The notes below the pieces were generated by a model. The model saw only the letters and a program-made list of their open reading frames with translations. It was not told where the DNA came from and did no database searches. DNA of 64,000 nt from IMG/VR virus record IMGVR_UViG_3300028584_001241; one strand, written 5' to 3'. The translations under genes and the position numbers were made by a program. Source of the stretch: a virus. This document shows, piece by piece, positions 1 to 64,000 of the stretch (positions are counted from its first letter, which is position 1; each line of letters starts with the position of its first letter).

Positions 1-1
1 T

Positions 2-256
2 TTAGATGTTGATGAAAAAGATTTTATTTTATTGAATAAGTTTGAAGGCTTGCAAGATACATGTCGATATGGTGTTCATATTCATGATTGGCATATATTT
101 ACGATTGATAAAGAGATTGATATAGAAACGCTTATATTTGATAAGTCTGAAATTTCATCACTTAAATGGATAGAAATGGCTGATTTAGAAGCGTCAAAGC
201 ATATCTTTACCAAAGGTTCAAATGCAATGCTTAGAGCTATGAAATACATAGTTTAA
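2..256 (+). CDS. C-terminal part of a probable Nudix-family hydrolase, truncated by the window edge
   Basis: Frame stays open upstream of the tracked start to base 2 (LDVDEKDFILLNKF...). Pattern H.F...D.DIETL.F...EISSLKWIE..DLE resembles the Nudix C-terminal half; the Nudix box itself is outside the window. Confidence 0.45.
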   Translation, partial: LDVDEKDFILLNKFEGLQDTCRYGVHIHDWHIFTIDKEIDIETLIFDKSEISSLKWIEMADLEASKHIFTKGSNAMLRAMKYIV

Positions 257-263
257 AGTATAA

Positions 264-347
264 GCCCCGATGGCGGAATGGTAGACGCGGCGGATTCAAA
301 ATCCGTTTCCGAAAGGAGTGGGAGTTCGAGTCTCCCTCGGGGCACCA
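264..347 (+). tRNA. trnL: tRNA-Leu(CAA)
   Basis: GCCCCGA acceptor, anticodon arm GCGGA-TTCAAAA-TCCGT, long variable arm, GGAGTTCGAGTCTCC T-arm, encoded CCA. Confidence 0.95.
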
Positions 348-369
348 AATTGATGTAAAGCAATATCAC

Positions 370-453
370 GCGGAAGTGATGAAATGGTAGACTTGCTGGT
401 CTTAGAAACCAGTGCCGAGAGGCGTGTGGGTTCGAGTCCCACCTTCCGCACCA
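370..453 (+). tRNA. trnL: tRNA-Leu(TAG)
   Basis: GCGGAAG/CTTCCGC acceptor, CTGGT-CTTAGAA-ACCAG anticodon arm, encoded CCA. Confidence 0.95.
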
Positions 454-473
454 AATATAAAGTAACAAATTAT

Positions 474-557
474 GCGTTAGTGGTGGAATGGTATACACGC
501 TGGTCTAAGAAGCCAGTGCCGAAAGGATTGTGAGTTCGAGTCTCACCTAACGCACCA
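474..557 (+). tRNA. trnL: tRNA-Leu(AAG), A34 anticodon
   Basis: GCGTTAG/CTAACGC acceptor, CTGGT-CTAAGAA-GCCAG anticodon arm, long variable arm, encoded CCA. Confidence 0.92.
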
Positions 558-572
558 GATTTAAAGATATAT

Positions 573-658
573 GCCCGAATGGTGAAATTGGTAGTACACA
601 GGAGACTTAAAATCTCCCGCTGAAAGGCGTGTCGGTTCGAGTCCGTCTTCGGGTACCA
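573..658 (+). tRNA. trnL: tRNA-Leu(TAA)
   Basis: GGAGA-CTTAAAA-TCTCC anticodon arm, GTTCGAGTC T-loop, encoded CCA. Confidence 0.95.
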
Positions 659-672
659 AATTATTAGATAAT

Positions 673-757
673 ACGGAAGTGATGAAATGGTAGCACATGC
701 TGGTTTCAGAAACCAGTGCCGTGAGGCGTGTGGGTTCGAGTCCCATCTTCCGTACCA
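673..757 (+). tRNA. trnL: tRNA-Leu(CAG)
   Basis: ACGGAAG/CTTCCGT acceptor, CTGGT-TTCAGAA-ACCAG anticodon arm, encoded CCA. Confidence 0.93.
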
Positions 758-768
758 GATTTAGATAT

Positions 769-854
769 GCCCGAATGGTGAAATTGGTAGTACACAGGAG
801 ATTCAAAATCTCCCGCTGAAAAGCGTGTCGGTTCGAGTCCGACTTCGGGTACCA
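769..854 (+). tRNA. trnL: tRNA-Leu(CAA)
   Basis: GGAGA-TTCAAAA-TCTCC anticodon arm; body nearly identical to 573-658; encoded CCA. Confidence 0.95.
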
Positions 855-868
855 AATTGTTATATAAT

Positions 869-953
869 GCGGAAGTGATGAAATGGTAGTACATGCTGGT
901 CTTAGAAGCCAGTGCCGCGAGGCGTGTGGGTTCGAGTCCCACTTTCCGCACCA
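869..953 (+). tRNA. trnL: tRNA-Leu(TAG)
   Basis: CTGGT-CTTAGAA-GCCAG anticodon arm; body close to 370-453 and 673-757; encoded CCA. Confidence 0.95.
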
Positions 954-971
954 GATTATACATGTGTTTAT

Positions 972-1056
972 CCCCGGATGGTGGAATTGGTAGACACAGG
1001 AGACTTAAAATCTCCCGCTGAAAGGCGTGCCGGTTCGAGTCCGGCTCCGGGGACCA
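972..1056 (+). tRNA. trnL: tRNA-Leu(TAA)
   Basis: CCCCGGA/TCCGGGG acceptor, GGAGA-CTTAAAA-TCTCC anticodon arm, encoded CCA. Confidence 0.95.
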
Positions 1057-1060
1057 GATT

Positions 1061-1158
1061 TAATTCAATATCGAAGGTTCGAATCCTTTTCTCGTGTTTA
1101 CACGGGGTGGTGGAGTGGTAGACACGCTTGCTGAAATGCATTCTAAAATATTGAATTA
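1061..1158 (+). ncRNA. Circularly permuted tRNA-like RNA (T-arm, closed acceptor stem, D-arm, inside an 11-bp closing stem)
   Basis: 1061-1071 pairs perfectly with 1148-1158. T-arm 1073-1089 with TTCGAAT loop; 7-bp acceptor stem 1090-1096/1101-1107 closed by TTTA; then U8-G9 and D-arm GTG-GAGTGGTAGA-CAC. Confidence 0.7.
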
Positions 1159-1166
1159 CTGATTAT

Positions 1167-1252
1167 GCCCGAATGGCGAAATGGTAGACGCGGGGGACTT
1201 AAAATCCCCTTCCCGTGAGGGAGTGACGGTTCGAGTCCGTCTTCGGGCACCA
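1167..1252 (+). tRNA. trnL: tRNA-Leu(TAA)
   Basis: GCCCGAA/TTCGGGC acceptor, GGGGA-CTTAAAA-TCCCC anticodon arm, encoded CCA. Confidence 0.95.
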
Positions 1253-1260
1253 GATTTGTG

Positions 1261-1335
1261 TTGGAGTTGCCATCCTAAGCAAGATGCGGAAAAGTGCTAT
1301 TGGAACATATAGGTTCGAATCCTAGGCAGCTTCAA
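1261..1335 (+). pseudogene. Degenerate tRNA or tRNA-like element
   Basis: Terminal stem TTGGAGTTGCC/GGCAGCTTCAA, T-arm TAGG-TTCGAAT-CCTA, hairpin CATC-CTAAGCAA-GATG; no canonical anticodon arm and no CCA. Confidence 0.5.
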
Positions 1336-1358
1336 TACTTTCTTACAAAAGGTGATCT

Positions 1359-1703
1359 ATGACTAAACAGGCGAAAGGTCAAGTAGTATTAGTTAATTTA
1401 TATGACAATAGGTATTGGAATATATTCCTAGATGGAAAGCTTGTGGCGTCACCACATAAAGAAGATTTTACCGATTATGTGTTACAAAGGTCATACAGAA
1501 AAAAATGGGCAGATTCAATTGGTCTTAAAGAAGATGATTTGCGTTATAGTTTAATTGATTTATATGAATACGAAGATATTATACCAGATTATGATGCGAA
1601 TGATTTTGAAAAGTATAAAGATATCGTTAATTGCTGTAAGCTACACAACATAGGATACAGCTTTGAAAACGTTGATTTAGATTATATTGAAAAGAAGTGT
1701 TAA
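1359..1703 (+). CDS. hypothetical protein
   Basis: 114-aa ORF with AAGGTG RBS, followed by a terminator hairpin. Confidence 0.8.
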   Translation: MTKQAKGQVVLVNLYDNRYWNIFLDGKLVASPHKEDFTDYVLQRSYRKKWADSIGLKEDDLRYSLIDLYEYEDIIPDYDANDFEKYKDIVNCCKLHNIGYSFENVDLDYIEKKC

Positions 1704-1704
1704 T

Positions 1705-1729
1705 AACCGTATTCATTTACGGTTTTTTT
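1705..1729 (+). terminator. intrinsic terminator
   Basis: AACCGTA-ttcatt-TACGGTT followed by a T-run, between convergent genes. Confidence 0.75.
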
Positions 1730-1736
1730 GTATCTA

Positions 1737-2408
1737 TTAGATAACAAACATTTCAACCAATGCCAGCATTTTCAACATATCAGTTGAATATTCTACTCCT
1801 AATTTTTTTGAAATTTCTTCTCGATAAGATTCAGCAAATTTTATGAAGAAGCCATCTAAATCATTATAGTTAATTACCATTTTAAGTGTCGCATAATCAC
1901 CTTGAGTATACTTAAAATCATAAACAGACTCTCCATTAAATACAATACTGACATCCGCTTTCACTTGATAATATTGATATGTCTTTATTAGCATAATATA
2001 AACTAAATCAAAAGAGTCGATGTCTTGAATAGATTGATAATCATCAGCCAGTGTGATATTCATATGCATCTTTGTAAATCTCTGAAAATCAATATTAATA
2101 AATTTTCCATAATTTTTAATTTTCTTAAGAAGCTTTTGTAAAAATATATCATAGTCTTCTTTGATATAGGGTTTTAATATGTAACGCGAAATAATAGAAG
2201 GATCTCCTACATAAGAAACAAAAGGAACTTGATCGTGTTTTAATGTAATCGCTAAATGTGAGTTATCCATAGGTTTAGTGTTAAAAATAGAAAATTCAAC
2301 AACGTTATCCAATATAAAATGAGAAAACTCTTCTGCAATTGCTGTTAAAATATTATTATCAACGTTTAAAATATTGTCTACTTCATGTATTTTAGCTTCA
2401 TTTGTCAT
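1737..2408 (-). CDS. hypothetical protein, paralog of 2473-3111; C-terminal MxxI motif
   Basis: Shares HLAI.LK.DQ.P, RYILK.YIKEDYD, V.NYNDLDGFFIKF.E.Y with its neighbour; ends LVEMFVI. Confidence 0.85.
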   Translation of the reverse strand: MTNEAKIHEVDNILNVDNNILTAIAEEFSHFILDNVVEFSIFNTKPMDNSHLAITLKHDQVPFVSYVGDPSIISRYILKPYIKEDYDIFLQKLLKKIKNYGKFINIDFQRFTKMHMNITLADDYQSIQDIDSFDLVYIMLIKTYQYYQVKADVSIVFNGESVYDFKYTQGDYATLKMVINYNDLDGFFIKFAESYREEISKKLGVEYSTDMLKMLALVEMFVI

Positions 2409-2472
2409 TTTAATATCACCTTATAGTAGACTAGGTATTATACAAATTAATGATATTAAATCAAGATGATAT

Positions 2473-3111
2473 TTAAAAAAGAACCATGTCAACTAATGTT
2501 TTAAGTTGTGCTGTCTCAGTTGCTCGTTGAACACCTAGTTTTCGTGCAAACTTATTTTTGTACGCTTCAATAAATTTAATAAAGAAACCATCTAAGTCAT
2601 TATAGTTAACAACCATTTTAATATGTGGTTCATTATTTTTATCCATGATGAACTCATAGATTGATTCACCTTCAAACACGATGGTCACTTGAGCGTCTGG
2701 GTAAATATGTTTTTTGTCGCGTAAATGTATATCATAATCAAAACTAATAGCAGTGATATCCTTAATTGAGCGATAATTATCAGCTAAGGTAATGCTAATA
2801 GTTTTTTTCGTCTGGCGTTGAAACTGAATATTCACATAATGACCATAACGTTTCATTGTAGCGAAAATACTTTGTAAGTATTCGTCATAGTCTTCTTTGA
2901 TGTATTCTTTCAAAATATAACGACAAATAAGAGCTGGATAACCAATACCATCAACACAAGGTTCTTGATCTTCTTTTAATTTAATAGCAAGATGAAAGAC
3001 ACCAACAGGTCTAACCAATGGAATCGAGGATTCTTTTGAAAATTCTTCTAATAATCGTTCATCGAAATTGAATGCTTTGTTTATTTTATACGGTTTGGCG
3101 TCAGTGCTCAT
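2473..3111 (-). CDS. hypothetical protein, paralog of 1737-2408; C-terminal MxxF motif
   Basis: Start moved to MSTDAKPY (ATG at 3111, AAGG upstream); ends LVDMVLF. Confidence 0.85.
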   Translation of the reverse strand: MSTDAKPYKINKAFNFDERLLEEFSKESSIPLVRPVGVFHLAIKLKEDQEPCVDGIGYPALICRYILKEYIKEDYDEYLQSIFATMKRYGHYVNIQFQRQTKKTISITLADNYRSIKDITAISFDYDIHLRDKKHIYPDAQVTIVFEGESIYEFIMDKNNEPHIKMVVNYNDLDGFFIKFIEAYKNKFARKLGVQRATETAQLKTLVDMVLF

Positions 3112-3207
3112 AGATAATAATACCTTGTATATGTTCAATAATATCAAAAAATGTCAATATTATCAAGTATAATAACAATCCTTTATTATTATTCAAAAAA
3201 TAAAAGA

Positions 3208-3236
3208 TTGTATAATTATCACTTTTGTATTATAAT
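3208..3236 (+). promoter_or_regulatory. sigma70-type promoter
   Basis: TTGTAT-17 nt-TATAAT upstream of 3272. Confidence 0.65.
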
Positions 3237-3271
3237 AATATAGTTAACTAATAGAAACTAATGAGGAACAA

Positions 3272-3892
3272 ATGACTACTAAAAATGAAATTGTAATTAA
3301 AGCATACATGGCTGGCCCTGATGTCTTTCACCCTGACGCTAAGATTAACGCTGAAGTAACACGTCTACTTTGTGAGAAACATGGCATTATTGCTTTAATT
3401 CCACTTGATAATGAAGTTTCAACAGATAACACACCCAGTCAAATATCCCAAGAAATCTATGAAAAGAATACAAACTTGATGGACTCAGCAGACTTATTTA
3501 TTGTCAATATGTCTCCATTTCGTGGACCATCCACTGATGTGGGTACCGCTTTTGAAATGGGTTATGCTGCAGCACAGAAAAAGAAAGTGTTTGCTTTTAC
3601 ATCTGATCTACGTCCTTACAAAGAACGTGTTGAAGAACATATGAAAACGGCGGGTAATGATGGTCAAGCTATTGAAGACTTCGGAAACGTTGACAATACC
3701 ATGTTGGATAAAAGTGTTGTTGAAATTAAAAGTGAGCTTTCGGCTGTATTGGAATCACCTAAGTTTAAAAGTTTCATCTTTATGTTAAGAAAACAAAAAG
3801 AAGAGTTAGCTGAAAAAGCAGAACTAGACCCAGAACACAACCTTGTTAAAATCCCAAGACCAGAGAAAAACAGAACCTTGAAAAATAGTTAA
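3272..3892 (+). CDS. nucleoside 2-deoxyribosyltransferase family protein
   Basis: YMAGPDVF, ADLFIVNMSPFRG, D.GTAFEMGYA.A..K.V motifs. Confidence 0.85.
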   Translation: MTTKNEIVIKAYMAGPDVFHPDAKINAEVTRLLCEKHGIIALIPLDNEVSTDNTPSQISQEIYEKNTNLMDSADLFIVNMSPFRGPSTDVGTAFEMGYAAAQKKKVFAFTSDLRPYKERVEEHMKTAGNDGQAIEDFGNVDNTMLDKSVVEIKSELSAVLESPKFKSFIFMLRKQKEELAEKAELDPEHNLVKIPRPEKNRTLKNS

Positions 3893-3897
3893 AAAAG

Positions 3898-3920
3898 AAA
3901 AGCCAGTTTATACTGGCTTT
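3898..3920. terminator. bidirectional intrinsic terminator
   Basis: AAAGCCAGT-tta-TACTGGCTTT-type hairpin between convergent ORFs. Confidence 0.7.
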
Positions 3921-5083
3921 ATTGTTTTCTTCTGTTTAATTTTGTTATCCCAATCTTTTAATTCAATTGTTTTAAAGTTATCTTTATCTGATTTATAATC
4001 ATCAATTGTCTCATAAAACCTAACAACTTGATAACCATATTCCTTTAATTTTTCTAACAACAGTTTCTTCTGGAATTCTGGTGTTCGTGATTCTGATTTT
4101 TCGATTCCATACTTTATAAAATAATCATCTTTTAATACCATGAATGGATTTATTTTAGCTTTGAAATCCATCTTGTCAGTATGAGTCAAGATATTTCTAG
4201 AATATAAATCGTCTGCTAATTTTAGAAAATAAGTTTTACCATATTCATTATCATAAGCATCGTCATCATCAGTGAATGGCGTATTGTTATAAAGTAATCC
4301 AATATTCAATGTCTTAATACCGCTTAAGCTATCTTTAATACCAAATTTTTTAGTCAAATAGTCGTTTGGTTGCTCTATATTGAGTTCATTCTTAAAATTC
4401 ATTATCAAACAATTTAACAATGCGTTTGTTTCTTCTCTTAATGTATCATTTCTGGTTCTTAGTGTTTCTAGTGATTGGGTGTAAGTTTCAGTTTCCATTT
4501 CAAATATAGGAACTATCTCATCACTAAATTCTCTATTAAGAATAAAGAGTTCATGTTCTAGTGTTTGTAATTCATTTGCACTACGATCACGTTCAGATAC
4601 TCTGTATGTGTATAGATCATTATCTGACATTGAACTACTTATCATAGATTCTGCTATCTCTAATTCACATTCTTTATTGGTTATTTTTTGTGTAAGTTCA
4701 TTATATGTTTTATAAGCAACATCCCAACGTTCAATAACTCTGTTAACATCTCTTTCCTGATAATCAATATCCACACTAAATTCCAATAACTCTTTAATGT
4801 TATCAATCATTAAATCAATTTCTAAATCAGCTTTAAGAGCTTTAACACTATCAGGTAAGTTTTCATAGCAGGCAATTACACCAGTCACCCATTTATTTAA
4901 GCCATCAACTACTTCAAATAGATCCATTGAATAAACGGGTAATGATTCTGGATTATAGCTTATATCAATATCATAAGCCCTTGAACAGTTTTTACCTTGA
5001 AATATAAGAGGGTTGATGTATGGGCATGTAAACGGATGTGTCTCATGTAAACCAAGCAATGTATCTATGAGTATTTGTTTCAT
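3908..5083 (-). CDS. hypothetical coiled-coil protein with Lys-rich C-terminal tail
   Basis: 391-aa ORF, heptad-rich middle, ends KIKQKKTIKPV. Confidence 0.8.
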   Translation of the reverse strand: MKQILIDTLLGLHETHPFTCPYINPLIFQGKNCSRAYDIDISYNPESLPVYSMDLFEVVDGLNKWVTGVIACYENLPDSVKALKADLEIDLMIDNIKELLEFSVDIDYQERDVNRVIERWDVAYKTYNELTQKITNKECELEIAESMISSSMSDNDLYTYRVSERDRSANELQTLEHELFILNREFSDEIVPIFEMETETYTQSLETLRTRNDTLREETNALLNCLIMNFKNELNIEQPNDYLTKKFGIKDSLSGIKTLNIGLLYNNTPFTDDDDAYDNEYGKTYFLKLADDLYSRNILTHTDKMDFKAKINPFMVLKDDYFIKYGIEKSESRTPEFQKKLLLEKLKEYGYQVVRFYETIDDYKSDKDNFKTIELKDWDNKIKQKKTIKPV

Positions 5084-5154
5084 AATAGAATGAGTAATTG
5101 TTTACTACAATATAGCATAATTTTGATTTTAATCCAATTAGAAGCAATCTTGAA

Positions 5155-5760
5155 TTATTGAAAGAATGCTATACAATTTGATAGTTCCTGATTTAAAGGC
5201 AATAAGTCTTTATCCTTGATGAGTTCTTTTACTTTCGTAGATTGTTTATTATATTTAATTTTTTCTAAGTATAAAGCATTAAGATTAAATTCGCTATCAA
5301 AGACAATCTCTATAATATTCAATTTATTCTTTGATGGTTTCGATAAATGAAAGATAACGTCCATTAATTTATAGTTCTCATCAAATTTTAGAAGACATTT
5401 AGCATTAAACGATTTAAAATAAATATCATCTTGAATGAGATGGAAGCTTTTAATAGGTTCATCAATCGCTAATCTGTAAAATTCATTAAAGATATTCCAC
5501 TGCCCATTCTCGTTGTCTACAATATAATCACCAACAAACTCACGATGAACGTTTTTCATAAGTTTTTTTATTTCATTTTTATCAAGTTTGAAATGAGTGC
5601 CTACTTTATAAATGGAATCAATTACTTTTGAATAGGCGAGATTGTTCATATCAGCGACCATATTGTCAAAATAGATCTTAACATCATTTGATGACTGTAA
5701 TGAAGACAACCAGTACATGGTAGTTGGTTTCATATTAACTGGAAAATGAATGTGTAACAT
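5155..5760 (-). CDS. hypothetical protein
   Basis: 201-aa ORF; FDENYKL...I.FD..FNL pattern loosely shared with 20638-21627. Confidence 0.75.
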   Translation of the reverse strand: MLHIHFPVNMKPTTMYWLSSLQSSNDVKIYFDNMVADMNNLAYSKVIDSIYKVGTHFKLDKNEIKKLMKNVHREFVGDYIVDNENGQWNIFNEFYRLAIDEPIKSFHLIQDDIYFKSFNAKCLLKFDENYKLMDVIFHLSKPSKNKLNIIEIVFDSEFNLNALYLEKIKYNKQSTKVKELIKDKDLLPLNQELSNCIAFFQ

Positions 5761-5860
5761 AGCATCACCTGCTCTTTTGGCTTATATTTTTATATTATCA
5801 TTTAATTGTTAAAGATCAAAAAAATCACTCGAAAGTGATTGATTTGATGATAACTAAAAT

Positions 5861-8800
5861 TTACTCGTTTTTCTTTATGAATGTTGAAGCTGATTGTCCT
5901 TCACCTAAACTGTCAATATCATTGTTATCAATTGCCATAATACTAATAAGGCCATTTATATTAGAGTCGGCTAACATTCTAGCAGCTTGAGAACCTTCAC
6001 TTGCTTTCGTATTAATGTCCTGCGATTCAAGTGTTGAATCATTTAATTCAATAACGATTGATTCAAAAGGAACATCATCTATAACATAGTTTTCAATGGT
6101 AATAATTTTAGTAGTATCATTATAAATATTCAAATTATTAGGGTTTACTATATCATATTCAAATCTAATATTGACTTCATCATAATCATACAAGTTTAAA
6201 TTGATACTAGTTTCATGATTTTCCAAGACAATTGTATCATAACCATTACCATCATCATAATTGATAGAATTAAATCCATGATTATTGATATTTATAATAT
6301 CGTTACCTAAACCACCATAAACATCAGCGGCCATTATATTAGATGATAGGTTGATAACATCATCTCCATCACCAGCAGAAATCATAGCTACTGCCTGTTC
6401 AGATGTTAAAAAATCATTATTATCTGTTCCATCAACCATTGTTAATGTTCTAAATAAAGTCATCATATTAATGGAATTTCCTGAAGATAGATAACTAATT
6501 TTAAATTGGTTAGCATTAAAATTGGGTATAGTAAATATCATCTCATTTTTATGTAATATATTTAGAGTTATCTGTCCATTGTCGAATCCAGTAACATAAG
6601 AAATATCGGATTCTAACATGGTATCTGCCAATAATATTTTATAGTTACTATTATCATCATTATTGATTATTTCATGACCATCTCCTTCAAAATAATAAAT
6701 ATTGTTAATAATATCTGGATAATATGCATGGCTTGTTAAATTAATAATGTCGTTCCCTTTACCACCATAAATATTATTATCTGCTTTTGGGTTGATAGTA
6801 ATAATATCATCACCATCAGTATTGCTGCCGCCTCCATTATCACCTTCATCATCAATACCATACATCCAAATAAAAATTTCCTGTTGCGTAAACGATTTGT
6901 CTGCCATATGAATGTTAATATTAGACTTATCTACTTCGTCAATTCTCATAATTTTCAGACCCTTGTAATATAAATACAGATAATCATTTTCATTTGATGT
7001 TGTTAAAAACTCTGATGACATATTTATTAAGTTAATATCAATATTTTTAGAATAACCATCAATAATATCAATGCCATCACCTTCTGTATAATCTAAAATA
7101 CTGTGTTCACTGTTACTTCCAAATATAAATTTATCGTTACCTTTATTACCGTTTAAATGATATGAACCTTCTGACACATCGAAATAGTCAATAAGATCAC
7201 TACCAGTATAAATGCCATTTTCGTAAAAAGGTGTTCCACCTAATTGCTCAGATAACGATGAAGTAATGTAACTATCAACGATTTCACCATCAGAAAATAT
7301 TAATTTCGCATTATCAATATTACTAAGGGTTAATATTTTTATTGAATCTAAATATAAATCATAAGTCTTATCACCAATATGACTATATTTTACATTATAT
7401 TTCAAGATGTTAGTTCCAAATATTATTTCATATTTACTAACAGAATTAACAATATCAGCACCATCACCTCTGTTGTAATACAAGACGTTTTTGTTGCTAC
7501 CAATAAAATTAATAGTGTCATTACCTTTGCCAGCAACAATATAGGTGTCTGTTGTTAATCCCTGAATAACTTCCCCATTATCGGTACCATATATAGTTGA
7601 TGTTAAACTGACTACATCAGTTTTTGAGAGAGTTTTATCAGTAGCTTTAAATAGTATGTTAGATATTAAGAATCCATTGATAGTGAAAATTTGCTCATTG
7701 GCTAAATAAACTTTAAGAACTTTGCTATTTGTTATAACATCATCTATCATTTTAAAAGATAATTCAGTAGAGCTAATATTCCCAAGACGTATTTCTATAT
7801 TTTCAGTATTGCTGGTAATAGTATCTAATCCATCACCACGATTGTATTCTATAATATGTGTATAAGAATTTCTCGGTTTAGTGCCAAAATCAATTTCATC
7901 ATTTCCTTTACCTGCTTTAATACGATATGCTTTGTTGTCAGTAGCATAAACAATATCATTGCCATCGGTTCCTATATAAATACCACTGTCAACATGGACG
8001 CCTTGATTGTTGGTGTCCCCTATTGAATCGTAACCAATACCTGTAACATCCACTATTGCTGTGGCTTGCATTAAATTTGATTTTTTCAAAACTTCAAATA
8101 GGGTAGAAAGTTGCTCTGATGTATATTGGCGTCCAGAAACAGTAACAGTATCGGGAAGAAAAGTAAATTCAACATTATTTAAGTAATATTTATTATTTGA
8201 AATTCTAGCTGAAAGTGGTTTTGTAGATGTTAAATGTATATTGTCACCATTAAAAGAACTGGTTGCACTTACAGTATCAAGGTTAATATTTACAGCATTA
8301 ACATTGGTAAAAATAGCACCATTATAAGAACCACTGATAATATTAATCGTATCACTATTAGTAGCTGATAAAAACATTGAGTTATATCCGCTATTAGAAA
8401 TCTCAATTAAATTTGCATTATCTACCATTAAAGAGTTTCCATACATGCTAAGTCCTAATAAAATATTACCATTTACATCAGTACCTTTTACTGTAACTCC
8501 TGCATAACTAGCATTTAACGATTTAACAGATTTTGCTCCAAAAAATAAATCACTCGTTGATGTTAATACTGCTGAACCAACTGAACCATCGACTGAAATA
8601 GAGTTTTTACTACCGTTTACATTTAAAACATCAATATTGGTATTTAATGAAGTTAGACGTAAATTGCCAGATGAAGTATAACTTGAAATATTTGAATTGT
8701 TGATTTCAATAACTGATTGTTCATACATTCTTATACTTTGTGTAAAATTAAACGTCTTAACATTATCTAGTATGTTATTAACACCTTCAAAAAAACCATT

Positions 8801-18436: not shown

Positions 18437-18496
18437 GCTTTTAATTAAAAATAAAAAAACCGCACGGCGGCGGTTTAATTTTATTGTAACTTTTAT

Positions 18497-20503
18497 TTAT
18501 TGGATACATATTTGATACATTTGGTAACCTTCTATTACACCTAAATAGGCACCTCTTGTGATACTCCAAGTATAGCTTCCATAAGAATAGCGAATTTCAA
18601 CATCTGATATTTTAGTTGTGTTTGGAACAACTTGTAAAGGGTTTGAAAATGGAACTACAAAGTCAAATAATCTAGCCCATATAGATGGTGTATTTGGTAT
18701 TGAACTGCCTGTCCAAATAGAGTTGCCATCGGCCCAGAACCTCCAGTTTCCTGAATTTGAATCTTTATTATAGTAACATTGTCTTACAGCATTTGTGCCA
18801 ACGGCTGCTCGTGTATTTGAAGTAACCCCTGTTTGATTCTCATTTGTATTAACCACTGTCACTGTTCCACCTGTATTGTGATCAACGTAACGCTCAACAC
18901 GAGTTCTAGTTTGCGGAATTTGACAATCTGTAGCAGTTTGTGTAAACCCAATAGCTTTATTAACAGAACTCGTAGCTGGTGACCAATTTGTACAATTGGT
19001 AATAGAACCATTGTTAACCCAAGTGCCAACTGTTACTGTATAATTTCTTGTCGCAGTTTGGTTAACTAATGTTTCCGGGGAATTTACAATAGATCCAACA
19101 TTTCTATAAGCTAACGTAGTTGTTTCTTGTTCTCTATTTTGAACAGTTCTCGTTCTATCAGTTTTACAATTTGTGGCAGTCTGAACAAAAGTTCCTGATA
19201 CAGTTTTTGAGGCACCTGTTGGAGTCCAGTTGGTGCAACTATATAGGTTATTAGTCACTGTCCAGTTACCATATATTGGAGTGGCCGAAACCCAAGTTTC
19301 TTTAGTGCCAGTAGCAGATCTTGTTGATGATACAGTTATATTCTGAGATTCTGATATAGCTGAACCAACATTTCTAATCTCATTAGTTGTGCTTTCTTGT
19401 TCGCGATTTTGTTTATTACGAACCTGTGATTGTTGACAATCAGTGGCTGTTTGTGTAAAAGTTGCACCAACGGTCATACTACTAACGGCTGGTGACCAAT
19501 TTGTACAGTTTGTAATAGAGCCATTATTAACCCATTCCGTGTAGGTTGGAGTGATCGCAGCCCAAGTTTCTTTAGTGCCAGTAGCAGATCTTGTTGATGA
19601 TACAGTTATATTCTGAGATTCTGATATAGTTGAACCAACATTTCTAATCTCATTAGTTGTGCTTTCTTGTTCACGATTCTGTCTAGTTCTTGTTTGATTT
19701 TGCTTACAATCATTAGCTGTTTGTGTAAACAATTGACCAATAGTAATAGTTGTTTCGGCTGGTGACCAGTTGGTACAATTATAAACGGAATCAACATTGC
19801 TCCAATCTGTATATAATGGTATAATAGCCAACCAACTTTCTTTTGTTCCTATTGATTGTCTAGTGTTGCTAACAGTCGTTGATCTATTTTCTGTGGTTAA
19901 TGTGCCTGAGTTTCTAATTACTTGCGTATTTTCTCCAATTTCTCTATTTTGTTTAGTTCTCATTTGAAGTTGAGAACAATCTGTTGCTGTTTGCAAGTAA
20001 ATTTGATTAATTGTAATTGTAGAGGGTGCTGGTGACCAATTTGAGCAATTACTAATTTCGCCTGAGTTTAGCCAATCACTGTACAATGGAGTTGTAACTA
20101 TCCAGTTATCTAGTTTTCCTGTATTTGATCTTGTGCTATTAACTAAAATAACTCTATTTTCGTTTTTTGTTCCTACGACTTTGATAACCTGTGTGTTCTT
20201 TTCTAACTCTCTTAATGTAACTACTCTGGTTTCTTTTTGATTACATTCATTTGATGATTGCTCAAAAACAGTTCCATATTTAATTGTCTGTGGATCAGGA
20301 TTCCAGTTGATACAATCAAAAACAGTACCTAATTTTGTCCAATCTCCATATAGGGATGGATAGGATGTAATATCTTTAAATGTTATAGGCTGATCTTTCA
20401 AATTGTATTTAATGACGTAGCCAGCTTGCGTAAATGCCAATAGAGAGGTTGTTAAAGTGCTGAGAAGAAGCAATTTAACATATTTATTATTATTATTATG
20501 CAT
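18497..20503 (-). CDS. secreted repeat protein: about six ~90-aa W/C-rich repeats plus a Cys-bracketed C-terminal domain
   Basis: Signal peptide; repeats Y..W...G....C.NWSP...QTATDC.Q.Q.R..Q.RE; ends ITRGAYLG...YQICIQ. Confidence 0.85.
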   Translation of the reverse strand: MHNNNNKYVKLLLLSTLTTSLLAFTQAGYVIKYNLKDQPITFKDITSYPSLYGDWTKLGTVFDCINWNPDPQTIKYGTVFEQSSNECNQKETRVVTLRELEKNTQVIKVVGTKNENRVILVNSTRSNTGKLDNWIVTTPLYSDWLNSGEISNCSNWSPAPSTITINQIYLQTATDCSQLQMRTKQNREIGENTQVIRNSGTLTTENRSTTVSNTRQSIGTKESWLAIIPLYTDWSNVDSVYNCTNWSPAETTITIGQLFTQTANDCKQNQTRTRQNREQESTTNEIRNVGSTISESQNITVSSTRSATGTKETWAAITPTYTEWVNNGSITNCTNWSPAVSSMTVGATFTQTATDCQQSQVRNKQNREQESTTNEIRNVGSAISESQNITVSSTRSATGTKETWVSATPIYGNWTVTNNLYSCTNWTPTGASKTVSGTFVQTATNCKTDRTRTVQNREQETTTLAYRNVGSIVNSPETLVNQTATRNYTVTVGTWVNNGSITNCTNWSPATSSVNKAIGFTQTATDCQIPQTRTRVERYVDHNTGGTVTVVNTNENQTGVTSNTRAAVGTNAVRQCYYNKDSNSGNWRFWADGNSIWTGSSIPNTPSIWARLFDFVVPFSNPLQVVPNTTKISDVEIRYSYGSYTWSITRGAYLGVIEGYQMYQICIQ
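19291..19678. repeat. 118-bp direct repeat, two copies 270 bp apart
   Basis: 19291-19408 versus 19561-19678 differ only at 19360/19630 and 19403/19673. Confidence 0.9.
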
Positions 20504-20637
20504 AATTATTATTAATGTTTATGTATATTATTATATATCTTGTATTTACAAAAGCAATTCATAGTCAAATATATATTATAAAGTATCAAAAAAAATACCC
20601 TGCCCTGATAGCGGGGGTTTTGTTAAACGTTTAATTG

Positions 20638-21627
20638 TTAAAACAATAACATTTCTGCAGTGTTCAACCTATTCTTAAAATCAATTGAATTGAAATCATA
20701 AGCTGACGGTGTATTCAATTCAGGTAACACATCATTAATTTCATTGTGTGGACAAAATTTCAAATTAAGTAGAAAGAAAAAGTCTTGATTGCTTAAACCA
20801 TACGTTGGGACTACATCTATTGTTATGTTATGGTCTACATAATATTTTTTCTCGTATTTTTTAAGATTGAGATCTTGATCAAATGAAATAATATCTTGTG
20901 TAAGCTTAAATCTATCTACTGATTTTGATTGAAAAATAAATTTTACCTTTTTTATTTTTGTAGACGTATCAAATTCTATTTCACAATGTGAATCAAATTT
21001 TGAACTGTTAAAGTGATTAACATGTATAGAAAAGATATTAGTTCTTATTTTAAACTTTTTATCACTATAAGATAAAGAAAATTTTCTATTTTTATTATTC
21101 AATCCTACTGAACTATAATCATAATGTTTACTTAAATGAATTTGATTAAAAAATTTTTCAAGTAACGACTCATCACATCTAAATTTAGTAGACAATTTGT
21201 TTAATTGAGTGATCAATGAACGTTTTAATTCAAACTCCATGTCGCATAGGGTTTGATAATATTTGTGCATGCCTTGGATATCATCCTTAAACTGGTAGTC
21301 AACAAATTCCATGTCGGCATTATAAATCATGATCATTGTTGATTTTTTAACGTCATCTCTAAATTCTACATGCACTTTATATAACGCGGCTGAATTATTA
21401 AAATGCGTAATAATAGTTGAAGATGTAATTGACTTATTAATATCATCACCAAAATCAGCATTTATAAAATCATTAGCGAAAGAATAACTAAGACACTCAG
21501 AATCAATCTCACTCAACGAAGTCGTAATAAAATAATCAGAAGCCCCCAGTGTTTTCAAAACATAGGTTAAACTATTCTTGATTATTTGAATATTTTCTTC
21601 TTTGTTATCATATCTTTTGTGCAGCAT
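20638..21627 (-). CDS. hypothetical protein; MxxF tail
   Basis: 329-aa ORF, GAGG RBS, ends AEMLLF. Confidence 0.8.
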   Translation of the reverse strand: MLHKRYDNKEENIQIIKNSLTYVLKTLGASDYFITTSLSEIDSECLSYSFANDFINADFGDDINKSITSSTIITHFNNSAALYKVHVEFRDDVKKSTMIMIYNADMEFVDYQFKDDIQGMHKYYQTLCDMEFELKRSLITQLNKLSTKFRCDESLLEKFFNQIHLSKHYDYSSVGLNNKNRKFSLSYSDKKFKIRTNIFSIHVNHFNSSKFDSHCEIEFDTSTKIKKVKFIFQSKSVDRFKLTQDIISFDQDLNLKKYEKKYYVDHNITIDVVPTYGLSNQDFFFLLNLKFCPHNEINDVLPELNTPSAYDFNSIDFKNRLNTAEMLLF

Positions 21628-21656
21628 AAAAAATCCTCATAGTCATTAAATAATTA

Positions 21657-21881
21657 TCAAACTAGTAACATTCCATCTCCAAAATCATAGTTTATTTCAG
21701 TGGTTTTAAACTTGAATAAATTATTATCATTTTCATTTGTGATTAATTTAATATCAGTATCCAACAAAGATACAAGCCCAACAGTACCTTGTTTGCTAAC
21801 ACGCAAGTTATCTAAAATTGTGGTTAAAACATCTTTCAAAGATGGTTCCTGATGGAATTGTCTTATTGGACTATATGACAT
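21657..21881 (-). CDS. small hypothetical protein; MxxV tail
   Basis: Likely start MSYSPIRQ at 21881; ends GMLLV. Confidence 0.6.
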   Translation of the reverse strand: MSYSPIRQFHQEPSLKDVLTTILDNLRVSKQGTVGLVSLLDTDIKLITNENDNNLFKFKTTEINYDFGDGMLLV

Positions 21882-22001
21882 AGATTCTCTTCGATAAGGT
21901 AACTTATTCAAGTAATTTTCAAACATTATCATAACATTTTTAGAGAAAAATGGCAATCAAAATTTTTCATGATAACTTACATATAATACAGGAGATAATT
22001 C

Positions 22002-22430
22002 ATGGAAAAATTAACCTTTGCTAAACGTGTTAAGTTAGCTGAAAAAAGATTAGGCATTAAACTGCCTATGTCTTATTTAAAATTTATAAAAGAGTTTGAA
22101 GGTGTGGATCATTTAAGTGATAAAGGGTCTGGCAAATGGCTTACATTAGAAGAGTTGGGTGATGGCAATGATTTCAATATTGATATTGATGATAGCACTG
22201 ATGCTATTCGCAAAAAATTAGTAGTTGTTTACACTAACAGCACCAATGACCGCTTAGTGATAGACACTCGATCTATTAATGATGGGAGTTACGGCACCAT
22301 TATTTATCCCGGTGACCCATTAACTGATTCAGTTGATATCCAATATTATAACTTTGAAGAATTTTTAGACAGTGAAGGTAGATTGGATGAAAACAATAAA
22401 TTATGCTTTGATTATTTCAGTTGGGGTTAA
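22002..22430 (+). CDS. SMI1/KNR4 (SUKH) family protein
   Basis: AEKRLGIKLP.SY.KF.KEF.G signature. Confidence 0.8.
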   Translation: MEKLTFAKRVKLAEKRLGIKLPMSYLKFIKEFEGVDHLSDKGSGKWLTLEELGDGNDFNIDIDDSTDAIRKKLVVVYTNSTNDRLVIDTRSINDGSYGTIIYPGDPLTDSVDIQYYNFEEFLDSEGRLDENNKLCFDYFSWG

Positions 22431-22543
22431 ATAACAAATTTATTTAATTTTTTACCTTTATTAAGCAATTTTTTATATTTTTGCTATTGACTTTGTTGTT
22501 TTTCGATCTATCCTATTTTTAACTTATTAAAATGGGGTTTTTT

Positions 22544-23248
22544 ATGAATGGAAAACTGATAGAATTAAAGATATTAAATAAAAATGTTTCAATGAAAAAA
22601 AAGGAATTACAAGATATAAAATCGCACGCTAGTGATTTTGGTGAGAAAGATAGTAGTGGAAATAATATTTATCGTGTTAGTTCAACAACTACATCTACTT
22701 ATAAAAATTATACAGAAACAAATATTGAATTCATTGAAGAATCTACAGGGGATTTATATACTGCTCAAATTATTGAAGATGATTTTCTACCAACAGTTAA
22801 TAGCACAATAAAAGTTTATGTTAGTGATGATAAAAAATTATTAGCGTATCAACCATATAAAAATGCAGACCCAATAATAGTCAAAGACAATTTCCCAGAA
22901 CACGGTATTCTAGATGTTATTGCAAAGTTTATATACGGTATAATATATGCTATTCCTGTAATAACAATTCCTGCAGTATGGGATTTAAGAAAAGCATGTG
23001 AAAGGTACAATGATGGCAATAAATCATCTCGCTATTTGTTAAATGTATTTCTAATGCTATTTTTTGTTTCTTTTCAAGTTTACTTTACTTATTATCTTTA
23101 TGATCATGGTCGTAAACATTTTTGGGAGGCTATGGGTGGTTATTTAAGTGGTGGTATTGTTGTTGGATTACTTACAGCTTTTTCTGAGTTTTCAAATATG
23201 TTAAATTTAAAAAGTTATCAAGTAAAAATAAAAAGAAAATTCAAATAA
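22544..23248 (+). CDS. membrane protein (soluble N-terminal domain plus about 3 TM segments)
   Basis: Hydrophobic segments in the C-terminal half; start may be 22532 or 22544. Confidence 0.75.
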   Translation: MNGKLIELKILNKNVSMKKKELQDIKSHASDFGEKDSSGNNIYRVSSTTTSTYKNYTETNIEFIEESTGDLYTAQIIEDDFLPTVNSTIKVYVSDDKKLLAYQPYKNADPIIVKDNFPEHGILDVIAKFIYGIIYAIPVITIPAVWDLRKACERYNDGNKSSRYLLNVFLMLFFVSFQVYFTYYLYDHGRKHFWEAMGGYLSGGIVVGLLTAFSEFSNMLNLKSYQVKIKRKFK

Positions 23249-23271
23249 AAAATTAAGGAGACTTTATAATC

Positions 23272-23994
23272 ATGTTAAATATTCATAAATGTATCGTAAA
23301 AGAAAAGAATCGCTTTATAGTGACAGAAGGTGAATATGTATCTTTTAATAATATTCGTCGTGATGTTAAATTTATAGGGCCAGATCATTTAGTACACTCA
23401 TACGGGTCTAATAATAATACTGAGCTTAAAACTGTATTTCATTACACATTAGAAGAACTGGACACAGGTAAATTACATAAACTAAAAATATACGAAAATG
23501 ACTTAAATGTAGATGATGTCATCTATATAGGTGAAAAGAATAATAACATAGTAACTTATTCTAATACAGACATTGATAAAAATGTTGATAGTCGCCCAGA
23601 GACTTCAAATGATGTTAAAGTCGTAAAATCATTACAAAAAATGACAAAAAAAGATATTTTTCTTGCTGTTGCAGCTTTTATTGGATTTTTATTACCATTT
23701 GTATCAACATGGATGAATTTCAAATTAGCTTTTAAACATGATTTCAAATCAACAAAAGAAAAGTATCCCGAAGTCAATATTAAATTGGTAAGGTTTATTT
23801 GTGCTGTCTGTGGATTCATGCCAATATTCTTTACACTGAAACTGGCCTTTTATGGCATTTTAAGTTTAAGTGTTTATATGTCATCCGTAACGACATGGGG
23901 ATTTATTTCAGCTCTCGTCATTGTAGGTGGTTCAATATATCTTCATACTAACAAAGAGAAAGAAATAGAAAATTTCACAAGAAAAACGAAATAA
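23272..23994 (+). CDS. membrane protein, same architecture as 22544-23248
   Basis: AGGAG RBS; 3-4 hydrophobic segments in the C-terminal half. Confidence 0.75.
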   Translation: MLNIHKCIVKEKNRFIVTEGEYVSFNNIRRDVKFIGPDHLVHSYGSNNNTELKTVFHYTLEELDTGKLHKLKIYENDLNVDDVIYIGEKNNNIVTYSNTDIDKNVDSRPETSNDVKVVKSLQKMTKKDIFLAVAAFIGFLLPFVSTWMNFKLAFKHDFKSTKEKYPEVNIKLVRFICAVCGFMPIFFTLKLAFYGILSLSVYMSSVTTWGFISALVIVGGSIYLHTNKEKEIENFTRKTK

Positions 23995-24031
23995 GAAAAG
24001 GAGCCTAGGCTCCTTTTTTATTGCATCATAT

Positions 24032-24850
24032 TTAAATTGAATTTTTAACTCTGTTTCTTACCGTTACTGGGAAAGCTTCAAGTTTAACGTCAACTTCTTT
24101 ATCAATTTCTAGACGTTTATCAGCTAACGCTTTATGACTATCAGTCACTGCTTGTTTCTTACCAGTAATATCTGCTTTCTGAGTAAGAGTTTTTCTCTCT
24201 TCATCCATAAGGCGATCAAGTTCTCTAATTCTTTCAACAAGAGCCTTTCTCTCGATGGTCAATGGAGAATCTGCAATTTTTTTAGCCACTGATCGTTGTG
24301 CTTTATCCAGTGCTTTTTCTGCATTCGCAATCATTTCTTCATAGCCAGCATTTTCAAGTTCTTTCAACTTGCTTGTTAGGAACTTGCTCACAGTGCTGGT
24401 GGCTTGCTTCAAATCATTTTTGAAGTCAATCACTTCTTTTAACATATGCTTAGAAAAAAGAGACAAAGCTTCTGTGAAGTCGTAACCACCTTTTGTTTGA
24501 GCAATATTCAAATCTTTATTCAATGCATTGAGATTAGATTTAAAATCTTCCAACGTCATGTTGTAGCTGGTCTTGATACTGTCATCACCTGTTTTAATAC
24601 TGCCAACAACTCGTTGTTTGTCAGCAGGAATACCCATGTATTCAAACACCAAAGCAAAAGATGTATCTGAGTAGTGATCTTTGAAGATAAGAATGAAATC
24701 AGATTCAACACCTTTTGAATAGCCACCATCATGATTGCTTTTAGATGCCGTTTTATTCAATTCAGTCCTTTTTGATACACTATTAAGGTGCATTTTAAGG
24801 TTGCTTAGGCCAGTGCTGTATCTTTTCATTGGAGTCATTTCAGTACTCAT
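24032..24850 (-). CDS. hypothetical coiled-coil protein
   Basis: 272-aa ORF, GAGG RBS, helical C-terminal half. Confidence 0.8.
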   Translation of the reverse strand: MSTEMTPMKRYSTGLSNLKMHLNSVSKRTELNKTASKSNHDGGYSKGVESDFILIFKDHYSDTSFALVFEYMGIPADKQRVVGSIKTGDDSIKTSYNMTLEDFKSNLNALNKDLNIAQTKGGYDFTEALSLFSKHMLKEVIDFKNDLKQATSTVSKFLTSKLKELENAGYEEMIANAEKALDKAQRSVAKKIADSPLTIERKALVERIRELDRLMDEERKTLTQKADITGKKQAVTDSHKALADKRLEIDKEVDVKLEAFPVTVRNRVKNSI

Positions 24851-24969
24851 GTTTTATCCCTCGTGTTTATTTTTACATTGTATCATAAAAATGAAAAAAA
24901 ATGTTACTAATTTTCAAAATAAAACTAGGTAAAATACATGTAATATGGGGAATTTATTAAATTATAGAC

Positions 24970-25049
24970 AAAAAAAAACTACATTTCTGTAATTTTTTCT
25001 TCTAACTAGAGGAGAACAACATGCAAAAGCAACGTAACCAACGTTACCT
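24970..25049 (-). ncRNA. putative ~80-nt small RNA with anti-SD seed
   Basis: Flanked by TTGACA-17-TATTAT promoter (25084-25056) and terminator AATTACA-GAAA-TGTAGTT with T-run; 5' hairpin GTAAC-GTTG-GTTAC; central UUCUCCUCUAG. Confidence 0.6.
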
Positions 25050-25055
25050 AATACT

Positions 25056-25084
25056 ATAATAAGGCTCAATGATATCATTGTCAA
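25056..25084 (-). promoter_or_regulatory. sigma70 promoter overlapped by the perfect palindrome CAATGATATCATTG (25067-25080)
   Basis: TTGACA-17-TATTAT; the palindrome is one base shorter than the Fur-box core AATGATAATCATT. Confidence 0.65.
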
Positions 25085-25198
25085 TACATCAAAATATAAT
25101 TTAACTTTTTTATTTTAAATAAATGATTTTTTGCCTGTTTGTTAAATATTATAGTTTTTAACTATTGAAATCATAACCACAATAAATCTACTAACTTA

Positions 25199-25227
25199 TT
25201 GATTAATTGTATTTTTCGAAGTATAAT
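25199..25227 (+). promoter_or_regulatory. sigma70-type promoter for trxB
   Basis: TTGATT-17 nt-TATAAT. Confidence 0.7.
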
Positions 25228-25232
25228 TATGA

Positions 25233-26192
<960 letters not shown>

Positions 26193-26254
26193 GAGGAATA
26201 TATTGTAAAGAAAAAAGCCTGATTGATATCAGGCTTTTTATTATCTCTAATTTT

Positions 26255-26902
26255 TTAAATTGCTGTTCTGCATATTTGGTAGTAGTGATACCATAAGCTA
26301 TCGTTGTAAAGTGATTTATATTGAAAGGTTGAACGTTTATACTTATAAGAACCAACTACAAATTCTGTTGGTTGATTACCACCACCCACACCCATTGTGC
26401 TTTTAACTTGAACACCATCCCATGTCAACACTGAACCCTTACCATCCGTGGCACCGACTGCACGAGATACATCATACCAGTGGAAATTTTTACCAGACAT
26501 TGAATAACGACATTCCTCAACTGGTTTTGTTCCTATACTTTGTGCCTTGTATGTATAATCTGATATAACTCTATTTTCTTTAGACTCTCCATTGGGTTTA
26601 GTTTCCCCTGTATCTTTTCTTACAAGATATTGAGTAACTGTTCTTTCTTGATTCATATCACATTGAGAAAAAGTTTTTTCGTAACTTTCGCCTGCTGGCA
26701 TTGTATTTTCTAGTGGTGACTGAACTTTACAATTACTTGGATTCCCTACGTTCGTCCATGCCGAATACTGTGGTTCTGTGGCATCCCATTTAGGAATATT
26801 TTTAAATGAAACATATTTAACAGGGTAAACTATGGTATAATCAGCGAGTGAAGTAACGCCAATTATACTGATTAATAGAGGTAATGTGATTTTAAATGAC
26901 AT
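26255..26902 (-). CDS. secreted protein: one W/C repeat plus a Cys-bracketed C-terminal domain (family of 18497-20503)
   Basis: Signal peptide + ADY..; Y.AW.N.G..SNC; C-terminal CRY...VVGSYKYKR...YQICR. Confidence 0.8.
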   Translation of the reverse strand: MSFKITLPLLISIIGVTSLADYTIVYPVKYVSFKNIPKWDATEPQYSAWTNVGNPSNCKVQSPLENTMPAGESYEKTFSQCDMNQERTVTQYLVRKDTGETKPNGESKENRVISDYTYKAQSIGTKPVEECRYSMSGKNFHWYDVSRAVGATDGKGSVLTWDGVQVKSTMGVGGGNQPTEFVVGSYKYKRSTFQYKSLYNDSLWYHYYQICRTAI

Positions 26903-26983
26903 ATATTTATTGTTATTGTTTTAAATATTATAATACTTAATTACCCATATATGTCAAATTTTATTAACAATGTAAGTATTAAA

Positions 26984-27820
26984 TTAAATTTGTTCCATCT
27001 CTAAAATCAATAAATAATCATCAAAAGAGTCTGATCGAACCAATTCGTTTAATTTCGGGAAGTCAGGGAATGATTTTTGTAATTGATGCAATTTTTTTGA
27101 AACAATATTTTTAATAGAATTATTTTCAAATTTAATCATAAAGTTTTCGTAAAAATGATCTTTTTTATCCACAACTGCTAACAATAGATTAGGTAATGAA
27201 CTAGAAATTCCCTTAAATGTTTTTCCACTCAAAACTGTTAAGCCAGTTGATTGTTTAGCAATTTTTTCGTCACTAATCACATGTTCAATAAAACAGTTTC
27301 CTTTCTTTACCTTAAATGAACATTCAATACGACCACGAAGAATTATATTGCTGGTATTTTCTTTAATAGCAGCCAATGAAAGTCTATAATAGCGATCAAT
27401 AATAGTATGGCATTCATTGTTAAATTTAATAAAGTTTAGCATAGTCTTTTGGTCGCCATAAAAAAAGATGACAACTCGAATAATATTACCATTTGAATAG
27501 TACGCCTTTCCTTGAACCTCTTTAAAGAATTCATAATATTTTAAAATGTAAGCTGATTTATTCTTTTTAACACTTGATTCACCTGTATTAAATTTAAAAT
27601 CATAAATTGAAATTTGGTTTTGTTTTAAATGAGCTTTATTATTCCAATTGTTTTTATTCAAAGTAGATTTATCTTTTATGGTGTCATCTTTTCTAACAGT
27701 TAACTCTTTACAATTAACACCCAATGTATGCTGTGCAAAGGTTTTGATAAACTGTGAAACCCTAATCTCTGATATTTGTCCAAGATCAGACGAATTAATT
27801 ATTTTGTATTTAACTTCCAT
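26984..27820 (-). CDS. hypothetical protein; MxxI tail
   Basis: Ends YLLILEMEQI. Confidence 0.8.
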   Translation of the reverse strand: MEVKYKIINSSDLGQISEIRVSQFIKTFAQHTLGVNCKELTVRKDDTIKDKSTLNKNNWNNKAHLKQNQISIYDFKFNTGESSVKKNKSAYILKYYEFFKEVQGKAYYSNGNIIRVVIFFYGDQKTMLNFIKFNNECHTIIDRYYRLSLAAIKENTSNIILRGRIECSFKVKKGNCFIEHVISDEKIAKQSTGLTVLSGKTFKGISSSLPNLLLAVVDKKDHFYENFMIKFENNSIKNIVSKKLHQLQKSFPDFPKLNELVRSDSFDDYLLILEMEQI

Positions 27821-28411
27821 TCAAATCTCCATCATATTGTATAAAGTGATTTTTTGTTCTGTACTTGAATCCATTATGTCTAAATCTTTTTCCTTGAAGT
27901 ATTTATCTAAATGGTTTTCGACTACGATAAAAAAGTGCTTAGCATTGTGTTCATAACCACTTTGTTTATTGTTATACGTCATTTCAAAATTATAATTAAC
28001 GGGTGATATTTGATAAGATACATACTTTTTCTCATCCATACATTGTTTCGCTATGAAACTAATATTTAAATAAGGTTCATATTCTTCAGAAATATCAACA
28101 ATTCTCTTAAAGGCTGAATAATAGTGAATGGCTTCACTAATCTTTTTTTGAATTTCTATTCCATTAAAATTAGCACCATTTGCTTGATTAAAATTATAAT
28201 CAACAGGGATTCTCATATCGACAATAACATCATCAACCTTCTTGTTAAATTTAAAATCCAAGGTGACTATTCGAGATGCACCAAAATTGTAATGAATCGT
28301 CATCAACTTATTACCCGGATAGTATCTAGATGTGCCTGTTGTCATATCTAATCCAAAATAATCTTGTAAAAATTGAAAAAAAACATCAAATTCAAAATTC
28401 TTATTTTTCAT
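27821..28411 (-). CDS. hypothetical protein, paralog of 28413-29015; MxxI tail
   Basis: Shared DFK, RIP, PYLNI, LD.YF...LDI; ends LYNMMEI. Confidence 0.85.
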   Translation of the reverse strand: MKNKNFEFDVFFQFLQDYFGLDMTTGTSRYYPGNKLMTIHYNFGASRIVTLDFKFNKKVDDVIVDMRIPVDYNFNQANGANFNGIEIQKKISEAIHYYSAFKRIVDISEEYEPYLNISFIAKQCMDEKKYVSYQISPVNYNFEMTYNNKQSGYEHNAKHFFIVVENHLDKYFKEKDLDIMDSSTEQKITLYNMMEI

Positions 28412-28412
28412 T

Positions 28413-29015
28413 TTAAATCTCCATCATGCCATACAGCTCTAATTTACGTTTATAATCAACGCCTTCGATATCAAGGTTGGCTTTCGAGAAATACGCTTCA
28501 AGATAGCTGTCAACATAACCAATAAAGTCGGTACAGTTATCAGATTGACCATTTTCTTTAACATTAAATGAGACTTCAAACTCATAGCTCACATTGCTAA
28601 TTTTATGACGTAAAATACCTTGTTCATCATTTATCTGATCAACATTACACTTAATATTCAAATAAGGTCTTCCATTATAAGAAGCACTGGTGATTTTCTT
28701 AAAAATAGGTAAATACATTTTAGCTTTATGGATATTACTTTTAATCAGTGAGCTGTTGATGATCATCCCATTGCCTTTTTTGAACCCATTATTGAGTGGA
28801 ATACGAACAAACAAAGAAAGGTTTTCAATATTATCAGTATATTTAAAATCCATAACCATAATACGAAGATCATTAGATGTTAGATAGTTTTCATTGTTAT
28901 AGTAAATGGTGAGATCTTTCTTACCATAGTAAAAAGTCGTGCGACCTTTTTCAACTTTTAAATCAAAATAAGACTGAAAGGTTTTAAGAAATTTTTCATC
29001 ATTGAATGTTCTCAT
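28413..29015 (-). CDS. hypothetical protein, paralog of 27821-28411; MxxI tail
   Basis: Ends LYGMMEI. Confidence 0.85.
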   Translation of the reverse strand: MRTFNDEKFLKTFQSYFDLKVEKGRTTFYYGKKDLTIYYNNENYLTSNDLRIMVMDFKYTDNIENLSLFVRIPLNNGFKKGNGMIINSSLIKSNIHKAKMYLPIFKKITSASYNGRPYLNIKCNVDQINDEQGILRHKISNVSYEFEVSFNVKENGQSDNCTDFIGYVDSYLEAYFSKANLDIEGVDYKRKLELYGMMEI

Positions 29016-29080
29016 CGTTATTGACCTTATCTATAATTTTCTAATGCGACATTATATCAAATTACAATGCATATAGCTAC

Positions 29081-29716
29081 TTAATTTGGAGTGTTTATCA
29101 ATTTTTGTGCAATGTTATAAGATTTAACTCGCTCATCCATCGTTAATATCTTGTAATGATTTAAATCTGCATATAAATTGTTACTCAACTTTGCATCCAC
29201 TACTCTAAAAATATGTTGAACACTTACACAGTTATAATTACCATTGAGAGCATAGCGTATTTCAATATCAAAATAGATATCATCTAGTAGATAAGAAACT
29301 GATTGTTCTAGGTCTTTCGTAATAACAATCTCGGCTGATATTAGTAAATGAGATGTATAATAATCTTCCTTAGCACTGCTTCTATTCCGATCAGCTATCT
29401 CAATAGAATGATACACAGGCAAATAATCATTAACTTTCTGGATGCCATCTTGTATTTGAACATTGTTGATAGGATAGTTCAAATCAATTTTTTTATTACT
29501 AATTTCAAAAGGTATTCTTAAACTAACTAATCGCTTACTGTGATCTTCATTATGTTTTAAAGCAATCTCCATAAATATTAAATCATCACTTTTACGATTA
29601 CATGAGATATAGTTCTTGTCATCATAATAACCAGAATACCTATTATACTCTGGAAGTGTTATATCCAACTCTTTTTGTAAATCTTCCATGAGTTTATCGT
29701 AATTAACATATAACAT
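29081..29716 (-). CDS. hypothetical protein, diverged paralog of 27821/28413 lacking the MxxI tail
   Basis: LRIPF, Y.P.Y..I in the same register; ends SYNIAQKLINTPN. Confidence 0.75.
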   Translation of the reverse strand: MLYVNYDKLMEDLQKELDITLPEYNRYSGYYDDKNYISCNRKSDDLIFMEIALKHNEDHSKRLVSLRIPFEISNKKIDLNYPINNVQIQDGIQKVNDYLPVYHSIEIADRNRSSAKEDYYTSHLLISAEIVITKDLEQSVSYLLDDIYFDIEIRYALNGNYNCVSVQHIFRVVDAKLSNNLYADLNHYKILTMDERVKSYNIAQKLINTPN

Positions 29717-29725
29717 TATAACTCC

Positions 29726-30436
29726 TTAAACATTCAGCATCGGCAATAGTTTGTAATCCATTAATGCTATTTCATTGACAGGTTTATTTAACATCTTGGC
29801 GACATATTTAAAGAATTCTGTTTTAATTTCATCAATTGAATCCCATCGTTCACAAGAGAACCCAATTTTTGGGTGTTTAAATTCATATTTGTAGGTCTGT
29901 ATTACTTGACAGGTTTCCGTACACAATCCATAAAATAGGTTAATGACAAAGTGTTTATCATCATGAATATGTTCATCAAATAACCTTACTGAAAAACGAT
30001 AGTTATCTCCACACCAATAAAAATGATCTTTAACGTCTTCAATAGAGTTAACGCTGCAAACAACATCCTCACCCAGAATAAAAGCATACATAAGGCGAAA
30101 TTCATTAACAACATGGTTAAGGTGTTCAAAATCTATTTTGGGTGCTGATGGAAAAATCTCAAAGAACTGATTAAATGCATTTTCTGATTTGATTTCAATA
30201 TCAATATAATTTGTATCCTTATTATAAGTTCCCATAAAATAAGAACCATAAAAAGGTTTTTCTGGTATATCGTAACTCAAAACAACTTCATATTCATTCG
30301 AATAAAAATCTGATGGAATAGATAAATTAACCATTTTGTCAAATACTGGTTTTATTTTTTCCATTGTTTGCTTGCTTCGAAGATCAGATTCTTCGATCAT
30401 TTTCATCATTGCGGCTTCATCATATTCCATAATCAT
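29726..30436 (-). CDS. hypothetical protein, paralog of 32525-33208; MxxV tail
   Basis: YI.IE.KS..AF...E.FP....ID...LN...F...Y.F..G; ends YKLLPMLNV. Confidence 0.85.
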   Translation of the reverse strand: MIMEYDEAAMMKMIEESDLRSKQTMEKIKPVFDKMVNLSIPSDFYSNEYEVVLSYDIPEKPFYGSYFMGTYNKDTNYIDIEIKSENAFNQFFEIFPSAPKIDFEHLNHVVNEFRLMYAFILGEDVVCSVNSIEDVKDHFYWCGDNYRFSVRLFDEHIHDDKHFVINLFYGLCTETCQVIQTYKYEFKHPKIGFSCERWDSIDEIKTEFFKYVAKMLNKPVNEIALMDYKLLPMLNV

Positions 30437-30576
30437 TAACTCTCAATAGTTTACTGATAATAATTTTTCGAAAATTATTATTAAATTCTAACGATTATAT
30501 CAAATAAATTCTAAAAGAACAACAAAAAACAGCCCGCTGGCTGTTATATTTGTTAAGTCATAATATTCATTTAATT

Positions 30577-32430
30577 TTAAGGATTTCTACAAAAGTTTTT
30601 ATCAAGATAATACAAACTAAAAATCATCATAATAACTTGATCATAACTCCCGGCTTCAAGTTTTCCGCATTTAATTAAATCAATCATATTCAGTATTTTC
30701 GCCTGATCAAAACAATGGCTATTAAGAATGGTCGAAGAGTGAACCACATCCATTAAGTGTTCATACACAAACTTACTGTTCTGCCAGTTAAACAAAGGTG
30801 GAGAAATAAACGGTTGTTTCTCTTGGTTGTAAATAGTATCAGTGATAAAAGGTTTCATCGCTTCTTTGAGTATATACTTCTCTTGACCCATGTGAATTTT
30901 TTGGTCAAGCGGAATGGTTCTGGCAAAGTTATAGAATTCTCTGTCTAAGAATGGAATACGACCTTCAATGGTGTGAGCCATCTCAACTTTGTCACATAAA
31001 GCATTGAGCACATAGTTACTCATGCCTATTTTACTCCACAGAATGCTGGAATTAAAGACGGGTTTATTATTTTTGGATAACTCATACAGACGAATAATGT
31101 AACTGGCTGGATCATGGTTTACATAATGGGCCAAGTAATCATCACGTAACGTATGAGTATGCATTTTGAACCCTAATGCATATTTTGTTTTTAAGAAAGT
31201 TGGGACGAACCCCAGCTCCTTTTCTATTTTACGAGTATCTAAAAGCTCAGAAAGGTTTTCTAAGCCTGAATATTTATTGTTTTCCATATTCAAGCCATAA
31301 CCCATGTCCATCTTGAAATGAGGATAACCTAATAAGATTTCATCAGCACCCTCACCACTGAGTGATACTTTACATCCATCATCTGCCATTTTCTTAAACA
31401 GTAAGTATTTTGAAGCCACATGCATATTCATAGAAACGTTTTCTGAGTGATACAATGACTTTTCTAGGTTCTGTAACAAGATATTCTCATCAACTTCAAT
31501 CGCATTGAAATTAGCTGAATAACGTAATGCCATTTCTTCTGCAGCTTTTAACTCATCATAATCGTGACCATTTTTAAAACTAATAGTATAAGCATTAAGA
31601 TTTGGTCTACATTCAGATGCAAGAGCTAATACAGAAGCGGAGTCAATGCCACCACTGAGAGCAATCCCTGTTTTTTTGGTTGTTTCAATTCGTCTTCTGA
31701 CACTATTTCTCAGTGTGGATAACAAGATTATTTTGTTTTCTTCGAAGGTGTTTGTATTCTCTTCAAAACTCATATTAAAATAGGTTATTTCTGAGAATGT
31801 TCGTTTGTTTACATCAATCAGCAATACGGTACCGGGTTGAACTTGTTTAACTTCATCAAATAAGGTGTTGTATGTATCATGGTATTGCATAGACAAGACA
31901 CTGTATAATGAGTTAGGATCAAACGCCAAGCTGTGTAAAGCTAAGAATCCTTTGATTTCAGAGGAAACATAGACGTTCTCGTTATGTCTATAAATATAGA
32001 GTGGTTTGATACCAAAAGAATCACGGCCAAGGTAGACTTTATTTTTAATGCTGTCATACAAAAAGAATGAAAACTCACCATTAAGCTTCCCATTTTCCAA
32101 ATACTTAAAAAGTAATCCTCGTTGGTAGAGCTGAATAATCATTTCTGAGTCTGAATTGGTTTGAAAGTTCATGTTGAATTCTTTTATGATGTCTTGATAA
32201 TCATAAAATTCACCGTTTACAGCGGCAAAGATGGTTCGTTCTTGATTTGATACAGGTTGTCTAGTTTTATCGCCCGTAATACTTAATAGATTGTGTCCGA
32301 TGCCCACATAGTCAGTCATCATATAACCACTGTCATCTTCGCCACGATGACCAATAAGTCGTAATCCTTTTTTTATAAAATGCTTGTCTGTTTGTTTATC
32401 AAATGATATTTGACCTATAATTCCGCTCAT
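30577..32430 (-). CDS. asnB: asparagine synthetase B-like amidotransferase with Ser in place of the N-terminal catalytic Cys
   Basis: VNGEFY, RD.FGIKPLY, LSGGIDS PP-loop, LSGEGADE, EGRIPFLD; begins MSGIIG (ATG AGC GGA). Confidence 0.88.
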   Translation of the reverse strand: MSGIIGQISFDKQTDKHFIKKGLRLIGHRGEDDSGYMMTDYVGIGHNLLSITGDKTRQPVSNQERTIFAAVNGEFYDYQDIIKEFNMNFQTNSDSEMIIQLYQRGLLFKYLENGKLNGEFSFFLYDSIKNKVYLGRDSFGIKPLYIYRHNENVYVSSEIKGFLALHSLAFDPNSLYSVLSMQYHDTYNTLFDEVKQVQPGTVLLIDVNKRTFSEITYFNMSFEENTNTFEENKIILLSTLRNSVRRRIETTKKTGIALSGGIDSASVLALASECRPNLNAYTISFKNGHDYDELKAAEEMALRYSANFNAIEVDENILLQNLEKSLYHSENVSMNMHVASKYLLFKKMADDGCKVSLSGEGADEILLGYPHFKMDMGYGLNMENNKYSGLENLSELLDTRKIEKELGFVPTFLKTKYALGFKMHTHTLRDDYLAHYVNHDPASYIIRLYELSKNNKPVFNSSILWSKIGMSNYVLNALCDKVEMAHTIEGRIPFLDREFYNFARTIPLDQKIHMGQEKYILKEAMKPFITDTIYNQEKQPFISPPLFNWQNSKFVYEHLMDVVHSSTILNSHCFDQAKILNMIDLIKCGKLEAGSYDQVIMMIFSLYYLDKNFCRNP

Positions 32431-32524
32431 ATTTAGATATCCTTTATAGTTTAGAAAGTTTTTTACTCGATTTGATTAAACTATAACATCAATAAAAAAA
32501 AAGAGAATAACCAAAAGTCGTTCT

Positions 32525-33208
32525 TTAAATATTTAACATCCTTAAAATCTTATAATGCTCAAACGTTAGTTCAGACATATCAATGCCCAGTTTACCTGTA
32601 ATATAGCGTTTAATGAATTCAGTCTCAAAGTCTTCAAACTCTTTTCGTCTAATGGCATTTTTATCTTGATGAGAATACTGACCAACGGAGTAGTTATAAG
32701 ATACATGATCACGTAACACAATAGGATTAGTATCTATACCGATACCCATACCTACCGAAAAATGTGAATAGGGCTGCTCTCGTTCAGCAACAAGGTGGTT
32801 ATAATTTGGCCCATCGTAAATATGACAACTTATTAAATCATCCATTGTATAAACATTTTTAACATTAAGGTTTCGACCAAAAGCAAAAGTATATAAAAAT
32901 TTAAAACGATTAATATTTTCATTCAATTTTTTGTAGTCAATAGGTGTGGATTGCGGAAACAATTCATATAATTTATAAAAAGCTTGCTTACTTTTTAATT
33001 CAATGCTGATATAATCCGCATGATAATACCCTAAGAAACTAACCCCAGCAAAACGACCTTCACTGATATTCACATCATACCGAGCACCTAAATACTCAAT
33101 ATTCACAATGGCTTCTTCTGACATATAGGGAAGTAAGGCTTCCCTAAATATCTCGATATATTCTACATCATCGGGTTCATCTTCATCATAAATTTCATTT
33201 ACAATCAT
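32525..33208 (-). CDS. hypothetical protein, paralog of 29726-30436; MxxI tail
   Basis: Start moved to MIVNEIY (ATG 33208, 1 nt after the upstream stop); ends YKILRMLNI. Confidence 0.8.
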   Translation of the reverse strand: MIVNEIYDEDEPDDVEYIEIFREALLPYMSEEAIVNIEYLGARYDVNISEGRFAGVSFLGYYHADYISIELKSKQAFYKLYELFPQSTPIDYKKLNENINRFKFLYTFAFGRNLNVKNVYTMDDLISCHIYDGPNYNHLVAEREQPYSHFSVGMGIGIDTNPIVLRDHVSYNYSVGQYSHQDKNAIRRKEFEDFETEFIKRYITGKLGIDMSELTFEHYKILRMLNI

Positions 33209-33209
33209 A

Positions 33210-34148
33210 TTATTCTTCTTTTTTGAAATAAGTCTTTTCTTCATAAAAAATACTGTTTATAAAGTCATCTTGACTGATCATCATGTCTAAATGCTTTTGA
33301 GAAGTTGTGTAAACACCATTTTTAATTTCTTCCATAACCTGTTCAGAGACATCAAAATAAATTTGTGAATAGTCAGAAGATGAAAGATCAGGTCCATGTT
33401 GTTTAACATGTTCGGCCCTAAGTTTTGCCCCAAGTTCATTGACACGACTACGTTTGTAGAGGCTTGATAAACGTTGAGTTTCATCAGGTAATTCAGTGAT
33501 AAGATCCAGTTCAGTAATATCATAAAAATCTACTTTTAAAGGGATATTATACATGGCCTCAGATACGTTTGATAAACCATTTAAAACGCGATTCCATGTA
33601 TGATTACGGTGACTCCATGCTTTGGTTGTCACCTCATCTGGTTTATCTGTGCCATCGTAATACTCATAATCCTTCAAAATTTTAAGTCGTTCATTGATAC
33701 GTTCAAATTCTTTTGCAACTGAGCCTGAAATAGCAAAGTAATAAAGGGTCACATGGCCCACTGTCTTAAAATATATTTTTTCTGAATGAACACTGTGCAT
33801 ATTACGAATATTATGTTCTGACATAAATCCAATAATATCTTTTGCAAAGTCAAATAAAGAACCTTCTTTTCTTTTAAACCTTTGACGAACTTGCAGTTCG
33901 AATGCTTTGTTGTTCAATTCGTGATTGGTTGATTGAAGGTAAGCTAAATAAGATTCATGACGTTGTGTACAATCTGATTTTTGATTCCAGTTATAATTAA
34001 CAATAGGAGACACTAAAGACGCTATATTTGACACTAACGTTTTCTTTAAAATCTGATTAAAAATGACACGAAGTTGTTCATTAACCTTGTTAACCTTTTT
34101 AGAGTTAGAGGTTTCAAGTATGTAACCATTTGAAATACATGTTGACAT
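33210..34148 (-). CDS. hypothetical protein, paralog of 34210-35151
   Basis: Shared MST.I...Y, YF.TVG..T.Y.F, Y.Y...TD.PD.....AW..R...W..V. Confidence 0.85.
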   Translation of the reverse strand: MSTCISNGYILETSNSKKVNKVNEQLRVIFNQILKKTLVSNIASLVSPIVNYNWNQKSDCTQRHESYLAYLQSTNHELNNKAFELQVRQRFKRKEGSLFDFAKDIIGFMSEHNIRNMHSVHSEKIYFKTVGHVTLYYFAISGSVAKEFERINERLKILKDYEYYDGTDKPDEVTTKAWSHRNHTWNRVLNGLSNVSEAMYNIPLKVDFYDITELDLITELPDETQRLSSLYKRSRVNELGAKLRAEHVKQHGPDLSSSDYSQIYFDVSEQVMEEIKNGVYTTSQKHLDMMISQDDFINSIFYEEKTYFKKEE

Positions 34149-34209
34149 TTAGCTCTCCTAATTTACCTGTAATTATACATCTTTTACCTTAAAAAATAAA
34201 TTAAAATTA

Positions 34210-35151
34210 TTATTCATCGGTATTGGTAACCGACTTTTTAATTTTTTCATAAAACATAGACTTCAAAATCTTATCTCGTGTTAACTCACTGGATTCAAAA
34301 TCTGGATAAGCAATGAACGCGGTTCCATCTTTTAACTCTTCACGAATACGAGCCAGTGATGCACTATAAATCTTGCTTTCACTTCGCTTACCTGTTGCTT
34401 TAAACATCTTTTCAGCTTCTTCTTCAAAATAGATTTCTGACTTCAATTCATTATAATAGCGTTTAAACAACGAAAAGTCATCAGGCACATAATCAATACA
34501 CTTCTCATATTCTGTTAAATGATAAGGTGCAATTTCAATATCAATTTTATTCATGTCATCTGAGGGTTTAGACCCAAATACTTTGTCCCACTTATTGCCA
34601 CGACCATTCCATGCAGCGTGACCTATATCGTCAGGACCATCGGTATTATTCCAATAATCATACGTGGTAAACTTTTCTGGCATGTAGGTTTCAAAATCCG
34701 TTCTGAATTCATGCAGCAGATCACTGTCACTGGATGTGAAAAGATAATAGGTGTATTCACCTACTGTTCTGAAATAAACAGTCACTTTATGGTTCAATTT
34801 GATATTGAGATTAAATTTAGCCGCTTCTGTTGTCATTTCAACAAAAAATTTATGAAATTTTACATCTGAATAGATACGAGGATTGACGATTGACTTTAAA
34901 AAATTAAGTTGTTCTTTAGATGATTCAAAGTTGCTATATTCCAAGAATTCATGAACAGTATCCACACTGTTAGAGCTTTCAGGATTAGCTAAAAGATAAA
35001 ATTTATACTCGATAAACATATCCGTCATTGTTTGATAAAGAGATGATTTAAGCTTTTTAGTCATTACTTCACGAATATATGTATTATTTTTTTCAACAGT
35101 AGACGCTCTGTTCGATTTAAAACGATAAGCGTGATAGATGACAGTTGACAT
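34210..35151 (-). CDS. hypothetical protein, paralog of 33210-34148
   Basis: YDYWNNTDGPDDIGHAAWNGRGNKWDKVF motif; AGGAG RBS. Confidence 0.85.
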   Translation of the reverse strand: MSTVIYHAYRFKSNRASTVEKNNTYIREVMTKKLKSSLYQTMTDMFIEYKFYLLANPESSNSVDTVHEFLEYSNFESSKEQLNFLKSIVNPRIYSDVKFHKFFVEMTTEAAKFNLNIKLNHKVTVYFRTVGEYTYYLFTSSDSDLLHEFRTDFETYMPEKFTTYDYWNNTDGPDDIGHAAWNGRGNKWDKVFGSKPSDDMNKIDIEIAPYHLTEYEKCIDYVPDDFSLFKRYYNELKSEIYFEEEAEKMFKATGKRSESKIYSASLARIREELKDGTAFIAYPDFESSELTRDKILKSMFYEKIKKSVTNTDE

Positions 35152-35229
35152 AAAGATCTCCTAAATTTTGACTATGATATCAAAAATGATAGGTATTTGT
35201 CAACAAAAAAGGCTCTTTCGAGCCTTTAA

Positions 35230-36240
35230 TTATTTGAGTTTTGAAATGCTTATTGCCAAATCAAGCATTCTGTTTGAAAATCCCCACTCATTGTCATACC
35301 AAGCAAAAACTTTCACCATACCATCATGAACAATAGTTTGAGTTGAATCATAAATACTTGAATGTCTATCGTGGTTAAAATCAACAGACACTAAGGGTTC
35401 ATCATTATAACCCAGCACGCCATTGAACACACCTTTTTCAACTTCTACTTTAAATAGATTGTTGACGGCTTCTGCAGTGACATCTTTATTAACATTGCAA
35501 GTAAAGTCAACCAATGAAACGTTCGGTGTTGGCACACGAACAGACAGACCATTAATTTTGCCTTTAAGCTCTGGAATGATTAATCCAATTGCTTTGGCAG
35601 CACCTGTTTTTGATGGAATCATTGAAAGTGCCGCCGCTCTTGCTCTGTAAAGATCACTATGGTCAGTATCGACTAAACGTTGGTCACCTGTGTAAGAATG
35701 AATAGTGGTCATTAAACCATTTTTAATGTCAAATTCTCTATGAATAAGAGCAACAATAGGTGCTAGGCAGTTAGTGGTGCAGGATGCATTTGAAATAATT
35801 TTATCACTGGAAACCAATGAAGATTCATTCACACCCCATACAACAGTTCTATCAGCTCCATCACATGGTGCTGAAACAACAACACGTTTTGCCCCTGCGA
35901 TTAAATGGTCAGATGCTGTTTCATGTTTGGTGTATTTACCTGTACAATCAAATACGATATCAACATCAAGCTCAGCCCAAGGCAAAAGTTTAGCATCTTT
36001 AATGGATGTGTATTTCATTGTGTGATTGTTAATCTGAATGGTGTTGTCTTGATTTGTTACAATTTTATCGAATATTTTATGAATGCTATCGTATTTAAGT
36101 AAATGAACAGCGTGTTCAATAGGTGATAGATCATTAATGGCTACAATTTGAATTGAACTTCTGTAGTGTGGGTGCTCATGAAAGGCTCTTAAAACGTTTC
36201 TACCAATTCTACCAAATCCATTAATTGCTACTTTTATCAT
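35230..36240 (-). CDS. gap: type I glyceraldehyde-3-phosphate dehydrogenase
   Basis: INGFGRIGR, SNASCTTNCLAP, HSYTGDQ, RARAAALSMIP, WYDNEWGFS. Confidence 0.95.
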   Translation of the reverse strand: MIKVAINGFGRIGRNVLRAFHEHPHYRSSIQIVAINDLSPIEHAVHLLKYDSIHKIFDKIVTNQDNTIQINNHTMKYTSIKDAKLLPWAELDVDIVFDCTGKYTKHETASDHLIAGAKRVVVSAPCDGADRTVVWGVNESSLVSSDKIISNASCTTNCLAPIVALIHREFDIKNGLMTTIHSYTGDQRLVDTDHSDLYRARAAALSMIPSKTGAAKAIGLIIPELKGKINGLSVRVPTPNVSLVDFTCNVNKDVTAEAVNNLFKVEVEKGVFNGVLGYNDEPLVSVDFNHDRHSSIYDSTQTIVHDGMVKVFAWYDNEWGFSNRMLDLAISISKLK

Positions 36241-36442
36241 ATTTTGTCTCCTTATGTATAAACTATCTCTAAGTATAGAGGTTTTGATAGAAAAAACAAA
36301 TAATTTTTTTAATATTAGAAAATTGATATTATTTTAAAGTTAAATTGATATTCTTTTCAAGGAAAAATAAAAAAAATAATCATTTTATTTTAATAACAGA
36401 TGTGGTAAACTGATGATTATAAACGCTAATAAGGAAGACTTT

Positions 36443-37417
36443 ATGTACATAGAAATTGGATTGCTCATTTTGGCCTCTATCTTTGTTGTAATCATTTCAG
36501 GACTTTTTGCACTTGTCGAATCATCTATCATTATCATGGATGACATAAAACTACACATATTTATGAACAGAGAAGATGTACCAGAAAAAACAAAGAAACG
36601 TGTCGAAAAAATAATGAATAAGAAAGACTGGCATATTACAGCAATGGTGGTGGCGATCACATTCAGTAGTATTTTAGGTAGTTCGCTACTGGGTGCCATG
36701 TCAGCAAAATACTTGCCACAAGAATACATTATTATGTTTACGGCTGCACTCACTTACTTTATGCTTGTTTTTGCAAGAACACTACCCAAGATTATTGCTA
36801 ACTACAACTATGAAAGAATTTTGATTAAATTAAGCTGGGTTGCTCGTGGTTCATACTTTGTCAACTACCCATTTATCCTATTGACTTACATGTGGGTTAA
36901 GATATTCAAACTTGAATCAAAAAGACTCATGAGCTTGAATGAATTGAAAATGATTATTAAACACTACAGAAAAAATGGTATTATTGATAAAGCTGAACAA
37001 AAGATGTTGGAAAAGATTTTCAGTATTAAACAAGCTAAAATTGGTGATGTGATTGATAAACACTTCCACCCAGTTATCATGGATTATAATGAATCAGTGT
37101 TAACGTATCGTTCTGCATTTGAAGACGTTAACAACAAACGTTTCTTTGTGATGCACAATGATCAAATGGTTGGAATTGTATTCTATCGTGATGTCGCTCC
37201 TGAGTTTGTGAAAGGTGGAACAACAGCGAAAGTATCAGATTTTACAAGACCTGCCATCATTCTTGAAACAGATGATAACTTGATGGATGTTATTGTAGAA
37301 TTAAAAGAAAACAACACCGCTTTGGGTATTGTGGTTGATCAGGAAACAAAAACGCCGATAAGCACCATTACAATGAAGCAAATATACAGTCATATTCTCA
37401 GTAACGACGAAACATAA
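36443..37417 (+). CDS. CNNM/DUF21 transmembrane domain protein with CBS domains
   Basis: ISGLFALVESS, FARTLPKIIA, degenerate CBS pair; start moved to ATG 36443 behind AAGGA. Confidence 0.85.
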   Translation: MYIEIGLLILASIFVVIISGLFALVESSIIIMDDIKLHIFMNREDVPEKTKKRVEKIMNKKDWHITAMVVAITFSSILGSSLLGAMSAKYLPQEYIIMFTAALTYFMLVFARTLPKIIANYNYERILIKLSWVARGSYFVNYPFILLTYMWVKIFKLESKRLMSLNELKMIIKHYRKNGIIDKAEQKMLEKIFSIKQAKIGDVIDKHFHPVIMDYNESVLTYRSAFEDVNNKRFFVMHNDQMVGIVFYRDVAPEFVKGGTTAKVSDFTRPAIILETDDNLMDVIVELKENNTALGIVVDQETKTPISTITMKQIYSHILSNDET

Positions 37418-37457
37418 GAAAGCCCGAAAGGGCTTTTTTCTTGTCTATCAAATAGAT

Positions 37458-38231
37458 TTAAATTAAAATCATCTTTGTTAAGTAAACAAAATTCTTAATG
37501 CCTTCACGACCCACTTCTGAATACACATCTTGAACATCTCGTAGAGAGTTGAAACACCCCAGAAAATTTTCAGCTAATTCAGTTGAATATTTATATTTGG
37601 TATGGTTCTTATATTGCTTATCAGAAAATAGCATGTTGTATCGCTTTGCACCATGTGGGTGTGTTTCCATCACTTCTTTTGATTTCATGTTTATCGTAAA
37701 GTAATAGTTAACTAAATCAAATGTGAAACCAGTACCACTTTTAACCAAGGAATTTTTTTGCACATAGACCGTAATACTCTTAGGCTTATCAGAACCACCA
37801 GCATAACCTATATCCACTTTTATCATCGAGTCTACATAGGCTGTATTATACAGAACGCTTCTTTTTCGCTCTCTTTGTCCATCCCCCATCCCTAATGACT
37901 TACCTTCATAAAATTTATAAACAATCGTTGGAATAAAGCTACTGAAAAATTGATATTCCGTATACACTTCTTTGGATCTCTCATAAGAGCTTAATGTGAG
38001 CACCTTATTAATATTTGATTTACCAAAATAATAAATGATGTCATATAAGCAAATGGTTATCATTTCATAGTCATTTTGGTCTAAATATTCAATCGACATA
38101 ATGCTCATGTTATTTATTAAGGGCGTAATAAATGAACCTATTTTTATTTTTTCTAAATCCGTAAATTTAGTTTTTTCTAAAATCAACTGAATATTCATGG
38201 TTTCTCCATTTTTCTCACCATACATTATCAT
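37458..38231 (-). CDS. hypothetical protein; MxxI tail
   Basis: Ends YLTKMILI. Confidence 0.75.
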   Translation of the reverse strand: MIMYGEKNGETMNIQLILEKTKFTDLEKIKIGSFITPLINNMSIMSIEYLDQNDYEMITICLYDIIYYFGKSNINKVLTLSSYERSKEVYTEYQFFSSFIPTIVYKFYEGKSLGMGDGQRERKRSVLYNTAYVDSMIKVDIGYAGGSDKPKSITVYVQKNSLVKSGTGFTFDLVNYYFTINMKSKEVMETHPHGAKRYNMLFSDKQYKNHTKYKYSTELAENFLGCFNSLRDVQDVYSEVGREGIKNFVYLTKMILI

Positions 38232-38293
38232 TATTTTATTGTAATTTCAAGATAAAGGTGATAATATAGACGATACTTATTTTAGGAGGTTCT

Positions 38294-38845
38294 ATGGGAA
38301 CTCGACATTTAGTCTGCGTCTATGCAAATAAAAGGTTTCAAGCTGCACAATATGGTCAATTTGATGGTTATCCGGGTGGTGCTGGAGTAGAAATTTTAGA
38401 ATTTATTCGTGGACTTAATCCAAAAGCTCTGGCTGCCTTCAAGAAAAAATTAAGAAATGTCCGTTTATACAGTTCTGATGAATTTAAAGAACGCGATCTT
38501 TATGATAAAGAAGGTTATGAGCAACCTTCTGGTTCGAAAGTATTAGAGAGTATTTTTAACTCCGAATCGGAAATTCATCTTATCAACAGTGCATCATTCG
38601 CGGGTGACTCTCTGTTTTGTGAGTGGGCCTATGTGTTAAATTTAGACAACAACACATTTAACGTTTATGAAGGATTTGTTGAAAAAGAAAGTGAGTCTGC
38701 TGAAATATTCTTGAAATATAAACAACTTCCTGACCATCGTTCAACCCAATACTACCCTGTAAAATTATCGGCATCATATGGTCTAGAAAACTTGCCAGAA
38801 CCCGAAGATTTTGTAGAACGATTTAATGATGACGAAGATGAATAA
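38294..38845 (+). CDS. hypothetical protein of the MGTR...Y.Q.DGYP type common in phages
   Basis: MGTRHL...QYGQFDGYPGGAG; CEWAYVLNLD. Confidence 0.8.
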   Translation: MGTRHLVCVYANKRFQAAQYGQFDGYPGGAGVEILEFIRGLNPKALAAFKKKLRNVRLYSSDEFKERDLYDKEGYEQPSGSKVLESIFNSESEIHLINSASFAGDSLFCEWAYVLNLDNNTFNVYEGFVEKESESAEIFLKYKQLPDHRSTQYYPVKLSASYGLENLPEPEDFVERFNDDEDE

Positions 38846-38868
38846 ATCAAAGCGAATAGGAGCTTAAA

Positions 38869-39684
38869 ATGTATTATAAGCATGTAAAAGAAAAGTTTGA
38901 ACTGAGTTACACTGAAGGTTTTCATAAGTTCGATGGTGTTCTTATGGTCATCAATATGGAAACGACCCAATCAGTAGACGATATAATGAATGGCGACCAT
39001 ATAGGATTCCTTGAAAATGAGACTTGTTTTTCATGGGATGGAGCAATGTTCTGGTTTAAACGCGGGCTGGGTGAAAAGTTCTTGGCATTCGCAGATAAAT
39101 GGTTTGAAGAAAACTATGAAGATCTGACTGATGACATGAATGATGATGGGCTTTCTAATATATTGTTATATGCACATACCAAGACAGGTATGGTCTTTGT
39201 TGATACACAACGAGACATGAATTCTGTTATTGATACAATTGTTAATGAATTTTTAAAACTAGAAAACGTCGATGATAGCGATATGTCAACGTTTTTCGCC
39301 TACGATGATTGTCATTTGATTGATAACTTACACTTTGGAAGAGACATGAATACACATGGTAATCAAGTTTTGTATTTCTTGTACCAAGAAGGATTTTTAG
39401 ACGAAAGTATTTTATTTAATAGTTTCCTCAATGATTACCATCCTAACATTGGTTATTCAGTGGCTATTGTGGGTGAATTCTGTATGGAAGAAGATCAAGT
39501 TAAAGAAGCAATTCAATGTTGTGAAGCCTTAACGCTACTTGATGTGCCAAATAAGAATACATGGTTATGGATCGGTGATAATGTATCAGAAGAAGACTTA
39601 GAGAGCTTAAAAGCCAATTATAAGCTGATTTCACCTATTGCAGATGTGGTCAAAAAAGTATTTGAAGAAAGTTTTAATTACTAA
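38869..39684 (+). CDS. hypothetical acidic protein
   Basis: 271-aa ORF with AGGAG RBS. Confidence 0.8.
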   Translation: MYYKHVKEKFELSYTEGFHKFDGVLMVINMETTQSVDDIMNGDHIGFLENETCFSWDGAMFWFKRGLGEKFLAFADKWFEENYEDLTDDMNDDGLSNILLYAHTKTGMVFVDTQRDMNSVIDTIVNEFLKLENVDDSDMSTFFAYDDCHLIDNLHFGRDMNTHGNQVLYFLYQEGFLDESILFNSFLNDYHPNIGYSVAIVGEFCMEEDQVKEAIQCCEALTLLDVPNKNTWLWIGDNVSEEDLESLKANYKLISPIADVVKKVFEESFNY

Positions 39685-39727
39685 AAAAAGTAAAATAAAA
39701 AGAGCTTTTATAAGCTCTTTTTTATTA

Positions 39728-41350
39728 TCACATTTTTAATTTTAAAGGTTTGCTACCACCTTTAAGTGTCTTAATCATATCATCTTCACTAAGGTTTAAA
39801 GCTATCATTTCAGTAATTTTCTTTTCGTTAGCCACAATTTCAGCATAAGGAATATCTAATTTTGAAATCAACGATAATCTCGTTCGCTCAGATGAAGAAG
39901 GTAATAATACAGCACAGATTTCGTTTTTAAATTTATCAACAGTTTCCAAAACAATACTTGCTTCATCAAAATTCAATCCTTGTTGGGTTGATGGAAAATC
40001 CAAGCACAACACATACTGATTTTCTTTGCAATAGTTAATAACCTGTTTTATTGCATCTTCTAATTGCCCTTCTGGCATATTGTAAGTTAATCTATAACTA
40101 TCTAATCTTAATGTCTTGTAAGTTGATTCATCATTTTTAGAAATACCCGCACACATCATGTATTTAATATCAACGCCCGTTGTGCCGATAAAACGGATAA
40201 CGTCAACATCCATCTCTGGATCAATCATACTATAAGATCGTTTGCAGAAATCAGTTTTAAAGTGTTCATCCATTACCTTTGATTTCTCAAACTCATCAAC
40301 AATATGATCAACATAATTGAAATAAACAATACCTTTTTCTTGTTTATAGATATCATCATCCCTCACAACTGTATGTTTAAATAGGTTTTCTGGTAACTCG
40401 TTAAGTGTTGGATCTTGTTTTAAGGCTTCATTAAACACCATTTCGACTACTGGATTATCTTTGTATAGTTGTTCAATGTTTAAATCATTGCTAACGAGTT
40501 TCATGGCAAATGACAATGACTTTTTAATACGTTCATAAGATAATTGCTCAGTTAGATTGTGTATGAAATTTTTAGGGTCTGTTAATAGTAAATAAGTAAT
40601 GCTATTTTTAGGCAAATGCTCAGCAACAAATTTATTGAAAAATTCAAGTTGTCTATCTTCATCAATATTGTCGAAGTCATAGTTAGTGAGGTCCATATTC
40701 TCAATATAAAACAATCTTCTCATGTGATTAAGCTGATCCTGTCCTTCGTCCATACCATTTTTAATGATGCTATAAATATTGTGTTCAATATTGCTGTCTA
40801 TTGATTTATCATTTTGCTCAAACTTCTTAGCAACTTTTAAAGCAATTTTTAAAATTTCTCTGTTAAAAGGTTCTTCTTCTTTCATCATTTTAATCACTCT
40901 TAAAAAATCTAACTGAGCACGGTCACATGACAACATAACATTATCAATATCTTTAACAGTAATATTATTTAGAAAATCTTTAAAATTGCTGTTTGGTTGT
41001 GTATTTTCTTTAATCTTCAATGCAGATTTTTGTATGTCTTCTGAAACAATGGGTTTGACATCACCCATGAATACACTTTTACCATCAAGTTTTGATCGGA
41101 ATTCAAAACCATCTTGCCCCATAGTTCCATAAAATTTACAGTAGCCTGCTTTTTTATATTCAAGAACAAGCTTAGTATCTCGCGGATCGTGATAAACATA
41201 AATATCAGGATAGGCATCTTTCATAGCAGGTGTGTTCAAAAATTTATGGATGGCTAATATTTCAACATCACTACTAAAAGACATCCCCGTTTCTTTTTCT
41301 ATCTTCTCAAAGACATTATTCATTATTTTACTATATTCTGTTAAATTCAT
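39728..41350 (-). CDS. partner protein of WCI cassette 1, distant paralog of 57018 and 60427; Lys-rich tail
   Basis: Start moved to MNLTEYSKIM (1 nt after the upstream stop); the N-terminus aligns with MN.NDY.K...LA..K....PAL. Confidence 0.8.
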   Translation of the reverse strand: MNLTEYSKIMNNVFEKIEKETGMSFSSDVEILAIHKFLNTPAMKDAYPDIYVYHDPRDTKLVLEYKKAGYCKFYGTMGQDGFEFRSKLDGKSVFMGDVKPIVSEDIQKSALKIKENTQPNSNFKDFLNNITVKDIDNVMLSCDRAQLDFLRVIKMMKEEEPFNREILKIALKVAKKFEQNDKSIDSNIEHNIYSIIKNGMDEGQDQLNHMRRLFYIENMDLTNYDFDNIDEDRQLEFFNKFVAEHLPKNSITYLLLTDPKNFIHNLTEQLSYERIKKSLSFAMKLVSNDLNIEQLYKDNPVVEMVFNEALKQDPTLNELPENLFKHTVVRDDDIYKQEKGIVYFNYVDHIVDEFEKSKVMDEHFKTDFCKRSYSMIDPEMDVDVIRFIGTTGVDIKYMMCAGISKNDESTYKTLRLDSYRLTYNMPEGQLEDAIKQVINYCKENQYVLCLDFPSTQQGLNFDEASIVLETVDKFKNEICAVLLPSSSERTRLSLISKLDIPYAEIVANEKKITEMIALNLSEDDMIKTLKGGSKPLKLKM

Positions 41351-41351
41351 G

Positions 41352-43118
41352 TTATAAACCTTGTTTATATTTATTAGTTTGTTTTTTATCTTTCTTTTGA
41401 AACAATTCATCTAACTCATTTATTTTTTCTTCACTGAGTTTGAATTCCTTCTGATTATTAAACACTATCTTGTTAGCAATCGCGGTTAATGTGTCATCGA
41501 CTGGTAAGTAATCATCATCTCGAAGATGCTGAGTGTGAAACTCACCTGTATCTGTTAATGTAAACCCAATTAATGATTCATTATCTTTTTCATTTTTATT
41601 AAAATCATACAAGAAGTATTGTTTCTTATCGTAAGATGTATAAGTATTAAAATAACTCTCCTGCCTTACAATACACCAGCTAGGGCTACCTAAGTCTTTT
41701 GAGTCTTTATACTCTTTAACTGGGAATACCAATACTTGGCCTTCGTCATAGACAGGAGTAATACCAGCACGCTCTAATTTATTAGAAACAGCTTCATGAC
41801 TAAACCCAGTAAATTGACCAATCACTTTAACTAAATAAGCTTCAAGGTCTTCTGGTGTTTTAATAGCGGCCATCTTCTTGCCTATGATATTTTGTAATTC
41901 TGTTTCTGTGACATTCATCTCTTTAAGCTGTTTAAATGAATTAAGGCTAGTAGGGCTTAACAAGTCTTTATTTTTATTACTAAGAATACTGTGAGCATAT
42001 TGGTGAGTTTTATGTTCACTAATTAAAGCGTTCATATGGTCATCAATAACTTCAAACGATTTATTAACAAAAAGATTGAAATCCATTTTCATGTTTTTTA
42101 AAACTTGTTCATTTTCTAAAAAAGTATTCATGGCATTCATACAATGTTCAAAATGACCATTTTCTTTGGCTAATGAAATAAAGAATTTTGCTATTTTTGG
42201 ACGTTTTTTAAGCTTATAAGCGACTATGCTTTCTTTTAATCCTGAGAAAGCTTCATCCAATTCATTCATTGTATTAATAGTAGAAAATTTCCCTTTACTC
42301 TTTACAGCGATACTCTCATCCTTGAAAAGAATGTACGCTTGGATTTTTTGGTTTTCTTCAAGTTTAATGGCTGCAGTAATGGTTTCATCAAAAGTCTTAT
42401 CTAATAAGAATTGGGAAATATCTCCAGTGGAGTTATTTAACTCATCTGCATACTTAGAACTCATCGTAGATAAAATAGCCGGATTAGCTTCATTTATTCT
42501 GTCGATAAGCCTATCAAGAATAGCATGAAACTCGACAACATTTTCTTTGGTGACTTTTTTAATATTTTCAAAAATATCATAATATGAGTTATCGACTAAA
42601 ACATCTTTGTATTCTTCATTCAGCTCATTGAGCATTCCTAAATAGGTAGAATGAGAGGCAAGATATTTGTTTTTAACTAAATAAGGAGCTATCATTCTCA
42701 ATTCAGATGAATAATCAATGGTTCTTTTGATAGGTTCTAATAATTCAACATTCAATTGTTCTAGTCTATTAACCTGAGCTAATAAATCTGAATAGTCAGC
42801 CCCAGCTTCATCGGCTAATACAGTTAATTGTGTGAAATTGCTTTTTATCGTTTTCATTGTGTTCATTTCGTTCAATGAGCGATATTTGGCATCAATTTCT
42901 TCATCACCTTGAATAGAAAGCATATGATACTGTTCTGTTTGTAAGTATTGTTTTACAGAAGAGAAAGGAACCAGTATACTCTTGTAGTTTGAATTTAAAG
43001 AAAGAACACTAATGTCAGACATATCTTTAAATGGAAGAGATTTTATATAGGCAATACAATGCGTAAATCGTGCAGAGCTACTATAGTTTGAATAAATATT
43101 AGAAAATTCTTGGTTCAT
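41352..43118 (-). CDS. WCI-motif protein (cassette 1); Lys-rich tail
   Basis: LGSPSWCIVRQESYFNTYT...QYFLYDF...SLIGFTL...HLRDDD. Confidence 0.85.
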   Translation of the reverse strand: MNQEFSNIYSNYSSSARFTHCIAYIKSLPFKDMSDISVLSLNSNYKSILVPFSSVKQYLQTEQYHMLSIQGDEEIDAKYRSLNEMNTMKTIKSNFTQLTVLADEAGADYSDLLAQVNRLEQLNVELLEPIKRTIDYSSELRMIAPYLVKNKYLASHSTYLGMLNELNEEYKDVLVDNSYYDIFENIKKVTKENVVEFHAILDRLIDRINEANPAILSTMSSKYADELNNSTGDISQFLLDKTFDETITAAIKLEENQKIQAYILFKDESIAVKSKGKFSTINTMNELDEAFSGLKESIVAYKLKKRPKIAKFFISLAKENGHFEHCMNAMNTFLENEQVLKNMKMDFNLFVNKSFEVIDDHMNALISEHKTHQYAHSILSNKNKDLLSPTSLNSFKQLKEMNVTETELQNIIGKKMAAIKTPEDLEAYLVKVIGQFTGFSHEAVSNKLERAGITPVYDEGQVLVFPVKEYKDSKDLGSPSWCIVRQESYFNTYTSYDKKQYFLYDFNKNEKDNESLIGFTLTDTGEFHTQHLRDDDYLPVDDTLTAIANKIVFNNQKEFKLSEEKINELDELFQKKDKKQTNKYKQGL

Positions 43119-43311
43119 AACAGTTTTATTGTTTTTTTTATTATAGCATTTCTACCAAAATAATAAAGCTGTTATAGTGTTTTAATAAAATAAAGATAAT
43201 CGAGATAAACTATTACACCATCTGTCATTTTATTGACACGATTATCAATTTAACCATTGACTAAACATTTAATTTCGTAATGATATATAATAAGTATAAT
43301 AATATTTCAAG

Positions 43312-44004
43312 GTGAATGTTTTGTTAAAAGGAATTTCAAAATTTATAAAATTAGGCTTGCTAGCGTCAGCCATTTCAATAATTGCAGGCTGTAATGGTAC
43401 CATTCACTTAACATCGGCTTCTGATGCCAAAGGATATGAGCCTGTATTCTCTGGTTTTCCGTTGCCTTTATTCTTTGTGGCGTCATCGGTTCAATGGAAT
43501 GAAGACTACGCTGTCTCTGCAAAACACACTCCATTTCTTAGAAATATTGCTTACTCCTGCAGTACTGGATGTGATTTAGTTTTTATTAAAAGAAAAGCAG
43601 ATAATAATATTCCAGAATGGAGGCATTCTATTGCCAATGAAAAGCTAACAGCTTATGGAACATCGCCATTATATATACCGGCTAAGACTGAAGGAACAGC
43701 AATGGTCACAAAACTACAAAAAGATGTTGAATCAGATAATAAAAAATCAGTAGAATTGTATAAACTCAACAACATGGCAAGCATAATGGGCATGTCAGGT
43801 GGCCCTATCTATGGAGAAGATGGTAAAGTAGTGGGAATTACATTAGGTTTTGTTATTAAGACATTAATGAGTGATGAGAAATTAACGAAGACTCCTGAAC
43901 TAATTAAGCCTAGTACAATCTCTTACATGATGCAAACTGAAATTATTGAACGTGAATGGAAGTTGTTCCAAGAACAAGAACAAGAAAAAAATAAAAAGAT
44001 ATAA
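43312..44004 (+). CDS. trypsin-like serine protease lipoprotein
   Basis: Lipobox IAGC; SAKH (His), CDLVFI (Asp), GMSGGP (Ser). Confidence 0.82.
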   Translation: MNVLLKGISKFIKLGLLASAISIIAGCNGTIHLTSASDAKGYEPVFSGFPLPLFFVASSVQWNEDYAVSAKHTPFLRNIAYSCSTGCDLVFIKRKADNNIPEWRHSIANEKLTAYGTSPLYIPAKTEGTAMVTKLQKDVESDNKKSVELYKLNNMASIMGMSGGPIYGEDGKVVGITLGFVIKTLMSDEKLTKTPELIKPSTISYMMQTEIIEREWKLFQEQEQEKNKKI

Positions 44005-44046
44005 AAAAAGAGCCTACTGGCTCTTTTTTATTTATCAATAAACGAC

Positions 44047-45246
44047 TTATTCTTTGGATTCCAATATATCATTCATTTCCATGCTGTGCTGATTTTCCAT
44101 CAGTTTTATAATCGTTTCTTCGTAAGCTAATCCTAAAAAGACCTCATCTGATAGCAATTTTGAAAATTGAACAGGTTCAGCAACGTTATCAACTTTATGA
44201 TAATTGTTAAAGCGATGCATTCTATAATCAAAATGAAGAACAACATCATTGAGTAAAGTTAACATCTCAGACTCTTCTTTATTAGGAATATTACAGTAAA
44301 TATAATTGTTTCGACTGTCATACATAGCTACTTTAAACGAGATCTCATAATCCGATAAACGTTCGCCCTTGGTGACAGGCACTACATTGCCGGGATTAGT
44401 TAAAGCAATCTGATTACCAAATGATGTGATATCGAGATCAAAAGGAATCATTGATTGACACCAATCCAAAGAATCTTCAATAGCCGCCCGTCTTTCTTCA
44501 GTTGTCCGAACAACATCACTCTCAGAACCACTAAAACGAAGATATTCAGTAGTCGGCTTATAAAATTCCGCCATTTTTTGAAGCATGCTGGTTAATGGGT
44601 CTAATTTATATTCTAAACTTTTCTTTTCTGTCTTTGACATTTTGGTTAAGGTGTAAATATCTCTAAGAAAGAGAGGCAACTGAATAATGCTTGCAAAAAG
44701 TTCTTCTTCATTTATATTTTTATATTTAAAATCAACATAGTGGTCATCAGATAATTTACCGGCTTCATCCACAGCATAGATTCGCATGACTTTAAATTCG
44801 GCTGCAATTTCTTTACGAACAACATCAACAACAGGTTGTGGGCCATCTTCTTCAATGGAATAGGTAAATTCACCGTTCAATAATTGAGCAGTAATATCAG
44901 GTGAACCTTCACCCCAGTAACTCAACATTTCGTCGTTAGTCTTGCTGGGTAAAACATGATGATGAGCAAAGGAATGGAAGCATAAGAGCATACTGGACAT
45001 ATCAATCGTAGGGTTTGCTTTGTAGTCATTGAGGGCTTGTTCAAATTCTGCGACCCATTTAGTTAAGCCGACAGTGCCTTGATTATCATCATTCAACTTC
45101 TCTTTGAGACTTTCAACAGCTAGATCCCATCGATCAACCATAGAGATCATTTTCTCTTTAATTTCTTCTGGAAAACCGTCCCATCGGGTGTGATGTTCAA
45201 TGTAATCATTCTCACTAGCAATTCTTGTTGTGGCTGGGGTGCCCAT
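44047..45246 (-). CDS. hypothetical protein with MGT...H.RWDGFP N-terminus
   Basis: 399-aa ORF, AGGAG RBS. Confidence 0.8.
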   Translation of the reverse strand: MGTPATTRIASENDYIEHHTRWDGFPEEIKEKMISMVDRWDLAVESLKEKLNDDNQGTVGLTKWVAEFEQALNDYKANPTIDMSSMLLCFHSFAHHHVLPSKTNDEMLSYWGEGSPDITAQLLNGEFTYSIEEDGPQPVVDVVRKEIAAEFKVMRIYAVDEAGKLSDDHYVDFKYKNINEEELFASIIQLPLFLRDIYTLTKMSKTEKKSLEYKLDPLTSMLQKMAEFYKPTTEYLRFSGSESDVVRTTEERRAAIEDSLDWCQSMIPFDLDITSFGNQIALTNPGNVVPVTKGERLSDYEISFKVAMYDSRNNYIYCNIPNKEESEMLTLLNDVVLHFDYRMHRFNNYHKVDNVAEPVQFSKLLSDEVFLGLAYEETIIKLMENQHSMEMNDILESKE

Positions 45247-45380
45247 AGGTATATCTCCTAAATTGTTAATAGATTATATCAAAATTTAACGTTTAATGCA
45301 ATGTTTTTATACAAGTTGTTGAATTTTGCATATTGCCAAATATGTGATAAATTGTAATGTAATAACAAAAATTATAAGAT

Positions 45381-45761
45381 ATGAAAAAAATATTTCTAAT
45401 CACTATGTCCTTAGTGATGATAAGTTTTAGTTTTGCTGATTACAGTGTTGTGATTGGCAAAGGATTACCAAAAGAATCTATCAAGTTCGTTGATAGAACA
45501 CCGCCCCCAATTGAGCCTGAACTTCCTCCTGAACCACCTCAACCAGTATGTAAATATAGCTATCCCACTGACTATTGGTTGAATGGCAGAAACACTGCAT
45601 ACAGTATCGTTCATGTTGTTGATAACAGCGTTTTAGTCCACAACGGCAAACAAATTTATGTTACAAGTCATATTGTAGGAAATTTTAAATACACCAGAGG
45701 TGTTTTTATCAAAAATGTTGGCGATTATGCTCATTATAATATTTGCAAAGTTGCCATTTAA
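45381..45761 (+). CDS. secreted protein: Pro linker plus Cys-bracketed domain (family of 18497 and 26255, no repeats)
   Basis: Signal + ADYSVV; CKYSY..DYW...IVGNFKYTRG...YNICK. Confidence 0.8.
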   Translation: MKKIFLITMSLVMISFSFADYSVVIGKGLPKESIKFVDRTPPPIEPELPPEPPQPVCKYSYPTDYWLNGRNTAYSIVHVVDNSVLVHNGKQIYVTSHIVGNFKYTRGVFIKNVGDYAHYNICKVAI

Positions 45762-45814
45762 CAATTCGTAAACGATAAAAAATTCGATATGAAGTCGAGT
45801 TTTTTCTTAATAAT

Positions 45815-46504
45815 TTAGAACTCTAACATACTCAGGAGTTCTATGGATCTTTCCGAATAGTCTATATTCGTTTTGTTAAAATATTTAGCAAACTCTTTAT
45901 TGATTAAAGTCCCTAATACCACAATAAATAAGTTCTTCTTATCTTCAATGATAAGACCTTTTGAATGTTTAATAAATAAATTACCCGTTTCATAAAGAAT
46001 AACATCAAGTAGTTCTAATTTTTCGTCTAACAAAATAATAAAACTATCAGTACCACCTATTTCATTATACATAGAGAATATAACCTCATGAGTAACAATA
46101 ATTTTGTCATCGACACTTTTTAATTTAATTGAAATTGAATAAATATTAGTATCAATAAGTTTTTGAGTTGGCCCCAGTGCTTTTTGTAAGGCAGCATACA
46201 AACGCGATGGATAGTTATAAGATCTAAGATAATGCGTTTTCCAATATTCAACAAAGTCTGCAGTACTCTGACTTAAATCAATATGTGGACTAATCATTCT
46301 CAACGTGTGATTAAAAAGACTGAGTAGCGTTTGTGTTTTTTCATCATAATCAAACATTATATTAGCAATATCGCTATCATCATGGACTTCCGAATTCGTC
46401 TTAATCACAAGTTCATTATGTTTGTTTAAGCAATAAAAAACAGTATCATTAAATGTTTCTTTAAAGTATGCAACCACATAGTCTAACTCAGTATTAACAG
46501 TCAT
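45815..46504 (-). CDS. hypothetical protein; MxxF tail
   Basis: Ends ELLSMLEF. Confidence 0.8.
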   Translation of the reverse strand: MTVNTELDYVVAYFKETFNDTVFYCLNKHNELVIKTNSEVHDDSDIANIMFDYDEKTQTLLSLFNHTLRMISPHIDLSQSTADFVEYWKTHYLRSYNYPSRLYAALQKALGPTQKLIDTNIYSISIKLKSVDDKIIVTHEVIFSMYNEIGGTDSFIILLDEKLELLDVILYETGNLFIKHSKGLIIEDKKNLFIVVLGTLINKEFAKYFNKTNIDYSERSIELLSMLEF

Positions 46505-46523
46505 TCCGAAGTCCTTAAATAGA

Positions 46524-47255
46524 TTAGTATCTATTGTTCATTGCATCACTAAAAGAACGAGAACTAGGCAATGTCCAGAAACGTAATGTCAATTCACTAA
46601 GATAGGGCACAATACGATGATTAGGTTTTTCACCATCATATACATTATCCAAGACAAATTCTAAATTACCAACTTCCGAACCAATAGACTTTTCAACGCA
46701 ATCCTGAATAAGAGATAGGTTACTATTGGTATAGGCTACTACAAAACCATCACCACTGCGATTCAACACTTCAAAATTAGTCATGAAACGTTGGTGCTCT
46801 TCCAGTTTTTTCTGACCATAGGCAACAAATTCTTCTTCAGTTCTAAAATTGGAGCGACTACCATCACGAGGCATTGAACTCATAATACGAATTTTGATTT
46901 CCAAATTAGGTGTCATGCCTACATCTAAAAGAGCATAAATACCAATGCCAGACAGATCGCTTTTCACTTTATCTGAGATTTGTTTAATATAGATAGACAC
47001 TTTATCATAACTAATATCAGAACTGGACTGACTTGATTCAAGCTCACGAACTCTATTGTTAAGACTTCTAATAGTGTCTACTTCTTTAAAGGTTACACCT
47101 AAATCAATCAACAACGAACGAGACATGCTGTGATTGTCCTGTAATAAGTGGACAATTTCTTCTTCTGACTTGTTTTCTCGGTTTTGAAGCAAATACAAAA
47201 AGGTGTTGTAGTTCTGAATATACCGTTTAATTGAATCTTCTTTAAAATCATTCAT
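46524..47255 (-). CDS. hypothetical protein
   Basis: 243-aa ORF, 1-nt overlap with the upstream stop. Confidence 0.8.
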   Translation of the reverse strand: MNDFKEDSIKRYIQNYNTFLYLLQNRENKSEEEIVHLLQDNHSMSRSLLIDLGVTFKEVDTIRSLNNRVRELESSQSSSDISYDKVSIYIKQISDKVKSDLSGIGIYALLDVGMTPNLEIKIRIMSSMPRDGSRSNFRTEEEFVAYGQKKLEEHQRFMTNFEVLNRSGDGFVVAYTNSNLSLIQDCVEKSIGSEVGNLEFVLDNVYDGEKPNHRIVPYLSELTLRFWTLPSSRSFSDAMNNRY

Positions 47256-47875
47256 TATGTTAACTCCTGAAAAAATGTGGCCTTTATGTTAAAGAAAGAA
47301 TAACCATGATGGTCTTTCTTTAACTTATAGCGAATACGGTGTTTACCCAGTTGTTCAATAAAGAAATCTTCATGTTCGTTAATATGAAATGAAAATTCAA
47401 AATTAACAGAAAGATTATTATCAGAAATCTTTATTTTGGAAACTTTAACCGAATCAGGTTTTCTAAGATGTCTGGATTTTCCTTCGGGTAATTGTAGTTG
47501 ATCAAAAATAAATTTTTGTTTTTCTTTAACAAAATCAATAATACGTTGATCAGTGACTTGGTAACAGAAATAAATAGGAATATCACGAATATAACCATCA
47601 GATGATTTATAGGATTCAAGAAAAACATCGCAATCATTTACATAGCCATCAACGCCTTCTGCAATAGCAATTTCTTTTATAAATTGACTGTTTTCACTGT
47701 TATTATTTTCATCTTGAAAAATCTGAGCAATCAAAGCAACCGCTTCTGGGGATGATACAATTGCTTCGTCTTTAATCTGAAATTGGTTGTAAAAGTTTTT
47801 TTCGAAATATTCCCCAACCATGCCAAGTTGCGACATGACTAGATTAGGGAATGTTATATTAGTAGATACTCTCAA
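47255..47875 (-). CDS. hypothetical protein
   Basis: 206-aa ORF, GAGGTG RBS, TTG start. Confidence 0.75.
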   Translation of the reverse strand: MRVSTNITFPNLVMSQLGMVGEYFEKNFYNQFQIKDEAIVSSPEAVALIAQIFQDENNNSENSQFIKEIAIAEGVDGYVNDCDVFLESYKSSDGYIRDIPIYFCYQVTDQRIIDFVKEKQKFIFDQLQLPEGKSRHLRKPDSVKVSKIKISDNNLSVNFEFSFHINEHEDFFIEQLGKHRIRYKLKKDHHGYSFFNIKATFFQELT

Positions 47876-47931
47876 TTGAACACCTCGACGGTTAATGCCA
47901 AGATTATATCAATTATTGCCTAATGCGTCAA

Positions 47932-48942
47932 CTATTTTAAATAGTTTTCATAATACTGAATAGTCGCTAAATTCTTTGATTTGACTTCAAACATGATGTC
48001 AAAATAAGGCATGAACTCTTTAACATAACGATTACTCCAATCATTCCACATATAGTCACTATGACCATACAAATCCTTTTTGTTATAGTGTTTCATAAGT
48101 TTTAACACTTCAAGTTTATCAGTGGTATTGAAATGGTCTTGGATGAATTCTCTGGACTGAGAATAGTGCATAGTCGGTCGGACACCTCTCCAACTCTCTA
48201 TAACACGTTGTATACGATCATCGTTTAGGTCAATATACTCGCCTTCATGTATCCAGCAATGATGCACATCAAGGACCACAGGAGCATAGGCAGCTAATTT
48301 AATACAGTCATTTAAGCCATACTTTTTTTCTTCATTTTCAAACGTGATAGAATTACGAGCCTCGCTACTGAGTAATGGTAATACTGAGATAGTACCTTCC
48401 ACACCGTGAGTTCCTGCAATGTGTATATTACATTTAAAATCTTGAAAGGATTGACCATAGCCCATCATACGAATCATGTCCACATGATATTCAAACTCAG
48501 CAATGCTTTTGGTAACCACATCTGCACGATCAGATGCCAACACACAAAATTGCCCCGGATGCATAGATAATCTTATATTATGCTGTCTAGCGTACTCACC
48601 TATCTTTGAAAAACCACGCTCTAAAATCTCGGTAACGTCTTTTCGCTTGTAAAAGTGTCCCCATGCATGATGAGAGTATAAGGGAAGAAGATCGCTGCTT
48701 AAACGCACCATACGAAGCTGTTCGGGTAATGTATTAACATACTCAAGTAGTTTCAACTGAGAGGCAAGGTTGTGTTCTACGACCATAAAGAGTTTGGCAT
48801 AGGCGTCATTAATATCTACACCCATCAACCACTTTGATGTAGTTGTTTTTGTATTATATTGTCTTTCAATGGTTTCAAGGTCTTTTGCTGATAACGTTCT
48901 GTCATCGTGCATATACTTACAAGCGAATCCTATTTTATTCAT
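47932..48942 (-). CDS. uvsE: UV-damage endonuclease (UvsE/UvdE family)
   Basis: IGFACKY, RMVRLSSDLLP, RLSMHPGQFCVLAS, NIH, TFENEE, LDVHH, MHYS, DIMFEVKSK. Confidence 0.9.
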   Translation of the reverse strand: MNKIGFACKYMHDDRTLSAKDLETIERQYNTKTTTSKWLMGVDINDAYAKLFMVVEHNLASQLKLLEYVNTLPEQLRMVRLSSDLLPLYSHHAWGHFYKRKDVTEILERGFSKIGEYARQHNIRLSMHPGQFCVLASDRADVVTKSIAEFEYHVDMIRMMGYGQSFQDFKCNIHIAGTHGVEGTISVLPLLSSEARNSITFENEEKKYGLNDCIKLAAYAPVVLDVHHCWIHEGEYIDLNDDRIQRVIESWRGVRPTMHYSQSREFIQDHFNTTDKLEVLKLMKHYNKKDLYGHSDYMWNDWSNRYVKEFMPYFDIMFEVKSKNLATIQYYENYLK

Positions 48943-49021
48943 TATTAATATCCTAACTTAGTCATCCTTATATTAACATGAAAATAACAGATAGCAAAAA
49001 ACCTCTTTCGAGGCTTTTGTG

Positions 49022-49396
49022 TTAAAACTTCATCATTTCAACAAGAAGAAAATCATCATCGGTAATTTCTTGTTCTAAAAACCTTCCTTGATCTTTCATG
49101 ATTTCATGAACATCTAAAATCATTTTAAGAAAACCTCGTTCAATGTGCGGTGTTGGATACTTATTTCTGGTAACTTTAAAAGAATACGGTGATTCTTTCA
49201 ATGCCTTTCGTAGTGCTGAGTTATCCAGTATGCTTAAACGCATTCTATTTTCAATATTCGTTCTTTTAATTTCAAAACGATATGTTGGATTCTTTGCAAG
49301 CACATAATCTGCTGTCCTTTTAACCAAGTAAGCATAATAGGTCGCTTCCATCTCAGCTTGCATTTTTTTAGTAATCTTAGCGATTTTAGTAGTCAT
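49022..49396 (-). CDS. hypothetical protein; MxxF tail
   Basis: Start moved to MTTKIAK behind GAGAGGG; ends LLVEMMKF. Confidence 0.78.
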   Translation of the reverse strand: MTTKIAKITKKMQAEMEATYYAYLVKRTADYVLAKNPTYRFEIKRTNIENRMRLSILDNSALRKALKESPYSFKVTRNKYPTPHIERGFLKMILDVHEIMKDQGRFLEQEITDDDFLLVEMMKF

Positions 49397-49580
49397 ATTT
49401 CCCTCTCTTCTATATAAACATTTTACCAAAAAATAGCCTAAAAGTCAAATTTAGAAGGTTCAAAATACGGTTGTAAGCTTTTGTTTAATAAGGATTTTTA
49501 AAATAATTTAAATATTTTTATAAATGATGAAAAAATAAAAAAAGCACCTCGAAAGATGTTTTTTTTCACACTAAAATATT

Positions 49581-50810
49581 TTAATAATGCATGATTTCAT
49601 AAAGCTTGTAATGCTGCGTCATTAAATTATCAACAGATTCATCTATATATTCTGCGACTTCTTGTTCAAATGAATTCTTCATCAATTGAAATAGATCGTC
49701 TGGTAGCTCATCTCTGAATGTGTTAATATTGTCTTTTTTAGGATCTTTTGCTCTAAAAAAGTCTAACAATATAGCCGAATTGGTGTAATCACCCAAATTG
49801 ATAGAAATATCACCTACTGTTTCTTCAAAATCGTCTTCTGATAATATAGATAAATTATAAATATTGGAATATTTCAATTTATATTGAGAAGGTTTTTTAA
49901 AACTGAACCTATAAATCAATGGTTTATTTTTTGAAATAGTTTTCCTAAATTCAATAAAACTCACAACTTGTCGAATAAAAGATGCGTCTTCGGCATTCAG
50001 TATAGCATTAGTTAACATTAAAATTTCACTTGAATCATTAGTTTTGTAGCATGTACTATTACCTCTATTATTAATAATAACTGATTCTTTCAAATTAAAA
50101 TCTTTACAAAAAACTGCAAGATCTTTAATATTTAATTGAGCTGTAGTGGTTTGAATGGCGTCAAAAATAGACATGTTACTTCGTTCTAAAATGTATTTTG
50201 ATGTAACATTAGAACGAGTCGTTACCCTTGCAATGTTTCGCCTTGTTCTTGCATAACAATTGTCAATAAAAACATTAAAAAGCTTATCAAAATTATCTAA
50301 ATTAAGGGTTTCAAGTTTAAAAGACTCACTATAAATATCAAAAGATATACTATTGTTATCTATCTTAAAAAGAACAGGAAGCGTACAATTATTATGATGA
50401 TCATACGCTGAAATTTTCACGTAACCATTTTCGTTTCTAATTTCAATTGATAAAAAATTATTATCTTGATAACTATTACCATAAGCAATCTCATAGTAAA
50501 AATGAACGGCTGACAAAAATTGACGACAATTATTTATTTTTTTACAAAGAATCATTTCAATCAAAGCAATAAGATTTGATTCAGATTGATAGGTTAGATC
50601 ATAGAAAAAACAATTATTGTCTTTGTGAAAATCTTCAAAATAAAGACCTGTTTTACTCTTGTCATTTTTATAATCTTCTCTTGTGAAAATAGGAAGCTCC
50701 ATTTTTTCGCAAAACTGACGGATGGCGTTATCAACAAAAGGAACAATCTCAGCACCTGTATGTGTTCCTGATAAGTCATTAATAATAGAGTTTGAAATGG
50801 CAGTGGTCAT
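49581..50810 (-). CDS. hypothetical protein; variant tail (YKLYEIMHY)
   Basis: 409-aa ORF with TTGATT-17-TACAAT promoter (50867-50839). Confidence 0.8.
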   Translation of the reverse strand: MTTAISNSIINDLSGTHTGAEIVPFVDNAIRQFCEKMELPIFTREDYKNDKSKTGLYFEDFHKDNNCFFYDLTYQSESNLIALIEMILCKKINNCRQFLSAVHFYYEIAYGNSYQDNNFLSIEIRNENGYVKISAYDHHNNCTLPVLFKIDNNSISFDIYSESFKLETLNLDNFDKLFNVFIDNCYARTRRNIARVTTRSNVTSKYILERSNMSIFDAIQTTTAQLNIKDLAVFCKDFNLKESVIINNRGNSTCYKTNDSSEILMLTNAILNAEDASFIRQVVSFIEFRKTISKNKPLIYRFSFKKPSQYKLKYSNIYNLSILSEDDFEETVGDISINLGDYTNSAILLDFFRAKDPKKDNINTFRDELPDDLFQLMKNSFEQEVAEYIDESVDNLMTQHYKLYEIMHY

Positions 50811-50975
50811 GGTTAATCCTATTTAATAAGAGTATCCTATTGTATCAAAAAAATACAATTTAATCAATAAAAAAAGCATTAAAGTAAATTTTTTAATTTT
50901 AATCGAGTAATGTATTTGATTATTAATTTAATTCGGATAAATTACTATTGAAACATTATATTTTGAGGCTAACTA

Positions 50976-51755
50976 ATGGATAATAATAAGAGAATAGAAG
51001 ATGCACTTGACAACCACTTTCCAGAATCAGATATTGCTGTTTATCCTATGCAACATTTTAAAGGAATTTACCATGTAAGCGTCAAAGAAACAGACTTCTG
51101 TTTTGGCTGTATCATTAATAATAATTTTTTAAGGGAAATTCAATCAAAAAATGATTGTTTTGAAGCTGTTCAAAAGTCATTAAATATTTTGCTGCCAAGA
51201 CAAGAAAAAATTGAATGTATTAATCATTTCATAAGAGATTTTTATAATAACGGTAAATTTAATCAAATATTTGAAATGTTTTCTTTAATAGATAATGAAT
51301 CTATATATAAGATAACTCAAAATGAAGAGACTAATTATGCAATTTATCACAGTATGGCAAATCAGTCGCCATTAAATAATTGCCGTCTTGATAAAAAAGA
51401 TTATTTAATTTTGTTAAATTGTTATTTTAAAATGACACAAGATAGAAAGCTACTGGCTGTGCCCACTTTATCTTTTTTCAATGGAAACAATAACCCATTT
51501 AAATTTGAAATTTCATTTAATCTTGAAAACCAAACAGCTCATTTTGTGAAATCATATCCTATGTATTATGATGATTTTTTTAAAGATAATAAAATTTTTG
51601 ATTTTACAACAGATTTAGACTTTGTATTTAAAAATTTTATTAATGAAAATGTTATGAAACATATCGACCCAACCCACGAATTAGGTCGTCAATTAGAGTC
51701 ACTGGATGATGATATAGACGAAAAGATAAAACTGTTATTAATGTATTCTATATAA
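50976..51755 (+). CDS. hypothetical protein; MxxI tail
   Basis: Ends KLLLMYSI. Confidence 0.8.
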   Translation: MDNNKRIEDALDNHFPESDIAVYPMQHFKGIYHVSVKETDFCFGCIINNNFLREIQSKNDCFEAVQKSLNILLPRQEKIECINHFIRDFYNNGKFNQIFEMFSLIDNESIYKITQNEETNYAIYHSMANQSPLNNCRLDKKDYLILLNCYFKMTQDRKLLAVPTLSFFNGNNNPFKFEISFNLENQTAHFVKSYPMYYDDFFKDNKIFDFTTDLDFVFKNFINENVMKHIDPTHELGRQLESLDDDIDEKIKLLLMYSI

Positions 51756-51832
51756 TAATGAGCAGTAAAGACTTTTTTATAATAAAAAAACACCTAAGCA
51801 TAGGTGTTTTTATAACTAAAATTAATGATTAT

Positions 51833-52438
51833 TTAATTTTTAAAAAAGATACTCAAAGTCATTACTACAACAAGAAGAACAACTGTCATTAAAAATAAAT
51901 TATTAGACACTTTAATGACTTCTTTTTCATTAGCAATTACAGCTAGTTCTTTGTCTAGGTTTTGACGAACAGTTTCAACATCATTGTTAAATTTTTCATT
52001 AAACTTATCAACAAAGTCATCAGAAGTAAATCGTTCATTATAATACAACCCGATATCACCCGTCACATCATAATGACCATCATGTTCTTTTTCAATATAT
52101 TTAAGATTTTTAACAAAGTTACAAGATGATTTTTGAAAGAATTCATTAAATCCTAGTTCTGCTTCCTTTTCACTTAAACAGCCGACAATATGAAAGGGCG
52201 TCGAAAAGAAAATAAGGCCGTCAATCTCATCAGTTTCAGTAATGATATTAGTCGTCGGTAATGAATTATACTTATACGTTTTGTGAATAGTTTTTTTTTC
52301 AATTGAATACGATATATATTCAGTGACTTTAAAATTAGAAGTTGGCAGCTTTTGTACAATCTCTATCTCTTTTGTTTTTACGTTTTCTACAAAATATTGA
52401 TTAATGTCTTCCCTAATAATCATTCCAGTGTTATTCAT
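51833..52438 (-). CDS. hypothetical protein with C-terminal membrane anchor
   Basis: Ends NLFLMTVVLLVVVMTLSIFFKN. Confidence 0.8.
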   Translation of the reverse strand: MNNTGMIIREDINQYFVENVKTKEIEIVQKLPTSNFKVTEYISYSIEKKTIHKTYKYNSLPTTNIITETDEIDGLIFFSTPFHIVGCLSEKEAELGFNEFFQKSSCNFVKNLKYIEKEHDGHYDVTGDIGLYYNERFTSDDFVDKFNEKFNNDVETVRQNLDKELAVIANEKEVIKVSNNLFLMTVVLLVVVMTLSIFFKN

Positions 52439-52517
52439 AGATTTCTCCTTGTCCTTATCTTAAATATTATGATCCCTAAAATTAAAATAACAAGCACCAT
52501 TCAAGAAATAGTTTATA

Positions 52518-53396
52518 TCATTTCTTTTGATGAATCTTTCCTTGAAGTCCACCTGTATGACATAATACGACTGTTTTATTTTTAATCATTCCATTCTTGA
52601 CCATATCAAAGAAAGCATAGAACATTTTAGCACTGTAGACCTCTTCTAATTCAATATTAAAACACTCTTCAAAGTCATCCATAAACGTTAACAGTTCTGG
52701 TGTGTGTTTAGCATATCCACCGAAGTGATAATCATTATTAATAATATAGTTGTTGTTAGATGAAAAAACCTGAATGGTTTCTGTCAACTCATGTTCAGTG
52801 CCTTTCAAAACATTGATACCAACCACCTGCTCTGTGGTTAATAGATTTGTATTAATACCTGAAATTGTACCACCAGAACCACAAGGAACCCAAATAGAAT
52901 CAAATTGAATTTCTTGACGAATTTCAGTTAACATTTCTTTAAAACCATCAATAGCCAGCAAGGTTGTCCCACCTTCGGGTACCACATAAGCGTCATGCTT
53001 AATTGCCAACTCTTGGTTATAGGTTTCATCATAACGTTTTTTATATTCATCACGACTGACAAAGATAAGTTCCATGCCATTCTCTTTGGCAAAAGAAAGT
53101 GTTGAATTTAGAGGCTTATGAGCAAGTTCTTCACCACGAATAATACCAATAGATTTCAAACCAAGTTGATGACAGGCATAAGAGAAAGCATGAATGTGAT
53201 TGGAGTAAGCTCCACCAAAGGTCACTGCAGTGTTATAGCCGCTGTTTACGATATGTTTCAAGAGAAAAAAGCATTTACGCCATTTATTACCAGAGATATA
53301 GGGATGAATAAGGTCATCTCTTTTGACATAAACATTAAGGTTATGTTCTGCAAAAAGTGGTGAAGATAGTTTTTGTAGTGGGCTATGCGAATTCAA
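52518..53396 (-). CDS. PLP-dependent D-cysteine desulfhydrase / ACC deaminase family enzyme
   Basis: VKRDDLIHP.ISGNKWRK, TFGGAYSNH, PEGG, CGSGGT, VYSAKMF, HTGGLQG. Confidence 0.9.
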   Translation of the reverse strand: MNSHSPLQKLSSPLFAEHNLNVYVKRDDLIHPYISGNKWRKCFFLLKHIVNSGYNTAVTFGGAYSNHIHAFSYACHQLGLKSIGIIRGEELAHKPLNSTLSFAKENGMELIFVSRDEYKKRYDETYNQELAIKHDAYVVPEGGTTLLAIDGFKEMLTEIRQEIQFDSIWVPCGSGGTISGINTNLLTTEQVVGINVLKGTEHELTETIQVFSSNNNYIINNDYHFGGYAKHTPELLTFMDDFEECFNIELEEVYSAKMFYAFFDMVKNGMIKNKTVVLCHTGGLQGKIHQKK

Positions 53397-53430
53397 AAGT
53401 CAACTCCCTATTCATTAGAGAGCCAGTATA

Positions 53431-53967
53431 TCAGGTTTCATCATCTTCATCAATCAAATAAAACGTTTCACTCTTCATATGACGCACTAAATCGTTCCAT
53501 TCTTTCATTTCTTTTGGAAGTGTTAGGACATCATTAGTGAATAAGAAATCCATATTTTCAATATAGTTATTAGCTTTAAATTTAATAGTCAATTCAGAGA
53601 TAATCATCATCACATCATTGATTTTATTTTGATTGTATTGGAGTTCAGAAGTATAGAGATCTTTCATGATGTTTTCTATGTCAAAGATAACCATATATTT
53701 AGTGGAACCATCGGGTTGCTGCTCTTGTTCAAAGATACAACTATTAGGAAGAGTTTCAGACATTTTTTGTCTAAAAGTATAAAGTCTATTGAAATAAAAA
53801 TTGTATTCTTTAATTTCTGGTATTTTCTTTTCGATTATTTTCTTTGGGTCATTAGCCCATTCAATAATGGTTTTTCTGAGTAAAGTGTCTGCTCTTGATT
53901 TAAAATAATCAAAAGATACATGCTCTTTCGTTGTAGCTGACAATGAAATTACAAACTTATCACTCAT
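53431..53967 (-). CDS. hypothetical protein
   Basis: 178-aa ORF with AGGGG RBS. Confidence 0.75.
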   Translation of the reverse strand: MSDKFVISLSATTKEHVSFDYFKSRADTLLRKTIIEWANDPKKIIEKKIPEIKEYNFYFNRLYTFRQKMSETLPNSCIFEQEQQPDGSTKYMVIFDIENIMKDLYTSELQYNQNKINDVMMIISELTIKFKANNYIENMDFLFTNDVLTLPKEMKEWNDLVRHMKSETFYLIDEDDET

Positions 53968-54111
53968 TATAGTCCCCTTTTTATTATGAAACTATATCAA
54001 ATTTTATCTATTTGTCAATATATTAAGGTTTATACATCGCATTTTGATTGACTTATTGTTTTTTTGTATTACTATATTTGACTATAATTTAACAACTATT
54101 TGGAGAAAAAG

Positions 54112-54846
54112 ATGCTAAAAAAACTATTGTTATTGTCGATGATATCTGTATGTTCACTGGGCGTGTATGCAGAGACTAAAGAAGCTACTGATAAAAAGCT
54201 TGAATTTGATTATCAAGACCTAAAACTAGGCGACGTAAGGCATATTAAAATTATCAAAGATCAAAGTATTATAATGCCTACTAGCGATGTATCTGAAAAC
54301 ACTAATCCTAAATTAATTTCAAATACTTTATCAAAAATTTCTTCCTATAAAGTAACACTAAAAGAAACAGCCCCTGCTGATACGTCAGCCATTGAAAATA
54401 TTGAAAAAGTAGAGAAGCTTTTAAAACAAATTGATCTCACTAACAACCTATACAGTGAGAATAAAAATGCTCAGTTGATTGATACCGATCAAGAAGAATT
54501 TAAAACTGAATGTTATTACAAAAAATACAGCTCATTAAAAATTTGTTTTGAGTATGGATTTGGTAAAGTTATATCCATTAGAAAAATAGAGAAAAAAGAC
54601 AGTAATAAGATAGCTGATAAAGAAGAAGACGCTATTGTTGACCAATTAAAAGATGATGGCTATAAAAAAGATGATGATTTTTTCATTAAAGATGGTAAGA
54701 AATTCAGTGTGATTGTTAAGGATAATATTATAGAAACATTCACAACAACACAAGAACTTGAAACTTTTAGAAAAGCAATGGCAAAAGATTTAAAAGAAAA
54801 AAGTTTCAAAAGTTCTATGGATGAACATCTAGAGTTTTTGAAATAA
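54112..54846 (+). CDS. secreted or periplasmic hypothetical protein
   Basis: Signal peptide MLKKLLLLSMISVCSLGVYA; start moved to ATG 54112 behind GGAG. Confidence 0.8.
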   Translation: MLKKLLLLSMISVCSLGVYAETKEATDKKLEFDYQDLKLGDVRHIKIIKDQSIIMPTSDVSENTNPKLISNTLSKISSYKVTLKETAPADTSAIENIEKVEKLLKQIDLTNNLYSENKNAQLIDTDQEEFKTECYYKKYSSLKICFEYGFGKVISIRKIEKKDSNKIADKEEDAIVDQLKDDGYKKDDDFFIKDGKKFSVIVKDNIIETFTTTQELETFRKAMAKDLKEKSFKSSMDEHLEFLK

Positions 54847-54884
54847 ATTAAGCGATATAAAAAAGGCCACATGAGTGGCTTTTT

Positions 54885-56972
54885 TTACATCTTTATTTTG
54901 TTTATTCTTAGAGGTTTTATCTCTGTTTCAAGTTCTATAAATTCGTTAAGATTTAATTCAACTTTACTGATCAGTTTAGTGTTATTAAAAGCAACTTGAA
55001 CTTGACTAGATATCATATTAACTGCGGGCACTTCACAACGATAAAGTTTTGTGCCTAATTTAGAAAGTTCTAATAACTCATCTTTTCCAAACCATGCTAA
55101 CATTTGTTCCTTAGAAGAGAAAGCAAAATTATATTTATCTGCATAACTATTTGAAATCTGATGTCTGCAGTCATAAGCTAAAAATAATGTGGATAATCCT
55201 CTGTCTCTTTGTGGTACTTTTCTTTGATCATATTCTAAAATAGCTGCATTGTTATTATTAACAATATCGCTATCACTGCTATCACTTTTATACACACCCT
55301 TTCCATCGTTCATTTCTAATCGAAAAAGGTAACAAGGTTCTTGATTAGTTTTAATACAGCCCAAGTCAGAAAGTGTCTCATAAAGTGAATGATAACTATA
55401 CGTCAAAAACTCTTTATTAGTGCTTTCATGTGTCGCTATTTGCTGATTGTTTTTAATGCTATCATAGATGCCTCTGTACACTTCCTGAGTGTAAGAAATA
55501 TTTTGATTCAAGACAAAATCTTTTACCATGTTTAATAAATCAGTGGTACCGTTGCCATCCAGTGGAAGTCTAAACGCAAAATCCATGCCTTCATAATGGT
55601 TTTGAAGGTAATATTTATAGTCATCTTCACCTTGTTGAGAAACAAAACATCGTCTAATAAATGTCTCTCTGTCAATGACTTCTAAATTGTTAGTTGATTT
55701 GCTATATTTTTTTAATACATCGACTTTAAATTGATCCATTAGTAAGTCAAGGGGGGATTCATTTAATGTGTATGAATATTGAAATAAATCTTCACTATTA
55801 ATAAGTTTGTCATGTTTAATAATAATGTTTTTATAAAAATCATTCTTTATTTTTTCACTTTGATTACTTAATCCATTTAATTCAATAAAGGCTTCTAATA
55901 TAAAATAAGCATGTTTCTCTTTTTCCGTAAAATAAAGCGGTCTATTTTTATATTGTTTTCTTAATTCTTCTTGTAGTTCATAACGTTGAATTTCGGGTGC
56001 TGTAATAAAGACAGATTGACTACAAACATTACTTGATAATATATCATCTATGACTTTTTTACAGTTCTCTTTATTAGCAACAGTAGACTTCATTGAGATA
56101 TGCCTTACTTCATTAACTTCTGAATTAGAAATGACAACACCGCCCGCATAACGGTTATTCTGGTGTAATACAATCCATGTATGATCAATGTTTCTACTGT
56201 ATTCAAAATGATCAGTTTTACATGGCATATATAATAAATCTAACTCATCATGCATGAAATGACATTGCTTATTAAACGCATGCGGTGAGCCTATAAATTC
56301 TGGATAAAATTCGTAAGGTAATGTCTTCTTTAATAAGTCATAATGTTCTGCAAAGTTTTTGCAAAAAATAGTTTGAATAGGTTCATCCATATTCAATTTA
56401 TCTTGAATTAATGTTTTAATGGTTTGTGTCTTAAAATTTACATTATAGTGACGGCCAATATCAGATTTAAAGAAACTATCTTGGAATGTTAAATCATTAT
56501 CACTCATGGTATAATCAACAACTTTCATACGTTCAAGATATTTTTGTCTTTTCTGCATAAAATTGTCAGATGAATCATGAATGTGATCTTCTACAGCATT
56601 AATAAAATTATACATTTGATCGACATAATCGTTACCTTGTTCAGCATATTTCTTTTTAATTTCCTGATAGGTGTCATCAGCAATATAGAGGTTATTAATA
56701 GGAGTTGAGTTAGTGGTATCATACATAGCATAGTGTTCTTCACCATCCATCTTGCATAACTTGTATTTGCCACCAATAAATTCGTTAAAAACACCTGTAT
56801 TGAAGTAACTGACCATCACTTTACTAAACATGTTAAAGTCATGAAGTTCAAGCTTTCCGTCATAGGTGAGTTTGAATTCAAGCAACTCATTAAAGAAATT
56901 GCTCATTTTATTAGTGTATACTTGATATTTTAGATCTGAATAATCCATGAAATCCCTATGCTTTTTAGTCAT
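54885..56972 (-). CDS. large hypothetical protein with Lys-rich tail; C-terminal domain possibly ADP-ribosyltransferase-like
   Basis: LFRLE..DGKGVY...FAFSSKEQMLAWF...SQVQVAF; ends RINKIKM. Confidence 0.75.
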   Translation of the reverse strand: MTKKHRDFMDYSDLKYQVYTNKMSNFFNELLEFKLTYDGKLELHDFNMFSKVMVSYFNTGVFNEFIGGKYKLCKMDGEEHYAMYDTTNSTPINNLYIADDTYQEIKKKYAEQGNDYVDQMYNFINAVEDHIHDSSDNFMQKRQKYLERMKVVDYTMSDNDLTFQDSFFKSDIGRHYNVNFKTQTIKTLIQDKLNMDEPIQTIFCKNFAEHYDLLKKTLPYEFYPEFIGSPHAFNKQCHFMHDELDLLYMPCKTDHFEYSRNIDHTWIVLHQNNRYAGGVVISNSEVNEVRHISMKSTVANKENCKKVIDDILSSNVCSQSVFITAPEIQRYELQEELRKQYKNRPLYFTEKEKHAYFILEAFIELNGLSNQSEKIKNDFYKNIIIKHDKLINSEDLFQYSYTLNESPLDLLMDQFKVDVLKKYSKSTNNLEVIDRETFIRRCFVSQQGEDDYKYYLQNHYEGMDFAFRLPLDGNGTTDLLNMVKDFVLNQNISYTQEVYRGIYDSIKNNQQIATHESTNKEFLTYSYHSLYETLSDLGCIKTNQEPCYLFRLEMNDGKGVYKSDSSDSDIVNNNNAAILEYDQRKVPQRDRGLSTLFLAYDCRHQISNSYADKYNFAFSSKEQMLAWFGKDELLELSKLGTKLYRCEVPAVNMISSQVQVAFNNTKLISKVELNLNEFIELETEIKPLRINKIKM

Positions 56973-57017
56973 TCTGTTTTTAATATTATAGCATAAGAGT
57001 GAAAAATAAAAAGACGC

Positions 57018-58562
57018 TTAGATCGTCAATTTATTTTGTTGTTTTAGTTTAGATTGAAACGTTTTTAACATATCCTCATTACTTGCCCCTTCTGGTAATG
57101 TAGCGATTATAGGTTTAAGTGTTAAAAATTCAGCATAAGTAACATTCATATCTTTAATAATAATCTTGTAAGGCATTAAATGGTTAAGATTATCTAAATC
57201 AGTGCTTTTATCAAAGCTAGCCACGCCAGAATGAGCTTCAATCGTATTTCTAACATGCTCAGAAAGCTTTTCACCGTCATAAGCACACACTATTTTGTTG
57301 TCTTCACAAAGTTTTAGAAAACGGTTAAAACAGATGACTGCATTTTCATCATTAAGATTTGTATTGATTTTTATATCATCTAAATACAAGACACTTAAAT
57401 TTTCATTAGGTGGGAAAGTATGTCTACCCCCTACTTCCATTAAAACACCGAAAGGCGATGTTGCATATACTCTTGAATACTTACTGTCTTTATTATAGGG
57501 TTCATTATATTCTTTGGTGTCTAAACTAAATGCATTAAAATCCTCCATAAAAGTTTTTTTGTTATTGTCCATTTCTGATGATGTTGTATTACGTGTTTCT
57601 AAAATAGTTTTAATTTGAATCAGCTCATTTTGGTTAACATTAAAATAAGGATACTTATCATACATAGCATCAACCATCACATTCACAATAGGGTGACGTT
57701 CATACATATCACTCACGGATGGTTCCAATAAAACTTTTTTCAATGAACGTAATGTTGTCTCTTTGTATGTTTCAAACCATTCACCTTCAAAGACAGCTTT
57801 AATGCAATCGGATGGATCATCACTAATTAATAATTTTGATAAAAAACTATCATCTTCAAGTTCATTATTCAAATACGATTCTTTAAATTTTTGAGCACTT
57901 GTATAATTAATGCCATCAATTGATGAAAGTGTTCTAAAAAGCATGTCTTTTTCTAATAAGTAATCTAATTTTTCATTAATATTTTTATTAACAAACTCCA
58001 TAAAATCAGGAACAACATGATTCATTTGAATTTCACCAAAAGGTGCAACGATTAAATTAGTTCGATTTTTTTTACCCTGTGTTATATTATCCAACAGTGA
58101 ATAAGCGTCCATTAATGTTGTTTCAACTCTTGAACTATAGGAGAATTTTTTCAAAAAATTCGTATCTGTATTTGTTGAAAAATCCGAATATTTCTCACAG
58201 AATTCATTGAAAGATTTACTTGATTTTACAATATTTAAAAACGACAACTCAGTTTCTTTTACAATGTTTTTTTTAACTTCTTGAATTCCTTTATCGCTAG
58301 CGAAACTTGTTTTATTTGTTTGAACAATATCATGATTAATAACAAAATGTTTAGAAAATAGATCATTTTCCATGATGCCAAGAACTGTATCATTGTCATT
58401 ATGATGTTCTAATTTATGCTTGCTGAAATCTGCTAATAATGCTGGAGATTGAAACAATTTAAATAATGCTAAAGTTAACACTTCATTCATTACAGCAGGG
58501 TCTGAAATACCAGATTGCTCTGCAATGGCTTTCATATCTTTAATATAATCGTTTATATTCAT
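57018..58562 (-). CDS. partner protein of WCI cassette 2; Lys-rich tail
   Basis: Paralog of 60427-61956 (FEGEWFETYKE.TL.SLK, YSRVY..PFGVL.E.GG); ATGA overlap with 58559-60367. Confidence 0.85.
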   Translation of the reverse strand: MNINDYIKDMKAIAEQSGISDPAVMNEVLTLALFKLFQSPALLADFSKHKLEHHNDNDTVLGIMENDLFSKHFVINHDIVQTNKTSFASDKGIQEVKKNIVKETELSFLNIVKSSKSFNEFCEKYSDFSTNTDTNFLKKFSYSSRVETTLMDAYSLLDNITQGKKNRTNLIVAPFGEIQMNHVVPDFMEFVNKNINEKLDYLLEKDMLFRTLSSIDGINYTSAQKFKESYLNNELEDDSFLSKLLISDDPSDCIKAVFEGEWFETYKETTLRSLKKVLLEPSVSDMYERHPIVNVMVDAMYDKYPYFNVNQNELIQIKTILETRNTTSSEMDNNKKTFMEDFNAFSLDTKEYNEPYNKDSKYSRVYATSPFGVLMEVGGRHTFPPNENLSVLYLDDIKINTNLNDENAVICFNRFLKLCEDNKIVCAYDGEKLSEHVRNTIEAHSGVASFDKSTDLDNLNHLMPYKIIIKDMNVTYAEFLTLKPIIATLPEGASNEDMLKTFQSKLKQQNKLTI

Positions 58563-60367
58563 ATTTTTGGTCCTGTTTTTTTAGGTTTTTCTTTATAATC
58601 CCCTAGATTATATTTTTCTTTCATTACTTTTGAGTATTCATCATTGAGCTTGAATACATTAAAATCATTTTTTAAGACTTCCAAATGCAATCCACTATAA
58701 TTTGTTAAAAATGTAAAATTGTCGTCATTCTTTAAATGGCTAGCTAATACTGAACCATCCTTTTTTAGAGTAAAGCCAATCATGGAAGTATTACTTGTTT
58801 CTTTTTCTGTAAAGTCATACATAAAGTACTGACGTGCTCCATTCTCTGTATAGTCTTCAAAGTAATTAGAAGTACGTGAAATGCACCAAGATGGTGAGCC
58901 TAGTTTTTTAGAGGTTGCAAAGTTCTCCACATGGAAAATAACAACACCATCTTTATCATAGCAAGGTTTAATACTATTGCCTTCAAGTTTTGTGCTTAAT
59001 GCATTATATGTAAAACCAGAGAAGTGATCTTTTACTTTGGTCACGTATTCTAAAAACTCTTCTGGTGTTTTTAAAGCAGCAATCTTCTTTCCCACATAAT
59101 TTTGCAAGGATTGTTTATTAACGCCTGCATCATAGATTATTTTTAACATGTCACGAGCTTCTGGGGTTAAGAGGTGTTGATACTTGTTACTGAGTATGCT
59201 GTTCACGTATTGATTGAGCTTATGCTCTAAGACTACTTCGTTAATACTGTCATCAACTGCTTCCATTGACTTATCTGTCATCTGTAAAACATTAATACCC
59301 GAACGAGCAACTACGTCACCATATTGCTGATAGGTATCTAATACTGGAATAATGTCAACGGCTGATTCACTGTCTTCAATGAAACGTTTAAAGAAGGTCG
59401 ATACTTTTGGTTTTTTTCTGGATAGATGACCAATAGCCGACTCATGCAGTTCTTTTCTAGAATCAAAGTAATCATACTCAGATAAGGTATGTCTGTATTG
59501 ACCATTATCAACATAAGCATATGAACCATCCAAGAAAAGAATGCTATCGGGTATTGATTGGCCTTTTAACTGAACTCTTGTTGCAATTAAGTGATCAAAA
59601 TCTTTTGATTTTAAGAAATTAGAAATATCGTTATCAGTATCTATTTGAGAATCACAAAACTTATTTGCCATTGTTTTCATGACTTCGGGTGTTTGCTTTT
59701 TTATGTTTTCTTTCATCGTTTCAATATCAATGGTCATTTTGTATAAAACATTCTCATATCGACTGACATTTTTATTAATCTTCATGAAAAAATCATTCTG
59801 TGATACAACTTTATCATTAAATACTTCAATAAAGTCTTGAATTAAGGCTCGAACATAGGGACCATTACGCTTATTATCTCTAATTTCTTTTATTGTGTCG
59901 GATAAATCCTTGACAGTTAACCTTGCCTTTTTAAAAAATACAGAGCAATCTGTAAGAACTTGTTTGAAGTCATCAAAATTTTCTTGTGACGTTATGCCAT
60001 TTGATTTAGCAAAATCTACCCATTCTTTATACATAGACATTTGACCATTAACTAAACGTTTATCAATCACACCGCCCGTATCATCCAGAGTGAAATAACA
60101 TCGTGTAAAGGATTCAGCTATGTCTAAAATTTCAGAATTCAATGACGCTTCATTGAATTTTTCTTTAATCGTTTCATAAGCTGTCACCACACTGGTGAAG
60201 TCTGATTTAATTTGTGAAACAAAACCTCTATTGATAACAAAATTAGGCGTGTCTCTTGTAAAACCCAAGAACATTTCTTGAGTGATATCACGTTTTGAGA
60301 CTTCTTTAAAATGCTTTTCTATTATTCCTAAACTGTCTCTTACTGATTCATTCTCTTTAAAATGCAT
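58559..60367 (-). CDS. WCI-motif protein (cassette 2); Lys-rich tail
   Basis: LGSPSWCISRTSNYFEDYT..GARQYFMYDF; ends KPKKTGPKI. Confidence 0.85.
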   Translation of the reverse strand: MHFKENESVRDSLGIIEKHFKEVSKRDITQEMFLGFTRDTPNFVINRGFVSQIKSDFTSVVTAYETIKEKFNEASLNSEILDIAESFTRCYFTLDDTGGVIDKRLVNGQMSMYKEWVDFAKSNGITSQENFDDFKQVLTDCSVFFKKARLTVKDLSDTIKEIRDNKRNGPYVRALIQDFIEVFNDKVVSQNDFFMKINKNVSRYENVLYKMTIDIETMKENIKKQTPEVMKTMANKFCDSQIDTDNDISNFLKSKDFDHLIATRVQLKGQSIPDSILFLDGSYAYVDNGQYRHTLSEYDYFDSRKELHESAIGHLSRKKPKVSTFFKRFIEDSESAVDIIPVLDTYQQYGDVVARSGINVLQMTDKSMEAVDDSINEVVLEHKLNQYVNSILSNKYQHLLTPEARDMLKIIYDAGVNKQSLQNYVGKKIAALKTPEEFLEYVTKVKDHFSGFTYNALSTKLEGNSIKPCYDKDGVVIFHVENFATSKKLGSPSWCISRTSNYFEDYTENGARQYFMYDFTEKETSNTSMIGFTLKKDGSVLASHLKNDDNFTFLTNYSGLHLEVLKNDFNVFKLNDEYSKVMKEKYNLGDYKEKPKKTGPKI

Positions 60368-60426
60368 ATAATTAGTGTTTATTATTTTTTATTATTATAA
60401 CATAAATTGAAGAAATAAAAAGACGC

Positions 60427-61956
60427 TTATGGCGTCAGTTTATGGTTGTTTTTTAGTTTAGAGTTTAATATTTCAATAATTTCTTTTTCGTCTAAATGAT
60501 TGCCTAATAATGGAATTTCTTTTTCTAATTGAAGCATTTGATTGTAACTTAAATTCATATTACTAATCATTAACTGATAAGCCATCAATTTATCTTGATC
60601 ACGATCATCTCGATCAATTATAATGACTTTACCTTCAAACTCTTTAAATACATTAACAACATGTTCAGAAATCATATCACCTTCATAACAACAAATAATT
60701 TTATTCTGTTCACAATGATTCATAAATTTTTCAATACATAGTCTTTCATTCTCTTCACTGAGGTTTGAGTTCATAGGCATTTTATTAACCGTAATGATAC
60801 TAAAACCTTTATCGCTATAAGTCTGTTCTCCACCAATTTCAATTAAGACTCCAAAAGGCGTTAAACCATAAACTCTTGAATAATTGTTTTCATCAATTTC
60901 ATCGTCATCATTCAAAATTTCATCAAAAGTAAACTGGTTGGCATCCTCTAAATAAGTGTTTCTATTTTTTTCTTTTTCTTCATTAGCTGTTGTATCATTC
61001 TCTATCACTACTTTTATTTGCAACATCTCATTTTGTGGAATATTAAAGTAAGGGTATTTCTCATAAATAGAATCTAAAATAGTATCAATAATAGGATACT
61101 CACTATACAAGCTATCTATTGTTGGAATAGCTAAACATCTCTTTAATGATGTCAATGTTCTTTCTTTGTAAGTTTCAAACCACTCGCCTTCAAATACGGC
61201 CTCAATACATTCAATGGGTTCGTTGCTAATGAGTAATTTACATAAAATACTATCCTGATCTAATTGATTATTCTTTAAAGCATCTTTAAATTTATCAATA
61301 CTTGTAAATAATAAACCATCAATTGTTGATAAGGTCTGGAAAAAAGTTTCATCTTCTTTTAAAAAATCTATTTTTTCATCAATTGTTTTTGTCAAAAATT
61401 CTGCTAAGCTTTTATCTCCATAATTACTGCGAATGTAGGCAAATGGTTCAACTTTTATTTCAATGTGTCCAACATCGCCATCTGCAACTCTCTTCTGCAA
61501 TTTGCAGGCTTGAATTAAAATCTTATCCATTTTAGTTTGTCTTTCGAATTTTGATAATTCAATGGATTGCGAGAATTCTCTAAAATTCTTAGAAAAATCA
61601 ACAAAAGTATCACTATCCGATAAGATATTAAAAATTTCTTGTTCACATGACTTCAATTCATCATTTTTTACAAATAGCTCATTTTGAGAGTTTATATAGC
61701 TAGATGATGTATTAATGGTGTTATCATCATTAATACTATAACTACCGCTATATAACGTATCCTCAACCAGTGCAAGTGTGTTGCTCTCATGTGCATTATA
61801 GGCTAACTTATGCTTTCTTAAATATCCCTTCAATGCCGGGGTCTGTAACATTTTATAAAGACATAATGTAGCCACTTCATGAAGTTCAGTTGTATCAGTA
61901 ATGCCCGATTTTAAAGCATAATCTTTTATTATTTTTATGTAGTCATTCATGTTCAT
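60427..61956 (-). CDS. partner protein of WCI cassette 3; Lys-rich tail
   Basis: Paralog of 57018-58562; ATGA overlap with 61953-63770. Confidence 0.85.
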   Translation of the reverse strand: MNMNDYIKIIKDYALKSGITDTTELHEVATLCLYKMLQTPALKGYLRKHKLAYNAHESNTLALVEDTLYSGSYSINDDNTINTSSSYINSQNELFVKNDELKSCEQEIFNILSDSDTFVDFSKNFREFSQSIELSKFERQTKMDKILIQACKLQKRVADGDVGHIEIKVEPFAYIRSNYGDKSLAEFLTKTIDEKIDFLKEDETFFQTLSTIDGLLFTSIDKFKDALKNNQLDQDSILCKLLISNEPIECIEAVFEGEWFETYKERTLTSLKRCLAIPTIDSLYSEYPIIDTILDSIYEKYPYFNIPQNEMLQIKVVIENDTTANEEKEKNRNTYLEDANQFTFDEILNDDDEIDENNYSRVYGLTPFGVLIEIGGEQTYSDKGFSIITVNKMPMNSNLSEENERLCIEKFMNHCEQNKIICCYEGDMISEHVVNVFKEFEGKVIIIDRDDRDQDKLMAYQLMISNMNLSYNQMLQLEKEIPLLGNHLDEKEIIEILNSKLKNNHKLTP

Positions 61957-63770
61957 ATTGATGGCCCTATTTTTTTGTTTTTAGTATCCTTTTCTTCTGA
62001 AAATAGATTATACTTTTCTTTCATTGTTTTACTTAACGTGTCCGTTAATTTAAAATGTTCAAAATCATTCTTTATAATTTCTAAATGCAATTGACTGTAG
62101 CTATCTAAAAATCTAAAATCATCATCATTTTTTAAATGGCTTGCTCTTATTGTTCCATCTTTATGTAAAGTAACGCCTATCATTGATGTATTATCTTCTT
62201 CTTTTTTATTAAAATCATACATGAAATATTGTCTTGAACCATTATTCGTATAACCACTAAAATAGCTTTCAGTTCGAGCAATACACCAAGAAACGGAGCC
62301 TAGTTTTTTAGACTTATCAAAATCATCAACATGAAAAATAACAACACCATCTTTACTGTAAGTAGGCGTTACACCCACCCCCATTAACTTAGCATTCAAA
62401 GATTCTTCATTAAAACTAGAAAAATGTATTTTAACTTTTTCTACATATTCAAAAAACTCATCTGGTGTTTTTAAGGCTGCCAGTTTCTTACCTATAAAAG
62501 TTTGTAATGATTGTTTAGATACACCTGACTCATAAAGACTTTTAAAGATATCACGCGAGTCGTCAGTTAATAAATGTTCATATTTTTTACTTAATATGCT
62601 TCCAACATACTGATTAATCTTGTGTTCAAGAATAACTGCGTTAAATATGTCATCGACAGCTTCTAAAGATTTTCCTTCTAGCTGAAGTACATTAATTCCA
62701 GATTTATTGATAACATCACTGTATTGTTGATAGGTGTCTAATACAGGTATAACTAATTCTACCGATTCAACATCAAGGAAGGTCTTAAAAAAGTTTGCAA
62801 TTTTTGGTTTTTTTCTAGACAGATGATTAATGATTGACTCTGCAAAGTATTTCTTTTCTTGTTCATAGACTCTATGAGAAATCGTATGAAGATATATACC
62901 AGAATCGACATAGGCATAAGATCCATCAATAAACAAAATATTATCAGGTCTTGATTGTCCTTTTAATTGAACTCTTACATCAATAATATCATCAAATTCT
63001 TTTGATTTTAAGAAGCTAGAAATACTACCATCATTTATAATTTGTGTTGAACAAAATTTTTCTGCGAGTGTTTTCATTGTCTCAGGACTTTTCTTTTTGA
63101 TAGCGGATTGTAGTAGTTGTATATCCTGTGTAATTAGATACAAACTGTGTTCATAATCTGATAAATGTTTATTAATACTGCTAACAAATAAATTTCCATC
63201 ATTAACTTTTTCATTATAAATGTCAATAAATTCATTCATTAAAATATTTACATATCTAAGGTTTTCTTTACTATTTTCAATTGCATCTACAATGCTTATT
63301 AAATCTCGAACAATCGCTGCAGTCTTTTTAAAATAGACTGCTATACCTTCCATCTCTTTTTTTAAATTTTCAAAATTTTGATTCGAATTAACACCATGTT
63401 TAGAAGAAAAGTCTAACCATTCCTTATAAATAGACAGTTGCCCATTAATATGACCTTTATCAATAACCCCATCATTATCATCAAAATCAAAATAGGTGTG
63501 TCTAAACAGTTCAGAGATTTCTTTATTCTTTAATTTTTTAGATAACGTATCATTACGCAGTACGTTTTCGAATTTATCAAAATGTATACTAAGATCAGTA
63601 AACGCATGTTTAAGGCTCGATACATAGAGAGTATTTGCTGATAACAATGGTAATTCTCTTGTAAATCCTAATAACTGTTCTGTTGTTAAACTTCTACTTT
63701 CAATTGTTGCAAAATGAGTTTCTAATTTACTTAAACTATCTTTTACTGTTTCATTTTCTTTAAAGTGCAT
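61953..63770 (-). CDS. WCI-motif protein (cassette 3); Lys-rich tail
   Basis: Start moved to MHFKENE (ATG 63770), matching 58559-60367; LGSVSWCIARTESYFSGYT. Confidence 0.85.
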   Translation of the reverse strand: MHFKENETVKDSLSKLETHFATIESRSLTTEQLLGFTRELPLLSANTLYVSSLKHAFTDLSIHFDKFENVLRNDTLSKKLKNKEISELFRHTYFDFDDNDGVIDKGHINGQLSIYKEWLDFSSKHGVNSNQNFENLKKEMEGIAVYFKKTAAIVRDLISIVDAIENSKENLRYVNILMNEFIDIYNEKVNDGNLFVSSINKHLSDYEHSLYLITQDIQLLQSAIKKKSPETMKTLAEKFCSTQIINDGSISSFLKSKEFDDIIDVRVQLKGQSRPDNILFIDGSYAYVDSGIYLHTISHRVYEQEKKYFAESIINHLSRKKPKIANFFKTFLDVESVELVIPVLDTYQQYSDVINKSGINVLQLEGKSLEAVDDIFNAVILEHKINQYVGSILSKKYEHLLTDDSRDIFKSLYESGVSKQSLQTFIGKKLAALKTPDEFFEYVEKVKIHFSSFNEESLNAKLMGVGVTPTYSKDGVVIFHVDDFDKSKKLGSVSWCIARTESYFSGYTNNGSRQYFMYDFNKKEEDNTSMIGVTLHKDGTIRASHLKNDDDFRFLDSYSQLHLEIIKNDFEHFKLTDTLSKTMKEKYNLFSEEKDTKNKKIGPSI

Positions 63771-64000
63771 AACAAATGGTTTATTGTTTTTTATATTATA
63801 GCATAAAATGGTTTTTTTTAAATAAGAATTATTGATTAGCTGTAAATATAATTTATAAATAAATAAAATTCGATTGTTATACATCAAGTTCAAATTTTAA
63901 TATAGAACGCAAAAATAACCAGCAGATAGTTTTAATTAAATGAGTGCAATGGTGTAGTAACCACAATATAAGTGTTGTTGATAGACTTATCAATTAGTTG

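Follow-up and report, generated by a model that had tools for sequence, protein, structure and literature searches.

The locus and its tagged genes

The window analysed here, that is, the whole stretch of 64,000 nucleotides, is a piece of a bacterial chromosome. It carries housekeeping genes along with Shine-Dalgarno sites and sigma-70-like promoters, and on these grounds an origin from a mobile element was rejected. The bacterium itself is uncultured, probably Gram-negative and host-associated; its genome measures about 1.85 Mb at 30% GC. The window also encodes an RTX-type giant protein with GGxGxD repeats, a presumptive type I substrate, which points to a type I system in the genome. Scattered among the housekeeping genes, and interspersed with those for GAPDH, ProRS, TrxB and AsnB, are genes for otherwise unrelated orphan proteins that share the ending L-L-x-M-x-x-I/V/F-stop (Table 1).

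An initial annotation had listed 15 open reading frames (ORFs) with Met at position -4 and Ile, Val or Phe at -1, and all of them are present where it placed them and with that ending; its description of the tag as "element-wide" is wrong for an ordinary bacterial chromosome. Fourteen of the 15 are solid members. The ending of the remaining ORF (21657-21956) is probably a chance match, because its PSSM score is background-like and the ORF corresponds to only the N-terminal part of a gene that a relative has in intact form. The ORF at 49581, set apart in that annotation as a near variant, proves to be a true variant (PSSM 8.2), since its E-I-M-H-Y is kept as E-I-V-H-Y in a relative.

Table 1. 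Tagged ORFs of the window, with variant, decayed and untagged relatives.
Feature	Coordinates	Strand	Remarks
Tagged orphan, family A, 223 aa	1737..2408	-	end LVEMFVI; AF2 terminal helix 211-222, pLDDT about 92
Tagged orphan, family A paralogue	2473..3147	-	44% identity to 1737; end LVDMVLF; translation probably begins at the ATG at 3111
Untagged relative of family C body	5155..5760	-	end CIAFFQ (A replaces M); conserved in three related genomes
Tagged orphan, family B, 325 aa	14425..15402	+	end TLEMISI
Tagged orphan, family B paralogue	15431..16393	+	29% identity; end VLKMQKI
Tagged orphan, family C, 329 aa	20638..21627	-	end TAEMLLF; residues 85-255 homologous to untagged 5155-5760
Doubtful member, 99-aa fragment	21657..21956	-	end GDGMLLV; PSSM -12.6; corresponds to the N-terminal part of a 373-aa gene in L081
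Tagged orphan, family E, 278 aa	26984..27820	-	end ILEMEQI
Tagged orphan, family F, 196 aa	27821..28411	-	end LYNMMEI; AF2 pLDDT 82, terminal helix 184-194
Tagged orphan, family F paralogue	28413..29015	-	34% identity; end LYGMMEI
Decayed family F paralogue	29081..29716	-	tag site S-Y-N-I-A-Q-K, then 6-residue extension; M to I
Tagged orphan, family G, 236 aa	29726..30436	-	end LLPMLNV
Tagged orphan, family G paralogue	32525..33244	-	30% identity; end ILRMLNI
Tagged orphan, family H, 257 aa	37458..38231	-	end LTKMILI
Tagged orphan, family I, 229 aa	45815..46504	-	end LLSMLEF; syntenic position in L090 without orthologue
Tagged orphan, family J, about 125-135 aa	49022..49429	-	end LVEMMKF; last 14 residues identical in L090 orthologue
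Variant tag, family L, 409 aa	49581..50810	-	end LYEIMHY; orthologue end LYEIVHY
Tagged orphan, family K, 259 aa	50976..51755	+	end LLLMYSI

Enrichment and extent of the motif

Met at -4 together with Ile, Val or Phe at -1 is found in 15 of the 57 real-looking ORFs of the window, against about 0.3 expected, whether the expectation is derived from composition or from the internal M..[IVF] frequency (binomial P = 5e-21 against the window's own composition). When BLAST-related pairs are collapsed to one each, 11 of 53 ORFs are tagged (P = 1.6e-14), and among the 42 nested or antisense, and hence spurious, ORFs of the window none carries the tag. The hydrophobic residues at -7 and -6 reported in the initial annotation are present (80% each), and the motif extends further than was claimed, with hydrophobic residues at -9 (87%), -3 (87%) and -1 (100%) and acidic residues at -15 (60%), -14 (40%) and -5 (40%). 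A leave-one-family-out PSSM from which -4 and -1 were omitted gives the tagged ends a mean score of -0.3, compared with -15.3 at 93 internal M..[IVF] sites (P = 1.5e-8); the extended motif is confined to C-termini, and the internal sites do not have its upstream context. The unit is a helix of about 12-16 residues, placed only at the extreme C-terminus, and it looks like an apparently undescribed recognition tag.

The tagged bodies and the conservation of the tag

The bodies of the tagged proteins belong to at least 11 families, and phmmer, hhalign, profile-profile comparison and shuffled Smith-Waterman alignment detect no similarity between bodies of different families, the z-scores of tag-tag pairs in the last of these being equal to those of controls. 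The earlier observation that the bodies do not align is therefore true at the level of sequence, save for four paralogous pairs. Neither Pfam nor NCBIfam domains are found in the tagged proteins (Pfam: 0/15 tagged versus 10/42 untagged ORFs, P = 0.049), in agreement with the remark that no recognisable enzyme carries the tag, and for one tagged family a set of 1.84 billion representative proteins contains only 7 relatives. Signal peptides and transmembrane segments are likewise absent from the tagged proteins, whereas other proteins of the window have them. The body of the tagged 20638 protein has an untagged homologue in the 5155 protein, so that the tag can be separated from the body.

In related metagenome genomes, orthologues and paralogues retain the tag down to about 20% body identity, and further tagged paralogues are present in relatives, outside the window. 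In family F, the Met at -4 and the final residue are still present where the bodies have 19-23% identity; the family B homologues (47-85% identity) keep the tail Y-L-T-T-L-[ED]-M-x-K-[VI], and the L-L-L-M-Y-S-I tail of family K is invariant in nine homologues (51-89% identity). Across families with no other remaining similarity the Met is always exactly at -4. Ile occasionally replaces it in relatives, and the sole copy with a C-terminal extension (29081) also has no Met. Since there is no nucleotide-level conservation around the stop codons and the flanking codons vary synonymously, selection acts at the protein level, and the tag is under purifying selection.

Interpretation of the tag

The reading preferred here, which falls just short of probable, is that the tag is a terminus-anchored recognition signal, read by a common partner for the export of an effector-like repertoire. 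In form the tag is an alpha-helix, some 12-16 residues long, at the C-terminus, in which a helix cap S/T-x-[ED] is followed by Phi-Phi-x-Phi-Phi-x-M-Phi-x-[IVF] with the stop codon immediately after; the proteins that bear it are soluble orphans and make up a large set that evolves fast and is confined to the lineage. A common partner, whose existence and nature are inferred here, would accommodate the free carboxylate together with the conserved Met and the aliphatic or aromatic side chain of the last residue in a hydrophobic pocket, most likely for Sec-independent export or translocation; docking onto an assembly hub or a protease would be less likely purposes. The enrichment of the motif, the confinement of its extended form to C-termini, its conservation at the protein level, the lack of body similarity, the absence of signal peptides and transmembrane segments and the orphan status of the families, the exact position of the Met in families without other similarity, the separability of the family C body from the tag and the precedent of the Legionella Dot/Icm effectors, together with the acidic enrichment at -14 and -15, argue for such a signal. 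Against it, a portable label might be expected on some known domains, the RTX-type giant protein does not carry it, Met occasionally gives way to Ile, and neither the window nor about 100 kb of related contigs yielded a reader, a secretion system, a protease or a hub. The C-terminal address label proposed in the initial annotation is partly supported: the tag is real, locked to the C-terminus, under purifying selection and spread over at least 11 families whose bodies have no detectable sequence similarity, but none of the partners suggested for it (hub, chaperone, portal or protease), nor any secretion machine, was found in these sequences.

It is also quite possible that the tagged proteins form one lineage-specific superfamily, expanded by duplication and diverged beyond sequence recognition, and that the tag is its best-conserved last helix, packed on a beta-sheet, with the Met and the terminal residue lying in the hydrophobic core or lining a ligand cavity and with no external reader. 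The AF2 models of families A and F share their element order (a long helix, a 4-5-strand antiparallel beta meander, a helix, a short loop and the terminal tag helix, the last at pLDDT about 81-92), and such a confidently predicted terminal helix fits packing into a fold rather than a free tail. Moreover, the helix is hydrophobic at -10/-9, -7, -6, -4, -3 and -1, so that 6-7 of the last ten positions, spread over most helix faces, are hydrophobic, a surface that suits a buried element and weighs against an exposed signal. The sizes of the proteins (196-329 aa in 13 of the 16 tagged or variant ORFs), the absence of known domains from every one of them and the frequent tandem arrangement of their genes, including mixed-family runs such as 26984-30436, point in the same direction, as do a leave-one-out HMM of positions -48 to -8, which best-matches the C-terminus in a subset (families A, B, F, G and I), and the K-x-[LN]-[DG]-[IV]-[DE] turn that these five families share ahead of the last helix.

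On the other hand, no sequence method detects body similarity, which is no commoner than among untagged orphans, and leave-one-out profiles of the N-terminus and of -48 to -8 fail to generalise. The two models have no structural neighbours in common and match no known fold, and the adjacency of different families is not significant (P = 0.12). A buried position would normally tolerate Leu, Ile, Val or Phe, whereas the Met is near-invariant in this AT-rich genome, and at such divergence the end of the protein would be expected to drift in length, whereas the stop always falls three codons after the Met. Because the two AF2 models confidently end similar alpha/beta layouts with the tag helix, an address label cannot be told apart from the last helix of one hyper-divergent superfamily; a single fold with a buried last helix finds agreement in the two modelled families and disagreement in the lack of body sequence similarity.

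That the helix serves in docking or oligomerisation, loading the proteins onto a common assembly or pairing them with one another, is unlikely. In that a short linker leads to a short terminal helix on proteins unrelated in sequence, the tag does resemble encapsulation peptides, and several neighbouring tagged genes are coupled in translation (27821/26984 and 28413/27821); however, Pfam searches of the window and related contigs revealed no shell, capsid or scaffold genes, and the tagged genes far outnumber the cargo sets of known compartments. Little probability attaches to a C-terminal degron or protease-docking motif of the Phi-x-Phi-COOH type, which would confer conditional instability through a PDZ-type tail-specific or AAA+ protease (ClpXP, FtsH, Lon). 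Non-polar C-terminal tails are recognised by Tsp/Prc, ClpXP (ssrA LAA) and FtsH, and the hydrophobic -1 and -3 residues, the exact C-terminal placement and the soluble, cytoplasmic-type character of the tagged proteins would suit such a role. Yet the conserved part is the whole helix and not a tail of 3-5 residues, it is folded rather than floppy in the AF2 predictions, the tagged genes of the window have no linked protease or adaptor gene, and there is no obvious rationale for degrading the products of a quarter of the local genes. Chance, AT-rich compositional bias or an ORF-calling artefact has a negligible probability: Ile and Phe are frequent at 30% GC and 21657 indeed matches by chance, but this reading is already refuted by the spurious-ORF and PSSM results and by orthologues that keep the tag in several related genomes, besides the binomial P value against the composition of the window itself.

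Comparison with known C-terminal signals

PDZ class II ligands and C-terminal degrons (Phi-x-Phi-COOH; ssrA-LAA; substrates of Tsp/Prc and FtsH) share with the tag a free C-terminus and hydrophobic residues at 0 and -2, from which the tag differs in its conserved helix, in its Met at -3 in PDZ numbering and in being predicted as folded. The encapsulation peptides of bacterial microcompartments and the cargo-loading peptides of encapsulins are, like the tag, short terminal amphipathic helices joined through a short linker to unrelated proteins. Unlike in those systems, no shell genes were found by Pfam and the carriers are far more numerous and are orphans, not enzymes; the tag is also more hydrophobic than a typical amphipathic encapsulation peptide. 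Type I secretion signals of the protease/lipase/HasA group reportedly consist of acidic and then hydrophobic residues, obligatorily at the very C-terminus. The tag likewise is uncleaved and exactly C-terminal, with acidic (-5) and then hydrophobic residues, on proteins without N-terminal signal peptides. In contrast to type I systems, with a handful of substrates per genome, the tag is found on a quarter of the local genes and not on the giant GGxGxD-repeat protein, and ABC, MFP and TolC genes do not adjoin the tagged genes.

The Dot/Icm (type IVB) effectors of Legionella and Coxiella are read via a RalF-type hydrophobic residue at the extreme C-terminus, an acidic E-block and an FxxxLxxxK helix motif bound by the adaptor LvgA (PMC7251119). 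As in these effectors, the signal lies within the last 15-20 residues of many sequence-unrelated orphans devoid of Sec signals, with a hydrophobic residue a few positions before the end, acidic residues 10-17 positions before the end and a helical motif that could fit the hydrophobic pocket of an adaptor. No Dot/Icm genes were seen in the window and related contigs, and the tag has no EExxE block. Unlike the Dot/Icm signals, which are degenerate and have neither an invariant residue nor a fixed register, the tag has its Met fixed at -4 and Ile, Val or Phe as its last residue.

Enrichment and shape of the tag

The C-terminal tag, a Met at position -4 combined with Ile, Val or Phe at -1 before the stop codon, is carried by 15 of the 57 non-nested open reading frames (ORFs) of at least 95 aa re-derived from the window, and all of these endings were recovered exactly where the initial annotation had placed them. 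Only 0.3 would be expected, whether the estimate is based on the amino-acid composition of the window or on how often M..[IVF] occurs internally (P = 5e-21; P = 1.6e-14 with BLAST-related pairs counted once), and the ending occurs in none of the 42 nested or antisense ORFs of the window. The Met lies in every case three residues ahead of the last residue. Moreover, hydrophobic residues occupy -9, -7, -6 and -3 in 80-87% of the tagged ends, compared with 24-50% in other proteins, in agreement with the hydrophobic residues previously noticed at -6/-7; since these positions lie outside the selection criterion, the motif is wider than its two defining residues. Within the tagged ends the hydrophobic share reaches 87% at -3 and 100% at -1, with Met in 100% at -4. 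Acidic residues are enriched at -15 (60%) and -14 (40%), and E or D is found at -5 in 6 of the 15, followed by M-Phi-x-Phi, while basic residues are absent from -7, -6, -4, -3 and -1 and do not form a cluster at the end. A position-specific scoring matrix (PSSM) covering -16 to -1, built by leaving out one family at a time and ignoring -4 and -1, gave means of -0.3 for the tagged ends and -15.3 for 93 internal M..[IVF] sites (P = 1.5e-8), a separation which indicates a motif of 12-16 residues restricted to C-termini.

The same matrix allowed membership to be revised. The ORF 49581 (E-I-M-H-Y), earlier regarded as a near variant, ranks first among the untagged ends. On the other hand, the 99-aa ORF 21657, initially counted as a member, scores at background level and corresponds to an N-terminal piece of a gene of which a relative has an intact copy; beyond the matching part, that gene shares only 30% identity with 20638, the neighbour of 21657, and the sequences suggest that 21657 is the remnant of a truncated paralogue. 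The solid carriers are thus 14, plus one variant. In addition, the decayed family F paralogue 29081 has replaced the Met with Ile and gained six residues.

Conservation among relatives

In orthologue pairs, positions -2, -3, -5 and -8 vary freely, and -4, -1, -6/-7 and -9/-10 are retained. The tail Y-L-T-T-L-[ED]-M-x-K-[VI] of family B (14425/15431) is kept down to 47% identity, M-4 and I-1 of family F (27821/28413) at 19-23% identity, the tail L-L-L-M-Y-S-I of family K (50976) in nine homologues down to 51%, and the last 14 residues of family J (49022) are likewise retained. A few copies in relatives have Ile in place of Met. No nucleotide conservation was detected around the tagged stops beyond the codons themselves; a nucleotide-level element at the gene ends is ruled out, and selection on the tag therefore acts at the protein level. 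As a separate observation, the tag codons of 27821 and 28413 (ATG-ATG-GAG-ATT-stop) hold the GGAG that the following gene, beginning 0-1 nt past the stop, uses as its Shine-Dalgarno site, so that tag and translational coupling signal overlap there.

Further tagged paralogues are found on related contigs beyond the window, including four in tandem of 249-260 aa ending in L-x-E-M-x-x-[IV]. The 10 kb past the right edge in another relative contain no tagged gene, hence the density of the tag varies. Along the chromosome, different tagged families are not significantly clustered (P = 0.12).

The tagged proteins

BLAST among the tagged proteins returned four paralogous pairs and one link to a decayed copy. 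With these pairs set aside, the earlier impression that the bodies do not align was borne out by every sequence method employed. In the 12 groups, phmmer --max and hhalign with the last 40 residues removed (hhalign was also run with them) detected no further body similarity except for 20638 (family C), whose body matches the untagged protein 5155 (E = 2e-5); profile-profile comparison, which covered the three families that have real alignments (A1/A3/A4), gave probabilities below 2%, and Smith-Waterman z-scores between tagged bodies were no higher than those between tagged proteins and untagged orphans. By eye, a longer C-terminal module (helix, K-x-L-[DG]-[IV]-[DE] turn, tag helix) and a common N-terminal helix can be discerned. 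Leave-one-family-out HMMs, whether of positions -48 to -8 or of the first 45 residues, failed to generalise, and neither the 40-residue module nor the common N-terminal helix is therefore statistically supported, apart from a weak signal in families A (1737/2473), B, F, G (29726/32525) and I (45815), for which the best match of the -48 to -8 HMM falls at the C-terminus.

Scans of the tagged proteins against Pfam and NCBIfam returned only noise at E <= 0.1. In line with the remark that no recognisable enzyme bears the tag, a Pfam domain is present in 0 of the 15 tagged and 10 of the 42 untagged ORFs (P = 0.049). For family F, a search of 1.84 billion representatives yielded only seven relatives; family B found none in an IMG/VR scan and was not found in the 406 genomes searched, 401 of them from the class of a Holosporales-labelled MAG, itself included, and the rest from four other entries. 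Sequence-profile searches of the PDB with A1, A3 and A4 yielded nothing significant. Judged by these searches, the tagged families are true orphans. Signal peptides and transmembrane segments, present in other window proteins, are missing from the tagged ones, none of which has an N-terminal hydrophobic segment (maximum 19-residue Kyte-Doolittle mean <= 1.35).

The AlphaFold2 model of family F (10 rows, pLDDT 82) consists of a helix, four strands, a long helix, four strands, a helix at 160-174 and a terminal helix at 184-194. In the model of family A (13 rows, pLDDT 70) the N-terminal third is poor; beyond it lie a long helix and five strands, then a pair of helices at 184-203 and a terminal helix at 211-222 (pLDDT about 92). 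The C-terminal halves of the two models have the same succession of elements, and the confidently placed tag helix is compatible with a helix packed on a sheet. Fold searches with both models (PDB Foldseek, VIA-align wide, AFDB clusters, ESM Atlas) retrieved no known fold. One model gave weak and inconsistent matches to capping protein, JH-binding protein, TipC2/Imm63 and BLIP-like folds (Z <= 6.7), the other to NTF2-like and peptidase fragments (Z <= 4.2), and the two lists of structural neighbours do not overlap.

Genomic context

The window (GC 26-35%) sits on a 1.85-Mb contig, and the contigs of its relatives measure 1.84-1.92 Mb (ENA, JGI and Logan assemblies). Upstream of most of its ORFs lie Shine-Dalgarno sites of the AGGAG type and promoters resembling TTGACA/TATAAT, and genes for GAPDH, prolyl-tRNA synthetase (ProRS), TrxB, AsnB, UvdE, a nucleoside deoxyribosyltransferase, a CNNM transporter and a PLP enzyme are interspersed among the orphans. 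With its bacterial promoters, ribosome-binding sites and housekeeping genes, the window looks like a bacterial chromosome and not a mobile element, and the description of the tag as element-wide has to be abandoned. A giant-virus origin, which the nine tRNA-Leu genes, the aminoacyl-tRNA synthetase, AsnB and UvdE might recall, was rejected on the strength of the same sites and promoters; the Mimivirus AAAATTGA motif, moreover, is not enriched in the window. The relatives of the GAPDH, at no more than 57% identity, are scattered over many phyla. Among the sequencing runs listed, those of DNA come from metagenomes of groundwater, plants, leaves, food and soil, together with some host-labelled samples, and no RNA run is included.

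Other features of the window are collected in the table below. The PDB match of the ProRS falls in two stretches; the matched enzymes exceed it in length by about 200 residues, and it is read as having probably lost the INS editing domain. Rfam detects only tRNAs. The AAG anticodon in the tRNA-Leu array is unusual, and syntenic arrays in two relatives (L082 and L085) hold 8 and 13 tRNA genes. The 2326-aa protein, preceded by two lipoproteins, is kept in relatives (2309 aa). Lipobox lipoprotein signal peptides and this lipase-domain GGxGxD protein suggest that the cell is Gram-negative and has a type I system. Another class of ending, rich in Lys (...KKTIKPV, ...KRKFK, ...KLKM, ...KKTGPKI, ...NKLTI), is found on many untagged orphans, among them those of a cassette that occurs three times and consists of two translationally coupled genes (products of about 600 aa and about 510-560 aa). 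One of these regions holds a 695-aa orphan without a match in the NCBIfam scan, the Phage_T4_Y00F assignment belonging to its orthologue. In the repeated-module signal-peptide family, a 668-aa protein matches a 215-aa protein five times. Proteins of the SUKH-1 family, one of which adjoins tagged genes, are often immunity proteins of polymorphic toxin systems.

Features of the window other than the tagged genes, with the two tags that overlap ribosome-binding sites
Feature	Position	Strand	Description
Nine tRNA-Leu array	264-1252		Anticodons CAA, TAG, AAG, TAA, CAG, CAA, TAG, TAA, TAA
Untagged orphans with Lys-rich tails	3908-5083, 22532-23994, 39728-43118, 54885-63893		Tails kept in relatives
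2326-aa protein	5861-12841	-	N-terminal Mbeg1-like lipase domain (GHSLGG); about 13 GGxGxD-type repeats towards C-terminus
Two lipoproteins	12894-14144		71% identical
ProRS, 377 aa	16509-17642	-	Bacterial type; best PDB matches P. aeruginosa, E. faecalis, S. aureus
Signal-peptide proteins with repeated modules	18497-20503, 26255-26902, 45381-45761		Endings ...YQ[MI]CxxAI / ...YNICKVAI
99-aa ORF (21657)	21657-21956	-	67% identical to N-terminal part of 373-aa tagged gene, L081:11934-13055
SUKH-1 (SMI1/KNR4) domain protein	22002-22430	+	Adjoins tagged genes
Tag codons of 27821 and 28413	27818-27823, 28409-28415		Contain GGAG
695-aa orphan	54885-56972	-	691-aa orthologue, L090:15242-17317, with precomputed Pfam match Phage_T4_Y00F (PF26820)

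Possible roles of the tag

The reading that we tentatively place first is that the tag is a terminus-anchored recognition signal, which some receptor or partner would read and whose likeliest purpose would be export. In its favour are the fixed register of the Met, the lack of C-terminal length drift in families with no other remaining similarity, the fact that the one copy with an extension (29081) no longer has the Met, the near-invariance of a single-codon residue in an AT-rich genome, and the separability of body and tag in 20638 and 5155. Furthermore, the carriers resemble effectors, being soluble, devoid of a Sec signal, lineage-restricted, fast-evolving and tandemly duplicated.

It is also possible, if somewhat doubtful, that the tag is purely structural, the best-conserved helix of one hyper-divergent superfamily. 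The high AlphaFold2 confidence on the terminal helix, the element order common to both models, the marked hydrophobicity of the helix, the narrow size range of the carriers and the absence of known domains from every one of them all point that way; however, the bodies show neither sequence nor profile similarity to one another, and the two models lack common structural neighbours. The two readings are compatible, as one effector family could keep its export signal. Roles as a degron or in assembly share the remaining probability.

Should a partner read the tag, a one-line rule would list the hidden exported or targeted repertoire of an uncultured lineage, and the tail peptide, or co-occurrence across genomes, would offer a handle on the reading machine. 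That the tag represents a new class of targeting signal, a position-locked helix defining a large repertoire and read by a putative receptor or export machine, seems rather unlikely; such a repertoire might run to hundreds of effector-like proteins that evolve fast and account for about a quarter of the local genes. If it is instead the helix of a superfamily, a lineage-specific expansion can diverge this far while keeping a single 12-residue element, a caution against taking every common terminus as an address label.

Comparison with known C-terminal signals

The tag is classed with the C-terminal recognition peptides. It had not been recognised earlier as a described signal, and the literature search returned no relevant description of such a motif. 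Tripartite sorting signals (LPXTG, PEP-CTERM, GlyGly-CTERM and relatives) are excluded by the absence of a signal peptide, a transmembrane helix and a terminal basic cluster. The beta-signal of outer-membrane proteins, a C-terminal strand with alternating hydrophobics and an aromatic last residue, is excluded as well, the tagged proteins having no signal peptide and their Phi-Phi-x repeats being predicted as helical. Microcompartment and encapsulin cargo peptides have shell or capsid genes near the cargo; by contrast, no BMC, EutN or encapsulin Pfam match was obtained in the scanned window proteins or the called genes of related loci. PDZ class II ligands and hydrophobic degrons have in common with the tag the Phi-x-Phi-COOH ending directly before the stop, and no cognate PDZ or AAA+ reader gene is present in the window.

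Some type I substrates have an acidic-plus-hydrophobic motif at the exact C-terminus, which the E/D at -5 in 6 of the 15 tagged ends may recall; the RTX-type 2326-aa protein of the window, however, ends in ...STFIKKNE and lacks the tag. The nearest precedents are the Dot/Icm (T4BSS) signals, in which the extreme C-terminus carries a hydrophobic residue, an acidic block lies upstream, and the adaptor LvgA binds a helix (PMC7251119). These signals lie within the terminal ~20-35 residues of proteins that lack a Sec signal peptide, as the tag does in the last 12-16, and the RalF-type hydrophobic residue near the extreme C-terminus has its counterpart at -1, -3 and Met-4. At about the distance of the E-block (EExxE, ~10-17 residues from the end), the tagged ends show acidic enrichment at -15/-14 and no EExxE pattern. 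Genes for a Dot/Icm machine or coupling complex were not seen in the window or in about 100 kb of related loci. Neither Dot/Icm nor type I signals have an invariant residue in a fixed register, unlike the tag, and if the latter is indeed read, it would, thanks to these two properties, lend itself to testing much more readily than the degenerate signals of the type I and type IV systems.
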